DNA of 64,000 nucleotides from an uncultured Nitrososphaerota archaeon (GTDB lineage: Archaea > Thermoproteota > Nitrososphaeria > Nitrososphaerales > Gagatemarchaeaceae): positions 1,504,001 to 1,568,000 of the forward strand of contig CAVRAG010000008.1 in the NCBI GenBank assembly GCA_963718895.1, in the 5' to 3' direction. Positions 1 to 64,000 of the stretch are shown in pieces. Both the position numbers and the translations under genes were made by a program. Positions within the stretch are counted from its first letter, which is position 1. Each line of letters opens with the position of its first letter. A model generated the notes under the pieces. It saw only the letters and a list, made by a program, of their open reading frames with translations, had not been told where the DNA came from and did no database searches.

Positions 1-81
1 GGAATGGAAATTCTATGTCGGGCCTTTGGGTGCCCTTATTAGTATGTGAATCCACATATCACAAATAGGAAAGAATCGACC

Positions 82-324
82 TTGGCGAACGTCACCCTGT
101 CTGTACCGGAAGAGCTCCGAAGGATAATGAAGAATCACCCCGAGATAAAGTGGAGTGAGGTAGCGAGGCAGGCGATGTGGGCGTACGCGAAGAAGCTTGA
201 AATCTTGGACGAAGCCACCAAGAACAGCAGGCTGACCGAAGACGATGTCCTCGAACTAGACAAAGTGATCAAGGCGAGCCTCTCCGCGAAATACGCCAAG
301 AAAGCGGAAAGAAGCAGAGCTTGA
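82..324 (+). CDS. vapB: VapB-type ribbon-helix-helix antitoxin
   Basis: [14 protein letters not shown]...[10 protein letters not shown] motif; overlaps the PIN gene start; TTG start at 82 inferred. Confidence 0.75.
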
Positions 325-731
325 AGTTCGTCCTCGACACGAACGTGATCCTGAAGGCGCTGATCAAGAACTCGTCAGTTCGGGCAATCATCGTCGGGTC
401 CAAACACGAGTTCTCTATTCCCCGGGAAGCGATCGAGGAGATTCGAAGGCATGCGCCTCTCGTGAAGGAGAAATCCGGTCTCTCCGAGATGGAAATCAAC
501 TCTGTTCTTGACACGCTGCTCACGAGCGTTCAGTTGATCCAAACAGAGGAAGACGCAGCCGAGAGGAAAGAGGCAGAAGACATCATGTTATCCATCGACA
601 AAGATGACGCGCCGTTCCTTGCGGCGGCCATGGGCATCGTTTGTGATGGGATCTGGAGCGATGATAAGCACCTGAAGCGGCAGACAAGAGTAAGGGTCTG
701 GACGACCAAAGAGATTCTGGCGCTGAACTGA
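321..731 (+). CDS. vapC: PIN-domain toxin (VapC family)
   Basis: N-terminal [24 protein letters not shown]. Confidence 0.9.
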
Positions 732-812
732 CTGGTAGTGATTGGCCCGGTCCGTGGATTCATCGCGCCTCCGCCGGGAATGTATCATCTAGTGGGAGCT
801 CGACAGCGTGGG

Positions 813-1385
813 TCATGAAGGGCGCTGAAGGCGGAGCCCGACGACGCCCGACTTGAACACTCTTGCTTTGATCAGCTTCAGCTCCCTTGGACTTCTCAAC
901 CCCCCGAGCAGGGTCTTTCCCCTGCCAAGGATGAACGGATGAAGGTAGACGTGATAGTCGTCAATCAGGTCGAGCTTTGTGAACGTCTGCGCAATCCCAG
1001 GACCGCCCACGATTGCCATGTTCTTACCAGGTTCTGATTTCATCCGGGAGATCTCTCGTGGTATGCTCCCCGTCACCAGAGAAGTGTTCTTCCAGTCGAC
1101 GGCTTTCAGGGTCTTGGAGAAAACGATCTTCCTAACTCGATCGGTGAACCTCGAGAAGTCTTTCTCGAACTGCGAGCTGGACGGGCTGGTAGCCAGCGGG
1201 GGCCATACCCTCTTCCACAGCTGGTAGTTCACCCGCCCGAATAGGAAGGTGTCGACCATCCTCAGCTGCTCCCACATATCTTCGTGGAGTTCCGATGCCG
1301 CTGTTTCATCTCCGACATACGGAATCCACCCCTCCGCGGCAACGCCATCGAGGCCCATCCCCATCAGAAGGATTACCTTTCTCAT
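813..1385 (-). CDS. Dihydrofolate reductase / RibD C-terminal family protein
   Basis: MRKVIL..GLDG, LFGRVNY, IVGGPGIA..LIDDY..HPFILGRGK. Confidence 0.9.
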   Translation of the reverse strand: MRKVILLMGMGLDGVAAEGWIPYVGDETAASELHEDMWEQLRMVDTFLFGRVNYQLWKRVWPPLATSPSSSQFEKDFSRFTDRVRKIVFSKTLKAVDWKNTSLVTGSIPREISRMKSEPGKNMAIVGGPGIAQTFTKLDLIDDYHVYLHPFILGRGKTLLGGLRSPRELKLIKARVFKSGVVGLRLQRPS

Positions 1386-1593
1386 GGAAATTCACCCTCC
1401 CCATTCCAGCATATAATCGGTCCGCGTCTTGAGAATCTTCCTTCGAGACATTCGGAATCGACCGGATTCTATAGCCATCCTAGGGTCCATTGCGCCTCCG
1501 CCGGGGCATTTCATCCACATCTTGGGGGCTATGGTTGGATGCATAGCGCCGCAGTAAACTTTATGTATTATTATTCGTAATATCAAAGCAGTC

Positions 1594-1821
1594 ATGAGTG
1601 GTAAACAAGTTACGGTTTCAGCCAAGATTCCGAAGAAGCTGAAGGACGAGTTGGAAAGAAAGGGTGTAAGGATGTCAGAGGCCATCAGGAACGGCTTGGA
1701 GAGGGAGCTCAAGGATGCTAAACTTAGAGAGCTGCAGTCGACGCTGAAGGAGATAGATTTTTCCAAGGTCAGTGACGAGCAGATAGTGCGCGACATAAGA
1801 GAGACAAGAGAAGAGCGGTGA
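1594..1821 (+). CDS. vapB: VapB-type antitoxin (RHH/CopG-like)
   Basis: VTVSAKIPKKLKDEL...SEAIRNGLE; directly upstream of a PIN gene. Confidence 0.8.
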   Translation: MSGKQVTVSAKIPKKLKDELERKGVRMSEAIRNGLERELKDAKLRELQSTLKEIDFSKVSDEQIVRDIRETREER

Positions 1822-1830
1822 CGGACCGAG

Positions 1831-2211
1831 TTGATCCTAGACGCAAGTTCGCTCTACATCATACTCAAACGAGGGAACCTGAAGGCGCTTGAGAACTCTG
1901 TCACCCTCGACCTGGCTTTCTATGAGGTCGGCAACGCGATGCTGAAGGAATTGAAGAGAAAGCTGATCACGCAACAATCCTTCGCGAAGGCGCTCAGCGC
2001 TCTGGTCTCGATGAATGAGATAATCACCGTCAGGAAATTTGGGGAGTTGGATGCACGTCGTGTTGCCGAGGTATCAAAGTCAACCGGCCTGACGTTCTAC
2101 GATGCTTCCTACCTGACCCTCGCTCTAATGCTCAATGAAACACTTGCAACTCACGACAAAGAGTTAGCCGATGAGTCGCGTAAGATTGGAATCAGGGTCG
2201 CTCCGGAGTAG
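1831..2211 (+). CDS. vapC: PIN-domain toxin (VapC family)
   Basis: ILDASS, YEVGNA, LTFYDASYL, LATHD. Confidence 0.9.
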   Translation: MILDASSLYIILKRGNLKALENSVTLDLAFYEVGNAMLKELKRKLITQQSFAKALSALVSMNEIITVRKFGELDARRVAEVSKSTGLTFYDASYLTLALMLNETLATHDKELADESRKIGIRVAPE

Positions 2212-2344
2212 CGCTCAACGAAATCGAGCTGTGTGGGGTTCATCGCGCCTCCGCCGGGGCATCTCATCCACACGTTGGGCTATGGGCGACGCGCGCGAAC
2301 GAATCAGGCCAGCCAGATGTTCGAGTTCTTCCCTTCATGCCTGC

Positions 2345-2704
2345 TTAGGTCGCTTCAATCCGGATTTCTCTTTCCGTGACGACAATCAGCGCGTTGGGGT
2401 GCTTGGTGATGTCAGCGCGAGCAAGGAGACGTTCGATGCACTCCTGGACTCTAGTGGGCGTCGGAGGATGCGACCTAATGATGATGACCCCGAACGTCGT
2501 CTTGAGTTGGTGGTGCAGACGAATGAAGTCTTGGTCCAACGAGATAACCATCCTGCCTTCGCGGTGAGCGTATCGCGCGATTGCGACGTCAGTCGCGCCA
2601 GGGTGGAGCGCTTCGATCGTTCCTTTGGTGTCGTGACCCTGCCGCTTCAGCCAACTCCTGACGCTCGAGGGAACGTTCTCGTCTGTAAGGAATCGTAGAG
2701 TCAC
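2345..2704 (-). CDS. DUF5615 PIN-like toxin
   Basis: LRFLTDENVP, ATDVAI, ISLDQDF. Confidence 0.85.
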   Translation of the reverse strand: MTLRFLTDENVPSSVRSWLKRQGHDTKGTIEALHPGATDVAIARYAHREGRMVISLDQDFIRLHHQLKTTFGVIIIRSHPPTPTRVQECIERLLARADITKHPNALIVVTEREIRIEAT

Positions 2705-2949
2705 TGTGCCTCAAGTTCTATGACTTCTTCGTCACGCAGCCTCTTTGAGGCGTATTCGAGAGCGGCCCGAATGTCCTCGACCGTTAGGTCTGGGTACTCC
2801 TTCAGTATCCCCTCCTCGGTGATTCCTGAAGCCAGGAGTTCCACTATCAAGTAAACTGCTATTCTAGTCCCCTTGATTACGGGCTTTCCACCCAACACCC
2901 CCCTGTTCGTGCTGATTCTGCCAAGCCTGCTTCTCAATCTGGATTGCAA
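2701..2949 (-). CDS. DUF433 antitoxin
   Basis: GGKPVIKGTRIAV...EYPDLTVEDIRAALEYA. Confidence 0.9.
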   Translation of the reverse strand: MQSRLRSRLGRISTNRGVLGGKPVIKGTRIAVYLIVELLASGITEEGILKEYPDLTVEDIRAALEYASKRLRDEEVIELEAQ

Positions 2950-3202
2950 GAAGGCTCGCTTCTATAAAAAGTAGGCCGACGACCGATTCAAGGATGAGCC
3001 ATGGTTAGGGTTCATTGCGCCTCCGCCGGGGCATTTCATCCATTTGGTGGATGTGGTATGGGAACTGGTTGACACTACCTGCGATCATTCTTCCAGTACC
3101 GTTTCGTTTGGCAGGAATGAATGACTTAGCCACTCCGTAGGTACCGTTGAGAATCGGTACTCTCTCATATTCGTGAGTCAGCCGTCAGGACCGCGGAGCC
3201 AA

Positions 3203-4762
3203 CTAGCCATTTTCTCCGTTGGAGCTTTCCGGTGTATGCCTTAGCCGTAACACGAGAACGGCTGCAATGGCAAGCAGGATTAGCGCAGGCACCCCAAAGG
3301 GAAACTCTGGGACTGAGGACGCCGGCATTACGTAGTATGTGTAGGTCAGGATCGTCGACGACACGATAGTCACTGTGGTGACCGTCCCGCTTATCGTCGT
3401 CGTTGTGGTGGTGGTTACCCTGCTTGTGACAGTAGAGGTGTGGCTGGACGAAACTGGCATCGAGCTCAGAGTGGAAAAGGAATAGAGCGCGCTCCCCTGA
3501 ACCCAGTCGTACAACTCGGTCGAACCGGTGTCTGGAAGAGCGTTGGAATCCAGGCACGTCACGTCCCCGCCGTTGGCGTCCGTGTAGTTCCATTGATGGG
3601 TCGCTGTCCATTTTTCTGTTACCAGCGCCCACCTCGTCTGGGTCGCGTTCCCGAGGATTTTTCCTATCTGCCACCAGAACATGGGTTGCTCACCCTCCGT
3701 CCATCCGGGATAGTCTCGCGGGTCACTGGTGCTGGCGCAGGAACTCCGCAGCGTGTCGTTCCTGAGCGCATCGTTGTGATATCCGCCCAGAGTGGGGTCC
3801 CAGAGAGTCCTGTTTATCCAGGTCAGGTCCTGATTGACCCAGCTCCTTACGGTCGCGTTGTCTGTTAGCTGGGAAAAGTACGCCAGTCCGACCGCTCCCC
3901 AGATGTCTTCGTTCGCGCCCTTCCTGCAGTCCTCCAGGCCAGAGAGATTGGCATAAGCGGACCGCATGAAACCCTGAAAGCCGTTGGCGGTACAGTCTAC
4001 CGAGCCGGCTCCACCAGAGAGGGTGTTGCTTGAGCTGTCCCAGAGATAGTCGCGGGCGAAGGAGACGGCCGCGCTCATCCTGCCTATGTATGAGGTGTTC
4101 CCCGTCACTGCGGACCATTGCGCTGTCGCCCACACGTACGAACCGATGCTCTGCTCGATGTTGACGTCTCCTGAAGGTTGGCCATCGCACACGTTGTAGG
4201 ACACCTCGGCGATATTGTCGGAGGTGCTCCAGAAGCGACCGTTCAGCAGCGTCTCGACTTCGTTGGCCCTGTGCAGCCAAATCGCGGAGCCGTTAGTGCC
4301 ATAGAGGTTGAGAAACACGACCAGAAACATCGCGCTGTCCTGCAGGTACTGCTGGCAGTCTACATTCCTCCAGTTCGTGTCATACACGTCATAGAAGCCC
4401 CCGTTTGTCGGGTCCCATGCATTTTCCCAGAATCGCTCGGAGGAGCGGGATGCCCACGAGAGATAAGTCTGGTTTCCGGTCGCTTTGTAAAGCTGGACCA
4501 GACCTTCGTCGATGAATGCGTTACCCAGGGTTGTGAACTGATCTGCTTGGACTGTCGCCCAGTTGCTCGAGAGAGCAGAGTAATATGCTCCCGCTGTGGT
4601 GTCGAGCATGTAGCTGTGAAGCCTGTTCGCTAGCTGGACTGCCAGGGTTAGATATGGTACGGAGATGAAGCCGGTCACGGAGGTTGCTTGCACGCTCACG
4701 ACGGCGGAGGCGACGAACAGGACAGCGATGAACAGCGAGAGCGACTTCGCCGAGCGCGACAC
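3203..4762 (-). CDS. Secreted (alpha/alpha)6-barrel glycoside hydrolase-like protein (GH76/AGE-like) with PEF-CTERM-type sorting tail
   Basis: Signal peptide; LYKATGNQTYL and WDPTNGGFY/WDPTLGGY repeats; Thr-rich linker; VPEFP + TM + basic tail. Confidence 0.7.
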   Translation of the reverse strand: MSRSAKSLSLFIAVLFVASAVVSVQATSVTGFISVPYLTLAVQLANRLHSYMLDTTAGAYYSALSSNWATVQADQFTTLGNAFIDEGLVQLYKATGNQTYLSWASRSSERFWENAWDPTNGGFYDVYDTNWRNVDCQQYLQDSAMFLVVFLNLYGTNGSAIWLHRANEVETLLNGRFWSTSDNIAEVSYNVCDGQPSGDVNIEQSIGSYVWATAQWSAVTGNTSYIGRMSAAVSFARDYLWDSSSNTLSGGAGSVDCTANGFQGFMRSAYANLSGLEDCRKGANEDIWGAVGLAYFSQLTDNATVRSWVNQDLTWINRTLWDPTLGGYHNDALRNDTLRSSCASTSDPRDYPGWTEGEQPMFWWQIGKILGNATQTRWALVTEKWTATHQWNYTDANGGDVTCLDSNALPDTGSTELYDWVQGSALYSFSTLSSMPVSSSHTSTVTSRVTTTTTTTISGTVTTVTIVSSTILTYTYYVMPASSVPEFPFGVPALILLAIAAVLVLRLRHTPESSNGENG

Positions 4763-5012
4763 GAAGATCGTTTGGTGTCGTCCGAATTAAAAGCGCGTCG
4801 CTGCTGAGATTTCTCCATGGTTTCGAGCAGAGAGGACAATTTGTTTGTCGTGACCATGGATCAACTGAACATGTAGATCGCTGTCTGCGACCGGTCAGGG
4901 TTTGGTATCTCTAACGAGACTCGTTGGTTCATTGCGTCTCCGCCGGGGCATTTCAGCGTCAGTTTTCGGACGTTGCAAGCTGCGCTTTGTCCCGGATTGG
5001 TCGGCCGTTCAA

Positions 5013-6011
5013 TCAGGGAACGCCGCACGAGCTTAAGCATCCCGCAACCACCGTCCTAGAGACCCGGGTCCCGTAGAAGCCATTCGTGGTGGCCATGAAC
5101 GTTACCGTATACCGGTTTCCAGGGACTATCGAGATGTGCCCTGGCGCGTTTGCTTTCATCCCGATTGCGTACGATACGCTGTACTGGGAGGGCGAAGCGC
5201 CAGAATGACCAACCCCGACGGAGCCGATATAGGTTCCGTTGATGAGGACATCCACCTCGGAGATCTGGCTGGTCGTGTTGAAGACGAGGACCGCGGACAG
5301 GACCGGATTGACCGAAGAGAGCACGACACTCCTTATCGATATGAGGTCGGTCGGAGAGATGCCTGTGCTGAGCTGGCCCGAGTAAATCGACTCCTTCAGG
5401 CTTGAGCCATCACTGGCTATGACCGTGATTCCTACGCCGCCTTGTGGAATGAAGTAGACGCCCGAACCGCCTGTGAACGTGACAGAGACATTCGCCGCCT
5501 TGCCCGGCTGAAGCATGGCGCTCGGAGTAACTGTGAATCCCACCGTCGTTGCAGTTGGGCCGGTCATGGTGTCGTTCGACGGTACCCAGCCCATGGCGTT
5601 GATGCAGGTTGCGACGATGGAGACGGGTGAACTCCCTGTGTTCTTGATTCCCGTTAGTACGCCCGAGTAGCTGAGGCTGTTCTCGCCGCCGCCGAAGGCC
5701 AGACCAGCCGCCTCGTTGCTGCCGCCACCTGTCGCGATGTTTGATATGTTACTGCAGAACCTCGAGACGAATGTTCCACTCACCGCGTAGGTCGCAAGTT
5801 GCGGGGACTTTGAAGGGTTTGTCGCGGTCGTAGCGACGGTGGTGGTCGTTGTTGTAATCGTAGACGTCTCAGTCGTCGTCTTGAACGCTGTCGATGTCAC
5901 GGTCTTCGACGCTTGCCCAGTGGCTACGAACAGGCTCGCGGAGATTAGCACGCCGGCTATGACGATTGCTGCAGCAATGACGAGATAGCTCCGAGCCGGC
6001 GGAGAACTCAA
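5013..6011 (-). CDS. Membrane-anchored Ser/Thr-rich surface protein (paralog family A)
   Basis: N-terminal TM IAAAIVIAGVLISASLF and Thr-rich stalk, nearly identical to the N-terminus of 7620..8273. Confidence 0.75.
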   Translation of the reverse strand: MSSPPARSYLVIAAAIVIAGVLISASLFVATGQASKTVTSTAFKTTTETSTITTTTTTVATTATNPSKSPQLATYAVSGTFVSRFCSNISNIATGGGSNEAAGLAFGGGENSLSYSGVLTGIKNTGSSPVSIVATCINAMGWVPSNDTMTGPTATTVGFTVTPSAMLQPGKAANVSVTFTGGSGVYFIPQGGVGITVIASDGSSLKESIYSGQLSTGISPTDLISIRSVVLSSVNPVLSAVLVFNTTSQISEVDVLINGTYIGSVGVGHSGASPSQYSVSYAIGMKANAPGHISIVPGNRYTVTFMATTNGFYGTRVSRTVVAGCLSSCGVP

Positions 6012-6044
6012 ACCGAAGCACCTTGCGATTCTGAGCCGGATTTC

Positions 6045-6065
6045 TGATTAATAGTTTTGTCCGAA
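6045..6065 (-). promoter_or_regulatory. Shared BRE/TATA-like motif TCGGACA(A/T)AACTATTAATC upstream of surface-protein cassettes
   Basis: Recurs at ~8307, 24191, 27960, 31553 and 32661, each ~30-45 bp upstream of a minus-strand start. Confidence 0.65.
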
Positions 6066-6141
6066 TGGCAGAGCCTCTAGGCTTGTTTGATTGAGGATGC
6101 CGTAAAAAGGCATGCCATGTATAGGGTTCATTGCGCCTTCT

Positions 6142-6633
6142 TCAAAGTTCTGTGGGGAGGCCCTTGTTCTTCGCGATTGAGAGCTTTCTGGTGTCCCATG
6201 AGAAGCTCGAGTTGGGTCTGACCACTATGGTAATGTCGTCTCTCGAGAAGTACGACCTCACCTTCGGATCACTCAGGGTCTCCTTCCCGAGATACTTCTC
6301 GTGGATGCGATGATTGAACTCCAAAGACTTGCGCGGCGAGAGGAAAGAGGCCTCTCCCCTCAACTGGACGCCCCAGACATGGAGACTCTGAACTGCGCTG
6401 TCGAGCAGGACCGCAACCCGTGGGTCGGCCCTTATGTTCTTCACCTTGACTGTGTCCTTGTTCGTGCAGATGTACATCCTGCCCTTCTCCCAGATGAACC
6501 AGACAGGCGTTACCTGTGGGAATCCGTCCCTTCCTTTGGTGGCGAGTCTTGCGATGAGCCGCTTGCCGAGATACGCTTCAATCCACTTCTTGGTCTTCGT
6601 CACTTCAGCCGAAGCAGATTTTCCCGTCGACAT
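6142..6633 (-). CDS. Pyridoxamine 5'-phosphate oxidase-like (PPOX/F420-dependent) protein
   Basis: ARLATKGRDGFPQVTPVWF, KVKNIRADPRVAV. Confidence 0.85.
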   Translation of the reverse strand: MSTGKSASAEVTKTKKWIEAYLGKRLIARLATKGRDGFPQVTPVWFIWEKGRMYICTNKDTVKVKNIRADPRVAVLLDSAVQSLHVWGVQLRGEASFLSPRKSLEFNHRIHEKYLGKETLSDPKVRSYFSRDDITIVVRPNSSFSWDTRKLSIAKNKGLPTEL

Positions 6634-6782
6634 GGTGTATGCAAGACGCTCGGCGACAGGAGTTAATTTACTCTCTGTGAACAACTGGAGGGAGCCGGAA
6701 CCACGCGCGAATCATGTGCCAAGATGGAAAACCGCTGGCGTGTATAGGGTTCATTGCGCCTCCGCCAGGGCTGCCGTGACCT

Positions 6783-7592
6783 CTACGGATTCAGACCTCT
6801 GACAGCCCATGCTCTCGCAGCCAGTTGAATCTCTCCCTTCGGGCCGGTTGGCAGTTCTGCAATCAGCTTCGCCCGCAACCTTTCCCTGTTCGCCTCGTTG
6901 AGCGACGTTATGTATTCGCCTGCAGGACCCTGGCCCCCGAGGAAGGGATTCCAGTAGTCAGCGAAATCTTGAAAGCGCATCTCTATCCCGATGGGACCGA
7001 CCTCTACGTCGGAGAGTCCGGCATCCTCGAACAATCTCCTCAGCCGATCTGGACGACAGAGAGGAAAGCGCTCGCCTTGGTCCAGATGCCGGGCGGCCGG
7101 GTCAAGAGCCGAGGCCGAGTCCCAGAACGAACGCAGCATCTTCATCCCGTCCGAGTAGTCCCATACGCAAACAGAGACGACTCCGCCTCGCCTGGCCACG
7201 CGGCGCATCTCCTGCAGCGCTCTCGCCGGGTCGGGGATGAAATTCAGGACGAATTCAGAGAGCACCCCGTCGAAGCTTTCGTCGGGGAAGGGCAGAGCCA
7301 TCGCATCGCCGACGCGGAACTCCGCCATGTGGCCGTAATTAGCGAGTCTTGAATGGGAGTACTCGATGAAGGCGGGGGAGGGGTCAACGGCCGTCACCCG
7401 TCCGGCTCCTGACGCCAGGACCGCCTCGGTCAGCGCTCCCGTGCCGCAACCGACATCGAGGACCCGGGCATCCGTCGGAACCCGCGCCCAGTCGAGGAAC
7501 TTGGGAGCGAGCAGCTGGGACCACCTGCCCATGAACGCCTGATAGGCTTCGCCGTCTTCCCAAGCAGTCAGGCCACTCTCACGAGTGGACAT
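6783..7592 (-). CDS. Class I SAM-dependent methyltransferase
   Basis: VLDVGCGTG, GDAMALPFPDESFD. Confidence 0.9.
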   Translation of the reverse strand: MSTRESGLTAWEDGEAYQAFMGRWSQLLAPKFLDWARVPTDARVLDVGCGTGALTEAVLASGAGRVTAVDPSPAFIEYSHSRLANYGHMAEFRVGDAMALPFPDESFDGVLSEFVLNFIPDPARALQEMRRVARRGGVVSVCVWDYSDGMKMLRSFWDSASALDPAARHLDQGERFPLCRPDRLRRLFEDAGLSDVEVGPIGIEMRFQDFADYWNPFLGGQGPAGEYITSLNEANRERLRAKLIAELPTGPKGEIQLAARAWAVRGLNP

Positions 7593-7619
7593 TTGCCGCG
7601 GTCTCCTATTTAATGAAGG

Positions 7620-8273
7620 TCATACTGGTTCGGGCCAAAGGAGCTCGTTTCCTCGGGAGGGGTTCGTCGCGCCTCCGCCAGGGAAGATCGACCCGTGCGC
7701 CAGACAGTTCTCGTTGTAGTAGCATACATAGGTGGTGACGTGCCCTGATGAGATGTCAAAGGTCACGTAGATGCTGGCAATGGGCGACGTCGAGACCGAC
7801 AGGCTGTAGTTGAAACCCGCATGGCTGACGACCAAATCGTAGTATCCGAAATCGCCGTCGAGCATGCTCGCCCATCCGCTCGAGTTAGTTGTGACAGGCG
7901 GCAGATTTGAGACCTGCAGGTAGTCGTTACAGTATCCTTGCGCCTGGCCGCTCACCCTAGCGCCCGGGACAGGAGTCGTCCCGTTCACCACGTGAATTAC
8001 CGCTCCGATGGTTGGGCCGGAGACGGTACACTGGACGTTCGTGTACACGGTATTCGTGAACGTCTGCGTTGCCACTGTTTTGATGGAGGTTACAGTCGTC
8101 GTTGTGGTCACAGTCTCCGCGGACACTGTGTTGGTGGTTCCCTGTCCCGAAGTCAGTGTCACGGTCTTGGTCTCTTGCCCAATGGCGAAGAACAGGCTCG
8201 CGGATATTAGCACCCCGGCTATGACGATTGCTGAAGCAATCGCAAAGTAGCTCCGGTTAGCCTGGCCGCTCAA
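7620..8273 (-). CDS. Membrane-anchored Thr-rich surface protein (paralog family A); 3' end reads through a repeat copy
   Basis: N-terminal TM shared with 5013..6011; C-terminal IFPGGGATNP is encoded by the repeat at 7660. Confidence 0.7.
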   Translation of the reverse strand: MSGQANRSYFAIASAIVIAGVLISASLFFAIGQETKTVTLTSGQGTTNTVSAETVTTTTTVTSIKTVATQTFTNTVYTNVQCTVSGPTIGAVIHVVNGTTPVPGARVSGQAQGYCNDYLQVSNLPPVTTNSSGWASMLDGDFGYYDLVVSHAGFNYSLSVSTSPIASIYVTFDISSGHVTTYVCYYNENCLAHGSIFPGGGATNPSRGNELLWPEPV

Positions 8274-8521
8274 GAGGTTGAACCTCTGCCGAAGTCGGGC
8301 GTTATCTGATTAATAGTTTTGTCCGAACGGAACCTCTAGCCGTTTGCCTAATTCAAGATGCCGTAAAGAAAGGCAGTGCCATGTATAGGGTTCATTGCGC
8401 CTCCGCTGGGGCATATTCGGTCGACGAATGATTCGAATTGCACTTCAAGGTGCTTCTGAGCGCTGGCACGTCTGTTCAAATCCGCAAGTGGATAAATATC
8501 TTCGAACCTTGATTAGGGCCC

Positions 8522-9031
8522 GTGTATGAAACAGAGCAAGAGCTGGGCGAATTGCAGCTCCTCCTCGACAGAAGTATGAACAGGGCAGGCGCCCAGGTGC
8601 GCTCCATCTTCGCGGACGAGAATCGACTCTCTGCTCGACAGATTTGTACGTATATGCAGGGGGTCAAGCAGGTAGCCGCCGCGACGGTAAGCTCAAGGGG
8701 AGAACCCAGAGTAGCACCAATAGATTCTGTGCTGTTCCATGGGAAGTTCTACATCTCCACAGACCTGCTTTCTTTTCGTGCCAAGGATCTTCGCAAGAGA
8801 CCGGCCATAAGTCTGACCTATTTCGAAAGTGCCGACCCAGTGATTATAGTTCATGGTGCGGCAGCTTTCATCGAGAAGGACCATCAAAGTTTCGCCAGCC
8901 TAGATTCGGAATGGGTCAAGGCTTACGGCAAGAGCATTCTGCAGCTTTCTGAGACTGTTACATTCATACAGGTCGAATCCAGAACGATGCTAGCATATGC
9001 TTTCCATCCGGAGAGGTTTCAAGACACATAG
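8522..9031 (+). CDS. Pyridoxamine 5'-phosphate oxidase family protein
   Basis: ATVSSRGEPRVAPID, LRKRPAISLT. Confidence 0.8.
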   Translation: MYETEQELGELQLLLDRSMNRAGAQVRSIFADENRLSARQICTYMQGVKQVAAATVSSRGEPRVAPIDSVLFHGKFYISTDLLSFRAKDLRKRPAISLTYFESADPVIIVHGAAAFIEKDHQSFASLDSEWVKAYGKSILQLSETVTFIQVESRTMLAYAFHPERFQDT

Positions 9032-9180
9032 ACAATTGAATTCCTCGGCAATGGTCATTGAGAACGAATACGATGTGTAGGGTTCATTGCGCCTGGAGTT
9101 GACAGTCCCAGTTGGAATCAAGCTTGGATGAGATGGTAAGTATCCGACGCCCGCACACTAGGTCGAAGACACAATCTCTG

Positions 9181-9663
9181 TTAGACATTACCTTCAATTG
9201 AAGGGATGATTGAAAATGTCACGACATAGACGGGGTCGCCAAGATTGTCATACCGACTCTCGATTCTCCAGACATGATTGGCTACCAGCTTGATTCGTAT
9301 TCGGACATTCGAACCAACAAGATGATACTGATTCCAGGGCTCGCTAGAGGCTGTAATTCCTGCCTCCACTCCTCCGTGGCCCTTCGGGTCGTTGAGTTCT
9401 TCAGGGGTTGCTGGGCTCCCTTTCGGTCCCCTTCGATTGGGAGGCGAATCTACCTTTACAGTTACGTTTGTCTCAGGCGCGATTACATCTCCCTTCTTTG
9501 GATTGACGCTCGACCCACGAACGCTCAGCAGGACTGCTCTGGCTCGAATCTTGTTACCATCTTCAAGATTGTATGTAGACCACCCTTCGATGGTCTCAAT
9601 TTCGAAATCTAGTATGCGAAGTTGGCTTGGATCACTGATGGGTTCGGCACTAGGTGCTGACAC
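9181..9663 (-). CDS. Hypothetical protein with internally duplicated motif
   Basis: EGWSTYNLEDGNKIRARAV and EPWNQYHLVGSNVRIRIKLV. Confidence 0.65.
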   Translation of the reverse strand: MSAPSAEPISDPSQLRILDFEIETIEGWSTYNLEDGNKIRARAVLLSVRGSSVNPKKGDVIAPETNVTVKVDSPPNRRGPKGSPATPEELNDPKGHGGVEAGITASSEPWNQYHLVGSNVRIRIKLVANHVWRIESRYDNLGDPVYVVTFSIIPSIEGNV

Positions 9664-10006
9664 GCTGTGTTGTCCCCATAGGTGGCACTTGTGAGGATTG
9701 GGAGACGGGGAAGTTCATCGAAGGAATGGTTTCGAGAATAAATCCTGAGACAGTGCCTACGGTTGCTCGGAACTCTTTTCTCGGGTCCAATATGAACTTG
9801 CCAGATTCCCAAGGTCGACTCTGATCTCGTCTGTCGTTCTCTGCTAAGGCTTGAAGTACTCGAATGTTGTCGTCCATAGCTTGCGAAGACAGTCTCTCTA
9901 TTTCCTCAAGCGGAATGTTGTCTTCAGTCAAGGCAGAACACTCGTCTGTGGTTCTGGACGGGAACTTAAGCATTATGCATGATTCATCGACCCATATGCA
10001 GTTCAA
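9650..10006 (-). CDS. Hypothetical protein, putative Doc partner/antitoxin
   Basis: Overlaps the Doc gene end; helix DDNIRVLQALA; true start uncertain. Confidence 0.45.
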   Translation of the reverse strand: MNCIWVDESCIMLKFPSRTTDECSALTEDNIPLEEIERLSSQAMDDNIRVLQALAENDRRDQSRPWESGKFILDPRKEFRATVGTVSGFILETIPSMNFPVSQSSQVPPMGTTQRVST

Positions 10007-10385
10007 ACCAAGAAGAGAGCTCTACAAGTGATAGTCGACCCGTTGCTACGCCGCTTAGAATCGATACGGCCTCATCCGGGTCTACAAGTACCAATTTGCA
10101 CCCGTTTGCCCTCAGAAACACATCTGCGGTCTGATAGGCGGTGCGTTTGTTACCATCAACGAATGGGTGATTGGTCACCAAGCACCACAACAAGTATGCG
10201 GCAATTCTCGCTATTTGCTGTCTTTCAGAATACTCAGAATACTCGGCTTCTTGATCTCGAGCGGTTTCGATGCAGTAGTCAAGACCGCCCACATAATTGA
10301 AGCCTGGGGATTTCTCGCCCATCCGGCTCATTAACTCCCGGTGTATAGCCACGACTCCCTCCATTGTAGGGTATCGCAGAGTCAA
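9984..10385 (-). CDS. doc: Fic/Doc family toxin
   Basis: HPFVDGNKRTA motif. Confidence 0.9.
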   Translation of the reverse strand: MTLRYPTMEGVVAIHRELMSRMGEKSPGFNYVGGLDYCIETARDQEAEYSEYSERQQIARIAAYLLWCLVTNHPFVDGNKRTAYQTADVFLRANGCKLVLVDPDEAVSILSGVATGRLSLVELSSWFELHMGR

Positions 10386-10454
10386 TCAAGTGTCACAGAA
10401 TGGAAATCCCATAATAAACATGCGTTGCGCCGCATGACCGAGACAAAGAGAGGC

Positions 10455-10564
10455 TTCTAGTCGTTGATCTGTTGGATGCCGTAAAAAGGCAAGTGCCATG
10501 TATAGGGTTCATTGCGCTTCTGCCGGAGCATTTCAGCCACACGTTGGGCTGCAGTAAGCCGACC
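10455..10564 (+). repeat. Near-complete copy of the cassette-boundary element
   Basis: GATGCCGTAAAAAGGCAAGTGCCATGTATAGGGTTCATTGCGCTTCTGCCGGAGCATTTCAGCCACACGTTGGGCTGCAGTAAGCCGACC. Confidence 0.9.
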
Positions 10565-11521
10565 TCACGCGGGCAGCGGCTCGCCAACGCGCCCCAGCAC
10601 GCGCAGCGCTCTCAGCGTTATCATCTTGCTCGGCTCGCCCACGGCCTCCAATGAGAAGGGTCTGAATCTGTCTTTGTGCTTCGGCCACCAGCCCGGCATC
10701 TTGCCCGCATTCAGGCAGTCCGGGTGCACGGCGTCCATCAGCCACCGGCCGTCCCTTCGCCGCTTCTCCTTCAGCAGGGCCAAGGCGGAGGCGGCCCGCG
10801 AATCGTCTCCCCTCCCGAGCCCGGTGATGAACTCCAGCCCGACGAGGAGGTCGTAATAGTAGTGATAGGGGAAGTGGAGCCTGTACCACGGGTCGTACCG
10901 CGCCCCCTGGTGGAGGAGGCCGCGCTCGAGGTAGAACTCGCAGCCCCTTTCGACCGCCGCCTTCATGCTTCGCGTCCACTTCTGGCGCGGATAGGCGGCG
11001 AAGGCGCTCATCCCCTCCCATCCGTCTATGACGCCGTTCTTCCCCCAGCAGTGCCAGCCGCCGTTGGGCTTCTGGTTCCGCACCAACCACTCGAAGGCGC
11101 GCCTCACTTTCGAGTCGTCGGCGTATCCGAACTTGATCAGCGCTCTCGCCGTATTCCCCACAAGGCAGAGCTCGCTCTTGTTTCCCCCCATGTTGAAGCC
11201 GCCGTCAGGCCTAGCGAACATGTCCCTCCACATCTCCGCCGACTCCGCGAGCCAGGGGAGCTCTCTCGTCACCCCGAGGTCAGAGAGGGTGAGGAGCATC
11301 CAGTTGGTCGAGATGTACTTCGGCCTGTAGAGGTCCTCGCCGTCGACCCAGTAGCCGCCCAGGAGGCGGGTCTTGAGAATGTCCCTGACCCAGCCCCGAG
11401 ACGGTATCGCCCGCCGGGCCTCGCGAAGGTCACGTTCGCTCGACCCGAGGAGGTCCCGCATGACCAGATAGCGGACCGCGGGCTGGTTTTCCTCGGTCAG
11501 CCATTCCATCACGCCCTTCAT
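10565..11521 (-). CDS. Prenyltransferase/squalene-cyclase-repeat-like protein
   Basis: WLVRNQKPNGGW, DGGF and DGRW repeats; FPYHYYYDLL. Confidence 0.7.
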   Translation of the reverse strand: MKGVMEWLTEENQPAVRYLVMRDLLGSSERDLREARRAIPSRGWVRDILKTRLLGGYWVDGEDLYRPKYISTNWMLLTLSDLGVTRELPWLAESAEMWRDMFARPDGGFNMGGNKSELCLVGNTARALIKFGYADDSKVRRAFEWLVRNQKPNGGWHCWGKNGVIDGWEGMSAFAAYPRQKWTRSMKAAVERGCEFYLERGLLHQGARYDPWYRLHFPYHYYYDLLVGLEFITGLGRGDDSRAASALALLKEKRRRDGRWLMDAVHPDCLNAGKMPGWWPKHKDRFRPFSLEAVGEPSKMITLRALRVLGRVGEPLPA

Positions 11522-11649
11522 TGCGGATGATGAGGGGTTCTATTCATATTAAGCCCTTCTTGAGATGGCCAAGAGAATCTGGGGGTCAATTGTGCCTCCG
11601 CCGGGGCAATTTCACGCACATTTTGGGCGGTAAGAGATTGTATGCCCCT

Positions 11650-12249
11650 CTAGCGACGCAAGGAGGTAGCATCCTTCTTCTTCTGGACTATGAAGCCGAC
11701 CGAATGGGCGCTCGTCTCTATTTTGGAGGCGTAGCCCATCTGCTCGAGCAGCGCCCCGACGAACTTCGCCAGGAAGAGGGACCCCTTCGTCCCGAACCTG
11801 TGGAAGAGCGTGATGACCTTCCCCTCAGGGGACTCGGTGATCGAGCACTCGAAGAGGTTCGCGAACTGCGCCAGCATCTGGATGTACTCGACGGTCGTCT
11901 CGAAGGAGACCTGCCCGTACTTCGAGAGGATGATCGACCTGGGCGTGTCGAGAGCAGCGAGCACCGCAGCCTCGGCGATCTTGTCGTCGGGCGCTGACTC
12001 CAGCAGCTTCTCCAGCGCGGCCCCGGTGAGCTTGACGAGGTCCAGCCTCGCGTGGAACCGGTCGAAGTTGGCGAAGGGGAGCAGCTGCTGGTTGACGAGC
12101 GTGTTGACGCTGATGGACCTCTTCGCTGACTCCTCTTCCAGCGCAGCCATGACCGCCTCATCAATCCTGAAGGAGCGGGTCACCGTCTTCCCACGCGCAC
12201 CAAAGACGATCGGCGAGTGGCACTCGGGGCATATCACAGTGCTGGGCAT
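11650..12249 (-). CDS. Hypothetical protein with N-terminal RHH-like segment
   Basis: TRSFRIDE...LEEESAKRSISVNTLVNQ. Confidence 0.65.
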   Translation of the reverse strand: MPSTVICPECHSPIVFGARGKTVTRSFRIDEAVMAALEEESAKRSISVNTLVNQQLLPFANFDRFHARLDLVKLTGAALEKLLESAPDDKIAEAAVLAALDTPRSIILSKYGQVSFETTVEYIQMLAQFANLFECSITESPEGKVITLFHRFGTKGSLFLAKFVGALLEQMGYASKIETSAHSVGFIVQKKKDATSLRR

Positions 12250-12351
12250 GGTCGTCTCCTCTCCCTCCGCGGTTCATATAGGTTACAGGTGGTTATCTTC
12301 GGCACAAAAAATACGTCTTCCGCAAATATCCCCTCACCTTCCGACGCGTCC

Positions 12352-12993
12352 ATGAGTAACGCAACAACGGAGACGGGTCGGAAGAACTGGCTTCCACGTG
12401 AGCCGAGGATGGTCGCTGACATGGAGGCAGTCGAGCAGGCACTCCCCTTCGAGGAGTACGCCAAGGACACGGAGAGGCTGAGCGAGCTGGTCGGACGGCT
12501 CGAGCACCTCTACGACAAGCGGGAGAAAATAATCGATCACATCATCGAGTACGGGACCGGCATCGAGACAGAGAAGGCGCTCAGGATGTACTCGATCCCT
12601 GTCCTGGAGCAGTGGGAGGCCGCGCTGGAGAGCTTCAGGGCGCAGCAGGACCAACACGGCGACACGAGCCTCAGGGCGGACATAGCGATGCTCAGGACGG
12701 AGATCGCCCGATTGAAGGCGGCGCAGACCAAGGCGAACGCCGAAGAGAAGGTCAAACTGCAGGCCAGAATCGACGAGCTCCACGGGAAGCTCCACTCCAA
12801 GCTGGCGGCGACTGGACAGAGGTTGAAAGAACGGGAAGCTACCGCTGCGGCGAAGGCCCGGGGCCTGGAGTCGAAGGCTGCGGAGAAGCGGAGCGAGGCC
12901 AGCGAGGCGGTGAAGGCCCGAATCGCCAGTGTCAAGTCGAGGCGGCAGAAGGAGGATGAGGCGGGTGTGGCCCTTGAAGGTGTGGTAGCATGA
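12352..12993 (+). CDS. Coiled-coil hypothetical protein
   Basis: Ala/Glu/Lys-rich heptads; overlaps the next gene. Confidence 0.6.
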   Translation: MSNATTETGRKNWLPREPRMVADMEAVEQALPFEEYAKDTERLSELVGRLEHLYDKREKIIDHIIEYGTGIETEKALRMYSIPVLEQWEAALESFRAQQDQHGDTSLRADIAMLRTEIARLKAAQTKANAEEKVKLQARIDELHGKLHSKLAATGQRLKEREATAAAKARGLESKAAEKRSEASEAVKARIASVKSRRQKEDEAGVALEGVVA

Positions 12994-13592
12994 GCCTGCT
13001 CAAGCAACCTGGGTGGCTCCGGGGCCTCGAGGTCGGCGCGGGCCTCCTGTCCCTGACGCTCGCGATATCGGTCTTCGTCTTCCCGGCGCTCGGGGTCGCG
13101 ACTCTCGTCTTCCTGCTCGCCGTCGGTCTCATCCTCGTCGGAGCTAGGTCTGTCTCCGTCGCAGGGTACGGCCGCCTCTCCAAGAGCATACGGGCGCTGG
13201 GCGCGATAACCGGGGTCCTCTCCATCGTCCTGGCGGTCTCCGTCATGACATTCCCCGGCCTGGCCCTCTTCAGTCTCATCACGCTGCTGAGCTTGGGCCT
13301 GATCTTCTACGGAATCGGCAGGGTGTCTCTGGCCTACTCGCTGAAGGCGACGTCGACCTGGCTGAGAGTTGCGATAGCGGCGGTCGGAATCCTGGACGTC
13401 ATACTCTCGGTGGCGGTCGTCCTGCTGCCGGGTGTGGCGCTCCTGTCGCTGGCGGTCATCCTCGGCCTGGCGCTGTTCATGACGGGAGTAGAGATGTGCG
13501 TCTCCGGCGCGGTGGGGCGCACCTGGCTGGGTGACGTCGCCAAGGCGGCTCAGGACCTGCAGGCCGCCTCACCCCTCATAGGTTCAGCGTGA
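12990..13592 (+). CDS. HdeD/DUF308-like membrane protein
   Basis: Repeated TM-FP(A/G)L units, about 6 TM helices. Confidence 0.75.
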   Translation: MSLLKQPGWLRGLEVGAGLLSLTLAISVFVFPALGVATLVFLLAVGLILVGARSVSVAGYGRLSKSIRALGAITGVLSIVLAVSVMTFPGLALFSLITLLSLGLIFYGIGRVSLAYSLKATSTWLRVAIAAVGILDVILSVAVVLLPGVALLSLAVILGLALFMTGVEMCVSGAVGRTWLGDVAKAAQDLQAASPLIGSA

Positions 13593-13614
13593 GAGATCCG
13601 TGAGCTGACCGCGA

Positions 13615-14286
13615 TTGAATGACTTGGACTACGGGCGACGGACGTCGACGTTCGCGCCCGGCGAGGTCGGCCAGATTCTGGTAGCCTGGATAGTCCTGTC
13701 ACTGGCCATCTCCGTGAGCTACCTCGGGGGACTCTTCGAAGGGGCGGGTGACGCCGCCGGAATCGCGGCCGCCTTCATCGGGACGGCGACCGCCTTCATC
13801 CTTCACGAGATGGGCCACAAGTTCGTCGCCATGCGGTTCGGCTACGTCGCGCACTTTCAGGTCTGGGCCTGGGGGCTGGCCCTGACGCTCATCACGGCCG
13901 TCGTCTCACAGGGCGCGTTCATGTTCGGTGCCCCGGGGGCGGTCTACATCGCGCCCGCTGTTGCTGGAGGATACTACGCATACGGCCGCCGCTCTGACGT
14001 CCTGAGGAGCCAGGACCGTGAGAACATGCTGATCTCTGCCGCCGGACCCGGCACGAACCTCGCCTTCGCTATCTTGTTTCTGGCCCTCCTCATCTTCGGT
14101 CCCGCGACCGGCTTCGTGCAGACGGTTGCCTCCTATGGGTTCTCCCTGAACGTAGGTCTGGGCGCCTTCAACATGCTGCCGATCCCGCCAATGGACGGCT
14201 ACAAGATATTCAGGGGCAGCATCCCTAGGGCTCTTTTGATAGCACTGCCCCTGTGGGGGATGTTCTTGCTGCTCCTTCTCCCCTGA
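13615..14286 (+). CDS. Site-2 protease (M50) family
   Basis: HEMGH, AAGP, FNMLPIPPMDG. Confidence 0.92.
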   Translation: MNDLDYGRRTSTFAPGEVGQILVAWIVLSLAISVSYLGGLFEGAGDAAGIAAAFIGTATAFILHEMGHKFVAMRFGYVAHFQVWAWGLALTLITAVVSQGAFMFGAPGAVYIAPAVAGGYYAYGRRSDVLRSQDRENMLISAAGPGTNLAFAILFLALLIFGPATGFVQTVASYGFSLNVGLGAFNMLPIPPMDGYKIFRGSIPRALLIALPLWGMFLLLLLP

Positions 14287-14666
14287 AGTTCCTGAGACAT
14301 GGCGAAGTGGGGCGTCCCGCCCTGCTGGGTTCATTGCGCCTCTCCGAGCGATTAAACCTTACCCGGAGATTTCGTTGTAGCATAAGGAAAGGCGCGGAAG
14401 ACCATTCCTAGCTGGAAATCAAGAATAATTCTTGTCATCCCCATGCAACCCTGATATATCGCGGATGGACACGAAAAGGGAACTGGATTGATGTCTAGGT
14501 GCTGAAGAAAAAGTTCTGCCAGGGGCACTCTGACTACTACAAAGAGACCGGATGGCTCTTCGAGGGGGACGACGTGGAGATTGTATCGGTGGAGGAGTGT
14601 CAAGCGAAGATTCATCCCGCACCTCCGGCGACGAAGAAGCAGCGAGACGGGGCGACCAATTAGATC

Positions 14667-14852
14667 GTGTCTCAGCAACAAAGACCTTGCGAGTATCACA
14701 AAAAGGTGCCGTGTGGCAATAGCGGCGAGGCTGTAGACTTTCCGGATGGAGTCCACTATGTCTGCGATCAGGGCATAAAGGAGTGGAACGAGACTCACGT
14801 CAACAAGATCTTTCGCAAGGGATTCTTGTCAAACGCTAGCAGCGAGAAGTAG
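14667..14852 (+). CDS. Small Cys/His-containing hypothetical protein
   Basis: Only plausible ORF in this cassette; CEYH..VPC...HYVC. Confidence 0.35.
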   Translation: MSQQQRPCEYHKKVPCGNSGEAVDFPDGVHYVCDQGIKEWNETHVNKIFRKGFLSNASSEK

Positions 14853-15011
14853 GTGCACGGGAATCTCCAGCTATTTCTTTCTCTTAGCATGCAGGACGAG
14901 TGTAAGCGTCGGTTCCGTTGGTCGTGATTGGAAGAACGTGGCGGTCGCCATAGGCGGCCATTCCACAAGGCTAAAACGTGCCTTGCGCAATCCCCGAAGG
15001 AGGATTACAAC

Positions 15012-15353
15012 ATAGCGGTCGACATCCAGAAGCTGTTCAACGAGGATCTCCCCGCCCAGTTCGCTAAGAACCCTGATCAAGTCAAGGCCATCGGCGGCAA
15101 GTTCCAGCTCAACATCACGGGCGACGGCGGCGAGTGGTTCATCGACGCCTCGGATACCGGCCCCTCCGTCATGCCGGGCCAGGGCCCAGCCGCCGACATC
15201 ACCATGACCATCGCCGCCGAGGACTTTGAGAAGCTCCAGGAGGACCCCCAGACCAACGGCATGGCGCTCTTCAACGAGGGCAAGATGATAATCCAGGGCA
15301 ACGCGATGCTGGGGATGAAGTTAGGCAAACTCTTCACCCTCGGGCCGTCCTAG
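15012..15353 (+). CDS. SCP2 sterol-binding domain protein (apparent ATA start)
   Basis: FQLNITG..GEWFID...ADITMTIAAEDF..L...GMALF..GKMIIQGN; GGAGGA 7 nt upstream of the ATA. Confidence 0.75.
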   Translation: MAVDIQKLFNEDLPAQFAKNPDQVKAIGGKFQLNITGDGGEWFIDASDTGPSVMPGQGPAADITMTIAAEDFEKLQEDPQTNGMALFNEGKMIIQGNAMLGMKLGKLFTLGPS

Positions 15354-15505
15354 CCCGCTCGAGCCAGGCGAGGAGGTTCATTGCGCCTCCGCCGGGGCAT
15401 TTCATCCGCCTGCTGGAGTATTGAACCTGAATCTGGAGCCCAAAGTATGACATTTGGGTCTACATTAAGGTAGACTTATATTCGGGTCCCGTGTTCACTT
15501 GATTC

Positions 15506-15736
15506 ATGTCGGTTGTGAGCGTGAAGGTGCCTCCCAGAGTGAAAGAAGACATGCAGAAGGTGAAGGACAGCGTACAGTGGTCCGAGGAGATAAGGAACTT
15601 CATCATCGACAAACTCGAAGAAGAGAAGAGGAAAGAAGGAATCAGGAAGGCCGAGGAGGTTCTGGGAAAGGTGCGCAGACTTCCCAAAGGCAGCACCGTG
15701 GGACTCGTAAGGGAAGACCGTGACAGTCATCATTGA
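15506..15736 (+). CDS. vapB: VapB-type antitoxin
   Basis: VVSVKVPPRVKE...WSEEIRNFI...VREDRDSH. Confidence 0.85.
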   Translation: MSVVSVKVPPRVKEDMQKVKDSVQWSEEIRNFIIDKLEEEKRKEGIRKAEEVLGKVRRLPKGSTVGLVREDRDSHH

Positions 15737-16124
15737 CGCCTCAGCTCTGGTAGCGTACCTGCTCGAGGAGAGCGGGTTCGAGAAAACCCGGGACCTGCTC
15801 GCTGGGGGCGTCGATGGTCCCGCCCTGCTCCCGGTGGAATCGACAAACGCGATACTCGAGGCCAGCAAGAGCGAGCGGATCAACCGTGCAAGCGCCCGTG
15901 AGGCGGTCGAGGCCATGTTGGGCCTCCTCGAATCCAACATCGAGATTCACGATGAAGGCGACGTTCTTGAGAGCGCGTTCGACATTGCTGCCGACCATGG
16001 CCTGACAATCTACGACTCCGTCTACCTTGCGTTAGCCCAGAAGCTACAAGGATCTATGGCTTCAAGGGATAGAAGGCAGATCGAGGCCGCGAAGAAGCTT
16101 GGAATAGAGACTGTGCAAACCTAG
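15720..16124 (+). CDS. vapC: PIN-domain toxin (VapC family)
   Basis: IIDASAL, LTIYDSVYLALA, SRDRRQ. Confidence 0.9.
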   Translation: MTVIIDASALVAYLLEESGFEKTRDLLAGGVDGPALLPVESTNAILEASKSERINRASAREAVEAMLGLLESNIEIHDEGDVLESAFDIAADHGLTIYDSVYLALAQKLQGSMASRDRRQIEAAKKLGIETVQT

Positions 16125-16215
16125 GTCGGACTTCGCCACGTATAGGGTTCATCGCGCCTCCGCCGGGACATTCCATCCACACGTTGGGCTATGGTAAGTC
16201 GGCCAACCGGAATCG

Positions 16216-16563
16216 TCAATCTTCCTTAATCATCGCTTGTAGCTCCGAAAGAACGAGCTCCATTGTCATCTCACCTGACACCTCCACTCGTCTGCCAAGA
16301 TGTTTGTGATGGGGGAACGAGTCGAGTTCTGGATGATGCGGCGCGTTGTCCCACCGGACCATCATCTTTCTTTGATGAAAGACGTGGAATGAATATCTTC
16401 GCGTCTTACCACCTCCGTGCTCCCAAAAGTCCAGGAGCCAACCGTTAACGAGTTCGGCTCTCACCTTCAACACATAGGCTTCGCCAGCGCTGTCAACCTT
16501 TGAACGAAGGATTCTCTTTGTGATCTTGGAGTCTTGTAGTGTGACGATGTCGCCGACCGGCAC
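16216..16563 (-). CDS. DUF6516/TumE-like putative toxin
   Basis: RYSFH...RWDNAPHHPELDSFPHHKH. Confidence 0.8.
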   Translation of the reverse strand: MPVGDIVTLQDSKITKRILRSKVDSAGEAYVLKVRAELVNGWLLDFWEHGGGKTRRYSFHVFHQRKMMVRWDNAPHHPELDSFPHHKHLGRRVEVSGEMTMELVLSELQAMIKED

Positions 16564-16864
16564 TCACACCGAGCTCTTGGCGACCTTCTTCCACGCCTTC
16601 AGCATGTCTTCCGCTGCCTCCCATTCCATCCACGCATCTTCCTGGGTCGGTGAAGCCTTTCCTTTGATTTTGGTCCCGAGGTCCTCTAAGACTTCCATAC
16701 TTGGATCTGAACCTGTTTACCGTCCTTTCGTAGACTCTTACCTTCTGGAGGGCCATATTCTTGAGTATGTCCCGAACGAAGGCTTCCTCTGATGCATAGA
16801 TCCCAGCTTCCACCAGCGGCCTCGCTATGTGTTCCAACTCTTTGCTGAATTGCTGGGATGTCAT
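16564..16864 (-). pseudogene. Putative antitoxin partner, frameshifted near 16690
   Basis: LVEAGIYASEE...FRSKYG, then EDAWMEWEAA in another frame. Confidence 0.6.
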
Positions 16865-16937
16865 TGCTTCGCGTTAACATTCGGCCGAGATATATCGCTT
16901 TCCAGCTTCAGAAGAGAGCTTTCGCCATGCATAGGGT

Positions 16938-17372
16938 TCATTGCGCCTCCGCCGGGGAATGCTTCGGTATGGGTATGTACACGGCTTCCCGTCCTAGGGC
17001 GTCCTTGATGGTCGAGCCGGTCGTGATGAGTATCGGTGCGGTGGCTTCTCTCGTGGCGAGGGCAAAGCAATCTGCGAGCGAAAGTTCTCTCTTCCTGACC
17101 TTCCAAACGGCCGCCTGTCTTGTGATCTGCTCGTCGGGCGCGACGACCTTAATCCTGGAGCTGCGAACCTGAAGATACCAGACCTCGGCCGTTTCGACCC
17201 CCTTCTTCTCGGCGGTCTTGCAGTAGAACTCGGCGAGGTTCACCTCGGAGACGAAGCCACGTGCCTTTCCTGAAAGGACCCTGTCAAAGTAGGGCTTCAC
17301 AGACGCCGCCCCGGCATAGTAAAGGGAAAGCACCCCCGCGTCCAGCGCGTAGCTACGCGCGCTCAGACTCAA
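16938..17372 (-). CDS. vapC: PIN-domain toxin (VapC family); stop codon lies inside a repeat core
   Basis: YALDAG, VNLAE, LSLADCFALA. Confidence 0.85.
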   Translation of the reverse strand: MSLSARSYALDAGVLSLYYAGAASVKPYFDRVLSGKARGFVSEVNLAEFYCKTAEKKGVETAEVWYLQVRSSRIKVVAPDEQITRQAAVWKVRKRELSLADCFALATREATAPILITTGSTIKDALGREAVYIPIPKHSPAEAQ

Positions 17373-17586
17373 CTTCCTTTCTCCGGTCTCTCGATATCCC
17401 GAGGGCGACCTCCAGCATCTCGTCTCCTCCTGCCCCAAAGCTATCTTCCATCGAGCGGGAGGGCTCGAGAAGAATTCGTCCTCCCTCATCTCTGATTATC
17501 ACGGAGCGGCCGATCTTGAACTTCTTTCTGAGAGGCGCTGGGATGACTACCTGTCCCTTGGAAGACACGGGAACGACCTTTTCCAT
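17353..17586 (-). CDS. AbrB/MazE-type antitoxin
   Basis: VSSKGQVVIPAPLRKKF. Confidence 0.9.
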   Translation of the reverse strand: MEKVVPVSSKGQVVIPAPLRKKFKIGRSVIIRDEGGRILLEPSRSMEDSFGAGGDEMLEVALGISRDRRKEVESERA

Positions 17587-17897
17587 GAAATCCGAGAAAG
17601 TAGCACTTGTTTAAGTGTCTTACTTCCGTAGAGTTTTACTTCTAGAGCGATTTACTTCCTGGGTTCGGTTCGAGAGGGTTCATCGTGCCTCCGCCGATTG
17701 CATCCACACATTGGGCTATAGTGAGTCGACCGGGACAGGGAGCGTTCACTAGCGAGTCGACCCTCCACGGTCCGCGATTCCGCGACTATAGCAGATTCAA
17801 GATAACAGCGAGAGGCGAGCCGAAGTTCGCATCTTTCTTCTTGAACCTGCGCGGCGAACAGATCGACGCGAGGACATGAAACCCTTAAGATAGAATC

Positions 17898-19014
17898 ATG
17901 ACAAGAAAGCCTGTGAAAGCGGCTGTTCTGAACAGGCCTGGAGCGCCGATGGTCATCGAGGAGCTGGCAAGTCCGGTGCCGAGAAGAGGTGAGGTCCTCG
18001 TGAAGGTCAAAGCCTGTGGGGTGTGTCACACCGACCTGCACGTGATGAAGGGCGAGGTGAAGTTTCCATGCCCCGCGGTTCTGGGCCATGAAATCTCCGG
18101 TGTCGTTGAGTCAGTCGGCGAGGGGGTCTACGGTCTGGCCTCTGGCGACAGGGTCCTATGTCCGTTCATAATGCCGTGCGGGGATTGCTTCTTCTGCAAT
18201 CGGGGTGACGATAATCTCTGCGAGCGGTTCTTCTCTCTCAACAGGCTGCAGGGCAGACTCTTTGACGGCGAGACGCGCCTGCACAGGCCGAACGGAGATC
18301 CCGTCTGGATGTACAGCATGGCTGGGTTGGCGGAGTACTCTGTGGTGCCCAGGACGGCCGTCTTCAAGCTTCCCGACGGCCTCCCCAGTGATGAATCCTG
18401 CATTCTGGGTTGCGCGGCGTTCACCTCCTACGGGGCGGTGAAGAACCAGGCCGGCGTCCAGCCCGGGGAGTCCGTGGCGGTCGTCGCCGTGGGCGGGGTG
18501 GGCATGAACGTCGTCCAGCTCTGCAGGTCTCTGGGGGCGAGGCAGATCGATCGCGGTTGACGTGAGAGAGGACAAGCTGGAGATGGCGATGAAGCTGGGA
18601 GCCACCGACGCGATCAATTCGTCGAAGAGCGACCCCGTAGTCGAAGCCAGACGCATCACAGGCGGTCGCGGGGTCGACGCAGTCTTCGAGGCCTTGGGAA
18701 GGCCCGAGACCATCCTTCAGGCAGTCGGCCTCGTCAGGGACGGGGGGAAGGTTGTCCTGATAGGCATCGCGCCGGCCGGTCAGACCGTGGCGCTTGAGAT
18801 AACCCCCCTTGTCCGACGGGGCATACGGATATTTGGATCGTACGGAGCGAAGACCCGGACGGACGTACCCATCCTTCTTGACCTGGCGAAGAACGGTGCA
18901 ATAGACGTGGGGCGGGTCGTCACGAAGAGGTACAGGTTGGAGGAGGTGAACAGCGCCTATCAAGCCCTCGGAAGAGGGGAGATAGTCGGAAGGGCGATCG
19001 TCGTGATGGACTGA
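17898..19014 (+). pseudogene. Zn-dependent alcohol dehydrogenase, frameshifted near 18548
   Basis: GVCHTD, GHE, CGDCFFC..C and GGVG; continues as 18562..19014. Confidence 0.85.
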
Positions 19015-19196
19015 GACGGTGACGGCCGCCTGGGCTTCGCTGATAGTGTGCTTATGGAAGTGTAACATGCGCATGGTTCATCGTGCCTCCGCCGGGGCAT
19101 TTCAAACGGCTGAGCGCCGACGGAATTGGATTCCCAGATAGGTACGTTAGAACATCTCTGCGCTGGTCCTTTTTAGCGTGAATCACGTCGAAGGGT

Positions 19197-19589
19197 ATGT
19201 CCGGGTACAAGTTCCCAACCGTGGATGAGATGATCGAGGTCAACAGACGAGTGCTGGCAGAGATACCGGTCAAGAGGGCGGACAGGCATCAGGTCTTGTC
19301 TCGCATGAAGTTGCAGCTTATCCTTGATGATGCAAAGAAGACGAACGGGGACGTCTACAATCCCGCGACGGAGCTCCTGTTCGGAATCGTGAAAGGACAT
19401 CCTTTTGCAAGCGGCGTCAGGCGGACCGCGGTGACCGTCACCTCAGCGTTCCTGGAGTTGAACGGCGCCGGGACAGAGGTGCCACACGATCCTGATGTGC
19501 TAAAAGGGATCCGTGAGGGTTTTTATAGCAAGAGCGAGATCAAAGAATGGCTGAAGGGTCATGGCATCAGAAAGCTCCCAGGTGATTGA
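19197..19589 (+). CDS. Fic/Doc family protein with degenerate motif
   Basis: HPFASGVRRTA. Confidence 0.8.
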   Translation: MSGYKFPTVDEMIEVNRRVLAEIPVKRADRHQVLSRMKLQLILDDAKKTNGDVYNPATELLFGIVKGHPFASGVRRTAVTVTSAFLELNGAGTEVPHDPDVLKGIREGFYSKSEIKEWLKGHGIRKLPGD

Positions 19590-19665
19590 TTCCGAGTTCC
19601 TTCGCTACTGTGAAGAGTATATAGCGAAGAACCGCGAGTTCCTTCAGCGCGTCGGCAGACTCTGA
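19561..19665 (+). CDS. 34-aa putative Doc antitoxin peptide (not in the ORF track)
   Basis: MASESSQVIDSEFLRYCEEYIAKNREFLQRVGRL*, overlapping the Doc 3' end. Confidence 0.55.
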   Translation: MASESSQVIDSEFLRYCEEYIAKNREFLQRVGRL

Positions 19666-19748
19666 GCCCCGGTGTCTCGTTAGCGACGCGAGGGGAGGGA
19701 CTCTTCCTGAAGTATGGGGTTCATTGTGCCTCCGCTGGAGCATCAGAG

Positions 19749-20264
19749 TCAGGGGCTCAGTGTGAGAGATTCTCTGTTGTTGAACCACTGCATTGTAGGA
19801 GGCTCTATGTCATCCTGCCAGAGAAGCGCTATCATCTCCCCAAGGTGATAGAGCTGCTCGGTGAAGCTCTGGAAGAGGCACTCCTCGACCGTCATGTCGA
19901 AGACCACTCCCGATGAGAGCGTGAACTTGACCACGCGTGAAAGCTCGTTCGAGTCCAAACCACCAAGATAGGACCTGGTCTTGTCTTCGACGCCTGCCAA
20001 GAAGGATTCGACCGAGTCGAACCCTGCGAAATCGCTGAGAGGATGCTTCGTCCTTTCCATCGCCGGTCGGCCCGGGATGACGATGTTGACTATCCAGTAC
20101 TCGTTATCGATCATGTGGAGCAGGATGCCCATGAGGCTGTGGTAGCTCGCTTCCCTGTTTTTTGTAGCCTCATCCCAACCCAGCGAGGTTACCTTTGCGA
20201 GGAACTTCCTCCTCACGCGTGATGAGTATGCGTTGAGCGCTCGGATATCGATCAAGACAGCCAT
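19749..20264 (-). CDS. DinB family protein
   Basis: SLMGILLHMIDNE..W, EQLYHLGEM. Confidence 0.8.
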   Translation of the reverse strand: MAVLIDIRALNAYSSRVRRKFLAKVTSLGWDEATKNREASYHSLMGILLHMIDNEYWIVNIVIPGRPAMERTKHPLSDFAGFDSVESFLAGVEDKTRSYLGGLDSNELSRVVKFTLSSGVVFDMTVEECLFQSFTEQLYHLGEMIALLWQDDIEPPTMQWFNNRESLTLSP

Positions 20265-20411
20265 GCGTGGCGGGAGGAAGAATAAAGCCTCGCGTGGGCG
20301 AGAGATTCTTGAGTGCGCTCTGTGCCTGCATGTGACGCGCCGTGCCAGGGTTCATTGCGCCTCCGCCGCGAACCCCATTCCAATGGTTTCCTGTCCGAAC
20401 GAGGTTTGAGT

Positions 20412-21577
20412 TCAGGTCTTCCCGAACCTCCTGAAGAGGAGAACGCCAATCGACAGGATTGCTAGGCTGGTTGCGGATACCATTGCGAGGTCTGTCATAA
20501 CGGCCTGGCTGGTCGCCGTCGCCCCTCTGGTGAAGAGAGACGTGAGTGCGTCGGTCACGTAGTAGGCGGGAACGAACCGGCCCGCAGCCTGCACGCCTGT
20601 CGAGAGGGCCGCGCCTACGAACGTGCCCAAGAAGAGCTGCGGCATCAGGAAGAGGAACGATATCCCTGTGGCCGCGCCTGCCGTCTTTGATATGGCGGCG
20701 GTAATCAGCCCGAAGCCGATGTTGCACATGGCGAAGATCGTCACGATGAGGAACCCCACGACCAAGCCGGAGAGGTCCGCCACGGGATGGTAGCCAAGCG
20801 CATAGACGCAGAGGAAGACGAGCAACGCCTGCACGAGGCCGATGACGAGGTACGAGAGCACCGATCCTGTAATCAAATCTGCGCCCGTGGCTGGAGTCAC
20901 GGCGATTCTGCTCAGGAGGCCGTTCTCCCTCTCCCCGGTGTACGACTGGGCGACCATCATTATCATGTAAATCGAGGCGAAGGCGAAGAGTCCCGGTGCG
21001 AATGTATCGAATATCGACGATCCCTGGACCTTGACCATTGATGGGCTCGCCACGTCGACGGGGACCGCGGGAGCGGCGGACATTGCGCCGAGGACGGCGC
21101 CGTTGAGGGTCTGATCGACAATGGAGGGGATTACCTCGGCCGAGAGTAGGGAACCCCTGTCGAGGTAGAGTGGGACGGTGCAGTTGACCCACCGGATTGG
21201 CGAGTCTGGATAGGCCCTGAACGAGCTCACGCTCGGGTCAAACTGCGGAGGAAGCAGAAGAACCCCCTGGACCTTACCCTGGCTCAGGGCCGACTGGGCG
21301 GTCTGGTTGTCCTGGTAGTAGTGGATCCTCGATCGCCCCCGTCGCGTCGAGGGCCTGGGCGAACTGATGTGAGGGGGTCGAGTTGCCACCGGTCCCGAGG
21401 TCGACGACTGCGAGGTTGTACGTCGACGACTGCGAGCCGCCGACGGCCCCGAATGAGGTCCCGAACGCTATGGTGAGTATCACCGGGAAGAGGATTATCA
21501 TGAAGAGGAACGCGGGTTCCCTGAACATCCTCCTCCATTCCTTCTTGGAGAGCGCCAAGGGCGCGACCCAGCTTCAT
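20412..21577 (-). pseudogene. ABC-2 type transporter permease, frameshifted
   Basis: KEWRRMFREP..IILFP and ERENGLL.R...TP lie in different frames. Confidence 0.8.
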
Positions 21578-22342
21578 CTATGACCCCTCCCTGATTCTTC
21601 GTCCCGTGAGCTGGATGAAGACGTCCTCGAGGTCCCTTGCCCCTTTGCCCGACCTGAGCCCCGCCGGGGACCCGAGGGCGATGAGCTTCCCGTGGTCGAT
21701 GATCCCGACCCTGTCGCAAAGCTCCTCTGCCTCCTCCATGTAGTGCGTCGTGAGCAGAATTGTTCTTCCCTGGTCTCTCAGCTCGACAACGAAGTCCCAT
21801 ATCGCCCGGCGAGACTGCGGGTCCATCCCGATGGTGGGCTCGTCCAGCAAGACGATTCTGGGGTCATGGACGAGCGCCATGGCGATGCTCACTTTGCGCT
21901 TCATACCGCCGCTGTACTTGCTCACCCTCCTGTCGCCCTCGTCGAGTAGGCCGACCTTCTCCAGCATGCTGTCGACCCGGGTGTCCAACGTCTTCTTCGG
22001 GACAGAGCAGAGCTCGCCGAAGAGCTTCACGTTCTCCCTCCCGGTCAGGTACTGATAGACCGCGGTCTCCTGTGGGGAGACTCCGATTATGCTCCTTGCT
22101 TTGGCGCCGTCGGTCACGGCATCGAACCCGCCCACCCTGATCGACCCCGCGGTCGGCTTCATGAGGCCCGTGAGACAGTTGATGGTGGTCGTCTTTCCGG
22201 AGCCGTTGGGCCCCAGCAGCCCGAAGATTTCCGCTTCGTGGACCGAAATCGAAAGGTCATCGACGGCCGTGACTTCCCCAAACTCCTTCGTTAGGTTCTC
22301 GATTACCACCGCATTGGTCCCCTTTGTGGTTTCCCTCTGCAT
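21578..22342 (-). CDS. ABC transporter ATP-binding protein (DrrA-like)
   Basis: GPNGSGKTT, YSGGMKR, LLDEPT, LTTHY. Confidence 0.95.
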   Translation of the reverse strand: MQRETTKGTNAVVIENLTKEFGEVTAVDDLSISVHEAEIFGLLGPNGSGKTTTINCLTGLMKPTAGSIRVGGFDAVTDGAKARSIIGVSPQETAVYQYLTGRENVKLFGELCSVPKKTLDTRVDSMLEKVGLLDEGDRRVSKYSGGMKRKVSIAMALVHDPRIVLLDEPTIGMDPQSRRAIWDFVVELRDQGRTILLTTHYMEEAEELCDRVGIIDHGKLIALGSPAGLRSGKGARDLEDVFIQLTGRRIREGS

Positions 22343-22475
22343 GCCTTGGCCGCCGACCGCTCGGTTGTTATTTTGGCGTCAATGAGACGGGAGAAGAATC
22401 GGACAATGTGACTCGTATCGAAGGGCTGTTCTTCACCCTGACCGTTGACACTTTGGAACGCGCTGGATGATACGG

Positions 22476-23393
22476 TCAGCCGCTGGATACGGCCGCTCTT
22501 TCGACCCCGTCGAGACCAAGCCTGTCCACCGACGTGTCGAACATGTAGCCGATTTGAAGCACGTTGACCGTGGCAGACCCCACTCCCTTCGCCCTGACGA
22601 TTCCTTCCCTCAAGTCGTCCATCTGCCTCATCGAGTTCGTCCAGAGGAAGAGTATCAGCTCGTTGGGGAGGTTGCTGAACATCATTTCAACCAAGATGTT
22701 CTGCGAGAAGGTCTGTCTGAGTGTTGAAAGAACGTCCGACCTGCCGGCGCCACAGGCGACCTTGATGTGGCCGATGGAGATGATGTCGTTTGAGGCGTCT
22801 GGGTACCATTCCAAAGGGAACTCGAGGAGGCGATTCTCGATCATCCTCTCCAAGCGCCTGTGAACGGTCTTTGCAGAGGCTCTGACCTCAGCGGCCACGT
22901 CGCTGAGTGGCTTTCGCTGGATCCTCGTGGCGAAATGCAAGAATCTGGTAGTCCAGTGGATATAGTTGTGCGCTGGGAAGGGTACTGGTCGATTGAGATA
23001 GGATTCCCACAGTGGGTTCGCCTATCTCGCCTTCCTTCCTCACGAAGGAGACGTACGAGTCCAACTCAGAGAGGTCCCTGAGGTACCCTCCCACGTACAC
23101 GTAGCCCCCTCCCGAATTGGCGACCTAGTAGGTAGAGTCGTTGTTCTTGAGGCGCAGGTGAGCATCGCTCGGATGGTCTGCGTTAGACCTCCCGAACAAG
23201 AAAAACATCGTGACATTGAGGGAGCTCAAGCTCACTCGCGTAGAGAAGGTATGTATGACGCCCATGTGGACCAGTGCCTGACTCTCTTGTGAACCGCGTT
23301 TATGGACAGCGCAAGCCTGCTGGCCAGCTCATGGTACGGAGTACTCGAGTTTGACAACAAGAACAGGCAAAGCTTGATGTCGGTGCTGTCCAT
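22476..23393 (-). pseudogene. Lrp/AsnC family regulator (double HTH), disrupted
   Basis: MDSTDIKL...PYHELASRLALSINAVHKR at the 5' end; second HTH KPLSDVA..SAKTVHRRL; several frame breaks. Confidence 0.7.
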
Positions 23394-23499
23394 CTCGCCT
23401 CGGATGGCGGTGCGAATGCGCCTTGAGTAAAGGCTTTACGAGCGCCGTCAGGAGACGCCTGCCGACTCGTACCGTCGGACGGAATCCAGGGGTTCTTCG

Positions 23500-24156
23500 G
23501 GTGGGTTCATTGCGTCTCTCTTTCTTGCGAAGCTACCTACTGAGAAGGTCTGAGAAATAGACGCACTCTCGAAGTGTTCGGAGAGCACGCCCGAAGTGTT
23601 CGTGGACAACGTCATGGTCAACACCGCATAGATCATACCTGCGGAAGTTATCTCATAGCTCGCCGCGTTCTCGCAATCGGTCGTTAGGGCGATATCCCGT
23701 CCCGCCCGGAGCAAGAGAGGTGAAGGAGATGGTGCGGAAACATCCGTACGAATCGGTCACCGTGGTAGCTGGCGAGATCGGCGAGGGTGAGCACGGGGAG
23801 ACGGACGCATAGACCGGAGTCGTGCGCCCATCATAGACGGCGTAGTAGGCGGTCGAGTTGCCGATGTTCTTGAAGATCACATCGAACACGAGGTGGGAGC
23901 CGACCGTAGTGTTCACCAGCTTCGCCGAGACTATCTGCACTTGTCCGTCGGTCGAACTGGAAGCTCCGGAGGACGTGTTGTAGGAAGGACAATCACAGGC
24001 TGACGAACTGGAACGACCCGGGTTCGGGATCAGCGTGGATGTACGGCCTGAACTCGCCTGGATTGTGATAATCAAAGCCACGACAGAAGTGACAATGATT
24101 GCCGCCATCACACCTGCGACAGAAGCTCTCCCGATTGCTCGCCTCCTGGGGTTCAT
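23500..24156 (-). pseudogene. Membrane-anchored surface protein, paralog of 31649..32626, frameshifted near 23700
   Basis: IVSAKLVNTTVGSHLVFD..FKNIGNST.YYA.YDGRT shared; homology continues in frame 23448..23714. Confidence 0.75.
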
Positions 24157-24296
24157 TACAGCACTTCGATGATAGAAAAGGCGGGTTTTGTGATTAATAG
24201 TTATGTCCGATAGAGTTGGGATTCAGAATATTGTTCCTGCAGAGTTTGGTCGCCCTTGGAAGTTTTTCCATAAGGTCCAGGCTTTTCCTAATCTGA

Positions 24297-24373
24297 GATG
24301 CCGTAAGAAGGCAAGTGCCATGCACAGGGTTCATTGCGCCTCCGCCGGTCCATTTCATCCACACGATGGGCTA
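24297..24373 (+). repeat. Near-complete copy of the cassette-boundary element
   Basis: GATGCCGTAAGAAGGCAAGTGCCATGCACAGGGTTCATTGCGCCTCCGCCGGTCCATTTCATCCACACGATGGGCT. Confidence 0.9.
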
Positions 24374-24444
24374 CGGGCGACACGGGCGACGCACGCGAAC
24401 GAATCAGGCCAGCCAGACGTTCGAGTTCTTCCCTTCATGCCTGC

Positions 24445-24804
24445 TTAGGTCGCTTCAATTCGGATTTCTCTTTCCGTGACGACAATCAGCGCGTTGGGGT
24501 GCTTGGTGATGTCAACGCGAGCAAGGAGACGTTCGATGCACTCCTGGACTCAGTGGGCGTCGGAGGATGCGACCTAATGATGATGACCCCGAACGTCGTC
24601 TTGAGTTGGTGGTGCAGACGAATGAAGATCTTGGTCCAACGAGATAACCATCCTGCCTTCGCGGTGAGCGTATCTCGCGATTGCGACGTCGGTCGCGCCA
24701 GGGTGGAGCGCTTCGATCGTTCCTTTGGTGTCGTGACCCTGCCGCTTCAGCCAACTCCTGACGCTCGAGGGAACGTTCTCGTCTGTAAGGAATCGTAGAG
24801 TCAC
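24445..24804 (-). pseudogene. DUF5615 PIN-like toxin, second copy, frameshifted
   Basis: Near-identical to 2345..2704 with 1-bp indels at ~24629 and ~24552. Confidence 0.85.
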
Positions 24805-25049
24805 TGTGCCTCAAGTTCTATGACTTCTTCGTCACGCAGCCTCTTTGAGGCGTATTCGAGAGCGGCCCGAATGTCCTCGACCGTTAGGTATGGGTACTCC
24901 TTCAGTATCCCCTCCTCGGTGATTCCTGAAGCCAGGAGTTCCACTATCAAGTAAACTGCTATTCTAGTCCCCTTGATTACGGGCTTTCCACCCAACACCC
25001 CCCTGTTCGTGCTGATTCTGCCAAGCCTGCTTCTCAATCTGGATTGCAA
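24801..25049 (-). CDS. DUF433 antitoxin, second copy
   Basis: Differs from 2701..2949 by one residue (YPDL vs YPYL). Confidence 0.9.
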   Translation of the reverse strand: MQSRLRSRLGRISTNRGVLGGKPVIKGTRIAVYLIVELLASGITEEGILKEYPYLTVEDIRAALEYASKRLRDEEVIELEAQ

Positions 25050-25184
25050 GAAGGCTCGCTTCTATAAAAAGTAGGCCGACGACCTATTCAAGGATGAGCC
25101 ATGGTTAGGGTTCATCGTGCCTCGCCGGGGCATTTCATCCACGTCGGGCGATTGAGATACAAATGCTGATGAACAGTGCTCTTT

Positions 25185-25655
25185 TCAGCCGGGGTTGGCG
25201 CTGGCCCTTGACATCTTCCGGGTCTCACTCCCTTTGCCCGCGGAGATGTCGTCGATTGCTTCCACCCAAGGGACCCTCCTGAACGCTTGATCGTGCGTCG
25301 CTATCCTGACAACCCCAGAAGCCTGCATCGTCGCCAATATCACGCAGTCTCGACTTCCCAGCCCCGTGGACGCGTGCTCCAAGATCATCCCAAGTGCGGC
25401 ATCCGCAATCCGGTGGTCCAGATCAAAGATTCTGAGCGTTGCGAGGCTTTGAATCCTCTCCATCAGGTCTGAGAATTCTTGTTTCGGGAGCATCCTCAGA
25501 TAATGAGCCACCTCGAATAACGTGATGTAGTTTGTGATAATTCCCTCTTTGATCGCCTTCCGCATGGTCCTGAGAACGCGCTCGTGTTCCGGAAGCCTCG
25601 AGTCCAACCAGTAGATCCAGTAGTTCGAATCGACGTAGATCAAACTCGGGCCCAA
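25185..25655 (-). CDS. vapC: PIN-domain toxin (VapC family)
   Basis: IYVDSNY, LGSRDCVILATM, IATHD. Confidence 0.9.
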   Translation of the reverse strand: MGPSLIYVDSNYWIYWLDSRLPEHERVLRTMRKAIKEGIITNYITLFEVAHYLRMLPKQEFSDLMERIQSLATLRIFDLDHRIADAALGMILEHASTGLGSRDCVILATMQASGVVRIATHDQAFRRVPWVEAIDDISAGKGSETRKMSRASANPG

Positions 25656-25888
25656 ATCTCCTTCAGCCGCAGCGGGTCGGTCGCCCTTGCCTTGCTCCCT
25701 CTCTTCAGGGTGCCTTCGGTTTGCTTGATGAAGGCTTCGGCGTCTAGGGTGGATTTCAACACGATGATGGAACCGCCTCTATCAGCGATGCTGACCCTGA
25801 CCTTGCTGCCTTCCGCCAGCCCGAGCTCTTTCCGTACCTCGTCAGGAATCACTACAGGGCCTTTTGAGTCAACGACGGTCTCCGTCAA
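25640..25888 (-). CDS. AbrB/MazE-type antitoxin
   Basis: VDSKGPVVIPDEVRKELGL. Confidence 0.85.
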   Translation of the reverse strand: MTETVVDSKGPVVIPDEVRKELGLAEGSKVRVSIADRGGSIIVLKSTLDAEAFIKQTEGTLKRGSKARATDPLRLKEIWARV

Positions 25889-26102
25889 CTGGTTCCCACT
25901 TTGATTCCCACTTTCACTACTTAAAGGTTCGTTGCGCCTCCGCCGGGGCATTTAATCCACACGTTGGGCTATAGCAAAGTCGACCGGCTGAACACGTCGC
26001 CCGAAATGCTTCCCAGTGTGCACATCACCCTCTCCTTCCGGGAGGGTAGGTGTAGTCCGAAAGGGTTAAAACGGTCTGGGCACCCAAAACAGGTGAACCT
26101 AA

Positions 26103-26372
26103 ATGGGTGCCCAAGTCAAGGTCCTCCAGAAAGGAAAGGTTACGATTCCATCAGAGATGAGGGAAGCGCTCGGGGTGGATGAAGGGGATTACGTGACAAT
26201 GGAAATGGTAGATAGTCATCTTGTAATCTCTTCCCCTAGGACAATACCGAATCCCACGGAAGCAATAAGCAGGCTGGTATCAGATGTCGCAGTGAAGGAG
26301 CCCCTGGACAGTGAAGCAGCGAAGGCCGGGGCGGTCAGGATGAAGAGGAAGCTCCAGAGGGGCTCGAAGTGA
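26103..26372 (+). CDS. AbrB/MazE-type antitoxin
   Basis: KGKVTIPSEMREALGVDEGD. Confidence 0.9.
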   Translation: MGAQVKVLQKGKVTIPSEMREALGVDEGDYVTMEMVDSHLVISSPRTIPNPTEAISRLVSDVAVKEPLDSEAAKAGAVRMKRKLQRGSK

Positions 26373-26767
26373 AGTTCGTCGATTCTAACGTCTTCCTGTA
26401 CACCCTGATCGGGAGTCCAAAAGCCGACTACGAGACCTCGAGAAGCATACTCAAGAGGATTGAAAAAGGCGAGGAGGCCACGACTAGTTTGGCGGTCCTG
26501 CAAGAAGTGGTAGATTGGCTCGAGTACAACGGTAGAAAGAGGGAGGTCGAAGTCTTCCTTACGGCGGTCAACTCATACACAAGGATGCGAAAGGTGAGCA
26601 ACAGGTGGAGGGACTATCCGAGAGCCTCGGCCGAGGCCGGAAAAGCGGCCATTGACTTCGTGGACGCGTTGTCTCTTGCCGTAATGAGAAGAGAGGAGAT
26701 GAACGAGATCTACTCCAACGACAAGGACTTCGACAGGGTTGTGGGCATAAAGAGAGTGTTCGAATAG
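26369..26767 (+). CDS. vapC: PIN-domain toxin (VapC family)
   Basis: FVDSNVFL, DFVDAL, YSNDKDFD. Confidence 0.92.
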   Translation: MKFVDSNVFLYTLIGSPKADYETSRSILKRIEKGEEATTSLAVLQEVVDWLEYNGRKREVEVFLTAVNSYTRMRKVSNRWRDYPRASAEAGKAAIDFVDALSLAVMRREEMNEIYSNDKDFDRVVGIKRVFE

Positions 26768-26867
26768 AGTTCGCCAGCTATAGGGTTCATTGCGCCTCCG
26801 CCGGGGCATTTCATCCACACGTTGGACTACAGTAGCAGAGACTTATCTACGTGAGCCGTGCCCGCGA

Positions 26868-27308
26868 CTAGTCGTCCTTGGTCTGACGCTTAGGTGCTCC
26901 TGCCTCCGGCTGCTTTTCGAACAGGGCAACTCCGTACCTGACAGCCTTCTTTCTCAAGTCCTCGTCATAGGAGAAGAGGGGCAGCTTCGTCCGCTCGGCG
27001 ACTGACAGGATTACGAGGTCGTTGTAGTCATGGTAGGTCTTCATGCGCCCGACCGCAAACTCGATGTCGTCGGGAGTGCAGGGCGCGAAGACGGACTTTT
27101 CGTTCGTCAGGTACTCCTCGACCTTCGCCTTGGCATCGGTGAGCTTCAGATCCCTGCCTTTGAAGAACCAAAGGAACTCATGGAATGCCATTCCGGGAAT
27201 GCACCATTTCTCAGCTGAATCGAGGCCGCGGGTAGCCGCTTCATGAAGCTCGCTGTCCTCGAAGGTATCGAAGATGAGTACGTTAGTGTCTATGACGATT
27301 GTCGTCAC
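26868..27308 (-). CDS. vapC: PIN-domain toxin (VapC family)
   Basis: IVIDTNVL, YNDLVIL, LFSYDEDL. Confidence 0.9.
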   Translation of the reverse strand: MTTIVIDTNVLIFDTFEDSELHEAATRGLDSAEKWCIPGMAFHEFLWFFKGRDLKLTDAKAKVEEYLTNEKSVFAPCTPDDIEFAVGRMKTYHDYNDLVILSVAERTKLPLFSYDEDLRKKAVRYGVALFEKQPEAGAPKRQTKDD

Positions 27309-27532
27309 TCGGTCCGACCCCTCTCTATCGCCTCTTCGATCTCCCTCACCGACAGAGTTTCTCCAAGTCTGAGCGTCTTTCTCTTTCCACGCACCGGCGG
27401 CTTGACCCTCACCACCGCCTCTTCTTCGTCATATTCCACCATAACAGAGTCGCCCTTCAAGATCTTCGCCCTTTCCCTAACGTCCTTAGGGATCGTCACC
27501 TGGTAATTGCTGTTGACCTTGCTGACTGGCAT
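27305..27532 (-). CDS. AbrB/MazE-type antitoxin
   Basis: KVNSNYQVTIPKDVRE. Confidence 0.9.
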   Translation of the reverse strand: MPVSKVNSNYQVTIPKDVRERAKILKGDSVMVEYDEEEAVVRVKPPVRGKRKTLRLGETLSVREIEEAIERGRTE

Positions 27533-27612
27533 AATAGGTCTATTAGACCAATCTATCTACTTAAGCATTGCCATGCTTAGGGTTCGTCGCGCCTCCGCCA
27601 GAGCATTTCACC

Positions 27613-27929
27613 TCAGGCTCTCTCCGCAGGACAAAGCGCGCCGACAAGGAGGAGCGTCGGATGCGCGATGAGGTAGTATCCTCCGTCGATGAACAAGACC
27701 CTTTGGCCGAAGAAGCAGAAGGTTATCGACCCCAGCCCGTCGCCCGGTATGGGATCGGCAACCACCGTTATGGTGGACGTGGCACCTTCGCTGCTCACGG
27801 CCGTCGTGAACACGCCTCCGCTACCCGGTACGTCAGCCCGCACCGGCACGACAGCGCGAAGACCACGAAGAGCGAGAGAGCCACCAGACCCAAGACCGCA
27901 TAGGTCAGGACTGTCTTGAGCTTCCTCAC
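27613..27929 (-). pseudogene. Small membrane-anchored protein (family B), frameshifted
   Basis: GTG-RKLKTVLTYAVLGLVALSLFVVF, then VVPV...GSITFCFFGQ in another frame; resembles 31096..31509. Confidence 0.5.
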
Positions 27930-28031
27930 GCCGCATCAGCCCCATCGGAATCGATTCTCGATTAATAGTTATGTCCGAACGTATCCGTTTCTGCGGCTCA
28001 CCGGGTCGGGAAGGGAATCGTCTCTTGTTGC

Positions 28032-28295
28032 TCATTCCTTCAAGAGTTGATTCAATTCAAGAATCTCGACTGCGACTAGCTGATTGCCGTGATCTCCGTA
28101 GAAGAAGACTGCCAATCCATCCTTTGATGGTTCCCCGATAGGCTTCTCTACATGTCTGAATCTGACGTACAGGTCGCCATGTTCGCCGTAATCCACCGCC
28201 AGAACGCTCCTGGGAAGCTTCATCTCGTACCTCTGCTCCACCTTCGACAGTATCTTCCTCAGGTCCAAGTCCAAAATCGTCGTTCTGCTCGTCAT
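28032..28295 (-). CDS. DUF2283-like putative antitoxin
   Basis: DYGEHGDLYVRF...LVAVEILE. Confidence 0.6.
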   Translation of the reverse strand: MTSRTTILDLDLRKILSKVEQRYEMKLPRSVLAVDYGEHGDLYVRFRHVEKPIGEPSKDGLAVFFYGDHGNQLVAVEILELNQLLKE

Positions 28296-28591
28296 GACAC
28301 GTTGTACCTCTTGTTCTTCCTCTTCTGGTTGATTATGAATGCCGTCTTAATTAACCCTCTATCTGCTTCCGCAACCTTGTAAATCACCACGAGAAAATGG
28401 CTTGGGTCAATACGCTTCAGCGCGTGAAACCCGCCGCGCTCGTCTGTGTGTAATTCATCAGGGTTGGATACCGCTTGCATCAATATGCCTGGGTCCCTGC
28501 CCACCTCCGGGTGCCTGAATTGCACGTGGAGCCGTCGTCTCTCGAGGTCCGCCGCGAGGAAGGCCTGGTGCTCGTCGAGAAGATTGTCCAC
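28292..28591 (-). CDS. Putative RelE/DUF4258-like toxin
   Basis: RHPE...AVSNPDE...LVVIYK...IKTAF; overlaps the DUF2283-like gene. Confidence 0.55.
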   Translation of the reverse strand: MDNLLDEHQAFLAADLERRRLHVQFRHPEVGRDPGILMQAVSNPDELHTDERGGFHALKRIDPSHFLVVIYKVAEADRGLIKTAFIINQKRKNKRYNVS

Positions 28592-28715
28592 CGAAGCGGA
28601 GTCTACGGCTCCTGAGTCGGAAGCGCCAGCTATAGGGTTCATTGCGCCTCCGCCGGGGCATTTCATCCACACGCTGGGCTATGGTAAGTCGAGGGAAGGA
28701 CCGGGTCGTCCTCGC

Positions 28716-29141
28716 TCACAGCCGTGAATCGCCCTGCTGCCCTTTCAGAGCTTCAAGTGCCTCCGCCACCGATTCGACCCTGATCCCCCTGAATTCCCTG
28801 AGATTCAAGAGGTGTGCGTCGCCCGACACGATCACGTCTGCCCTTCCGTCTCTGGCGGTCCTCAGCACCTCATCATCGGGGTTCTCGAAGACCCTGAATC
28901 TCGACCTTATGCGGACGCGGTGCGCCTGATGAAGCAGGACCTTGAGGAACCGGGCGACGTCGTCGTCATGGACGTACCTCCTGAGTCTCTCCTCCCCAGT
29001 CACCCTGAGAAACTCGTCGAGGATGGGTTCGGAGATCAGCAGCGTGTCGCCGGAGCTGAAAAGACGCTCCAGGAGCTGTCGCGACGTTCCCTCAGTTATC
29101 AGGGCTGAGACTAGGACGTTTGTGTCCAGGACGATTCTCAA
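28716..29141 (-). CDS. vapC: PIN-domain toxin
   Basis: IVLDTNVLVSAL, PDDEVL..A, IVSGDAHLL. Confidence 0.9.
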   Translation of the reverse strand: MRIVLDTNVLVSALITEGTSRQLLERLFSSGDTLLISEPILDEFLRVTGEERLRRYVHDDDVARFLKVLLHQAHRVRIRSRFRVFENPDDEVLRTARDGRADVIVSGDAHLLNLREFRGIRVESVAEALEALKGQQGDSRL

Positions 29142-29424
29142 TCGCGCGACGCCTCGTCTCTTTTCCGTGCCTGTGCCTTTGGACCAGTTCGTTGACCTCC
29201 TCCTCTGTTACCACTTCCTCCCCTCTCCTGGAGTCTATCGCCTTGAAGACGGACTTGAGCTCGTTCACGACGTCTCCGATCTCGAGTCTCTTCATTATCA
29301 GCGAGTCTGAGTAGGGATAGACCAGCAGCTTGGTCTTCGGCCCTATCCCGAGCTTCCTCCTGAGGCTCTGGGGTATCACCACCTGACCTTTGCTGCTGAC
29401 CACCACGATGTCGGCGGTCTCCAT
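29092..29424 (-). CDS. AbrB/MazE-type antitoxin
   Basis: VSSKGQVVIPQSLRRKLGI. Confidence 0.85.
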   Translation of the reverse strand: METADIVVVSSKGQVVIPQSLRRKLGIGPKTKLLVYPYSDSLIMKRLEIGDVVNELKSVFKAIDSRRGEEVVTEEEVNELVQRHRHGKETRRRAIENRPGHKRPSLSPDN

Positions 29425-29498
29425 GCCATCCCGTTCTTACTTTCTTACCTAAATAGCTGTCGTATGGATATTGCGCCTCCGCCGGGGAACGTCAGAAG

Positions 29499-30319
29499 TC
29501 AGGCTGGCTTCGCTACTGCTAGAACTCTGAACGTCGAGAATGAAGCTGACTTCGGATCACCTCTCGACCCGAGGTCTATTTCATAGAACGCGAGCGGTTG
29601 GAACCCGCAGCCTTCCAGAAGTTCACGTACGTGCGAGATCGTGTAGATCCTTATTGTGTGAGCCTCCGAGAAGGAATCGACGCCTTCTTCGTATCGTGGT
29701 CGACGACCATCAGGTCCCACCCAAAGCTGAGCTTGTTGGTCTGCGGGTCATACTTGCTCAGGTGCAACCGGATTATCGACTTGGACCCGTCCTCCACCTT
29801 GTCCCAGCTTGTGTTTCCCGACCGGCTCTCGTCAGCAGGGTACACCGCTGAATCTTGTCCGAACTCGAACACCAGCAAACCGTCAGGTCTCAGAACCTTC
29901 CGGGCGCCAGCGAGGAATCTCCCGACGTCATCTCTCGTGAGCAGACAGCCGAACCCACCGAAGAGGACCGCGACGATGTCGTACTTGTCTTTGAGCTGAA
30001 TCTTTCGCATGTCCATCTTAAGAAACACAGGGTTCGTCTTTGAGGCGGTCTTGCTTCTCGCCACCCGTAGCATGTCTCCGGAGACGTCTATGCCGGTCAC
30101 CTTGCATCCGTCATTTGCCAGCATGAAGGTGTAGTTGCCCGTGCCGCAAGCGACGTCAAGGATTGAGCCCGACTTGCCCAGCTTCTTGTGCTTAGCAAAG
30201 ACTCTCTCCAGGTAGTCGGTCAGAGCTCTGTAGTCGACATTCTTCGAGGAGAGGAGGTCATAGTAGCGAGCCATCCTTGAGTACGCGGCGGTCGACTTCT
30301 CAGACTCAGCCTTTGGCAA
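29499..30319 (-). pseudogene. Class I SAM-dependent methyltransferase, frameshifted near 29680
   Basis: ILDVACGTG; C-terminus FSEAHTIRIY...LEGCGF in ORF 29499..29720. Confidence 0.8.
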
Positions 30320-30390
30320 AGCTCTACCCAGTCAGCATAGAATGCTAGATGATGAAAAGCCGTGGGGGTCCTAGCACTCTCAAAGTTTGA

Positions 30391-30942
30391 TCAGCTGCTG
30401 CCAAACATTTGCTTCTTGTGGACTTTCCATTCCAGGAAACCCTTCTCTCGAGAGACTTCCATAACTATGGTAATGTTGTCAAACCAGCAGTCGAAATGCT
30501 TCTCTTTGCTATTCGTGAATTTCACGATTGCGTCATACTTCTCGTCGCATCCTTCCGCCAATGTCGAGTGAAAGTGAAGGTTCTCGCCGTCGTGCTGATC
30601 CCATGTGAGCGATTCCACATTCCTCAACTCCAATACCAACCCGAGAAACGTCTGCCTCGCTTCGCCCGAAAGCTGAACGTTCAGAAAAACGACTTTGGGG
30701 CGGAATCCTCCAAAGCCTCCAACTGTCACCGGAGTTCTCTTGTGGGTCTTGCAGAATTTCTCAAGGGCCTGGTCTATGGCCTCGACCTTGTCCGTCTCGA
30801 ACCAATACTTCAATGTGAAGTGGGCCGGGACTCCCTCGGTCTTTGTTTTTGCGAGCCCAAAATCGGTCGCGATGTCATCGACAAGCGATTTGTGATACTG
30901 CTCGACCGGCCCACTTAGGAAACAGGCAAGAGCGTATCTCAA
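30391..30942 (-). CDS. 2H phosphoesterase (2'-5' RNA ligase family)
   Basis: Two HxT motifs, HFTL and HSTL. Confidence 0.8.
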   Translation of the reverse strand: MRYALACFLSGPVEQYHKSLVDDIATDFGLAKTKTEGVPAHFTLKYWFETDKVEAIDQALEKFCKTHKRTPVTVGGFGGFRPKVVFLNVQLSGEARQTFLGLVLELRNVESLTWDQHDGENLHFHSTLAEGCDEKYDAIVKFTNSKEKHFDCWFDNITIVMEVSREKGFLEWKVHKKQMFGSS

Positions 30943-31095
30943 GAATCTGTTTGAGGTGTCTCCAGGCAATAAATCTGTTTGGAGCACCGAAGGTATGCGG
31001 ACCATGGAGAAGCGGTAATCCATACGAGGGTTCATCGCGCCTCCGCCAGGGCGGATGACAAGCCCAACGTGTGGATAGAACATCTCTAATGTCGA

Positions 31096-31509
31096 TTAGG
31101 GGGCGCCCATCATGCATGGCCCCATCGCGTGTGATGGGTCGCAGGTCACCTCGTACCCGCTCGGGTAGGTGATGATTACCGTGCCGTTAACATACCAATC
31201 TGCTATGGAACCCTCCGGTGCACCCCTGTCGCACAACACGCCACCTGAGCCGTTCTGATAGCATCCTGTTGCATCGAGGACTCCCTGAGAGGAAATGCCC
31301 TTGATTGAAAGAGAGTAGCGCATCGATCCAGTAATCACAGCCCCTGCTCCGACAGTCCAATAGGCTACCGATCCGTACCGCAGGAAGTTGCAGCCGTTTC
31401 CAGGGCAATGGTATGTTCCGGACGGAATTCCGTAGCTGACTACCGGGACGAAGAAGATGAAGGCGATGACGAGTATCGCAACCACTGAGACAGTTGTCTT
31501 ATGCTTCAC
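31096..31509 (-). CDS. Small membrane-anchored protein (family B)
   Basis: TM-VPVV...YGSVAYW..GAG. Confidence 0.65.
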   Translation of the reverse strand: MKHKTTVSVVAILVIAFIFFVPVVSYGIPSGTYHCPGNGCNFLRYGSVAYWTVGAGAVITGSMRYSLSIKGISSQGVLDATGCYQNGSGGVLCDRGAPEGSIADWYVNGTVIITYPSGYEVTCDPSHAMGPCMMGAP

Positions 31510-31648
31510 TTTCCAGCGACCCCAAAGTCAGATGTATGTTAGGTCGATTCTGAGATATAGTTTTGTCCGAACAGCAGAACCTCTAGCCCATTCTTGATTT
31601 GAGATGCCGTAAAATGGGCAAGTGCCATGTATAGGGTTCATTGCGCCT

Positions 31649-32626
31649 CTAGCCTGACGTTGTCGTCATTGTGCAGGATACGAGCGGCCCCTCAACCAGC
31701 ACCATCAGGTCGGCTCCATCGACATTCACGACACCCGTAGGGTTACCGATCTTCCATCCTCCCATGTCTACGCTGTAGGAATACTGGCCGTTCGGCACGG
31801 AGAATATGATCGTCGACTCGCTGACAAGGTTGGGGTCGTAGGCGCCGCCGCTGGTGCTGATCGGCAGCGTGGCGTTGGAAGGTTCGGCCACCGTCCAAGG
31901 CCCGAGCGTGACAGACCACGGTTCGGCGTATATCGTCGGAGTGCAATCCCCGCTCTGCTTGAAGATGACCTCGTAGAGCCTGCCGCCGGCCGGAGCCGTT
32001 GAGGTCGAGGCCGAGCCCACGGAGATGTCCTCCGAGACCGATGTGCTCTGGGGGCTCCCGGAAAGTACGGCTGATGCGTTCGTCGACCACCGCACCGTAA
32101 TCACGGCCTGGATTACGCCCGCTGAAGATATCTCGTAGTTGTCGGAGTCGACACAGTCGGTGGTCTCCGCGCTTGCGACCGCGCCCGGAGCCAGAGCGAC
32201 AGTGGAGATGGTCCGCATGCAGTCGGTATCCGTCGCCGTCGACTGCGGTGAAACCGCTGATGATGAGGTGATGGAGGCAGAGACCGGTGAAGTGCGCCCA
32301 TCGTAAGTGGCGTAGTAGACCGTGGAGTTGCCCACATTCTTGAACGTAGCGTCGAAGACCACGTGAGAGCCGACGGACGTGCTTACCAGGTCGGCCGAGA
32401 CAATCCCTACGGGGGTTCCCGGATTCTGGCTGCTGTTGTCGGGACCTACGGGGCCGGTTGAGGTCACGGTGACAGTCGTCGTCACGATAGACGTCGAGAC
32501 CTCCGGGAGAGTCTTGGTTATCGTGGTGATGCCGGGGGTGCTCAATGCAATGGCCGCTGCCACGACGACCGCGGCCATAACGATGGCCAATGCGATCCGG
32601 GTGTAGGTCCGCGGCTGACCGCTCAA
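31649..32626 (-). CDS. Membrane-anchored Thr-rich surface protein
   Basis: N-terminal TM and Thr stalk; C-terminal WSVTL...IIFSVPNGQYSYSV Ig-like domain. Confidence 0.75.
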   Translation of the reverse strand: MSGQPRTYTRIALAIVMAAVVVAAAIALSTPGITTITKTLPEVSTSIVTTTVTVTSTGPVGPDNSSQNPGTPVGIVSADLVSTSVGSHVVFDATFKNVGNSTVYYATYDGRTSPVSASITSSSAVSPQSTATDTDCMRTISTVALAPGAVASAETTDCVDSDNYEISSAGVIQAVITVRWSTNASAVLSGSPQSTSVSEDISVGSASTSTAPAGGRLYEVIFKQSGDCTPTIYAEPWSVTLGPWTVAEPSNATLPISTSGGAYDPNLVSESTIIFSVPNGQYSYSVDMGGWKIGNPTGVVNVDGADLMVLVEGPLVSCTMTTTSG

Positions 32627-32827
32627 TTAGAAGGACTAGTGTGAAAGAGAGTGATTTTTGTGATTAATACTTATGTCCGATAGAATCGGGATTCAGAGCA
32701 TTGTTACATTCCGCAGTCAGGGAAGGAAATCTACGCGTGCGTAGGGTTCGTTGCGCCTTCGGAGATTCTCATCCGCGCCTTGGTTTGGCTTAAATCGAGT
32801 CATAGCGATGGCTGAGCGACGATCCGC

Positions 32828-33271
32828 TTGAAAGACGCGGACAGAGATAGGATTCTGTTAGTCTTGGTCATTGTGAGCTTTGCCACCCTCGTACTCAGCC
32901 AGATAGTCGAGGCGCTCACCTCGTCCACCATCGTCGTATCGTTGTGGTTCTTCGCGTTCGCGCTCTTCTTCACTAGCATTGGACTCTTGACTCTGAACCC
33001 AAGGCATCGAAGAATCAGGCTCACTTGGGGAATCGCTACTGTTCCCCGCGTTCTGATGCTCGCCGGACCCGTCCTGGTTGATCTCAGTTGCGTGCCCTTC
33101 TTGTTGAATTTCTCTTTAGGATCAGCGTTCTCGCTCACAGCTCTTGTGTTGTTAACGATAGGAGGCGTTCTTTCGACCGTAGATGCTCTTGTGTTGGTCT
33201 TGGCTTGGCGCATGTTGAAGGATGTCGATTTGGAGCTTCAAGCGCAAGCTGAGGCTTCGCCGCTGGGATAG
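32828..33271 (+). CDS. Multi-pass membrane protein
   Basis: Four hydrophobic segments; fills one cassette. Confidence 0.55.
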   Translation: MKDADRDRILLVLVIVSFATLVLSQIVEALTSSTIVVSLWFFAFALFFTSIGLLTLNPRHRRIRLTWGIATVPRVLMLAGPVLVDLSCVPFLLNFSLGSAFSLTALVLLTIGGVLSTVDALVLVLAWRMLKDVDLELQAQAEASPLG

Positions 33272-33344
33272 ACCGCAGCCTCTAGCCGTTTCTAACTAAG
33301 GTGATGTTTCGCCATGTATAAGGTTCATTGCGCCTCCGCCGGGC

Positions 33345-34580
33345 TCACGACCCGACTTCGATGACCAGCCATACGGCCTGCTCGTAGTGGAACTGGCACC
33401 CGTGAGACGTCAGGAGCGCGGTCATGTTCACATTGCCCGGAAACTCCGTCACGCTGCACGGTTGGTTGACCACGATTGACGGGCCATACCCTATGTAGTA
33501 GCCGAACTGGTTGTAGCTCGGGTTCGTAAGGACGGACCAGTGACCGGGAGCGGATTGCTGCAGGAAGCTCGCGTACGCGAAGGGCGCATCGGTTCCTGGC
33601 CAGAAAGTGGTCTCCCCGATCTGAAGCGTGGAGCCCGGAAACGACCTGGAGTAGTCCTGCTGGAACCCGTAGTTGGAGACGTTGTAGTTGGCGACCTGCG
33701 TCTGGAACCTGACCTTGGCGAACGCGTCGAGGGTCGAGTTCTCCGAGAGTTTCGGGCCCGTCCTATTGGCGTTCACCTGCTGGATGAAGTAGCTCACCCA
33801 GCTCGGCGTCGCCGCCTTCGTCGGCCACACACCCTGGAACCATCGGTCGTAGAGGACACCCAAGTCGCCCAGGGCTCCGGTCACCTGTATCGAGTAATCG
33901 AACGTCTGGCCGGGGCTCAGCGTCTCGCTTATGGCTTGGAAGGAGGCGGTGCACTCGGCTCCGGGCGCCATGGAATCGGGGCAGGAGACGCTGGAAAGGC
34001 TGCCCCCAAAGCTCGGGTTGGCAATCCAGTTCACGCCCTTGTAGGTCTGGTTGTCTCCGTTCCCGGGGACCTGGAAGGTCAGGTCGGCGAGGCTGAGGGC
34101 CTTCGAGCCTATGTTCTCGACAGTCGCCGTGAAGTTGACGATGCCGAGAGGCCCGCGGGCGAACGAGACGTTGCTCACGGCGACTACGCCTGAGGGGTCG
34201 ACCTCGACTGAGGGATAGGGCAGGTACTCCGCTCCCGTGACGTCCGTGCCCTTCAGGAAGAACACGTCTGTGCCGTGGCCTCCCGAAGTGCTCCAGTTTC
34301 CTTCCGCCATGCTGTAGGAACCAGCAAACGGCGGACCGCCCACGCTGAAGAGAGCATACGAGAGAGAGGCGCGTCCCGTCAGTGTTGTGGGGTCCGGGTA
34401 GAACTGCGATAGATCATCGCATGTAGCCTGGGGCTGGGAAGGAATGCAGTGCGACTGCAGCAGATTGACGGCTAGCGGGTACAGCGGGATGCTGTAGGTG
34501 AGTATCGGAGCGACCATCAGGACGATCAGAAGCACGCCGGCTAGGGCCGGAATCGCCCCGGTTTTGGTGCTCCTCCTCAA
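33345..34580 (-). CDS. Surface protein with family-B N-terminus, Ig-like domain and C-terminal CAP/SCP-like domain
   Basis: QQVNANR...L.ENSTLDAFA..R; APGHWSVLTNPSYNQFG. Confidence 0.65.
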   Translation of the reverse strand: MRRSTKTGAIPALAGVLLIVLMVAPILTYSIPLYPLAVNLLQSHCIPSQPQATCDDLSQFYPDPTTLTGRASLSYALFSVGGPPFAGSYSMAEGNWSTSGGHGTDVFFLKGTDVTGAEYLPYPSVEVDPSGVVAVSNVSFARGPLGIVNFTATVENIGSKALSLADLTFQVPGNGDNQTYKGVNWIANPSFGGSLSSVSCPDSMAPGAECTASFQAISETLSPGQTFDYSIQVTGALGDLGVLYDRWFQGVWPTKAATPSWVSYFIQQVNANRTGPKLSENSTLDAFAKVRFQTQVANYNVSNYGFQQDYSRSFPGSTLQIGETTFWPGTDAPFAYASFLQQSAPGHWSVLTNPSYNQFGYYIGYGPSIVVNQPCSVTEFPGNVNMTALLTSHGCQFHYEQAVWLVIEVGS

Positions 34581-34886
34581 AGTGGGGGTTGGGCCTCGGT
34601 CGTTTTATTTCAGTCTTCAGAGAAGTTCTGAAGCCCAGAAGGCCGGGGCTGGTCGCCCGGTACCAGAGCCGGGGGAGGTTAATGTACGGGCGATTGAATG
34701 CAAGCTCCAGCCGATTGTTGATCTGGGATGCCGTAAAGAAAGGCATGCCATGCATAAGGGTTCATTGCGCCTCCGCTGCATCGACTCGCCGGATATGCGA
34801 GTGGTACCATACTTTAAACACATCAGTGGTACCATATTAGATAAACCACACGCATAATAATCACTTTGTGGAGTTTCCCCAGCGCA

Positions 34887-35300
34887 GTGAATCTTCAGAA
34901 GCAGAAGGCGTACAAGCTGGTCGACGACGGCTACCAGTACAAGTACGTCGTCACCCTGCCTGAGTCTCTCGTTGAGGAACTGGGATGGAAGGAGGGCAGC
35001 GAGCTGGGCGCTGCAATCAGAGAAAGGTCGCTGGTCATAGACTTCGTCTCCGCTCCAATCAAGAAGGAAAGGCGCGTGGTCGTCACGAAGATGACCTATG
35101 ACGACTTCCGAGATAAGATTAGACAGGTCTTGGAGTACAACGACAAGGGGATGACCTGGACCGAGATCCGCAACTACCTCCGGCTCGACCAGGTGGTCCC
35201 CAACAACAAGTGGGTCAGGCTGCTTGAGAAGGACATCGGTCTCGTACGGACGAAGCGTTCGGATGGGGTCATCATCTGGCGAGTGGCACATGTCAGATGA
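34887..35300 (+). CDS. AbrB-like N-domain fused to HTH-like domain
   Basis: YVVTLPESLVEELGWKEG; GMTWTEIR. Confidence 0.7.
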   Translation: MNLQKQKAYKLVDDGYQYKYVVTLPESLVEELGWKEGSELGAAIRERSLVIDFVSAPIKKERRVVVTKMTYDDFRDKIRQVLEYNDKGMTWTEIRNYLRLDQVVPNNKWVRLLEKDIGLVRTKRSDGVIIWRVAHVR

Positions 35301-36036
35301 GAAGATTGTAGTCGACGACCTGACAATCCTTGGAAATGCCTGCCCGGACGAGATAAGCGGGCAAAGAATCGGCGTCTGCGTCGCAGGCTACTCTCCAACC
35401 CGAGGACTGATCCGCATATACCCCGTCCCACCGAATGTCAAGGTCGGTCGGTGGGATACGATAGAGGTCCCTCTCGAGCGCAACCCGAAGGACGTGCGAC
35501 CGGAAAGCTGGAAGATCCAGGGTTCGAAGAACGAGTGGGACAGGCTCCATCGCAAGATCACGATCAAAGGGAAGCTTCAGGAGAGAGCCGACCGCATGGA
35601 GTTTGTCGAGATGATGCGACTGAGGCATGGGGTCGGTTGCATCGAGGACCTGAACGAAGCGAAGGTGAGCCTGGGGATGATCAAGCCGAAGGTCATCAAG
35701 TGGGAACTCGTCGACCGGGAGGAACTTGACGAGACGCACCAGCTCACGCTGACGAGTGCAGAGGCGCTCTGGACCAAGAAGAACTATCCCCTGAAACCCA
35801 TGGTCACATATCGGTGCCAGAACTGCAGGACGACCGGCCCACACCACCAGCAGATCGTCGAATGGGGCCTCTACGAGTTCATGAGGAACAACAAGGGGAA
35901 CGAGGACAGGGTGTGGAAGAATCTGCACCTTGGGGAACCGGGCTACGACTTCGACTTCCTGGTCGGAAACATGGCTCTGCACCCGACTTCTTTCATGGTC
36001 ATCAGCGTCTTCAGGTTTAAGGCGCCTTTGAGATGA
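35290..36036 (+). CDS. Conserved hypothetical (CxAG...IRIYP...D.RPES family) with CxxC
   Basis: VCVAGYS..GLIRIYPVP, KDVRPESWKI, CQNC..H. Confidence 0.7.
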   Translation: MSDEKIVVDDLTILGNACPDEISGQRIGVCVAGYSPTRGLIRIYPVPPNVKVGRWDTIEVPLERNPKDVRPESWKIQGSKNEWDRLHRKITIKGKLQERADRMEFVEMMRLRHGVGCIEDLNEAKVSLGMIKPKVIKWELVDREELDETHQLTLTSAEALWTKKNYPLKPMVTYRCQNCRTTGPHHQQIVEWGLYEFMRNNKGNEDRVWKNLHLGEPGYDFDFLVGNMALHPTSFMVISVFRFKAPLR

Positions 36037-36388
36037 GGCTCGGTGTCTCTACGATGTCCCTTACGAGATGCCGATGGCAAGGGTTGCCTGACCTCTCGTA
36101 GCACAACAGCGTGACGTTCTCAGTCTTGCTCGCCTCGTTCAGTGCCTGAATCGCTTCGAGACTGTCGACGTTATCGCTCAGTTCGGTGATGAACGACATC
36201 CTGAACCCCTCCCAGTCCTTCTTGCCGTCTCTGTAGGAGAAGAGCAGCTCCGGGCTTGGCGACAGGACCTGCACCCACTCGTCAAAGCGGTCTTTCTTCA
36301 CTCCACGGGGATAAAATCGCGTAATTAGGACCCTAAGCCCATCTTCCTCTTCCACCGGCTCATAGATTGACTTTGTACGGAGAGCCAA
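36017..36388 (-). CDS. DUF488 (YeaO-like) protein
   Basis: DGLRVLITRFYPRGVKK, LSPSPEL, VTLLCYE..CHR. Confidence 0.9.
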   Translation of the reverse strand: MALRTKSIYEPVEEEDGLRVLITRFYPRGVKKDRFDEWVQVLSPSPELLFSYRDGKKDWEGFRMSFITELSDNVDSLEAIQALNEASKTENVTLLCYERSGNPCHRHLVRDIVETPSLISKAP

Positions 36389-36583
36389 CTTCCTAGTTCC
36401 CAGCCTGTCCAGACCGGAGATAAGCGTGTTGCTAATACAGGTTGCTAGAACCGCGTCGCCCTCTTGACTAAGGAGACGGCTGAAACTAATCCGCCAAGAA
36501 TAGGCTTGGTGCCAAGTTGTCTATCCCGCTAAGCCTGATGTAAGGGTTCATTGCGCCTCTGCAGAATATCGATAGGTTGGCGA

Positions 36584-36850
36584 TCATGGAATACCGTGTG
36601 AGACGACTACAGTTGATGCTGCCGCCACATGCGCGAAGACGATGATCGCGAGCAAGACGAGGACCATGCAGATGGCGATCGCGTTACCATGGCTTGGGTT
36701 GCGCCTCGCCAGTATGAAGGACAGACCTGCCAGCAGGAGAAGCCCGACGTAAATCAGCTCCCAGGGGAAGACCAATGGAATTGCGGCAAACACGACGAGG
36801 AAGCCGGACCCGACCGTCAGCACGTCGCCGGCGACGTTAAGCGAATTCAT
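36584..36850 (-). CDS. Small membrane protein
   Basis: Three hydrophobic segments. Confidence 0.5.
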   Translation of the reverse strand: MNSLNVAGDVLTVGSGFLVVFAAIPLVFPWELIYVGLLLLAGLSFILARRNPSHGNAIAICMVLVLLAIIVFAHVAAASTVVVSHGIP

Positions 36851-37304
36851 GCCGGTAATCCTTGACCATCCGCAGGAGGTAACCGAAGGCGAATACGACG
36901 GCGATTGGGACCAGGTTCAGCACGGCCCAGTTCGGCGGCGCATGCGTGGTCGACAGGTTGGCCACACCTATCAGGAAGACGTAGCCATAGGCCACGAACT
37001 CCACGGCGAGTCCTTGAAGCCAGTCCCGTCGAACATGTTTCTGCCCACGCCGTAGGCCCGCATGGCCTGAGAGGTGTGGCCCTGCCGATCCAGACAGATT
37101 GCCGTGAGGGAGGCTATGTTAGCATAGTTCTGTTCTGACAGGTTCCCGGTGCCGTTGTTCAGGGTCACCTTGATTTGGACTCTGGCTCCCCATGAGTTTG
37201 TCCTACTATCTCTTATGTCTACCTTGTATATCCTCAAAATTCGAAGGTGACGACATTAATCAAGAGAATTTCTTCTTGAGCTTCTAGGGCAAAACAAAAA
37301 AGCA

Positions 37305-40300
37305 TCAGTCGCCCTTCGCCCATCGCCTATACGCACGAAGTTCCATGAACGCGGCAAGCCCGCAAAGGACGAGTACCATGACAGCAAGAATCGTCGAACT
37401 CATCGAAGCATAGGCCGTACCTCGAAGTGCCACCGTGGTCAGACTATCGAATAGGTTGACCACTGCGGCGAAAACATTCGGGGACGAACGCATCCAAACC
37501 ACCGAGTTCGATTCTCCTCTGAATTGCACCCCTTGAAGGGTGTAGGTAATTTCCGCGGGCTGGGAGACATATTCGCCGTAGCCATTCAATGTGACCTCGT
37601 AGGAGTAATGGACCGATTGTCCCGGTAGAAGCGTGAATTCGGAATTGTTGTCGGGATTGCCCGAGACCAGCGCTGCCCCGCTCTTGTACGATGTGAGGAA
37701 TGCCGCATCGTTCATTGAACTCACAGATATTTGAGACGAGTCGAGATTTTTGACCACGACTTTCACCACCACGTCGCCGTTGCTAGACTGAATGAAGGAC
37801 TTCGATAGTTGCAGCTCAGCCGGGTAGATACCCGTGAACGTCACCTGGAGAGTTGAAGGAGAGAGCGTCTTCCCTGCAGGCACCTGACTGAAGCCGACCA
37901 CGTCTCCCGGCAGTAGAGCGAATTGTCCCTCGGAGGTCGTGCTCGTGACAACGGTGAGTCTATCGTTGGGTATGACGTCGTCGTTCGCAGAAGGAGTAGA
38001 TGAAGAACCGTTGAGTGGCGCCCCGACTCCAAGCTCCGAGAAATATGCGCCACTCGCGAACGTTAGGGAACCGTCGTAACCGAGCAGCTGTTCGAGGTTG
38101 ACGGTGTGCACGTCCGAGGACGAGTGAACGACGCCCATCTTCACGGTCAGTGCACCCGCGAACGCGAACACGCCGGAAGCAGTCGCGATCTGGTTCTGGT
38201 TAAGCCCGAATAGATCCGATACGAAAGTGCCGAAGAATGTGTCGTTAGCGTAACCAGCGACCAGCATTGTGGCGTTCACGCGCCCAGCATTCGCCCCAGG
38301 AATCAGGACGCCAGAGTCAAGCCCGTTCTCGAGAGACTCGATCAGTCCCGAGCGGTGTATTAGCGGAAGCACGTTGTCCGCTATGGCCGGTCCCACAGTA
38401 TTGAGAGGGGCGTCTGATTGGTAGACACGTAGACAGACTTGATTCGAGGAGCTCGTAGTGTCGGGGAACATCGGAACTGCGGCGAGCAACGCGAGGTCTG
38501 AGAGACCAAGGGATGATGTGACCGATGTCACCACCGGGCCCGCGTCAGCTTGAGACTGAGGGCAAGAGCCTGAGTCTCCCATGAACAAAAGAGTGGGAGG
38601 GATGAGATTCGCATACCGCGATACGATGTTAGCGTCGACTGATGGTAACAGTGTCAGTCCACCGCTTTCGCTGAATACGACCAGAAAATCGACGCCGGAC
38701 GCCTGGGAGGACCCGAAGAGCGCAGGAGACTGCATCGATGCGGAGTTGTTAAGGAAGAGGTAGAGATTGGTCGCACTCCCGTCGGAATCGACCTCACCTA
38801 GGACTGCCTCAAGATACCCAGCAGGGAGAGTTATGGCCAGATAGGTGAACGTTATCGACCCACTCACCGGGATCTCGACGGTTCCGATCTCCACAGCCAC
38901 GGTTACCGAGCCCGTTCCCTGCGGGGTTAGTGCGGTCATGCTCGTCGAAGAGGTGACCGTGACCTCATCCGAGGCGGTGCTGCCGAACCACACGCTCATT
39001 GGGCTTGTAAAGCCGCTTCCGGTGAATGTGACCAAGGTCCCTCCCGACTCGGGACCTGAGACTGGCGAGACGCTCGTGACCGAATCGTACGTGAACTGGT
39101 ACCCTGGAGTGAATAGGTCCCCTAGAGTGGTACTACTGGTCCCGGCCGGCGTTGTAACCGTTACGTCGACGGTTCCAGAACCGTCGGGCGTCGAGAGGGT
39201 TATTTCGGCACCGCTTGCGGTGAGACCGGAAGCCGGATTGTCTTGGCCGAAGTTTACCGCTGTCGCTCCACTTAGGTCTGTGCCGTAGATGGTCGCGCTA
39301 GTCCCGCCATAACCGGTTCCCGAATCAGGGCTGATGCAAGAAACAGATGGCTGACCAGGAGGAGCTGGCACGAACCCCACACCCAGGGAAGGGGCCGATG
39401 AGCTGTAGCTTATCATTCCCGAGTTCACTCCTGAACAAGCCCAGCTGAGACCGGAGGACCCTTCTTCGGGCTGATTGGCGTAGGTGAGAGATTGATCGAT
39501 TGAATCAGACCACGACCGTTCTACCAGCTTTACGGAGGCTGTCTCAGACATTGCCGAACCTTGACCGAATGCCGTGTCTCCACTCGGACCACCGCTGACT
39601 GTCGGAGGTCCGACGAAGTCGAGTTCCGGATAGCCCGCAGGACCGAGATACATGTAGGAGCCGGGCGGGACTTCCAAACAGCTGGTGAGACAGGCGAGAG
39701 TTCCCGGATACGTGTACGTGTTTAGAGACTGGCTTCCAACCTTTGTAATCAAGGTCATGCCTCCATCTTGAATAACGGATGTCACGTTGAACGTGGCGGG
39801 AAGAGAGACCTGAGTGAAGGAATACGAGAAGTTACAGTCGGACGAAAGCATGCTTATCCCACCGCTGCAGGCAAGGAGCTCGTTGGAAGTAAATATCGAG
39901 TATAGGCTACCGGCCCAGTAATCCCCCTTACTGTCAACTCCGAGAATGAGGACGTTTTGGACCCAATCTGAGGGAACCGGGCCGATGTTATCGTGAGGCA
40001 CCACATAGAAGTTCTGCTGGACCGTGAAGCATGAACTGAGACTCACGACGAGCAGCTCTGATGGACAGGCAGTCGAGTTGGAGATGTTGATGCCCGACAC
40101 GGTAATCGTGTTCTCGACTCCCACGACCTGGTCTGATGGATATGCGGCGCTCTGTCCCGGGCACGTTGGTGCCGTGCCACCAACGTTTAAAGAATCGTCC
40201 AACAGATAGCAGTAACTGGACAGGGTCCAACTGTAAGACGCGGAGGCTTGAGAACCACAGTGCACTCCGATTAGAGATTCCAAAGGACCTGCGATGGGGC

Positions 40301-42068
40301 AGAATTCTGAGCCCAGATCTATCTGGTCTACATAATAACCGTCTACTGTCGACGAAGACCAAGAATCGGCGTAGTTCGAGGACAAGACTTGTGAGACTTC
40401 GTCGAACATCTGCTCTAGGTCGACGCCGACTGTTCCGGAACTCACAGGATCATGAAGGACAATGTAAACAGAGGTATGGCAGGTGTCTGGCTGGTTGACA
40501 CAATCATTGTTCAAATCGCCATTGTTCACATAAACGCTCCAGGCCCTTTCCTCAACTATGCCATCGACCACGGTAGGAATGTTTGCAGACTTGATGAAAG
40601 CACCATTTCCGTATTCCGCCTTCAAAGTTTGATTGTCAAGCCATATCATGAGTTCGATCGAGCTCTGCGTGAAAGCCAGATTCGAAGCGGATTCATCACA
40701 ATCTGCAGGAGTGGCCCAGATGTCATATGCGAAATCATACGGAGTGCGTGCAATAGCCGATTGGCTCTGTTCGACCGAATAACTGCTCATGGAGACAACC
40801 TCAGGGAAATTGCCTATTGTAGCAGGCGTCGAGCCGCTGCACGGGAGCTGGAGGCTCGGGCTCTGATTCTGGACGCCTAAACCGTAGCTAACATTGGGGT
40901 ACCCGATGACACCATTTCCATTTTTCAACGTGGCTTGAGTAAAGCTAACATCGGTGGTCAGTTGTCCGCTCTCATTCAGGCCCATTGTGACTCCTTCGTT
41001 AGCGCATGAGCCAGATTGCGAACATGAGTCTTCAAGATTGAATAGATTGGCCGTATAGAGCAGGTCACCAGCCTCGTAAACCGAACTCATGCCTTCCGGG
41101 GTCTGTTGGTTGTCAACATTGAATGTCAGGGAACAGGGAAGAACGTTGCACGGTGCAGGCGAATCGGCAGGGGCAGGGATCAGAGTTATTGCGTTCGACG
41201 ATGATGAAGTATCATCCACGCTGTCTTCCGTCTCCATAGCTCCAGAAGAAGTAGGGAGTGTTCCTCGAAGGTCGGACGTGTCGAGTCCGAACGAGGGTTT
41301 CGATGCACCGTCTACCGCTTGAGGCGACGAGGGAACGGGGATGTGAGGCCCGAAGGGGACGGTGGCAATCGGCGAAATGAAGACGATCAAAATGAGCACT
41401 TTCAGGACATTCCGGCCAAGCTTGCGTCCGGTTGAGCCGCCCTTGAAGAATCCTCCTGACCTTGATGGCCTTATGGTCTCAAGGAACTTCTGGGCGCCCA
41501 GGCCCGCCACCAAGGCAGCAATCAGAAAAATAACGAAGTTCTCGACACCAGCAAGGAGATAGGAGGAACCCCCCGAAATCGCCGCTCCTCCTGGATTCGC
41601 TTCAGAAGTCAAAGAGACTAGTAAGGATGGGAAGGTCTTCAGGAGAGGCTCATTCAGGAGAGTTGCACCATTGACACCGGGAGGGGGAGGGGGGAACGAG
41701 AAGGAAGAAAGGCTGGGCGAACTGTCGAATGCGCTCGTGGGGGCCAGTCGCGATATTGTCAGCAGTCCCGTCAAGACGAACAGGACGAAGGTCAGACAGT
41801 AGACCATGGCAGCCGCTCCAAATGACCCACGCCATCTTCTTACGAGAAGTCCGACGACGATCCCGATTACAGCCCACGTGATGGCTACCGTGATGTAGAC
41901 CGCGGGCGCTCCGAAGAGCAACAGGGCAAGCCCTAGGCAGAAGCTGAGCGAGGGACCCGAATTGGGTCCGAGCCAATTTATGATTGAACCGAAGCTTGGT
42001 GATAGGAAGGCGTATGCGGCGACCAGCGTGCACAGTGTACCGACAAGAACAGCAGTCAGCCTGGCCAT
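37305..42068 (-). CDS. Large multi-domain membrane/surface protein: TM bundle, GH12-like domain, thermopsin-like segment, 2 IPT/TIG domains, C-terminal TM
   Basis: GYPNVSYG, YDFAYDIW, ELMIWL, LGSEF (GH12); QQNFYV..WVQNV; ISPDSG..GGT and VSPVSGPESGGT (IPT). Confidence 0.75.
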   Translation of the reverse strand: MARLTAVLVGTLCTLVAAYAFLSPSFGSIINWLGPNSGPSLSFCLGLALLLFGAPAVYITVAITWAVIGIVVGLLVRRWRGSFGAAAMVYCLTFVLFVLTGLLTISRLAPTSAFDSSPSLSSFSFPPPPPGVNGATLLNEPLLKTFPSLLVSLTSEANPGGAAISGGSSYLLAGVENFVIFLIAALVAGLGAQKFLETIRPSRSGGFFKGGSTGRKLGRNVLKVLILIVFISPIATVPFGPHIPVPSSPQAVDGASKPSFGLDTSDLRGTLPTSSGAMETEDSVDDTSSSSNAITLIPAPADSPAPCNVLPCSLTFNVDNQQTPEGMSSVYEAGDLLYTANLFNLEDSCSQSGSCANEGVTMGLNESGQLTTDVSFTQATLKNGNGVIGYPNVSYGLGVQNQSPSLQLPCSGSTPATIGNFPEVVSMSSYSVEQSQSAIARTPYDFAYDIWATPADCDESASNLAFTQSSIELMIWLDNQTLKAEYGNGAFIKSANIPTVVDGIVEERAWSVYVNNGDLNNDCVNQPDTCHTSVYIVLHDPVSSGTVGVDLEQMFDEVSQVLSSNYADSWSSSTVDGYYVDQIDLGSEFCPIAGPLESLIGVHCGSQASASYSWTLSSYCYLLDDSLNVGGTAPTCPGQSAAYPSDQVVGVENTITVSGINISNSTACPSELLVVSLSSCFTVQQNFYVVPHDNIGPVPSDWVQNVLILGVDSKGDYWAGSLYSIFTSNELLACSGGISMLSSDCNFSYSFTQVSLPATFNVTSVIQDGGMTLITKVGSQSLNTYTYPGTLACLTSCLEVPPGSYMYLGPAGYPELDFVGPPTVSGGPSGDTAFGQGSAMSETASVKLVERSWSDSIDQSLTYANQPEEGSSGLSWACSGVNSGMISYSSSAPSLGVGFVPAPPGQPSVSCISPDSGTGYGGTSATIYGTDLSGATAVNFGQDNPASGLTASGAEITLSTPDGSGTVDVTVTTPAGTSSTTLGDLFTPGYQFTYDSVTSVSPVSGPESGGTLVTFTGSGFTSPMSVWFGSTASDEVTVTSSTSMTALTPQGTGSVTVAVEIGTVEIPVSGSITFTYLAITLPAGYLEAVLGEVDSDGSATNLYLFLNNSASMQSPALFGSSQASGVDFLVVFSESGGLTLLPSVDANIVSRYANLIPPTLLFMGDSGSCPQSQADAGPVVTSVTSSLGLSDLALLAAVPMFPDTTSSSNQVCLRVYQSDAPLNTVGPAIADNVLPLIHRSGLIESLENGLDSGVLIPGANAGRVNATMLVAGYANDTFFGTFVSDLFGLNQNQIATASGVFAFAGALTVKMGVVHSSSDVHTVNLEQLLGYDGSLTFASGAYFSELGVGAPLNGSSSTPSANDDVIPNDRLTVVTSTTSEGQFALLPGDVVGFSQVPAGKTLSPSTLQVTFTGIYPAELQLSKSFIQSSNGDVVVKVVVKNLDSSQISVSSMNDAAFLTSYKSGAALVSGNPDNNSEFTLLPGQSVHYSYEVTLNGYGEYVSQPAEITYTLQGVQFRGESNSVVWMRSSPNVFAAVVNLFDSLTTVALRGTAYASMSSTILAVMVLVLCGLAAFMELRAYRRWAKGD

Positions 42069-42862
42069 CTCTACCAGCGCCCTCCAAGGGCGGACTGCAA
42101 GCTGCGACCCGTGTCGAGTGACGTAATCCTAGACCTAAACGCTCGAGTTACAGCTTGGACGCTAGCTTCTCTAGCGGAAATGAAGATAGGTGGCTCGGCT
42201 GCAGACAGAATGGTCCTAACTTCCTCTGTGCGCGAGACATTCCACCACTATTGGTATGGAACCACCGCCTTATAGACATCGGTCTCGTTCAATGATGGGT
42301 TAGGGGTGTCGCGGACGGTGTATCATTGGTATGGCCTGGATATCTCTCTTCCAGAATGAGTTGTAGGTCTCGGAGTCGGCGTATCTTGTCAGGAGTATCC
42401 GGAACATGTTCTCCAGAGTCCCTGGGTGCTCCAGCAGGCCAACTTGTGCTTACAGCCTTGGCCACCTCCCATGAGCCTCTCTATCGTGTTGGACGTATAG
42501 AGGATCTTCAGCTTTCTGTTGCTTCAGATATCAAGAACAAGGCAATTCCAAGTCTGCTAATGGACAAACCGACAAGATCCAGCACAAGGAGGGAGAAGGC
42601 TACAAGAATCAGAGCGATGACCTGCGCTCTCAGTCCATGTGCGCCTCGGCCCTGCATCAGGTGGGTCCTTGCCTATAGCATGCCGACGCTTGCCTAGATG
42701 CCGTCTAGCACCACCAACCAGCTATCGAGCTCTGGACGGTTCACTGCTATGATAATCGCTGGTTGTGTGAGAGCCGGAACTCGTTTAACATGTCCGAGGT
42801 GCTATCGCCATTAGACTTGAATCATTAAATAATCTGTCGGGATCACATCCTGCGTCTAATCC

Positions 42863-43813
42863 ATGCCTTTTTGCTCCGAGTGCGGTGCTCCAGTACTCGA
42901 ATCGCAGGCCTTTTGCACTATTTGCGGAGCGCGGCTGGAAGTTGCGCAAGGTCTACCTCAGCAAGGCCCTGAGCTGGAGCAGGGGGAGAAGGTCCTCTTC
43001 CGGTGTACACAGCCTGAACTTTGGGTCAAGGAGAAGTACTCCAGTATGGCCAGTAGGTATGGAAGCTCCTCCTCGGCGACTATGGGTCTCGGCTTTAGAT
43101 ATCAAAGTGAAATGTCCAACATGTCGCAGCAGCAATTCAATGCTGAGCAAGCGAAGATAAGCCAGCGGTACGCAGCGCCCAAATTCCCAAGGTATAAGTC
43201 GGATATCCTCATGATCTCCGACAAAAGATTATTCCTCGCCGACCTTAAGGGCACGGTTACCTACCAGATGCCCCTTGAGCCTGAGAAAGTACGCAGCGAC
43301 ATGGAGACGCTGCGCAAGGGTAACCAGGAAATCTTCGCAGCGGTGCGCGACGAGCGTAAGAGTGGGAAGGTGAGGAGGTTCAGCAGGCAACCCGGCGTTC
43401 GGGAGCGAGGCGCAGTCTTCGCATATGATGTGATTACTGGCGCAGAGGTCAAGAAGAGGGCGATGGGGAATGGGCAGGAGATAGAGCTCAAGGTATTGAC
43501 GTTGAACCCGAGCGCCAAGGATCCATCCTTCGATAGACTGACGGCTATGACTTACGGCAAGGGCAAGAAGGAGCTGGGGAGAGGATGGGGTTTGAAGTTC
43601 AGGGAAGAAGAGAAGGCATCCGAGATTGTCCAGTTCCTCGAGACAAGAAGTGGTCCACTCAAAGCGGTTGCGGCGCAATACGAACTAGATTTCGCCAGCG
43701 TCGAGATTCTTGAAGCAGAAGCCCAGCATATTTCCGCCGCGGTCTCGCATCAGAATGATGGAGAGGGGTCGTGCAAGTTCCTGGTGAGGTGTCTCAATGT
43801 GTACTTCTTCTGA
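42863..43813 (+). CDS. Zinc-ribbon domain protein
   Basis: FCSECGA...FCTICGARL. Confidence 0.75.
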   Translation: MPFCSECGAPVLESQAFCTICGARLEVAQGLPQQGPELEQGEKVLFRCTQPELWVKEKYSSMASRYGSSSSATMGLGFRYQSEMSNMSQQQFNAEQAKISQRYAAPKFPRYKSDILMISDKRLFLADLKGTVTYQMPLEPEKVRSDMETLRKGNQEIFAAVRDERKSGKVRRFSRQPGVRERGAVFAYDVITGAEVKKRAMGNGQEIELKVLTLNPSAKDPSFDRLTAMTYGKGKKELGRGWGLKFREEEKASEIVQFLETRSGPLKAVAAQYELDFASVEILEAEAQHISAAVSHQNDGEGSCKFLVRCLNVYFF

Positions 43814-43881
43814 CGAACACTGAATTTGTCAGATTCTAATGGAAAAAGGAGAAATAAGCGAACACTTCCCACTAACTGCGC

Positions 43882-44811
43882 TTGGCCGCAAATTTGAGCT
43901 CCATTCCAGAAAAGGATTTGCGCAAATACGACCTCAAAGAGTTTCTCAGGCTCCAAAAGATTGATACTCAAGAAAAGGGAGTCGCCTTCCTTGGACCGGC
44001 CGGAGTGGGAAAGACAACACTTCTCAGCTTAATCGATCTGTATCTTCAGCAAGAAGAAAACAAGATGAGCGAAAAGGCGACGAGTCAGATCATGGAAGGA
44101 GATCGGTTCTTCGAAGTAACCGAGGAAAACCTGAGCGAGGGGCGGTTTCCAGCCCGAACGGAGGAAAATACGACAGAGCGTCTCAAACTCCAGATTACCG
44201 TCCAAGGGTCGCGCTCTCCGGTCATGCTGTATGCAACTGACTACAGTGGCGAAATCCTAGAGTCATCAATGGAGAAGTCAACACTTGTTAAAGCGCCAGA
44301 CCCCGCATACTTTCTACTTACGAAGGTCAAGGGTCAGCTTGCCTACTTTCTGAGTGCCACCGCTCTCGCGTTTGTCATCGATCCGACTCACACCGGGCTC
44401 CAGGATCTTCCTGGAGGTGCCAAGCCGCAAAACAGTTTCATCAAAGCCGATTTCACGTACAAAGTACTTCTCCAGAAGTTGACTCAGGCGCGCACGGGGA
44501 ATGATCGCGGAACCTTGAACACCCCAGTGGCAATAGTGCTTACGAAAGTCGACACTTTCACTAGCAGAGGAGAGTCAGAAATCCTGAAGAATGGAGGACG
44601 AGATTGGGTGGAACATAACCTTCCAAAATTCAGCGGTGCTCTAACGAGCTATGTCTCGGGCAAGGTAACGTACCTTACCTCAGGATTCGAAACTGAAAGG
44701 GACCCCCAAAACCCCAATTCGCTGCTCATAAAGAGACGCGCCGGATACCCGATAGCAGTTGGCAACGGAACGGGAGGTCTTGTCTCTTGGCTGAAGGGAT
44801 TGGCGAAATGA
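43882..44811 (+). CDS. TRAFAC-class GTPase (double-GTPase-like)
   Basis: G1 GPAGVGKTT, G2 PART, G3 DYSGE, G4 TKVD. Confidence 0.8.
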   Translation: MAANLSSIPEKDLRKYDLKEFLRLQKIDTQEKGVAFLGPAGVGKTTLLSLIDLYLQQEENKMSEKATSQIMEGDRFFEVTEENLSEGRFPARTEENTTERLKLQITVQGSRSPVMLYATDYSGEILESSMEKSTLVKAPDPAYFLLTKVKGQLAYFLSATALAFVIDPTHTGLQDLPGGAKPQNSFIKADFTYKVLLQKLTQARTGNDRGTLNTPVAIVLTKVDTFTSRGESEILKNGGRDWVEHNLPKFSGALTSYVSGKVTYLTSGFETERDPQNPNSLLIKRRAGYPIAVGNGTGGLVSWLKGLAK

Positions 44812-46623
44812 GTGTCCGGGTTGCCTAGTCCAGAGTCACTAACGTGTGAAGCGCTTGTCTATACTGCGGCTGATGTGAAAGGCGTTAGGGGCTATCAGGT
44901 GGTAGCGTCTACATCCGGCATTGGCGACATACACTTGAAGATGATGAATGACTATTTCCTGCCCGCATCGCTGACCCAAGGGACGCGATTCGTTTGGAGT
45001 AGGCAGATGCTCGTGGGAGAAGAGATAGTCGCTCACAGTTTCATCAAGAACGTAGGCTACGGTCCGGATGGAAGGAACGGAACTTTATACAATCATACAA
45101 TCTTCATGGTGAAGGATGACTTTGCTTCTCTGGGGGCCGACCCGCGTTACTTGGACCGGAGTGGCATATTCATGACCGATCTGAGCGCGCTGTCCCTTGG
45201 GAAGCTTAGTGAATCAGGAAAAATCGAGAGAGCGGTCATCCCTCTCTCTCCTCGAATCGCAGGGTTAGAATACCTGAAAACGATTTTGACGGTAGATCAA
45301 CTTTCGGCAACTATTCAGGCTCGACTGGCTGCCATCGTGGATGGCAAGAGGTTTGCTATCGGGGTTGATGGTTCTGTCAACCCCGAAGCGTTCTTGGGTG
45401 ACCTATTTTCGTGCCTTCCGTTGTCAATCCGAGCGAGGTCGTACTCGACATTTTCGCGTGATCCAGTTCTTCAAAGCCGGTTCGAAGTCTTCATTGTGGA
45501 GGATGAACCACCTCAATTGGTGCTTTCCTCCCCAGCCTTTCTCTACCATGACGTGACTAAGACAGGACGTGGGAGCGGGAAACTTGGCGCGCTCGCAGAA
45601 GGGCTAGCTCTTGAGTCTTGGGCGGGAACACGACAGTTGCAGGCTGAGGTTGAGCAGCTCTTTGAGAGCAATCACAGTCAGCTGCGACAGGCGCTGCGAT
45701 ACGAAGAGTGCAAGATGGCTGTTGGGAAAAACAATGATCCCTCCTCAGTGACTGACTTGCAACTCGCTTGCGCGAGAGCCGGTCTGCCCCTTTCGCTGCA
45801 GCTCTCTACGAAGCACTTGGAAGAGGCTAGACGGGCCAGCCTCCTATCGGCAAACAGCGCCAAGATTAGCGAAGCGTACCTAGCGAGTCTGAAGACGTAC
45901 GAATCCGCGCAGGACTCAGATTCCTGCGACGTGTTCTCGACTTGGCTCTCGGAGGCTGTCGCGAAGTTCAGGGCCGCCGACCGGAACGCGGATGGCTTTG
46001 TGCTGGATTTCTTGACCGCCGCACCCGAGAGATGTCGTCCGTCGATCGCAGGCACCCTTCTTTCGACACTTGGAAATGGACTCCCTCAAGCTTACACGCC
46101 TGAAACCTTCTCAAGGTTGATTGAGAGGGAACCACTTCTTCATAACTGTCTGGCATTTCTCCGCGAGATAGAAAACGAATCGACTTTGGTATCAGTCGTG
46201 ATGGAACTTTCGAGGATTGGGAAAGAAGACTTGGCCTACGAGATTTTCGAATCAGTCGTAACTCCGTCGCAACAAGGTCGAATCAAGAGCGAAACTGTTC
46301 TCGCTCTTGTGAGAGATGAGAAGGCTCGGAAGCTTCCCACTGTTATGAAGGAACTGATTGCCGAATCCTCGCTAAAGATAGCGGAAGAGACATTGAATGA
46401 GATACGTCGCGATGCCGGGTTGGGGTTTGCAACTCGATTCTTCAGAAGAGGGTCAAGAGACCTTCGAGGAGCAAGTGAGCGTCTTCACCAATTCGACGTA
46501 GAATTTCGCACCCCCGTCCTAGAGTACCTCTCTTCAGACAAGACAGATTCTAAAGTGCTGAGGCACGCCATAGAGGAACTGAAGGCGAAGGTTGTCGACC
46601 TGAATTCCGAGCTCGGTAGGTGA
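44812..46623 (+). CDS. GAP1-N-like (GTPase-associated) protein
   Basis: LVYT...GYQVVASTSG; DGRNGTLYNHTI; adjacent to the GTPase. Confidence 0.6.
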   Translation: MSGLPSPESLTCEALVYTAADVKGVRGYQVVASTSGIGDIHLKMMNDYFLPASLTQGTRFVWSRQMLVGEEIVAHSFIKNVGYGPDGRNGTLYNHTIFMVKDDFASLGADPRYLDRSGIFMTDLSALSLGKLSESGKIERAVIPLSPRIAGLEYLKTILTVDQLSATIQARLAAIVDGKRFAIGVDGSVNPEAFLGDLFSCLPLSIRARSYSTFSRDPVLQSRFEVFIVEDEPPQLVLSSPAFLYHDVTKTGRGSGKLGALAEGLALESWAGTRQLQAEVEQLFESNHSQLRQALRYEECKMAVGKNNDPSSVTDLQLACARAGLPLSLQLSTKHLEEARRASLLSANSAKISEAYLASLKTYESAQDSDSCDVFSTWLSEAVAKFRAADRNADGFVLDFLTAAPERCRPSIAGTLLSTLGNGLPQAYTPETFSRLIEREPLLHNCLAFLREIENESTLVSVVMELSRIGKEDLAYEIFESVVTPSQQGRIKSETVLALVRDEKARKLPTVMKELIAESSLKIAEETLNEIRRDAGLGFATRFFRRGSRDLRGASERLHQFDVEFRTPVLEYLSSDKTDSKVLRHAIEELKAKVVDLNSELGR

Positions 46624-49106
46624 AAGTCTTGGGAAAAGAGAGTCAATACCCCCTTGAGAATGAATTGAAGGAGGTGCTTAGGTTATCCCCGAGTGAGAGG
46701 AAGGATCGACTGAAGGTTCATATCGAGAAATATGAGAACGTCATGCGAAGTCAAGCACCTCAAGACAATGAACGTAGGATGAAGCTGGCGCCAGCGCACG
46801 AGCTTGAGGCGATCCTAATCTACCTGTCTGACGTTCTTAGCATACCCGTGGAGCTCAAGAACGTAGTTTGGGAGGAGAGCCTTAGACTCTTCAAAGAGGG
46901 CGGTGACGACATAAGTTGCGCTAGGCTCCAACTGAACAAGCGAGGACTAATCGGACCCAATCTTCCCTTCACCAGGGACCCATTCCAGAGATACGTCGAG
47001 GAGTTCTGGACTGAAGACTCCCTCAACGAAATCGCTTTCGGGACGCGCCTCGAGAATTATACTCGAGACGCGCTTGAGGAGATGGATCGACTTTCCGGCG
47101 ATTCGCATGACAAATCCACGGACATCTTCCTCGCCTACGAGGTGTATTGCAAGGCTCGCCTCCTGGCCACAGTCCTCCCATTCATTGTGCAATGTCGCCA
47201 GCGAGGGATGATAGAATCAAAGACTGAACTCTCTTTTGTGAGAGAGAGATTCGATGAGATCCTCAACCGTGCATTAGTTCAAGAAACGGCGAGGGATACT
47301 GGCCACATGAGGAAAGACGCCGAAGCGGCCGCGGCGGAACTGGCCCTAGATTTCAAGGACATAGAGAATGATCTTGAGACTCTCGGAAGAATTCGTGGCG
47401 TGCTCAAGAGAGCGGAGTCGATTCGGGTCACAGTGGGAATTGCGGCTAGTTTGCCCTCGATTGATGTAGACCCCCCTCATCTAAAGGCCCTTTTCGGTAA
47501 ACTGGCGAAAGCTGAGCCCAATTCCTGGAGCATTGGAAGAAGAAAGTTCCTTTGTGACGATTTTGGAATCACTGTTATTGAGCCTCGAGCGAACAGGACC
47601 GCCACGAGAGTCTATGATAACATTGCGAGCTGTTCACTCAACGCCACGCTCGAAGAAATCGCCGAGGTGCTCGCAGACATTGGTTGCACTGACACTCTCA
47701 GGAAGGAGGAGAATCAACCGTCGCTTCTGGCCCTACTGCGTGGCTGCCAAGACCTGAGTGACCATGTCCTTCAAGAACTCAAGAAGACCATGACGCTCAC
47801 GGACTTTGCCCTTGCGTCCGCTGGGCTCTGCGAGCTGCTCAAGAGCAGACATCTTTCGAACGAGAACCGTGAATTGTGTGATGAGCTACTCCTTTGGTTC
47901 CTGCACGTCCCTGCGGTGGTTGTTGAGCTGACAAGACTTGCATGCCTGGGAAAGGATTGGAATATTGACAATGAGACTATCTTGACCGTCGCGCAACTCC
48001 TGCCAAGCTCCTCAGATCACGGCAACAAACTGGTCGCTGAAGTGTTGGACTCATTGCAAGAAATGGGAGGCCGCCGGTCGTCTCTCGATAATGGGGAAAT
48101 TCATGAAGGAGATCCCTCGAACTACTCAGTGCTGACAGGATACGCTCCAGCCGTCACGGACTTGAATGTAAGAGTGACACGCGCCGTCGAAACGGATCTT
48201 GGTCATGGCAAGCTCATTGACGACAAATCGCACAAGCGCATTCAGAGTCTTGTGCGACTAATGGGGATTGAAAGCGAACTCGTGGCTAGGATAAAAACGG
48301 AGACTCGGGTGAAGGGAGACGCCCTTACCGCCAGCTCCATGATGGGTTTCTTTCTACTCAATGTGGCTACACCCCAGAATGCTGGCAGGCTAGGCGCAAT
48401 CGGGCTCTTGGTCCTCCTGCCCCTCGTCGCGAAAGTGGCTCAGTGGCGGAAGATTACATGGCTCAATTACGACATTCAGGGTAAGAAGCTCGTGCTGGGA
48501 GAGTCGGTCGCGGTATTCATCACGACAGCTCTCCTATTGACGGGTACCAGTCTCCTATCCTCTTCGACACTTCCTCAGGGAATCAGCTCGATAACAACCC
48601 TTGTGGTCCTCGGAAACAGCGTCGCACTCGCCTCGGCCATATACTTCGGAATAGACTTCGTGTATCGATTCCTGACGATTGATGTCTTCCTCAGGACCGA
48701 AGAAAGCCTCTCAACTACAGCCAACATTGTATCCTACTTCCAAGGTGTAATCCCTTCAATCGCGCAGGCGGCGTTTCTGTATTCGGCATTATTCTTTACA
48801 AACCCGGTGTCATATGTGACACTGGCATTCTTAACATTGTTTGTGGTGGTGATTTATTCATTACGGAACAGGCTACCAGTTGAAATTGAGAAGAAGGAAG
48901 AGCGCTGGTCTGCCAAACAACTCTTCGAGTCCGATGTTAGATACATAGTTAGATACGTCATGAACCATTCCGCGAATGGCTCAATTCCCTCGAGGACCGA
49001 AGTACTCCGCGTGATAAGTAGATCGACGACAAACGAAAATCCCCTCAAAGTAATCAAGGAGGCTTCGTATCGCCTGAAGAAACTGGGCTTCGCGCCGGTT
49101 AATTGA
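46620..49106 (+). CDS. Large helical protein with C-terminal TM bundle
   Basis: 828-aa ORF translationally coupled to the upstream gene; about 6 TM segments at the C-terminus. Confidence 0.75.
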   Translation: MKVLGKESQYPLENELKEVLRLSPSERKDRLKVHIEKYENVMRSQAPQDNERRMKLAPAHELEAILIYLSDVLSIPVELKNVVWEESLRLFKEGGDDISCARLQLNKRGLIGPNLPFTRDPFQRYVEEFWTEDSLNEIAFGTRLENYTRDALEEMDRLSGDSHDKSTDIFLAYEVYCKARLLATVLPFIVQCRQRGMIESKTELSFVRERFDEILNRALVQETARDTGHMRKDAEAAAAELALDFKDIENDLETLGRIRGVLKRAESIRVTVGIAASLPSIDVDPPHLKALFGKLAKAEPNSWSIGRRKFLCDDFGITVIEPRANRTATRVYDNIASCSLNATLEEIAEVLADIGCTDTLRKEENQPSLLALLRGCQDLSDHVLQELKKTMTLTDFALASAGLCELLKSRHLSNENRELCDELLLWFLHVPAVVVELTRLACLGKDWNIDNETILTVAQLLPSSSDHGNKLVAEVLDSLQEMGGRRSSLDNGEIHEGDPSNYSVLTGYAPAVTDLNVRVTRAVETDLGHGKLIDDKSHKRIQSLVRLMGIESELVARIKTETRVKGDALTASSMMGFFLLNVATPQNAGRLGAIGLLVLLPLVAKVAQWRKITWLNYDIQGKKLVLGESVAVFITTALLLTGTSLLSSSTLPQGISSITTLVVLGNSVALASAIYFGIDFVYRFLTIDVFLRTEESLSTTANIVSYFQGVIPSIAQAAFLYSALFFTNPVSYVTLAFLTLFVVVIYSLRNRLPVEIEKKEERWSAKQLFESDVRYIVRYVMNHSANGSIPSRTEVLRVISRSTTNENPLKVIKEASYRLKKLGFAPVN

Positions 49107-49196
49107 GGCCTTGCGGACCGTCATCGAACTCCGACCTTGACGAAAGGCTACTCAGCGAGGTCGTAGCGCCACCCGTCTTGCGACTGTCGGGCGGCA

Positions 49197-49772
49197 CTAA
49201 TTGTGTGCACCGATGCTTCTCCCACGCTCGGATTCCAGTAGACTGACCCAATCCCCTTCTTTGAACTTGGGGCGTGGACCACCTGACGTCTGGCGTCCTG
49301 TGGTCTGATGCAAGACAAAACCGAATCCCGCTGTCACTCCGGCAAGGACAAGCCACTCCGCCAAGTAAAGGGGAGTCGAAGGACTTGCCAAACCACTCGC
49401 CGAATAGCCCGCCAACAGGATCAAATCAGCACCAAGGAACGCAATGAGGGCCGACCCGAGCAGGCCGAGCAGGAGGCCCCTGGTCGATGAAGTCGCCACT
49501 AGTTTACCGGGGAGGTAGCCAAACGCCGTTGTCGCCAAGGGGCTCGCTATCGTGAAAGTCTGTGCAACCAAGGTTGTCAGGTCGGACGATTGCGCACCGT
49601 TCGCTGTGGCGGCACCCAGATTGGCAATCAGAGGGACTATTGCTCCGAGCCCGAATAGCGCACCCCCCTCGTAGCCGTATAGGAGTCCAACGGAAAGAGG
49701 TGTCAACATGTTGAGAGGAAGTATTAGAAACGATACCTTAGGAATCAGAAGGATCATGACGTCCGTGGCCAA
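49197..49772 (-). CDS. Membrane protein (ECF S-component-like topology)
   Basis: GLLYGYEGGALFG and multiple TM segments. Confidence 0.5.
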   Translation of the reverse strand: MATDVMILLIPKVSFLILPLNMLTPLSVGLLYGYEGGALFGLGAIVPLIANLGAATANGAQSSDLTTLVAQTFTIASPLATTAFGYLPGKLVATSSTRGLLLGLLGSALIAFLGADLILLAGYSASGLASPSTPLYLAEWLVLAGVTAGFGFVLHQTTGRQTSGGPRPKFKEGDWVSLLESERGRSIGAHN

Positions 49773-49810
49773 GTAGAACAGGCTGCCGAGTACGAGGAGC
49801 CTCCGCGTTC

Positions 49811-52159
49811 CTACGATGCTCCACTACCCCCCAATTCAGATCTCCGAGGCTGGGAGGACTGATTAGGTCCACGCGCGATGATTAGAATCGGGACAAGAAT
49901 CACGATTGTGATCAGAACCCACGCATACCAGAAGCTTGTCTTCAGGACAAGAGGAAGCGAAGTACCCTGTGAGCCCGAAGAGCTCGTAGTCGAGGTCGAG
50001 TTTCCGTTCGTGCTCGACGTGTTGGGACCGAGGCTGGATGTTGTTTCCGTGGATGAGCTAGAGGTGGTCATTGTACTGGAGGTCACGGTTCCAGGAAGGC
50101 TAGAGGTAGTCGAAGAGCTACTAAACGTGTTCGTGCTCTGTGTGCTGGTCACAGTCGTCACTTTTGGTGAAACCACTAGGTAGATGGTCGAGTTACTTCC
50201 AGAGTAACCATTCTCGGATGCGCTGATGGTAACGAAATCATATAGAGTGTTCTCAACATTTCCGACAGTGAAGTTGATTGCAAAGTGTCCATTCTTGTCC
50301 GTCACAGTGGTCTGTGTGTAGAAGCTGGAGCCTATGGTGTCGGACACAGTAACCGCGGCTCCGCCTACGCCGCTGTAGCAGCAGAGGTAGACGTAGCCGG
50401 TGATTGCATCTTGGACCCCTGGGTTCGGGCTGTTGTTTGACACTGTCCCGCTTAGGTCCAGTTGCGTGCTACTGCAGGCGATGTAGATTGTATTTGACGC
50501 GATTCCTGTACGACCTGCCACAGACGCCGACGCTGTGACGACGTCGATTCCACACTTCGCTGCTATCTGTACCTCGGTCAAAGCGACGCCGCTGGAGTTG
50601 GTCTTGACCGTGGCAGGCGCGAAGGTTGAGCTAAACCCATCGGTGAAACCAACGGACGCTCCTGAGACAGGTTGGCCCCCAGAGGTGACAGTCGCCTCAA
50701 CGATGAGTTGGTCGTTTACCGCTGAAGTAACGTATGGACGATTCTCAAATGTGGAGAGCGTGCTGGGCAGAAACCGGTTCTCTACCACCGTGAGATAGTT
50801 TGAACCTGATGGATTCACTGTCATGTATATTGTAGAGCTGCTGTCCGAATACCCGCTCTTGGAAGCTGTAACGGTGATGAGGTCGTACTTGGAGCTGTCT
50901 ACATTTCCGAGTGTGAAGTTAATTGAGTAGAATCCGTTACTGCTTGTCTGAACGGACTCCGTGTAGAAGCTGGAGCCTATGGTGTCGGACACAGTAACCG
51001 CGGCTCCGCCTACGCCGCTGTAGCAGCAGAGGTAGACGTAGCCGGAGATGATATTGGTGCTCCCGCTGACTGCCGGATTGTTCTGAACCGAAGCATCAAC
51101 GTCCAGTTGCGTGCTACTGCAGGCGATGTAGATTGTATTTGACGCGATTCCTGTACGACCTGCCACAGACGCCGACGCTGTGACGACGTCGATTCCACAC
51201 TTCGCTGCTATCTGTACCTCGGTCAAAGCGACGCCGCTGGAGTTGGTCTTGACCGTGGCAGGCGCGAAGGTTGAGCTAAACCCATCGGTGAAACCAACGG
51301 ACGCTCCTGAGACAGGTTGGCCTCCTGCAGTAACCGTCGTCTCGACGACTACCTGGTCGTTTACCGCTGAAGTAACGTATGGACGATTCTCAAATGTGGA
51401 GAGCGTGCTGGGCAGAAACCGGTTCTCTACCACCGTGAGATAGTTTGAACCTGATGGATTCACTGTCATGTAGATCGTGGAACTGCTCCCCGAATAACCG
51501 CTTTCCAAGGTTGTCACTGTGATGAAGTCGTACTTGGAACTACCTACTGCTCCGAGTGTGAAGTTAGTCGAATAGTATCCATTGCTACTGGTCTGCACAG
51601 TCTGTGTGTAGAAGCTGGAGCCTATGGTGTCGGACACAGTAACCGCGGCTCCGCCTACGCCGCTGTAGCAGCAGAGGTAGACGTAGCCGGAGATGATATT
51701 GGTGCTCCCGCTGACTGCCGGATTGTTCTGAACCGAAGCATCAACGTCCAGTTGCGTGCTACTGCACGCCACTGAAATGGAAGTAGACTGGGTGCTTGTA
51801 GAACCAGCTATGCTCACGCTCGCATTTATCATGTCGGTTCCACAGCGTTGTGCTATCTGTAGTTCGCTCACAGCGACACCGGTAGAGTTGGTAGCGGCGG
51901 TGGAGGGAGCGAAGGTTGACTTGAAGGAATCGATAAAACTGACCGACGCTCCTGAGGCCGGCTGGCCCCCAGAGGTGACAGTCGCCTCGACGACCAACTG
52001 GTCATTGACCGCGAATGCCTGGCCCTTCATTACGGAGACCCCCACCGACAATCCTGGGGCTCCAGAGGCTGTTGTAAATCGGAAGCCGGGTGAAGCGTAA
52101 CCAACGAGCAGAACCATTAGCATGAGTGCAGACCACGCTCGAAGGTGTACCAACTGCAT
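49811..52159 (-). CDS. Surface protein with three tandem ~215-aa Ig-like repeats, Ser/Thr stalk and C-terminal TM
   Basis: Signal peptide; repeated NDQLVVEATVT..GQPVSGA..TNSSGVA and GYVYLCCYSGVGGA. Confidence 0.85.
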   Translation of the reverse strand: MQLVHLRAWSALMLMVLLVGYASPGFRFTTASGAPGLSVGVSVMKGQAFAVNDQLVVEATVTSGGQPASGASVSFIDSFKSTFAPSTAATNSTGVAVSELQIAQRCGTDMINASVSIAGSTSTQSTSISVACSSTQLDVDASVQNNPAVSGSTNIISGYVYLCCYSGVGGAAVTVSDTIGSSFYTQTVQTSSNGYYSTNFTLGAVGSSKYDFITVTTLESGYSGSSSTIYMTVNPSGSNYLTVVENRFLPSTLSTFENRPYVTSAVNDQVVVETTVTAGGQPVSGASVGFTDGFSSTFAPATVKTNSSGVALTEVQIAAKCGIDVVTASASVAGRTGIASNTIYIACSSTQLDVDASVQNNPAVSGSTNIISGYVYLCCYSGVGGAAVTVSDTIGSSFYTESVQTSSNGFYSINFTLGNVDSSKYDLITVTASKSGYSDSSSTIYMTVNPSGSNYLTVVENRFLPSTLSTFENRPYVTSAVNDQLIVEATVTSGGQPVSGASVGFTDGFSSTFAPATVKTNSSGVALTEVQIAAKCGIDVVTASASVAGRTGIASNTIYIACSSTQLDLSGTVSNNSPNPGVQDAITGYVYLCCYSGVGGAAVTVSDTIGSSFYTQTTVTDKNGHFAINFTVGNVENTLYDFVTISASENGYSGSNSTIYLVVSPKVTTVTSTQSTNTFSSSSTTSSLPGTVTSSTMTTSSSSTETTSSLGPNTSSTNGNSTSTTSSSGSQGTSLPLVLKTSFWYAWVLITIVILVPILIIARGPNQSSQPRRSELGGSGAS
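50190..52010. repeat. 645-bp near-identical tandem intragenic repeats (x3)
   Basis: CAGTTGCGTGCTACTGCA at ~50459, 51104 and 51749. Confidence 0.9.
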
Positions 52160-52706
52160 GATACGACTGAGTTCACTCCTTAATACTTTTTCAAGGAACA
52201 GAAGGGCTCTGGATAGGAATGAGTTTGGGGGTGACTCGCCTCACCAGGCATGCTGAGACTGCCGAGAGTAGTGACAAGAATGCTGGATGCAGTCAGCGAT
52301 AATCTCCTCACACGTTCACAGTCAGGTAGTCCGCTTATTCAGTTTTGGACCTACAGTTTAGAACTCAAGACGTGTCTCGAACTTCTCACTTGTTTTCGTT
52401 CAGGTCGGAGTGGGCAGTCTATGGCGTCCCTTCACTCGTGAAATCGCATTCTGGAACCCTACGCAACCTGCGCCACCTTCACCATCCCAACCGCCGTCGT
52501 CTTCAGGCCCGGGTCGATGTACCTCTTGAAGATGGCAAGGTCCTCCGGGAGTCTCGAGCGCGATAGGGTACTCCATCTCGTACTCCTTCTGTGAGACCAA
52601 GTTTCGCTATTCTCTTGGCTCTGAGCACGTATGAGTTTGGCCTGTCGGATTCCGACACTGGCAACATACGTACGTGAGGCGACAGCACCGTTGACTGTCC
52701 ATCTCT

Positions 52707-53135
52707 TCATTGGGTCTTCTCAACTGGCTTCCAATTCTTTGTATAGCGCTGAATCGGCTTCTCAAGGAACTTGGGATCTAACCCGATGGCATCTTTTAGG
52801 ATAAGACCAAGATGTCTAATAAGATAGTCGCCAATTTCAAGCTGGAATTGTGGCTTGAATGGGGAGTCGAGATGAAGCTCCGATTCCATCAGTGCCCCGA
52901 GTTCTGCCCCTTCTTCCGTTGTTAGAAAGTCGTCTATCTTAGCGAATACTTCGCCGATCTCCAAGTTAGAGGCTGGATACAACAGATAGGTTCTCCACAT
53001 GAGGTGACTGGAGTCACCCTCCTTGACTTCACTTGCAGGAGCGGACCCAGCGAAAAGACTCTCGGTCGAGCTAAGAGGTCCTATTAGTTTCGAGCGCAAA
53101 ACCAGTCGCCTAACTGCTACTGACTCTATCTTCAT
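52707..53135 (-). CDS. Hypothetical protein
   Basis: Overlaps the upstream 499-aa gene, operon-like. Confidence 0.55.
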   Translation of the reverse strand: MKIESVAVRRLVLRSKLIGPLSSTESLFAGSAPASEVKEGDSSHLMWRTYLLYPASNLEIGEVFAKIDDFLTTEEGAELGALMESELHLDSPFKPQFQLEIGDYLIRHLGLILKDAIGLDPKFLEKPIQRYTKNWKPVEKTQ

Positions 53136-54609
53136 TGATTCTCACCATTATTTCAACTCCGACAGAAGTGTTGGGTAGTCGCTTTGGGAACACGAACATG
53201 ACCTGATGCTCACTGCTCCAGTTTGGTTCTGGGTCAGACTTGATAAAGGTGCACCACTCTGGGAGAAGCAATTCGAATACTTCGTCTGTTGATGCGTATG
53301 ATGTGTTTATCAGATAACCAAGTCTAATCTTGTGTTCTTTGCCAATCTTTTCCATCTTCATGACTTGGTCGTACTCAAACAGAAGACTGGCAGATTCTTC
53401 GTCCGCAGAGGGCCGTCTCGACTTGATCTCCAGAAGCGGCCCACTTGGGGTATTCCTAATCGAATAGGGCAATCTATAGAAGTAGTCCTGCACTATGACT
53501 TGTTTTGGCATCGAATACAGACCAACAGTCAAAGTTTGGTCATAGTGCGCTTGTGCTTGGTGCCTCGCATTTGAGTAGACTTTGAACTCGAAATATCCAT
53601 CCTCATTGGAGTTAGATATGAGACGTACTGTTGTCTTCGAGTAACCTTTGTACTGTGTCTTCTCCCACTGGCTCAGGATATGTTCTATCTTGTCATGCCT
53701 TTCCTTACTTTGGTCCCGTAATGATCTGGGAAACGGAATTCGAACGCTCATCAAGATTACCTTGTCAGAAATGACCCGAATCCACATCAGTTGTCGGAAG
53801 AATGATGCCGTGAAAGCATAACCATAGATGTATTTCTCGAGTTCAAAATCTCGTTCTATGCCATACGAATCTTCCATGCCTGACTTTTGAATCGCATCTT
53901 GCAACTGCTCAGGTGTCTGGAACATGTTGAAAACGGTTATCTTAACCCAGCGGATTGATATTGGAAAGAATAGGAGGGAAATCAGGGCAAGAATGAAGCC
54001 GTACGCACCATACACTAGCCCACTCGTCCCTAATTTCAGGCGATAAATCATAGGATAAGACCTACCTTTCGGCCTACGTGGCGTCGCTGGCTGACCCAAC
54101 GCCAGAATTGCTCCGAGAATCAAGAGGAGATCAATAGAGACTCGCGTTACAAAACCACCGAGGACTTGGACGATGACACCTGGAATCTCCGCCTCAAGGT
54201 GTCGTTGGACCGGCTCGCCAATCCACAGCACCACACCTTGGCCCAGTCGCACGATTGCCGCAAGACACACAAGAATCAACACCCACCCTAACATGCTGTG
54301 CATCAGCCTAGACCGAGAAGACATTTCTCGTGACCCGGCTATACCGTAGAAACCAATCGATACTAACGGGAGAACAATTGCCAAAGCTAGAGCTTCCAAA
54401 ACAGTAAGGAATTCAATCCGAAGTCCGGCGGCCGAAAGAAGATCAGCCACAGCGTAGAGTGCAAACGCGATGGCAGAAAGACGGAGAAAGAAATCTCTCA
54501 ACATTACCAAGCGAGTACCTTTCTTTCCCCTTGTCACTTCGTCGACGACCGTTTCAAGAGGAAGCCTCATTAGACCGCCAGATTCATCTCCTGGAACCCA
54601 TTCGCTCAT
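53110..54609 (-). CDS. Membrane protein, N-terminal TM bundle plus soluble C-domain
   Basis: 499-aa ORF with about 6 TM segments. Confidence 0.7.
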   Translation of the reverse strand: MSEWVPGDESGGLMRLPLETVVDEVTRGKKGTRLVMLRDFFLRLSAIAFALYAVADLLSAAGLRIEFLTVLEALALAIVLPLVSIGFYGIAGSREMSSRSRLMHSMLGWVLILVCLAAIVRLGQGVVLWIGEPVQRHLEAEIPGVIVQVLGGFVTRVSIDLLLILGAILALGQPATPRRPKGRSYPMIYRLKLGTSGLVYGAYGFILALISLLFFPISIRWVKITVFNMFQTPEQLQDAIQKSGMEDSYGIERDFELEKYIYGYAFTASFFRQLMWIRVISDKVILMSVRIPFPRSLRDQSKERHDKIEHILSQWEKTQYKGYSKTTVRLISNSNEDGYFEFKVYSNARHQAQAHYDQTLTVGLYSMPKQVIVQDYFYRLPYSIRNTPSGPLLEIKSRRPSADEESASLLFEYDQVMKMEKIGKEHKIRLGYLINTSYASTDEVFELLLPEWCTFIKSDPEPNWSSEHQVMFVFPKRLPNTSVGVEIMVRINEDRVSSS

Positions 54610-54752
54610 TGTCTCTTTACTCGATCTAGATGCACTTGAGTCATCTCTTTCTGCCTAATGTTATTAGGAAGGCCTAGTTATCGCCCGCGAGACCATAACC
54701 GCCCACTCGAGCCAAGCATAAAGGTTCATTGCATCCGGCTGGTTTGCACCCT

Positions 54753-55055
54753 TCAAATCTGGGAAATGGTCGCGCGACATACAATGCCTTTGTTATAATC
54801 CACTGATAATGAACCATCAGGATTCTTCCAGATTTCACATTGTGTTTCTTGAGTCGCTTTCTCTATCGCATCGAACACAGACCTTGCTTCTACTATGTAT
54901 GGGTCCTTTCCTCCAACCATTCTGATTGCAAACCTCTTAGGAATGTTGGCAGTCTCTTCTTTCGACACATGGCTTGGGGGTTCCGTGTTATCCTTGTTGT
55001 ACATCCACAGGTTAACCCACTTCCAGAAATCAGGCACCCGTTCCATGTCTCTCAC
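54753..55055 (-). CDS. Hypothetical protein
   Basis: Single plausible ORF in the cassette. Confidence 0.4.
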   Translation of the reverse strand: MRDMERVPDFWKWVNLWMYNKDNTEPPSHVSKEETANIPKRFAIRMVGGKDPYIVEARSVFDAIEKATQETQCEIWKNPDGSLSVDYNKGIVCRATISQI

Positions 55056-55348
55056 CGATTATGGCATTCGGTACCAGGAACTTTCCCAAACAACTCTTTC
55101 CACAACTCTCTTTCTTTCTCTTCCGCCCTCTTATTGCAGCATGGTTTCCACTGCGTTTGTATTCTATTCATCGCAAAGCCTTCGCTAAGCCGCGGACGTC
55201 GTCGTCCCATCTCGTCCGATCTCAGCAACGATTCTGATTACTTGTTACGTATATAAGCGTTACAGCTATCAAGAGATTATCTTGAATTCTAGAAGAAAGT
55301 GCTCCGGAAATCCACATGGTTCATTGCGCCTCCGCCTGGAGAGTATTC

Positions 55349-56332
55349 TCAGAATTGGGGTAGGTCAGTCCGGGAGGCTCTCCGCCAAACGACATGTATG
55401 AGTCTCGCACTCTCGATGACTCCGAAGAAGTACAGTGCAATCGTCAGTAACGAACTTACGCGATTCGATAGTATCTGTGAAATCGAAGAGATGGGTTGAA
55501 TGCTAAGGTGAAAGTTGGTGTATGTCTGCTCCATGTCGAAGGAACTTCCATTGAACATCGTCACTACGAGTAATGGTGAGTAATCGCCCCCCGAAGGAAA
55601 GGCAATGTAGGAGCAGCAATATGACCATTCACCTGCGGATTTGTGGTCGAGAGAGATGAACTGTTCTGCAGTATTGGCATCCAGCGAGGAATTGGATAGG
55701 ACTTGGCTTTGAAATGCAAAATCCATATGGTCAATGCTCGAGGCGGTAGTCACGTTATACACAGAGGCGGTCACACTAACATTGATTGATAATCCAGCTA
55801 CGAATTCGAGTTCGTCGGTTAGGGTGTTGTGTAGGAATACGACGATGGCGACGTCTTGGGATAAGGGTGATTTGTTGGAGAAGCTGAAATCCATTGGGGC
55901 GTTAATAGCGTAGCCACCTGCCTCACTTCCAAGGGCCTGCGTTGTTATGATAGTTCCTCCAATAAATGCCCCGAGTAACAGATCAACAAAAATCACGACA
56001 ACCACTAGAAGATACCACACCCAGCGAAATCTTAGAAAGCTTCTCCTAGTGCCTCTTGTAAGCTCTTCTAGAAGTCTACCCACTTTGGGTATTCTTGTGA
56101 TAACCGAGTTGGGATTCAATGATGCTGAATCATTGACTGATTCAGGCGTGAAACCGTAGACGACTGCTAGCGTCCCAAAGAAGACCAAGGCGACATACAA
56201 TTCAGTTAGATTACCTGCTTCCGGAGTACTAAGCACCTGAGAAGCTATTGATCCTTCTAGTGTGAAAATTGTCAGAAACCAAATACTCATGACAATGAAT
56301 GATAGACCAATTAAGATGGCATATTTTCTCAA
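55349..56332 (-). CDS. Membrane protein with extracellular domain
   Basis: 327-aa ORF with TM segments, filling one cassette. Confidence 0.65.
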   Translation of the reverse strand: MRKYAILIGLSFIVMSIWFLTIFTLEGSIASQVLSTPEAGNLTELYVALVFFGTLAVVYGFTPESVNDSASLNPNSVITRIPKVGRLLEELTRGTRRSFLRFRWVWYLLVVVVIFVDLLLGAFIGGTIITTQALGSEAGGYAINAPMDFSFSNKSPLSQDVAIVVFLHNTLTDELEFVAGLSINVSVTASVYNVTTASSIDHMDFAFQSQVLSNSSLDANTAEQFISLDHKSAGEWSYCCSYIAFPSGGDYSPLLVVTMFNGSSFDMEQTYTNFHLSIQPISSISQILSNRVSSLLTIALYFFGVIESARLIHVVWRRASRTDLPQF

Positions 56333-56474
56333 ATCTGGGAAATAGACTCACGTATCGCTATTTATCAATAATGTGTAACAATGACTCTTGTGCCTCCGCC
56401 GGGGCATTTCATCCACACGTTGGGCTATCGCAAGTCGACCGGCTGAACGCGCCGCCCTCGGCAGGGTCCGACCT

Positions 56475-57128
56475 TCATCGTCCAAACGCCCACGCCACCA
56501 TGAGCGGTAACTCTTCTCGCCAGAATGCGTCGCCGTGCGATCCGACCCGCTCGATCATGACGACGTCTGCACCCGCATCGCGCAGCGCGGTCGCCCACCG
56601 CCTCGCGTTCTCGAGGAAGAACGGCTCCAGGGTGCCGGCGACGAGATACGCGCGCTGCACCGATCGCGGCATAGCTTCAGGAGGGCGGTAACCCCCGCCT
56701 GGCGAGGCGCAGAAGATCGCACCGTAGATGTCCGGATGGCGAAGCCCAATGGCGAGCGCGAGCTCTCCACTCGCCGAGACACCGAACACCGCGGTGCGCT
56801 CGGCGGGCAGCGCCACTTCGAAACGCGACCTCGCCCATCGGCGGAGGTCCTCGACAAAGAACTTCTCGTGCGCCGCGAACCGCACCGGGTCAAACGCCGG
56901 TGAGTACTCATGGAGCCGCAGCGTCTCATCGTCCAGCCGGTGTGCACCGACGATCATCGTGGGCGGTACGTCGGCCGCCTCGAGGGCTCCTCCCCATTGC
57001 GCGATCAACTGGCCGTCACCGGCGAACACGACCGCCTCGGGCGGATCAGGTGGGACATACACCGTGACCTGACGACCACCATCGTACTCGAACGTCTCGG
57101 TGACGAGCTCTCCCTTGATGGACGACAT
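56475..57128 (-). CDS. Alpha/beta-hydrolase (Fes/esterase-like)
   Basis: RQVTVYVPP, FGVSASG nucleophile elbow, GSHG. Confidence 0.85.
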   Translation of the reverse strand: MSSIKGELVTETFEYDGGRQVTVYVPPDPPEAVVFAGDGQLIAQWGGALEAADVPPTMIVGAHRLDDETLRLHEYSPAFDPVRFAAHEKFFVEDLRRWARSRFEVALPAERTAVFGVSASGELALAIGLRHPDIYGAIFCASPGGGYRPPEAMPRSVQRAYLVAGTLEPFFLENARRWATALRDAGADVVMIERVGSHGDAFWREELPLMVAWAFGR

Positions 57129-57218
57129 CGTCGCTGGTGAGATTGCCTGTGATATTGGTATTCTCGATTGCGCCTCCGCCTCGGCATTTCATCCACACAT
57201 AGCACTGGACCTGAATCT

Positions 57219-57611
57219 TCAACCCTTGAGGACGTTCTCGTCAACTTTCACGAGCAACCAAGAGTAGAGGTTGGTTCGAAGCTTCCTGTTCCTCGGGTTT
57301 CCACATACTACAAAATCTTCACCCTGCTTCAAGTGGATGTGTATCCGAGGACTGGGTAGGTAAGGAGTCAGGCCTTCTTGCAGCGACATGGTACCTATAT
57401 CTGAGTAGTTGACATCTCGACGAAGACTTCTTCCGACGAGTTGGAATAGATTTTCGTAGAATCTGGCCGCTCGAACGGGTTGAATCCAGTTTCGAATGAC
57501 TCCAGGGACGCAGAGTGCTGAGCCAAAAAGGAGCCCGATCGACCCAGCGAATGCGGCAGGAGAGTAGAACAACAGGCGAACCCCAAAGTACAGGCTAGCA
57601 ACTGTGAGCAC
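57219..57611 (-). CDS. Small membrane-associated hypothetical protein
   Basis: Two TM segments then a soluble domain; 5' end uncertain. Confidence 0.4.
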   Translation of the reverse strand: MLTVASLYFGVRLLFYSPAAFAGSIGLLFGSALCVPGVIRNWIQPVRAARFYENLFQLVGRSLRRDVNYSDIGTMSLQEGLTPYLPSPRIHIHLKQGEDFVVCGNPRNRKLRTNLYSWLLVKVDENVLKG

Positions 57612-57807
57612 GGAATAGCTGGCAAGAGCGGGAGTCAGTGAACAAATGAATAGCGTAGGTTCTAGCTGCTTTCAAAGTATCCCTTCCAATCGCAAGACGA
57701 GCGAACCAGGCGTGACGAGAAACCACGCATCAATCAGCCTATCAGCGATTTGAGCCGCGGCAACGACACTTAACTTTTGTCAAATGCGGTTACTGAGATT
57801 CGTAGTG

Positions 57808-57920
57808 TCTAGGCTTCCTTTGATCTTAGGATGCCGTAAAATGGGCAAGTGCCATGTATAGGGTTCATTGCGCCTCCGCCGGGGCATTTCATCCACACGT
57901 TGGGCTATAGTAAGTCGACC
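57808..57920 (+). repeat. Most complete copy of the cassette-boundary element (left arm + core + right arm)
   Basis: ...GATGCCGTAAAATGGGCAAGTGCCATGTATAGGGTTCATTGCGCCTCCGCCGGGGCATTTCATCCACACGTTGGGCTATAGTAAGTCGACC. Confidence 0.9.
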
Positions 57921-58063
57921 TTTCTTGTGTGGGTTCCAGATTACCTTTCGCTCTTCGAAATCCTTGGCCCCAAAGGACCAATCTTCACAGACGCTGAAGG
58001 CCCAATCAGTTTCGAGCGGCGACCCTGGGTACCATCACGAACCCCGTGCCCGCCTCGGGCACG

Positions 58064-59200
58064 TCAGGGTTTACGTATCTCCTGAAGATCGCAATGTACT
58101 CGGGAAGTCGCAGCGCAATAGGGTCGCCGCAGCGCGTCGTTCTCGCCGGGAAACGGGTCCCCGCCCAGGGCCTTCTTCACGACATCGTAGCTGTCGAGGT
58201 TGGTGAGCCGGTGGGCTATCACGGTCCCGCAGTTGTCCCAGACGTACCTGGAGAGCAAGGTCGGCATCTGGTCGACGATGATGAACCCCCAGCCGTATCT
58301 TCTGGCCTCAGCTATCGCGAGCTCGAGCAAGGTCCTGTCTCCCCTCTGCTGCGGGGGCCTCTCCTCGCTGAGATACCTGTGGGCCTCCTCGACCACGATC
58401 AGCCGCGTGAGCTGCTCAGGGGGCAACTCCCGGTTGAAGGCCCGGGTCTTGTCGTGCTGCCAGAGCTGCGCCAGCATCATCTCGGCCAAGAACCGCTGGT
58501 CCCTCAGCGAATCGACCTGCCCTATCTCGTAGACTGTGACCCTCTCTTCCATCCCCGCGAAGTCAAGGGCCAGCTCCGAGTTGAGCGAGGACCCGACCGC
58601 GCCCATGTTTATGATGTGCAGCCTCGACTCGAGAGCGCGCTGGCTGTTCTGCTCCTTGCTGCTTCCCGCCCTGAACTGCGCTACGGCGCCCTCGAGCTCG
58701 CGGAGGGTGGGGCTCGTCCTCAACTCTCCCCGGAGCGAGCAGAGGCAGTCCAGCAAGATGCGCCTCGATGGCTCGGACAACCCGTACGCCCTCGTGAAGA
58801 CGTCTGTGAAGGCCCTGTCCCACGGGTCGGCCATAGAACCCGGGGGAGGGATCAGCGGATTGAACCTGATGGTGGGCTCGTCCCCCACCGCGAGGATCTG
58901 GACGTCCTCGTCCAGCAGGCCCTTCAGCTCCCTGTACTCGCGCTTCACGTCCACGATGAGGCAGGCCTTCTTCCGGTTCCTCAGCGACTGCTCTATCGCG
59001 TGGAAGGTGTGGTTCGTCTTGCCGGAGCCCGTGGCTCCCACGATGAGCGCGTGCCTCAGCAGGAGCCGGTCGGTGAAACCGAAGCGGGTGTGCCTGGCCT
59101 CGCCGAGCACGGCGAAGATCTTCTTGTGTCCGGAGTTCCGGCTCCTGACCCGCGACTTCATCAGGTCCTCGAAACCCGGTTCAGATGGGTCATCGAACAT
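58064..59200 (-). CDS. HerA/VirB4-like (DUF87) ATPase; probable 3' frameshift extends to ~58006
   Basis: HALIVGATGSGKT, IVDVKREY, IVVEEAH, EARRYG..IIVDQ.P. Confidence 0.88.
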   Translation of the reverse strand: MFDDPSEPGFEDLMKSRVRSRNSGHKKIFAVLGEARHTRFGFTDRLLLRHALIVGATGSGKTNHTFHAIEQSLRNRKKACLIVDVKREYRELKGLLDEDVQILAVGDEPTIRFNPLIPPPGSMADPWDRAFTDVFTRAYGLSEPSRRILLDCLCSLRGELRTSPTLRELEGAVAQFRAGSSKEQNSQRALESRLHIINMGAVGSSLNSELALDFAGMEERVTVYEIGQVDSLRDQRFLAEMMLAQLWQHDKTRAFNRELPPEQLTRLIVVEEAHRYLSEERPPQQRGDRTLLELAIAEARRYGWGFIIVDQMPTLLSRYVWDNCGTVIAHRLTNLDSYDVVKKALGGDPFPGENDALRRPYCAATSRVHCDLQEIRKP

Positions 59201-59663
59201 CCAGGTGAGCCTCCAGCTCCTTGAGCATCCTGCAGAGTCTCGTGTACTCCGCCTGGTCGACCTTTCCCCTCTCGTAGGACATCCTCGCTCCGTCGGACGC
59301 GAGGCGGAGAGCCTCTGTCCATCCCGGGCTCTGAAGCTGCGGGGCCCTTCCAGTGAGGACGCTCTGGAAGGTGACTGAGATCGCCTCGATGAGCTTCTCG
59401 GAATACTGCGAAGCCCTGTAGGCCTGCCCCCTCTTCTCGAGCATCCCGAGGTCGACGAGCCTTGAGAGACGGAACCACGCGCCGGCCCTTCCCACCCTGA
59501 AGACGGACCTCGCGTCGGTGTTGTTCACCGGCTTGATGGTCGCGATGCTCAGCAGGTCGATGACCTTCTCGTCGGAGAGGGCGTACAGGTGTTCCCTGAA
59601 GTGCCTAATCAGCGCCAGATCCTGGGTCACCGACTTTACCCCCGTCGAGCTCAACATCTCCAC
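59190..59663 (-). CDS. Winged-helix DNA-binding protein
   Basis: AWFRLSRLVDLGMLEKRGQAY. Confidence 0.65.
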   Translation of the reverse strand: MEMLSSTGVKSVTQDLALIRHFREHLYALSDEKVIDLLSIATIKPVNNTDARSVFRVGRAGAWFRLSRLVDLGMLEKRGQAYRASQYSEKLIEAISVTFQSVLTGRAPQLQSPGWTEALRLASDGARMSYERGKVDQAEYTRLCRMLKELEAHLDVR

Positions 59664-59975
59664 CCTGCCTCCGGAAAGGAACTCTGCTTCAACTCGAATC
59701 GGCGCGGCTCCCGTCTTAAAGGAGATTCCTTACAACGCGTAAGTACAACTTGTAAGGAAAGGTTTTCTTCTCTAGCTTCAGGGGCGCCCTCACCTGCGTC
59801 TTCTGTGGTCAACCTTCCGTGGGGACGCGACCCGCTTATAGACGGTTCCGCACCTTATTGACGTACCTAAGATACGTTTCCGGGCCTACCGAGTCGGACT
59901 TTCTGAGCGGGTCAGCGGTGCTTCGAGGTATTGCAATGTTCAGGTACTGATATGAGTGTTTTTGCAATCTCGTCC

Positions 59976-60086
59976 CGTCAAAGTGGCGCGTACGACATCG
60001 TCCTCGCGACGTCAAAACGAGATTCGACGCGATGAGATGGTATGACGTCAAACCGGGATTTGACACACGTCAAATAGCATCTCGAC
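59976..60086. promoter_or_regulatory. Array of four GTCAAA-N6(8)-TTTGAC-like palindromes
   Basis: GTCAAAacgagaTTCGAC (60011), GTCAAAccgggaTTTGAC (60047), GTCAAAtagcatCTCGAC (60069), plus a weaker copy at 59977. Confidence 0.6.
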
Positions 60087-60355
60087 ATGCTCGGTTCTAA
60101 ATAGCGATCCAGACGAACCATCCACGCTCATATCGTCCCGACGTTCAAACCCCGTGTTTTTGTCTTCCTACTCTCGAATCTAACTGTCCAACTACTTGCC
60201 TTTCATCCCTCGCTTCCCCTGATCTTCTGATCTTACTGCCTGTCCTCCAACCTCGCTAATGCTCAGGCCACGTACTCCGTTTCTCCTACCAGCTCCGAAT
60301 CCATGACCTCCCAGTGCGCTCGCTACCGACGACTGAAGCTCTGATGTGATGCCCA

Positions 60356-61657
60356 ATGTACGAAGAAGATCTGCATCCATATGAAGTACCCAAACCGGGA
60401 ATTGGTACCTCATCTGACGAACGAAGGCCGCCTGGCTCTGGACCCGTCGCTTTCTTTGTCCGCAGTAGCCAGCATGGTTCCCGCACCAATGAGAGAGAAG
60501 AAGATGTACCAAGGCTTGTTGGAGGCAATAGGCCGTTTCCCCGTCTCGGAAGTCTGCCTACGAGCACCCCATATATCACGTGCCTGCGGGCTGCGAAATA
60601 CTTCGATGGCCTCGCCCTGATTGTGCCGAAGAGAGCGCTGCCAGAGCACTCCAAGAGCGACATACTCGAGATTAAGGTCGCCAGATGCGCCGAACCCGAG
60701 AAGGAGCTGTCGCTGTACGGGAGACATCAACCAGGATACAAGTGCGCGAGGCTCGATCTGAACCAGATTGAGGTAGCTTACGGCGAAGAGTTCTGGGTTA
60801 GATCGGTAGGGAAGTATCTGCCTCAGAAGTTAGCATCTGAGTACAACCTCATGAAACCGATAGGCCTAGAGAATACAGAGCTGATTCTGGACGGAAGGCC
60901 TTGCCTGAGAGTGGACGGGACTGAGGTCAGACTGGCGGTGAAGAGGTTCAGGACCTTCGAGAGCAAGGCGATATTGGACGTGGAATTTGGTAGTGGTGGA
61001 CTGATTAGGGTGATAAGAGGGTTGGAGGGTTTCAACGTAAAGACCAGGAATCACTCTCAGGTCTACTCCATGATGACAGATGGAAGGCAGGTACTGATTA
61101 CCTACAAGATGCCAGGCGAATCGATGCACACACGAGTAGTGGACTCGAGCACGGCTAGCTATAGCACAGTCAATTCAGTGCCGGAGATTGGTAGTCGCGC
61201 AGATCTACTTGCCATACCTGATTCGTTTGAAGGAAGATATGTCATAAGGTTGAATTCACGGTTCATGGTACACATGATAGCAAAGTTGGTTAGACATGGT
61301 GCGTGCAGATATGAGAAGGTGAGAGGGGACATCGGGGAAGAAATCATAGATTCCATCCTGTCACAGATTGGCGTCCCGCAACTGATAGGTCATCCCCTGG
61401 ATCCCGGGAGGGACTACGATTCAAGTCGTAAAGGACCAGATAGCTTGAGGAAGGTCCCGATTGTCCAGCTTGGCTACTTCGAATTCAAGTGGTGGAAGGA
61501 AGCCGAGAAAGCGTCCTACGAGGCACAAGTACAAGCCAGCAGGTTCCCGCGAGGGAAGAGATTCAGGGGGCAGAGAATCGGGGGCGCTTATATTGCAAAT
61601 CTCGATTGGGATATGTCAAGCCCAATGTGCTCGTTGACCGTATCGAGAGTGTGGTGA
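60356..61657 (+). CDS. Hypothetical protein with C-terminal PD-(D/E)xK nuclease-like motif; true start probably downstream
   Basis: GDIGEEI...GPD...YFEFKW. Confidence 0.6.
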   Translation: MYEEDLHPYEVPKPGIGTSSDERRPPGSGPVAFFVRSSQHGSRTNEREEDVPRLVGGNRPFPRLGSLPTSTPYITCLRAAKYFDGLALIVPKRALPEHSKSDILEIKVARCAEPEKELSLYGRHQPGYKCARLDLNQIEVAYGEEFWVRSVGKYLPQKLASEYNLMKPIGLENTELILDGRPCLRVDGTEVRLAVKRFRTFESKAILDVEFGSGGLIRVIRGLEGFNVKTRNHSQVYSMMTDGRQVLITYKMPGESMHTRVVDSSTASYSTVNSVPEIGSRADLLAIPDSFEGRYVIRLNSRFMVHMIAKLVRHGACRYEKVRGDIGEEIIDSILSQIGVPQLIGHPLDPGRDYDSSRKGPDSLRKVPIVQLGYFEFKWWKEAEKASYEAQVQASRFPRGKRFRGQRIGGAYIANLDWDMSSPMCSLTVSRVW

Positions 61658-62302
61658 ATGTCGAGTCAAGCTGATGAGGCAGAAGCGGTTCGAGAAGTAG
61701 TGTCCGGACTCACCAACGCCGAATTTGAAATCATGGACATCAAGGACCAGCATCCGGATAGCAAGATATCTCCGATTTGGTTCATGAGTTGCCGCGAAAT
61801 CACTCAGGCGAACAAGATTCCCCACGTCCAAGCCATCTGGAGAGGGAAGGGAGAAATCCGAATAGAGTCTCTGACAATAGGCAACACTTCTGATTGGATT
61901 GAGGAGAGCGGAGGGGAGGAGGCCGTCTATCCCGTCCTGGAAATGGACCTGACGAACTTCTGGGACCCCGGGTTTCGCAAGAGGTTCCTGAGGGGGTTTC
62001 CTGACCTTAAGATAAGACTTGGATGGTGTGAGGCGATTCTTGCCGATGTCTCGAAGAAACGCGGTGTCAAGCTTGAAATCCGATTCGACGGAGGAAAGGG
62101 GCTTGCGGTATTCTACATTGACGCGAAGGTGAAGGCCACCCCGGAGAAGATTGGACTGGAAATCAAGCGCGTCGAGAACGCGTTGAAGGCGCTGAAGGAA
62201 GCTTACTCGGAGGTCGCGGGAGAGGTTCGCGACGCCGAAATGGAATCCAGAGAGTTCCGCAAATGGAAGCTAAGGGCCAGAGCGGAAGCATCAAAATCCT
62301 AG
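61658..62302 (+). CDS. Hypothetical protein
   Basis: Abuts the upstream ORF; ends just before a repeat copy. Confidence 0.65.
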   Translation: MSSQADEAEAVREVVSGLTNAEFEIMDIKDQHPDSKISPIWFMSCREITQANKIPHVQAIWRGKGEIRIESLTIGNTSDWIEESGGEEAVYPVLEMDLTNFWDPGFRKRFLRGFPDLKIRLGWCEAILADVSKKRGVKLEIRFDGGKGLAVFYIDAKVKATPEKIGLEIKRVENALKALKEAYSEVAGEVRDAEMESREFRKWKLRARAEASKS

Positions 62303-62438
62303 GACATATTGTGTATGGTGTTTATCGCACCTCCGCCCGAGATAAGGGCACCTACGCTGTGGAGCGTTGGATGATTCTAGATTTCCTCAATCGAGCATCG
62401 ATCCAACTGACTTGATTCAAGTGGGCTTGCACGGCTAC

Positions 62439-63218
62439 TCACTCCCGTAGCACGCCTTGACCACGCTCTGTTAGTTCATAGTGTTTCTTAAGCAGGCCTG
62501 TTTTCTTCAGATACCCCTTCCTTACCAAGGACTCGAAGTGGGACATGTAAGGATAAACCGGCTCCTTGCGAGTCCTCCCTACGATGGCGAGAGCATCGTA
62601 TTCGTTCTCGCTTAGGTCCGAGCGTAATTTCGGCCTAGTTCCATATTGCGGTTTGGAGACACTGTCCTTGTTTTCTGATTCCATGCTGGGCTTCAGTCGC
62701 TCGGGATGGAAGCGCCCATCGGACGAATCATAGGTACGCCTAATGGCGTCCTGCGCCTCACGAGGATATCTTTCCACTTCTCGGAGTGATATCCCTCTGT
62801 TAGGAGGTCTCTCAAAACGATACTCCTCCCGGCTTGACCTTGGTGACTTGCTTGGGGGCTTGGGTATCAAGTGGGTCTCTTTGATTTTGACGACTAGCGC
62901 TTTGAAGATTTCTTCTTCGTTTTCTTCAGAATGACCCTCCCACAGAAGTACGTTCAAGTGAGAAGCGAACGTTTCAGGCATAGTGATTGGATAACTTCCC
63001 AGTTTGAGTTTGACAGCTTCGCCAAGGATTTCGCCAAGATTGCTTGTTGGTACAGCGCACTTGGCTATTATCCAATAACCCTGACCGCTTCTGTCGAAGT
63101 AATCTCTCAGACCACCTGAGACAAAATCTCTTCCGAAAACTCTAGATTCGGTCTTCCGTTCCACCGAAATTCTTACTGTCAAACCGTTGAGAGATTGAGA
63201 TTCGGATGTTACTGGCAT
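62439..63218 (-). CDS. Hypothetical protein with C-terminal winged-helix-like motif
   Basis: SLVRKGYL.....YELTERG. Confidence 0.55.
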   Translation of the reverse strand: MPVTSESQSLNGLTVRISVERKTESRVFGRDFVSGGLRDYFDRSGQGYWIIAKCAVPTSNLGEILGEAVKLKLGSYPITMPETFASHLNVLLWEGHSEENEEEIFKALVVKIKETHLIPKPPSKSPRSSREEYRFERPPNRGISLREVERYPREAQDAIRRTYDSSDGRFHPERLKPSMESENKDSVSKPQYGTRPKLRSDLSENEYDALAIVGRTRKEPVYPYMSHFESLVRKGYLKKTGLLKKHYELTERGQGVLRE

Positions 63219-63814
63219 TTGCTAAATCCCAAAATTCTACCGTATGTCAGCCGTGGTTTCGCGCTTTCGTAGGTTAGAATCTCCTGAATGAGTTTCAGTT
63301 CGTGACATAATATAGAACGCAGGGCCATTATAGACCCGAGGGCTGTATAATCGTGCAAGTTATGAATGCTTCCTTGGCAGTGACCAGAACTTCGACTTAA
63401 GTAAGAAAGACCATGTCTATGCATAGGTTCATTGCGCCTATGCTGGCGGCATTTCCCATCAGGAGGCAATCTTCTGACAAATGATTCCAAAGCCATTAGA
63501 CAGACGCGATATTTCACTTGATGGCCACGGTTCTCTCTTTCGTGCCGTTGAGCGGGTTCCACTGACTCGAATGATGCTTGGCACGTATAGCAAATGTAAT
63601 GGGCCATGTAACCTGCTCTCTTTACCAACCTACTAGGAGGTAGCGAATTCGACTCGTAGAGGCCGCTTGGGCTGTTCATGATCTCCTTCGAAACACAGGT
63701 GTGTCGCTCCGGCAGCCTATGTTCCCCGCAGAGTGCTTTCCCACAATACTTGCACTTGAAAGGGAATGCTTCCTCGGCTCCACATTGCTGACATGAAGTC
63801 ATGTAATCAGCCAT
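63209..63814 (-). CDS. AN1-type zinc-finger protein; ORF reads through a repeat copy at ~63425, so the true 3' end is uncertain
   Basis: CQQCG...PFKCKYCG...CGEHRLPERHTC; C2H2-like CYTC...H. Confidence 0.7.
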   Translation of the reverse strand: MADYMTSCQQCGAEEAFPFKCKYCGKALCGEHRLPERHTCVSKEIMNSPSGLYESNSLPPSRLVKRAGYMAHYICYTCQASFESVEPAQRHERENRGHQVKYRVCLMALESFVRRLPPDGKCRQHRRNEPMHRHGLSYLSRSSGHCQGSIHNLHDYTALGSIMALRSILCHELKLIQEILTYESAKPRLTYGRILGFSKCQ

Positions 63815-64000
63815 AGCATATGACGGCGGCTAGTACATATCGATGTCCTGACAGCTCTTTCCCCTCCACATGAGTCGCACAATCGAGTTACCGTAAGCGC
63901 TCATTGGAAGGTTCAGAAGCTCTAGCCCTTTGTCATTCTCGAGATACCGTAAGAAAAGGCATGCCATGTGTAGGGTTCATTGCGCCTCCGCCGGGGCATT

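Follow-up and report, generated by a model that had tools for sequence, protein, structure and literature searches.

The question raised by this locus is what kind of site separates its many small genes, and by which route they came to be lined up behind one another. The window, i.e. the whole stretch of 64,000 nucleotides of contig C8 that was analysed, had been described in an earlier note as an integron-like cassette array in an archaeon, built on a repeat acting as its own recombination site. The observation is confirmed and its interpretation is partly supported. The repeat duplicates the final bases of the 23S rRNA together with its 3′ trailer; what had been taken for a site of the array's own is the tail and trailer of the adjacent rRNA gene.

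The repeat and the end of the 23S rRNA gene

A search with a 26-mer of the repeat, allowing ≤3 mismatches, returned 20 matches, all on the + strand (shuffles predict 0). An nhmmer profile made from 32 good copies detects 84 copies genome-wide at E ≤ 0.01; 71 are located on contig C8, all of them '+', and 68 lie within C8:1441748-1568025. The main array comprises about 68-70 copies over 126 kb in a single orientation. By this profile the window holds 36 copies, 35 with their start inside it and one straddling base 1. The co-orientation claimed earlier holds, and the count is somewhat lower than the earlier figure of about 42.

The array starts at the exact 3′ end of the genome's single 23S gene; here the last copy and the archaeal LSU rRNA (Rfam) overlap at the 3′ end of the latter. 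Archaeal LSU and SSU rRNA were identified, so that the assignment of a co-oriented cassette array to an archaeal host stands. This host is a soil archaeon of the Nitrososphaerota (Thaumarchaeota), probably from group I.1c / Gagatemarchaeaceae. The 23S gene (C8:1568000-1572001; Rfam) begins at the right edge of the window, just outside it, with its 3′ end at window base 64000, and this edge is one end of the array; on the other side the array reaches 62 kb past the left edge, to C8:1441748.

The repeat has an invariant core (rRNA strand: CCCCGGCGGAGGCGCAATGAACCC), which forms the trailer half of the 23S processing stem and corresponds exactly to its trailer strand, bulged middle part included. 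In 6 genomes, co-folding of the leader with the trailer gives -71 to -79 kcal/mol; core and leader partner are identical in 6/6, and leader/trailer covariation is present in genome G009. Around the central core the arms are truncated independently from copy to copy, as had been noticed before. Relative to the core start, they reach to -82 on the 23S side and to +95 on the trailer side. About 12 of 83 relic copies are core-only (18-26 bp), and many relics lack part of the stem strand. The truncation points bunch sharply at the core edges, without tapering, and the nhmmer scores of array copies show no drop with distance from the 23S gene.

All sites in the window are assigned to the - strand. 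The first, 23S-proximal one is the working 23S rRNA trailer (63961-64000; nhmmer, Rfam), followed outward by the best relic copy of tail and trailer (57846-57913; 75 bits, aligned over -33 to +56, counted from the core start), a copy at 57147-57209, and one with a long 23S-side arm (56388-56433; to -51, trailer side ending at +19). The longest 23S-side arm, to -82, belongs to the copy at 25912-25977; long trailer arms are found at 34745-34776 (to +82), 31619-31649, 24311-24376 (to +95) and 8372-8418 (to +83). Two copies start inside the core at +11 (9067-9094 and 6112-6138, the latter with a long trailer arm), and one has its 23S-side arm inverted relative to all others (31024-31075). Minimal copies are located at 55307-55339 (core only, about 22 bp), 20347-20368 (22 bp), 7648-7690 and 756-791. 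Further copies lie at 33309-33343, 29457-29509, 28622-28688 (68 bits), 27564-27611, 26770-26836 (70 bits), 25092-25152, 19703-19743, 19062-19120, 17670-17722, 16918-16960, 16131-16198, 15372-15426, 11572-11636, 10489-10557, 6732-6771, 4921-4962, 2992-3051, 2222-2286 and 1475-1537, and the straddling copy (C8:1503972-1504002) ends at 1-2.

Cassettes, their cargo and their movement

About 70 accessory-gene cassettes make up the array, each consisting of a trailer-side arm, 1-2 genes and a 23S-side arm. Over 229 intervals in six related arrays, the median site spacing is 928 bp (IQR 724-1512). By crude ORF calls, 113 of these intervals contain a single ORF of ≥70 aa and 66 contain two; by the same crude calls, 309 ORFs of the six arrays run along the rRNA vs 162 opposite to it. 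The gap between a gene's stop and the next site has a median of 40 bp and is ≤30 bp in 79/176 cases. The array has a G+C content of 56.5% vs 59.9% in the rest of the genome, which may give it a foreign look.

A Pfam scan of 78 window ORFs returned PIN toxins, MazE, DUF433/DUF5615 pairs, RibD_C, PNPOx, methyltransferases, an esterase and a TIG surface protein. The cargo named in the earlier note is thereby largely recovered (RibD_C being its 'DHFR-like' gene and PNPOx its PPOX), except for DinB, which is not among the families listed; nor is any homing-endonuclease family, one of the listings giving 25 of 34 families. Examples are a PIN_2 toxin cassette (321-731, +) with a small upstream partner ORF at 46-324, a RibD_C (DHFR-like reductase) cassette (813-1385, -) with its stop codon 22 bp from the next site, a pair of DUF433 and PIN-like DUF5615 (2345-2949, -), a PNPOx-family flavoprotein whose stop abuts a site (6142-6684, -), a class I SAM methyltransferase (6783-7592, -) and a Fic/Doc protein (9984-10385, -). 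A site-free interval of 20.5 kb (34777-55306) includes large unknown proteins, a TIG-domain surface protein of 1587 aa (37305-42068, -) and a Double-GTPase (43882-44811, +). The first, 23S-proximal interval (57914-63960; 6.1 kb) holds unknowns, a HerA-like ATPase (58064-59200, -) and a zf-AN1 protein (63209-63814, -); a recombinase was not found in it.

An array at the 23S end is present in 6/6 long-contig genomes of the genus, with 70, 40, 45, 18, 52 and 10 copies and 0 in the opposite orientation. The repeat occurs in 19/22 genomes of the genus and in one other genus of the family, and was not detected in 16 genomes that represent 16 further families of the order. Among metagenome contigs, 65 of the 66 with several sites are co-oriented, and 20/120 have a 23S end beside a site.

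Relatives do not share a conserved gene order, in line with the earlier reading. Outside the rRNA genes, blastn between arrays yields mostly single shared cassettes, as blocks of about 250-1,000 bp with 65-95% identity and in shuffled order; larger blocks are one of 2.3-3.3 kb with three genes, which three genomes have in common, and a match of 2 kb in the distal flank. Two adjacent cassettes are swapped between G007 and G010. One three-gene cassette occupies slot 1, 3 or 5 in three genomes, as would be expected if insertion takes place next to the 23S gene. A near-identical cassette in a new context was not found; the best between-species match has 95.5% identity.

For cassette pairs among the alignments listed, homology begins within the left site's core and extends to where the core of the right site ends. 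One cassette that keeps just 13-15 bases of core at its right end has a different right neighbour in each of three genomes, and the break always comes directly after the remaining core stretch. A position-wise junction profile places the crossover inside the 26-base core, no finer. The 6-9 bases just past the core vary among copies of one cassette, and would fit homology exchange or gene conversion as well as an overlap region.

Possible mechanisms of cassette gain and loss

We hypothesize, with roughly an even chance of being right, that circular cassettes are inserted and excised in an integron-like manner by recombination at the core, probably through tyrosine recombinases acting in trans. 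Cassettes would travel as circles with one site each and enter by Campbell-type recombination between the site of the circle and a resident site. If the working 23S trailer serves as resident site, the processing stem would be rebuilt and older cassettes pushed outward; exit would be the reverse reaction. Within the core, the crossover may fall in the 13-base segment GCGCAATGAACCC or at its right edge. Dyad symmetry is to be expected of a simple core site for a tyrosine recombinase; on reading the sequence, none is obvious here. The least secure step is the enzyme; mobile elements would supply a tyrosine recombinase in trans, possibly from two lineages with genes just upstream of a site in several loci.

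In the first of these, a module of a tRNA, a 443-aa tyrosine recombinase, a J-domain gene and a site is shared by G012, G017 and G020 at 93-96% identity, which stops exactly at the core end, where different cassettes follow. Some arrays that do not adjoin an rRNA gene have an integrase module at their head. The tRNA site may, however, be the sole target of this integrase. In a second lineage (G000, G015 and two metagenome contigs), the site lies 0.14-1.4 kb downstream of the integrase gene in the same relative orientation. The site-linked integrases score 54-100 bits against XerA (cut-off 220) and 20-33 against IntI (cut-off 265), and by these scores would represent tyrosine-recombinase lineages other than IntI and XerA. 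The complete genome G007, with a 40-site array, has a single Phage_integrase match, adjoining a tRNA; near the other members of this lineage there is no site, and the second lineage has no homologue in G007 at E ≤ 1e-10. Near sites, integrases were found at 0/61 genome loci (442 kb) and on 3/120 metagenome contigs (464 kb), and a site is lacking at the majority of the integrase loci inspected (L104, L105, L107-L113, L121, L122). For the recombinase suggested to lie outside the window there are candidates at other loci, none of them beside the 23S-linked arrays, of which 0/6 have an integrase gene within or next to them.

This last result favours the main rival, which we regard as possible yet less probable. 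Here no dedicated recombinase exists, and host homologous recombination or gene conversion between rRNA tails inserts, loses and shuffles cassettes, perhaps triggered by a double-strand break where the 23S gene ends. It is modelled on the WHO elements of yeasts, which replace the 3′ end of FBA1 at each homing event; as far as the account of these elements goes, their clusters show that 3′-end replacement can build such arrays (PMC7282813). The varying arm lengths are what crossovers at varying points would leave, and the bases right after the core are exchanged among copies of one cassette. The working trailer is selected for rRNA processing, to which the covariation in G009 attests, and can therefore keep reseeding perfect copies. 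On the other hand, breakpoints fall at sites that share just 13-26 bases, which is very short for RadA-type recombination, and truncations that are sharp at the core edges and a site quality that does not drop away from the 23S gene also speak against host exchange, which would not explain how a new gene first acquired its flanking tails. WHO-type homing, moreover, predicts cut-resistant alleles, of which the working core, invariant across 6/6 species, gives no sign, and the Pfam families listed include no homing endonuclease to drive it.

A role at the RNA level appears improbable. By base-pairing to the 23S leader as half of a bulge-helix-bulge-type processing stem, the copies would guide the cutting or 3′-end formation of cassette transcripts, tying cassette expression to rRNA synthesis, with the DNA array as a by-product. 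The exact match of the core to the stem strand, the prevailing rRNA direction of the cassette genes and the closeness of their stops to the next site would suit it, as does circular 23S rRNA, the product of such processing, which is reported for Nitrososphaeria (PMC12918454). However, there is one leader copy, the leader-type half is absent from the arrays (0 opposite-strand copies), the stem strand is incomplete in many relics, and neither cassette shuffling nor breakpoints in the core would be explained.

Very improbable is an ordinary integron remnant, i.e. an attC cluster that lacks an integrase and has unusual sites. The consensus of the attC box is RYYYAAC, and the 23S-side arm, read from the sequence, happens to match it. 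The co-oriented array and cargo of toxin-antitoxin pairs and small enzymes are integron-like, and archaeal integrons and attC clusters are reported (PMC9668308). The inverse partner box is missing, however (1 of 11 arm matches is inverted), and the sequence is that of the 23S tail itself. The earlier claim that the site is not attC is upheld: no hairpin forms on either strand (z +0.47 to +1.80; six folds, each equalled or bettered by 136-197 of 200 shuffles), and a search of 6 genomes gave no IntI above cut-off. Least credible of all is the reading as a REP- or MITE-like repeat dispersed between genes and dense here by chance, for although a few copies are located outside the array (11 on C4 in both orientations, one each on C6 and C10, and 3 at C8:1.19-1.22 Mb), 68-70 of the 84 are in one co-oriented array, as the earlier reading implied, the repeat is neither palindromic nor folded, and the array is anchored at the 23S end in every long-contig genome.

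Comparison with known systems

Since the repeat is the 23S tail and trailer, accretion at the 3′ ends of stable-RNA genes is as close a precedent as integrons. Sedentary chromosomal integrons and integrase-less attC clusters, archaeal ones included, share with the present arrays, in the aspects covered by the source (Ghaly et al., 2022; PMC9668308), great length and co-orientation, mostly one-gene cassettes with accessory cargo rich in toxin-antitoxin pairs, a site directly behind each gene's stop, content and order that vary among close relatives, and a pattern suggesting insertion at the first site. In contrast to the folded, paired inverse boxes of attC, the site here is a linear core of 13-26 bases copied from the 23S trailer; IntI is missing, the part of 'primary site' is played by the working end of an rRNA gene, and integrases, where linked, are co-directional and of other tyrosine-recombinase lineages.

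The 'additive' flexible genomic islands of Alteromonas grow by tandem accretion at tRNA and tmRNA 3′ ends (Lopez-Perez et al., 2016; PMC4898812). In the portion of that work concerned with them, the 3′ end of a stable-RNA gene is likewise a hotspot, each insertion leaves a downstream direct repeat of part of the RNA gene, and strain-specific cassettes recur in unrelated order. The present arrays differ in their target, the 23S rRNA tail and processing stem, for which we found no paper describing such accretion, in their units (single genes of about 0.7-1.5 kb without integrases), in their size of up to 70 units and 126 kb, and in the short core retained in nearly all copies.

In yeasts of the genera Torulaspora and Lachancea, WHO elements lie behind FBA1 (Coughlan et al., 2020; PMC7282813); they resemble the arrays, in the features that the source sets out, in that repeated 3′-end replacement builds a downstream cluster with relic 3′ ends between the elements. 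Each WHO element, however, encodes the nuclease responsible for homing, and its target alleles differ in cleavability. The present arrays carry ordinary accessory genes, a nuclease that could drive homing was not found, and the core of the working trailer does not vary. Taken together, the locus is an integron-style arrangement for collecting genes, with the tail of the rRNA gene itself as a site of a different kind.

Extent of the array and identity of its repeat

The 26-mer on which the earlier note had based an integron-like array matches the window 20 times at up to three mismatches, on the plus strand only, where chance would provide no match at all. Stacking of the copies displays a conserved unit of about 60 bases, very strong in its centre and weaker towards both sides. 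With a profile derived from 32 good copies, 84 copies were found in the 3.13-Mb source genome (E ≤ 0.01). Contig C8, on which the window occupies C8:1504001–1568000, holds 71 of them in a single orientation, and 68 of these are located at C8:1441748–1568025. This array of 126 kb is twice as long as the window's share and ends at the window's right edge. The array postulated by the earlier note is real, its copies being co-oriented by 26-mer and by profile alike, whereas the number of about 42 copies in the window has to be corrected to 36. Scattering over the genome in both orientations, which the note had named as an argument against its claim, is not observed, since 68–70 of the 84 copies lie in this single co-oriented array; on the same grounds, and because the copies do not fold, REP/BIME elements and MITEs were rejected. 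Copies outside the array are found at C8:1.19–1.22 Mb (three), on contig C4 (eleven; seven and four by strand) and on contigs C6 and C10 (one each). Profile scores display no decay of sites with distance from the 23S rRNA gene.

Archaeal 23S and 16S rRNA genes, both on the minus strand, are situated directly to the right of the window, and the last repeat copy overlaps the 3′ end of this 23S gene, the sole one in the assembly. Read on the rRNA strand, the unit comprises the last ~20 bases of mature 23S rRNA, followed by the core CCCCGGCGGAGGCGCAATGAACCC and by more of the trailer. The complement of the trailer sequence is found in the spacer upstream of the 23S gene, and co-folding of leader and trailer gives a long stem in six genomes (−71 to −79 kcal/mol); in each of them, pairing between the first site and the leader is complete. 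Given the overlap with the 23S end, the complementary leader and the co-folding, the repeat is the trailer half of the 23S processing stem. The middle of the modelled stem is bulged, with GCGC flanked by unpaired bases, and looks like a bulge-helix-bulge processing motif; circular 23S rRNA, a product of such processing, has been reported for Nitrososphaeria (PMC12918454). All 83 other copies align to a reference of 23S end and trailer over 18–121 bases. Their ends vary, reaching −82 in the 23S-side arm and +95 in the trailer-side arm, and cluster at the edges of the core as well as at about +36 and +85. All six genomes share an identical core, and leader and trailer covary in one relative (G009); selection on the working trailer would keep the core invariant, whichever mechanism holds.

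The 23S gene itself (locus L008, 2000–6001; C8:1568000–1572001) measures 4002 nt against a model of 2987 positions. In five relatives it spans 3.7–6.2 kb, with insertions of variable size, presumably introns, and blastn places the extra pieces at different positions between genomes. The copy at window positions 31024–31075 is the sole one with its 23S-side arm inverted relative to the core, and may mark a past inversion between sites. A trailer-side arm of about 100 bases, extending beyond the real 23S trailer, is common to window positions 8300–8390, C8:1189450–1189520 and C8:1216100–1216190. It ends in an A/T-rich box (…ACTATTAATCA) that, judged by its sequence, resembles an archaeal promoter, and the same motif occurs inverted on C4. 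A second, smaller cluster on that contig (C4:263555–300194) comprises 10 copies in both orientations with no adjoining rRNA gene, several of them with a trailer-arm variant of their own. This cluster could be a rearranged piece of the array, or could come from a second strain in the bin, whose contamination is 5.4%.

Public contigs with several exact repeat copies are recorded as MAGs of Nitrososphaerota/Thaumarchaeota, including Candidatus Gagatemarchaeum. Many matches to the 91-base 23S end are present in 19 of the 22 genomes from this genus, as well as in one other genus of the family; there are none in one further genus of the family or in 16 genomes of 16 other families of the order. Genomes of those families could have arrays built on their own, different tails; within 20 kb downstream of 23S in four other families, the five largest repeat families listed include no trailer repeats. 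In all six genomes of the genus with long contigs, the 23S 3′ end marks the start of the array, which has 70, 40, 45, 18, 52 and 10 copies, respectively, and none in opposite orientation. For G007, a complete genome, Rfam sets the 23S end ~1.1 kb before the first site, and homology to the source genome puts the true end at the site. Metagenome contigs with the site number at least 120, holding at least 264 sites, which indicates a large cassette pool. Among the matches listed, sites are co-oriented in 65 of the 66 contigs with two or more of them, and the 23S end adjoins a site in 20 of 120 contigs. Dozens of spare rRNA tails beside the rRNA operon may hamper metagenome assembly in this region.

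Cassette content and exchange between relatives

Sites are spaced at a median of 928 bp, and 179 of 229 intervals contain one or two ORFs. By crude ORF calls in the six arrays, 309 ORFs follow the rRNA direction versus 162 against it; a gene's stop is separated from the following site by a median of 40 bp. The G+C content is 56.5% in the array versus 59.9% in the rest of the genome. This is the layout of an integron, with co-oriented short cassettes, a site after the gene and a variable order, and the co-orientation and short cassettes described in the earlier note recur in all six arrays. The cargo is typical accessory material: at least seven PIN toxins, with MazE, DUF433 and DUF5615 partners, Fic, RibD_C, PNPOx, methyltransferases, an ABC transporter, an alcohol dehydrogenase, an esterase, a TIG surface protein, a Double-GTPase and a HerA-like ATPase. 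An interval of 20.5 kb without sites (window 34777–55306) encodes a Double-GTPase, a TIG-domain surface protein of 1587 aa and several large proteins without family, and resembles a conflict or surface island acting as one "cassette".

Comparison of cassette order between relatives, as recommended in the earlier note, displays a shuffled and not a conserved order. Outside the rRNA genes, blastn among the six arrays returns mostly cassette-sized blocks of ~250–1,000 bp at 65–95% identity, the exceptions being a 2-kb match in the distal flank and one three-gene block of 2.3–3.3 kb that three genomes share. At ≥95% identity, no cassette was found in a new context, apart from one block of 95.5%. 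Two neighbouring cassettes are reversed in order between G007 and G010, and the three-gene cassette occupies slots 1, 3 and 5 in G007, G010 and G021, respectively, a pattern expected from insertion next to 23S. The three-gene block (loci L084/L085 and equivalents in these three arrays) encodes an HTH-like protein of 329–333 aa, a protein of 652–658 aa and a zinc-finger-like protein of 128–129 aa, at 80–84% identity; a DEDD-type exonuclease-like ORF adjoins it in G007.

Among the alignments listed for 11 pairs, homology of shared cassettes begins in the core of the upstream site, takes in that site's trailer-side arm and the 23S-side arm of the downstream site, and stops where the core of the latter ends. 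A cassette therefore consists of trailer arm, gene or genes, and 23S-side arm; in circular form, it would have one complete site. The right end of one cassette keeps just 13–15 core bases (GCGCAATGAACCC) in three genomes, where it is followed by three different neighbours, every break falling immediately after that stretch. The 6–9 bases after the core differ between copies of this same cassette, hence the exchange also extends into the beginning of the trailer arm. A position-wise profile of 30 left and 31 right junction pairs is consistent with a crossover in the 26-base core and is too coarse to refine it.

Candidate recombinases and modes of cassette movement

A tblastn search with the 461-aa and 398-aa tyrosine recombinases of the source genome found no integrase in the six arrays. 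The first interval contains no recombinase, and the distal flank consists of ordinary metabolic genes. Searches of the source genome gave no match to serine recombinases or Y1 transposases. Its two reverse transcriptases are both part of group II introns at C8:1.20–1.21 Mb, and none lies in the arrays. The region of these introns (C8:1203494–1209073; 584-aa reverse transcriptases, 75% identical to each other) is flanked by site copies at C8:1189520 and C8:1216189.

Two tyrosine-recombinase lineages are linked to sites, only at loci away from the 23S-linked arrays. The first forms a module in three relatives, composed of an intron-containing tRNA, a 443-aa recombinase, a J-domain membrane protein, 130 bp and a site, which is followed by 7 (G012), 2 (G017) and 3 (G020) co-oriented sites. 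The three modules are 93–96% identical, and this identity stops exactly at the last base of the core. Upstream of the tRNA, the flank is ordinary syntenic chromosome (~83% identity in G012 and G017), and the recombinase of this module may serve only the tRNA site. The J-domain gene is also ordinary cargo inside arrays (array coordinates 43961–44101 in G009 and 38486–38626 in G018; loci L080 and L046). The second lineage is represented by the 461-aa recombinase of the source genome (C8:1190962–1192347), with a site 1.4 kb downstream, and by a relative in G015 with a site 250 bp downstream; among the matches listed, two metagenome contigs have sites 140 and 700 bp downstream. The relative orientation of these sites is the same throughout. 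A 141-nt intron-containing tRNA (C8:1192303–1192443; locus L098, 7303–7443) lies between the divergent genes of the 461-aa and 398-aa tyrosine recombinases.

Most integrase loci examined have no site, and an integrase was found near sites in 0 of 61 genome loci and, among the matches listed, in 3 of 120 metagenome contigs. In the complete genome G007, the only recombinase is tRNA-linked, and the second lineage has no member. A 444-aa integrase (C8:1.339 Mb) was considered as a housekeeping enzyme and rejected, being patchy (10 of 22 genomes of the genus) and adjoining a tRNA. By itself, the tRNA resembles the site no more closely than shuffled controls do. A lead comes from locus L115 (G012:C7), in which the tRNA 3′ end together with 40 nt downstream gives a weak alignment over the full length of the site, both in one orientation, at a score of 14 versus 8.2 ± 1.5 for shuffles (reached by 3 of 1000), in a comparison chosen post hoc. 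A second copy of the tRNA 3′ end, such as would close a mobile element, was not found in ~60 kb, and a scan of the collection returned no viral contigs carrying the site.

Based on this dataset, we are confident that a fast-turning cassette array grows at the 23S tail, with spare rRNA tails as joints and an exchange point in the short core. As a whole explanation, we give an even chance to integron-like movement, in which circular cassettes would be inserted and excised at the core by a site-specific tyrosine recombinase supplied in trans. This mechanism is suggested by breakpoints that respect a core as short as 13 bases, by sharp truncation points, by an integrase module that ends exactly at the core, and by arrays at stable-RNA gene ends elsewhere, which arise that way. 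The main rival, which we regard as possible but less likely, is host homologous recombination and gene conversion between tails, maybe stimulated by breaks as in the WHO elements of yeasts (PMC7282813). This rival can do without a missing enzyme and is consistent with the blurring of the bases behind the core. Elements of the WHO type each encode an endonuclease for cutting their target gene, whose alleles differ at the cut site; here, the working core is identical in all six species. Only tentatively do we consider a self-contained and independently evolved archaeal counterpart of integrons, with recombinase lineages of its own, a site borrowed from the pre-rRNA processing stem and the 23S end as capture site. 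Such a system may express captured genes via rRNA read-through and processing of the stem.

Relation to known systems

Elements accreting at stable-RNA genes, such as tRNA/tmRNA-type and additive islands, rebuild the 3′ end of their target, leave direct repeats of it at the bounds of inserts and carry an integrase in each insert. Here, the arrays start at the 23S 3′ end in all six genomes and the 83 relic copies align to that end and its trailer; the integrase is missing from the inserts by the tblastn search of the six arrays. In agreement with the earlier note, the site does not look like an attC, whose paired inverse core boxes form a hairpin on one strand. Three copies folded on both strands as DNA gave −5 to −8 kcal/mol (z +0.47 to +1.80), i.e. 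no hairpin, and the arm motif is inverted in just 1 of 11 matches; the attC reading was rejected on these two counts. No IntI passes the TIGR02249 cut-off in six genomes: the best score in the source genome (80.5% complete) is 33.8 bits against 265, and none passes in five relatives. An Rfam scan of the window returned no match. Modules of the pdif type consist of two inverted recombinase-binding arms around a 6–8-bp spacer, alternate in orientation and use the host Xer. The sites here do not fit this description, as they are all co-oriented and no clear dyad was read in the core; XerA does not exceed its cut-off in the source genome (best 101 bits versus 220). Homing endonuclease families were absent among the results listed for the 78 ORFs of the window, many of which have no family, and for one part of which 25 of 34 families were seen.

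The host group comprises abundant acid-soil archaea that have never been cultured. We found no published description of an rRNA tail as recombination site, supplements and subscription journals being outside our coverage. The Gagatemarchaeaceae paper (PMC10640624) does not mention integron, cassette, repeat, island, 23S or toxin, and "rRNA" is absent from the main text of a survey of integrated elements in Thaumarchaeota (PMC6563490). The tail of an rRNA gene made into a recombination hotspot would tie gene capture to a sequence that the cell is not free to alter, and a capture site in an indispensable sequence would stay constant across species. The short defined site (13–26 bases) and the candidate recombinases are open to bench testing.

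The kind of system is already known, from integrons, archaeal examples included (PMC9668308), and from "additive" islands, which leave repeats of a tRNA end between their cassettes (PMC4898812). The present case comprises integrase-linked modules and arrays of up to 126 kb in Nitrososphaerota, and it would represent a second route, besides integrons, by which single accessory genes are stockpiled and reshuffled.

Follow-up and report, generated by a model that had tools for sequence, protein, structure and literature searches.

Gene cassettes bounded by copies of the 23S rRNA 3′ end in Gagatemarchaeaceae

The repeat that bounds the small gene cassettes of the window, which here means the whole stretch of 64,000 nucleotides that was analysed, duplicates the final ~35 nt of the 23S rRNA gene together with its 3′ trailer, the 3′ strand of a bulge-helix-bulge (BHB) stem. 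The cassettes are discrete site-to-site units, which occur in varying contexts within and between species. The genome that holds the window (G000; contig C8, 1.6 Mb) has 72 co-oriented sites and about 70 small cassettes in an array whose starting point is the 3′ end of the 23S gene in the sole rRNA operon detected, and like arrays lie beside the 23S gene in five related Gagatemarchaeaceae genomes. A fairly probable explanation of these arrays in Gagatemarchaeaceae (group I.1c Nitrososphaeria) is an integron-like process, in which cassettes accrete and are exchanged at an att site overlapping the 23S processing stem. The original prediction, which was made from a duplicated cassette of the window, missed both the identity of the repeat and the anchoring of the array at the rRNA operon.

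The right arm of the att sequence corresponds to the terminal ~35 nt of the 23S gene and the remainder to the first ~24-40 nt of the 3′ trailer, whose portion of the site reads GGGTTCAT-TGCGCCT-CCGCCGGGG on the plus strand. The Rfam model RF02540 matches L271:300-4301 on the minus strand with 2325.8 bits and its 3′ end at C8:1568000, and the LSU model alignment reaches into the last site, where it covers ...CUAUAGCCCAACGUGUGGAUGAA. A single LSU gene is detected in the genome by the Rfam search. Judged from its sequence, the block of att identity extends over the 3′ end of the 23S gene and would restore it.

The trailer strand is predicted to pair with the 23S 5′ leader in a BHB processing stem, with a minimum free energy of -68.5 kcal/mol for the leader-trailer duplex and -68.4 kcal/mol for the canonical 3-nt/4-bp/3-nt drawing, and this predicted duplex has two 3-nt bulges with a 4-bp helix between them. 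The outer stem covaries, being GCCAUG/CAUGGC in G000, G027, and G028, GCCGUG/CACGGC in G030, and GCCGUG/UAUGGC in G034. The conserved 24 nt of each site comprise the outer helix, a 3-nt bulge, the 4-bp GCGC helix, and the inner helix, and conservation across 185 sites is at its maximum at AGGGTTCATTGCGCCTCCGCCGG. The TGCGCCT core accompanies 67 of 75 right-arm 12-mers and 192 of 236 left-arm 9-mers, the other 44 comparing with 30 background matches on the opposite strand. The half-sites around this core, GGGTTCAT and CCGCCGGGG, lack the inverted-repeat relation that is usual at the core of a homodimeric tyrosine recombinase.

All 69 matches on C8 of a profile built from the window sites (nhmmer) are on one strand, as are the 72 sites within C8:1436001-1568100 that separate the short cassettes. 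Cassettes are typically 0.7-1.5 kb long with one or two genes each, often a toxin-antitoxin pair, and their Pfam content (PIN, MazE, DUF433/DUF5615, Fic, TumE, methyltransferases, PNPOx, and DinB) is integron-like. At least some of them carry their own promoter-like motif. Genes for 2-oxoacid:ferredoxin oxidoreductase subunits and for an NTPase are found past the rRNA operon. Across the six arrays, which reach up to the 23S gene, 245 of 246 sites are on the same strand, with a median spacing of ~900 bp and 40-72 sites per contig. The 23S end and trailer are read directly at the first site in five of the six, all but G007, and G027 is a complete chromosome with a 40-site array.

Table 1. Features of the window and of the array around it (window positions unless a contig is given; C8 is the contig that holds the window)
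Feature	Position	Strand	Remarks
Cassette array, whole window inside	G000:C8:1441755-1568028 (126 kb); window 1..64000	(-)	rRNA sense is the minus strand
Copy A, cassette	2236-3036	(-)	
Copy A, left site	2236..2295	(-)	GGGTTCATCGCGCCTCCGCCGGGGCATCTCATCCACACGTTGGGCTATGGGCGAC
Copy A, DUF5615, PIN-like, putative toxin	2345..2704	(-)	intact, 119 aa; Pfam PF18480, 78.4 bits; translation
Copy A, DUF433, putative antitoxin	2701..2949	(-)	82 aa; Pfam PF04255, 85.6 bits
Copy A, right site	2996..3041	(-)	left arm GCCATGGTTAGGGTTCAT common to copy B
Cassette	16924..17690	(-)	second copy (92.6%) C8:1475999-1476765
Cassette	19075..19735	(-)	second copy (91.4%) C8:1490397-1491061
Copy B, cassette	24327-25137	(-)	
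Copy B, left site	24327..24395	(-)	6 substitutions vs copy A left site; 9-nt insertion just right
Copy B, DUF5615	24445..24804	(-)	disrupted; +1 and -1 indel, premature stop
Copy B, DUF433	24801..25049	(-)	intact; Pfam PF04255, 85.1 bits
Copy B, right site	25096..25141	(-)	core variant CATCGTGCCT-CGCC; doubles as left site of next cassette
PIN/MazE cassette adjoining copy B	25120..25984	(-)	second copy (90%) C8:1491769-1492633, not beside copy A
Esterase cassette, site-to-site	56381..57196	(-)	also G026 (92%), G025 (82%), G032 (83% and 80%)
Native site, 23S rRNA 3′ trailer; gene continues past window	63962..64000	(-)	Rfam LSU ends at 64000

The cassette with DUF433 and DUF5615 is present twice with unrelated neighbours, as had been predicted. 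Its two genes lie side by side with an overlap, score above the cut-offs of their respective Pfam families in copy A, and form a putative toxin-antitoxin pair. Copies A and B are 96.6% identical over 817 nt including the flanking repeats (BLAST), and a global alignment of 2236-3036 with 24327-25137 differs in 29 of 813 columns. The interior (2294-3007) is 98.7% identical, with 9 differences in 714 nt (1.3%), and the pair is the youngest among six intragenomic cassette duplications. The two indels in the DUF5615 gene of copy B have 76 nt between them, and the 100-aa ORF at 24512-24814 at this locus has no match in a Pfam search. The placing of one cassette twice during assembly, for which a repeat-rich region gives occasion, is extremely unlikely, since the differing columns include indels, the unique neighbours differ on both sides, the contig is 1.6 Mb long, and five further assemblies made independently, among them a chromosome in a single contig, have equivalent arrays.

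Outside the repeats, copies A and B are unrelated in sequence: 8 of 20 bases agree upstream of the left GGGTTC and 11 of 32 past position 24 of the right repeat, the baseline for such matching being random site pairs (0.29-0.32). The unit spans repeat to repeat and homology stops inside the flanking repeats, which agrees with the core-to-core mobile unit of the original prediction. The right junction also reads as predicted, with identity through GAGCCATGGTTAGGGTTCAT and then the differences T/C, C/T, and C/-. At the left junction, where identity had been said to start at GGGTTC, the sequence upstream is indeed unrelated, but what starts there is the generic repeat with 6 differences, an identity of the repeat family and not of the cassette. 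The left repeats differ by 6 substitutions in 48 nt and by a 9-nt indel just beyond, and the right repeats by 3 differences in 29 nt. The flanking repeats thus differ at 9 of 77 positions and the interior at 9 of 714 (Fisher p = 1.2e-5), an excess of about tenfold in the repeats, whose variant bases recur in other sites of the arrays. This excess, together with the occurrence of the variants elsewhere, suggests that repeats have been reshuffled independently of the cassette. The claim that the pair maps the crossover was therefore overstated, and the excess divergence in both flanking sites makes a fixed crossover alone insufficient.

The six cassettes duplicated inside the G000 array have pair identities from 79% to 98.7%, which indicates duplications of different ages. 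Four of the six pairs are collinear (1476.0, 1490.4, 1491.8, and 1493.9 kb versus 1520.9, 1523.1, 1529.1, and 1537.3 kb), and two, the DUF433/DUF5615 pair among them, are out of order. Single-cassette matches of 0.55-0.9 kb connect the arrays many times, with order and neighbours that differ between species; the left neighbour of the cassette X0, for instance, is not the same in G000 as in G027. Cassettes of G000 and G027 are 89.0, 92.0, 93.9, 89.9, and 94.8% identical, compared with 77% (5.5 kb) and 83% (0.9 kb) for syntenic core sequence, and the best cassette between G000 and G028 has 88.6% identity compared with 69% for core genes. Cassettes exceed core genes by 12-18 points of identity between species.

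These comparisons bear on the reading of the sites as immobile remnants, in which large integrase elements would have accreted at the 23S end and decayed, leaving copies of att with residual genes, for instance toxin-antitoxin genes, between them, and the duplicate would go back to an old segmental duplication. Archaeal tyrosine-recombinase elements are described in PMC6563490 as using a single att site repeatedly in tandem, a 27-kb element with the same flanks exists in the genome, and the four collinear pairs fit as well. Such a history is nevertheless improbable, because single cassettes recur elsewhere from site to site, reordered and with identity 12-18 points above that of core genes, and because the pairs have different ages and two of them are out of order.

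Fifteen cassettes, each found in two contexts among six genomes, provide 22 usable junctions of 30. At left junctions the left flank is shared at the random level (0.30-0.35) and the right arm at 0.50-0.59, random pairs being at 0.29-0.32, while at right junctions the left arm is shared at 0.62-0.70 and the right arm at the random level (0.31-0.34). Each arm keeps to the cassette that it adjoins, the left arm to the left-hand one and the right arm to the right-hand one, so that the segregation of arms which had been predicted from one pair holds for 15 cassette pairs in six genomes. Exchange takes place within repeat positions 1-24, probably in TGCGCCT (positions 9-15) directly after GGGTTCAT, a segment that is favoured because homology stops at 15/16 in some sites and starts at 7-9 in others. 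The predicted exchange in or near GGGTTCAT is compatible with these data, which place the transition within positions 1-24 and no more narrowly. The right-hand end of homology is not one point: among 206 sites it lies at positions 15-16 in 26, 17-22 in 49, 23-24 in 66, 25-36 in 32, and 44-59 in 33. A likelihood scan places the left boundary of the DUF433/DUF5615 pair at about position 49, outside the core.

Homologous recombination could act here by itself, with RadA crossovers or gene conversion between copies of the 23S trailer and with neither a dedicated recombinase nor a fixed crossover. The copies (24-75 nt, up to ~130 nt with an extended left arm) would serve as portable homology, by which cassettes are excised, inserted, duplicated, and exchanged, also after DNA transfer between strains. 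The heterogeneous homology ends, the mosaic sites around the DUF433/DUF5615 pair with variants seen elsewhere, its left boundary off the core, the failure to find an array-linked recombinase, and the 40 sites that G027 retains with one distant integrase all speak for it. It leaves unexplained how new genes gain their arms, and likewise the sharp site classes (stop at 15/16, start at 7-9), which are nonetheless involved in changes of context such as that of X0. About 70 direct repeats would moreover be expected to be lost fast, and integrase-bearing elements with the same flanking site exist. Homologous recombination as the only process is a serious possibility, although on balance an unlikely one.

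No recombinase-family match is found by Pfam among the 90 ORFs of the window, and no recombinase was found within 20 kb of either end of the G000 array. The units do not each encode or adjoin an integrase of their own, such genes being carried only by a 27-kb element at C8:1189.5-1216.2 kb, which has two PF00589 integrase genes and is flanked by array-type sites. The distance from integrase to site is 0.25-1.4 kb, in the same relative orientation, in G000, G016, G026, and G028. Among the 20 closest integrase-homologue loci, searched up to 8 kb on each side, just 3 have a site, one of which scores only 14 bits; G027 has a single PF00589 match, ~36 kb from its array. Viral contigs contain no free element with a site (0 matches). 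The array is tied to no recombinase, which counts against the integron-like reading.

A classical integron, or an attC cluster without integrase, is hardly tenable. The co-oriented array and the small toxin-antitoxin-rich cassettes resemble one, and the sections of PMC9668308 on archaeal MAGs report integrons in them. The best TIGR02249 (IntI) score in the genome, which is 80.5% complete, is 33.8 bits against a cut-off of 265, and the array begins at an rRNA gene and not at intI/attI. The site is a 23S trailer and not an imperfect palindrome: in a search for attC-type hairpins, 8 of 8 windows of 100 nt (four sites, both strands) fold no better than their shuffles (z +0.31 to +1.71). Both IntI and attC hairpins, two defining features of integrons, are therefore missing from what was found. 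Modules of the Xer/dif type were also considered and rejected, as the arms are not inverted and the nearest integrase scores 74.6 bits against the XerA cut-off of 220.

In integron-like accretion and exchange, a circular cassette with left arm, core, and right arm would recombine with a site of the array, most usefully that at the 23S end, by a crossover within the 7 nt of TGCGCCT or next to them. With the left arm that comes in, the BHB and the outer stem would be rebuilt, in some cassettes along with a terminator and a promoter, and rRNA processing would thereby survive the insertion; the fact that left arm and core are best conserved would follow from this rebuilding. The enzyme would probably be a tyrosine recombinase that acts in trans from larger integrative elements with the same flanking site, and the 27-kb element is a candidate donor. 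The arms would additionally be scrambled by homologous recombination or gene conversion between the ~70 sites, which are nearly identical, and this would explain why the DUF433/DUF5615 copies have diverged further in their sites than in their interior. Conservation of sites falls weakly with distance from the 23S gene in G000 (rho -0.25, p = 0.03) and not significantly in the five others, a trend so weak that the gradient gives no demonstration of insertion at the 23S-proximal end.

The recombination site may be the BHB motif itself, with cassette capture coupled to rRNA processing. TGCGCCT (9-15), which is common to all site variants, sits in the model between the predicted splicing-endonuclease cuts, in the trailer bulge at 7-9 and in the leader bulge opposite 14-15. 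An RNA-templated step, or an enzyme that reads BHB-encoding DNA, would then replace an ordinary att-site integrase. This coupling is quite improbable; if it were true, the arrays would be a new gene-capture platform driven by, and dependent on, the only rRNA operon detected in the cell.

Sedentary chromosomal integrons and CALINs (IntI, attI, attC) share with these arrays long series of co-oriented cassettes of one or two genes, one fixed anchored end, richness in toxin-antitoxin genes, and cassettes that are shuffled, duplicated, and common to several species, and they split the site between neighbours on excision, as may be the case here. The present sites differ in that they reproduce the 3′ end of the 23S gene with its BHB trailer and form no hairpin palindrome, no IntI is found, the anchor is an rRNA gene instead of intI/attI, and some cassettes have a promoter-like motif. 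Archaeal integrons have at most 12 attCs per contig in the portion of PMC9668308 that treats them, compared with 40-72 sites per contig here.

Other known systems are similar in part. Xer-dependent modules (pdif modules, IMEX) are small, often carry toxin-antitoxin genes, and are bounded by short dif-type sites, in which a 6-bp spacer separates two inverted 11-bp arms and whose orientation alternates. The cassettes are likewise small units with short sites, perhaps moved by a recombinase encoded elsewhere, but their arms are not inverted relative to each other and the sites all have one orientation. Integrative elements at tRNA and tmRNA 3′ ends undergo tandem accretion and include integrase-less units mobilised in trans (CIME/IME-type). 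As in these elements, the att block overlaps the 3′ end of a stable RNA, which the incoming copy would restore, direct repeats flank the units, reuse of the site leads to arrays, and integrase-less units occur beside integrase-bearing elements that use the same site. The target is here the 23S rRNA 3′ end with its processing stem, and there are tens of ~0.9-kb units instead of two to four large islands. Archaeal BHB stems of rRNA are processed by EndA/RtcB, and circular pre-23S is reported for Nitrososphaeria in PMC12918454. The conserved 24 nt of every site are the 3′ strand of such a stem. Pairing with the single 5′ leader is open only to the copy that adjoins the 23S gene, and the ~70 others are DNA repeats between cassettes.

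A literature search found no report of the 23S 3′ end or processing stem as a target, the accessible text of PMC6563490 having 0 mentions of rRNA, and no description of an integron-like gene-collecting platform on the 23S rRNA end. If the integron-like explanation is true, 2-4% of the genome in a whole family of abundant archaea of acid soils is a library of exchangeable cassettes, which is joined to the end of the single rRNA operon detected and whose att site is an rRNA processing signal, a sequence that the cell cannot afford to alter. The arrays would be a functional Nitrososphaeria counterpart to integrons that is invisible to tools based on attC and IntI, and their integration target, the end of an rRNA gene instead of a tRNA gene, would be of a new class. 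They would also offer a natural system for studying how cassettes form and cross between species, and how rRNA matures despite insertions at its stem. For annotation, the arrays are detectable by a 19-nt pattern: the 19-mer core is present in 65 of 97 genomes of the family and in 7 of its 10 genera, and the reversed-pattern control gives 0.

The window lies wholly within a 126-kb array of cassettes, since the sites that bound such cassettes extend around it on the same contig (C8, CAVRAG010000008.1). The repeat family formed by these sites has at least 29 copies in the window, and a profile of these copies finds 83 hits in the source genome (G000), 69 of them on C8 and all of these on the same strand; when C8:1436001-1568100 is searched alone, 72 of 72 sites are on one strand. 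The array terminates at the rRNA operon, where Rfam places the 3' end of an archaeal LSU rRNA inside the last site, and the SSU rRNA is located further on, past the LSU. A single LSU gene is detected in this genome, which is 80.5% complete. In rRNA sense (the minus strand of the window), the right arm of the site (...GGTCGACUUACUAUAGCCCAACGUGUGGAUGAA) is the final ~35 nt of the 23S gene, while AUGCCCCGGCGGAGGCGCAAUGAACCCUAUACAUGGC, the core plus left arm, is the 23S 3' trailer. Single-copy sites have a conserved right flank that was first taken for the end of a protein gene, which Rfam corrected to the 23S 3' end; neither an Rfam family nor a tRNA is found within the window itself. The larger finding is a cassette platform anchored to the rRNA operon, which we did not find described: full-text literature searches of open-access main texts returned nothing relevant to it.

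The trailer part of the site corresponds to the 3' strand of the bulge-helix-bulge (BHB) processing stem of the 23S rRNA. The 23S 5' leader bears the complementary strand, GCCAUGCAUAGGGUUC-GCGC-AAG-CA-UCCGCCGGGG, and leader and trailer pair over a long stretch (MFE -68.5 kcal/mol); the duplex can be drawn as a canonical BHB, in which a 4-bp GCGC helix separates the 3-nt bulges AAG and AAU, at -68.4 kcal/mol. The outer stem covaries across genomes (GCCAUG/CAUGGC, GCCGUG/CACGGC and GCCGUG/UAUGGC). A 2026 paper (PMC12918454) reports circular 23S rRNA in Nitrososphaeria and recalls that EndA cleaves at BHB motifs.

Coordinates of the features. Site positions are counted on the plus strand from the G of GGGTTCAT (position 1).
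Feature	Reference	Coordinates	Strand
DUF433/DUF5615 cassette, copy A	window	2236-3036	
DUF433/DUF5615 cassette, copy B	window	24327-25137	
Candidate promoter motif TTCGGACAAAACTATTAATCA	window	6042-6080, 8304-8342, 24188-24226, 27956-27994, 31548-31586, 32658-32696	minus
Stretch without sites	window	36541-55317	
Three tandem 645-bp repeats	window	50180-52045	
LSU rRNA 3' end	window	64000	minus
Array hits on C8	C8	1441755-1568028	
~27-kb element between array-type sites	C8	1189.5-1216.2 kb	
Locus of the ~27-kb element (L087, L088)	C8	1189525-1222553	
Tyrosine recombinase	L002 (C8:1337934-1341458)	946-2280	minus
GC-rich segment with long ORFs	L085	5600-10300	
23S gene of G000	L271 (C8:1567701-1574200)	300-4301	
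Region of the 23S insertion in G027	G027:C1	~1591.8-1596.9 kb	
Further site copies in G000	C4	263558-300943	plus (7), minus (5)
Further site copies in G000	C6	2468-2524	
Further site copies in G000	C10	31675-31716	
Site map: outer helix	site	1-6	
Site map: trailer bulge	site	7-9	
Site map: central helix	site	10-13	
Site map: inner helix	site	15-24	
Site map: 23S end	site	25-59	

RpoB places the source genome in Nitrososphaeria, with 95% identity to the 'Thaumarchaeota archaeon AcS1-27' MAG and 84-85% to group I.1c MAGs. Public genomes contain the exact 21-mer of the site in at least 167 stretches and, among the matches listed, nearly all are Nitrososphaerales or Gagatemarchaeum MAGs. A 19-mer site pattern is found in 65 of 97 genomes of the family and in 7 of 10 genera, with zero hits for the reversed-pattern control; viral contigs give no site match. 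Two contigs binned as bacterial, L126 (DATLTI010000252.1, Acidimicrobiales) and L161 (DASZMP010000022.1, Solirubrobacteraceae), hold the exact 21-nt archaeal site and are probably mis-binned archaeal contigs.

Arrays were compared in the source genome and five relatives, four being congeneric and the fifth from a different genus. In these six arrays, 245 of 246 sites have the same orientation, extending to the 23S gene, and the site spacing has a median of ~900 bp (IQR 716-1503 bp, 240 spacings); the age gradient along the array is weak. The first site reads as 23S end and trailer in G000 and in the relatives G027, G028, G030 and G034. In a further relative, G007, 1.3 kb separate the reported LSU end from the closest site; a gap like this one is, in G027, an insertion within the 23S gene. 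This insertion of ~700-800 nt breaks the 23S 3' domain, so the reported LSU end of G027 is 1.2 kb off the true end. The 23S gene of G000 spans 4002 nt against a model of 2987 positions and therefore holds ~1 kb of insertions; the insertions of both genomes may be rRNA introns. Among 22 genomes of the genus, no close relative with a collinear array was found.

The cassettes behave as units. The original prediction held that the DUF433/DUF5615 cassette is present twice with identity confined by the cores, and alignment of the two copies bears this out: BLAST aligns 817 nt at 96.6% identity, 29 of 813 columns differ in a global alignment, and the flanks outside the repeats are unrelated, matching at 8 of 20 bases upstream of the left repeat and at 11 of 32 past position 24 of the right repeat. 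The interior has 9 differences in 714 nt (1.3%), the left repeat 6 substitutions in 48 nt with a 9-nt indel immediately past it, and the right repeat 3 differences in 29 nt. Copy A has intact DUF5615 (PF18480, 78.4 bits) and DUF433 (PF04255, 85.6 bits) genes. In copy B, DUF433 is intact and DUF5615 has +1 and -1 indels 76 nt apart and a premature stop, which could alternatively be sequencing errors. The cassette DNA has no match in 96 other genomes of the family, except for one of 68 nt at 78%, and a 24-mer from it has no match in metagenome contigs.

Self-comparison of the G000 array reveals six duplicated cassettes, every one bounded by sites, with identities of 98.7% (interior of the pair in question), 92.6, 91.4, 89.9, 81.7 and 79.4%. 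The cassette adjoining copy B has its own second copy elsewhere, not beside copy A. Between arrays there are many matches of single cassettes, whose order and neighbours differ. Five cassettes are 89.0-94.8% identical between G000 and G027, while the syntenic core genes past the rRNA operon are 77% identical over 5.5 kb and 83% over a further 0.9 kb; between G000 and G028 the best cassette reaches 88.6%, against 69% for the core. Because cassettes exceed core-gene identity, they either pass from one species to another or have a far slower turnover than their surroundings, and exchange is much the more likely.

Some cassettes have a longer left arm, which resembles native sequence downstream of 23S and has a hairpin and a T-run; a BRE/TATA-like motif follows it, 12-41 nt before the ORF start (nine sense-strand copies). 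This motif, TTCGGACAAAACTATTAATCA on the minus strand, is found 75-130 nt beyond the site core, precedes minus-strand ORFs and is a candidate archaeal BRE/TATA promoter of a subset of cassettes. We infer promoter and terminator roles for the extended left arm from the motif and from the hairpin with its T-run, respectively. Pfam-supported ORFs in the array parts of the window are in rRNA sense in 23 of 33 cases; strand counts from greedy ORF picking are rough, owing to antisense ORF artefacts.

It had also been proposed that the left arm moves with the cassette on its left and the right arm with the cassette on its right. Fifteen cassettes found in two contexts provide 30 junctions, eight of which were skipped because one copy has no clear site. 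At left junctions (n=12) the left flank has an identity of 0.30-0.35 and the right arm 0.50-0.59, while at right junctions (n=10) the left arm has 0.62-0.70 and the right arm 0.31-0.34; the arm-sharing values are underestimates, since the comparison is ungapped, and random site pairs give 0.29-0.32. Taken over these 22 junctions, arm segregation is upheld, and the proposed rule is right in substance, although it had been over-read from one pair. The claim that this pair maps the crossover does not stand: 9 of its 77 flanking-site positions vary between the copies, compared with 9 of 714 in the interior (odds ratio 10.4, p = 1.2e-5), and a fixed exchange point would move the right arm unchanged. 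At the six variant positions of its left site, every alternative base occurs in other sites of the arrays. In older pairs with right arms of unique sequence, arm divergence is similar to that of the interior. Our reading is that the 23S-like arms also undergo conversion or crossing-over with other sites.

The switch point falls in the stretch of positions 1-24, which is alike in all sites and thus uninformative. A crossover in CCTCCGCCGG with a ATTGCGCC/GGGGCATT dyad was dropped, since homology is lost at position 15/16 in 26 of the 206 sites whose left arm is good (at least four of the 26, by eye, being 1-nt deletion variants) and cassette X0 begins directly after GCGCCT in two genomes. Homology begins only at positions 7-9 in 12 of the 165 sites whose right side is good. 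The segment common to both classes is TGCGCCT (positions 9-15), right after GGGTTCAT, a definition that is partly circular, as the sites were gathered by that heptamer. Independently of the site collection, 192 out of 236 left-arm 9-mers come with TGCGCCT, as do 67 of the 75 right-arm 12-mers, and the 44 left-arm 9-mers without it are at background level (30 opposite-strand hits). On the right-hand side the end points of homology have a multimodal distribution, clustering at 15-16, 23-24 and 44-59, and one crossover common to all cassettes may not exist. Likelihood mapping of boundaries served for the pair in question only, where it places the left boundary near position 49; 10 of 32 junctions lacked a usable anchor and the others gave wide or inconsistent intervals.

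In the best-supported model, a circular cassette carrying left arm, core and right arm would recombine with a site, and the incoming left arm would restore the BHB and the outer stem, which would be why left arm and core are best conserved. Homologous recombination alone is a serious rival to this model. No recombinase is found in the window or near the array ends, and G000 has no serine recombinase; G027 keeps a 40-site array and has one distant integrase. In G000 and the relatives G016, G026 and G028, integrases are located 0.25-1.4 kb from a site in constant relative orientation; the site is present at only 3 of the 20 closest integrase-homologue loci, and a related-locus search for this association returned three loci. 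The ~27-kb element of C8, which is flanked by array-type sites, has two adjacent tyrosine-recombinase genes, at C8:1190965-1192347 and C8:1192496-1193692; the scores of the two on the XerA model are 74.6 and 54 bits (cut-off 220). Its locus is 350 kb from the rRNA operon, and the element also encodes a PLD-like nuclease, an RNase_H_2/metallophosphatase protein, an ArdC-like protein and two group II intron reverse transcriptases.

Other enzyme candidates were rejected. A 3.3-kb block conserved between the arrays of G027 and G028 codes for a P-loop ATPase and a wHTH-like protein instead of a recombinase. The 462-aa integrase at C8:1339 kb lies directly beside a tRNA-like sequence and is part of a different element; the frame of the tyrosine recombinase of locus L002 continues upstream into tRNA-like sequence (...GSWVRIPPPAP...), the signature of an element integrated in a tRNA gene and unrelated to the array. 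The ORFs of 260, 471 and 475 aa next to the rRNA operon are antisense artefacts over oxidoreductase/NTPase genes. In the GC-rich DNA of locus L085, the longest ORFs (471 and 475 aa) are on the plus strand and the real oxidoreductase genes on the minus strand, so choosing ORFs by length misleads there.

A classical integron is rejected, as G000 has no integron integrase (best 33.8 bits against a cut-off of 265) and its sites do not fold like attC (8 of 8 windows with z from +0.31 to +1.71). The platform works like a sedentary integron, but without IntI, attC hairpin or attI; it also works in the manner of tandem accretion at tRNA genes, but without an integrase per unit. Krupovic et al. 2019 (PMC6563490) name tRNA genes, 3' ends of protein genes and intergenic regions as targets of thaumarchaeal integrated elements, and the term 'rRNA' has 0 occurrences in the text searched. 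Ghaly et al. 2022 (PMC9668308) describe attC-type integrons, and the terms Nitrososphaer*, Thaumarchaeo* and rRNA occur 0 times in their paper. In the article of Sheridan et al. 2023 on Gagatemarchaeaceae (PMC10640624), none of the terms integron, cassette, toxin-antitoxin, integrase and rRNA operon occurs.

Within the array, ~19 kb of the window are without sites and encode a 1587-aa TIG-domain protein, a zinc-ribbon protein, a Double-GTPase (DO-GTPase1/2) protein and several large ORFs without family hits; this may be a conflict-system island inserted as a single large cassette. The three tandem repeats (96% and 65-76% identity) are within a 782-aa ORF with weak bMG3-type domain hits. Some cassettes of the C4 site group are common with C8 loci at 80-90% identity, and this group could reflect a second array, a rearranged fragment or a contig placed in the wrong bin.
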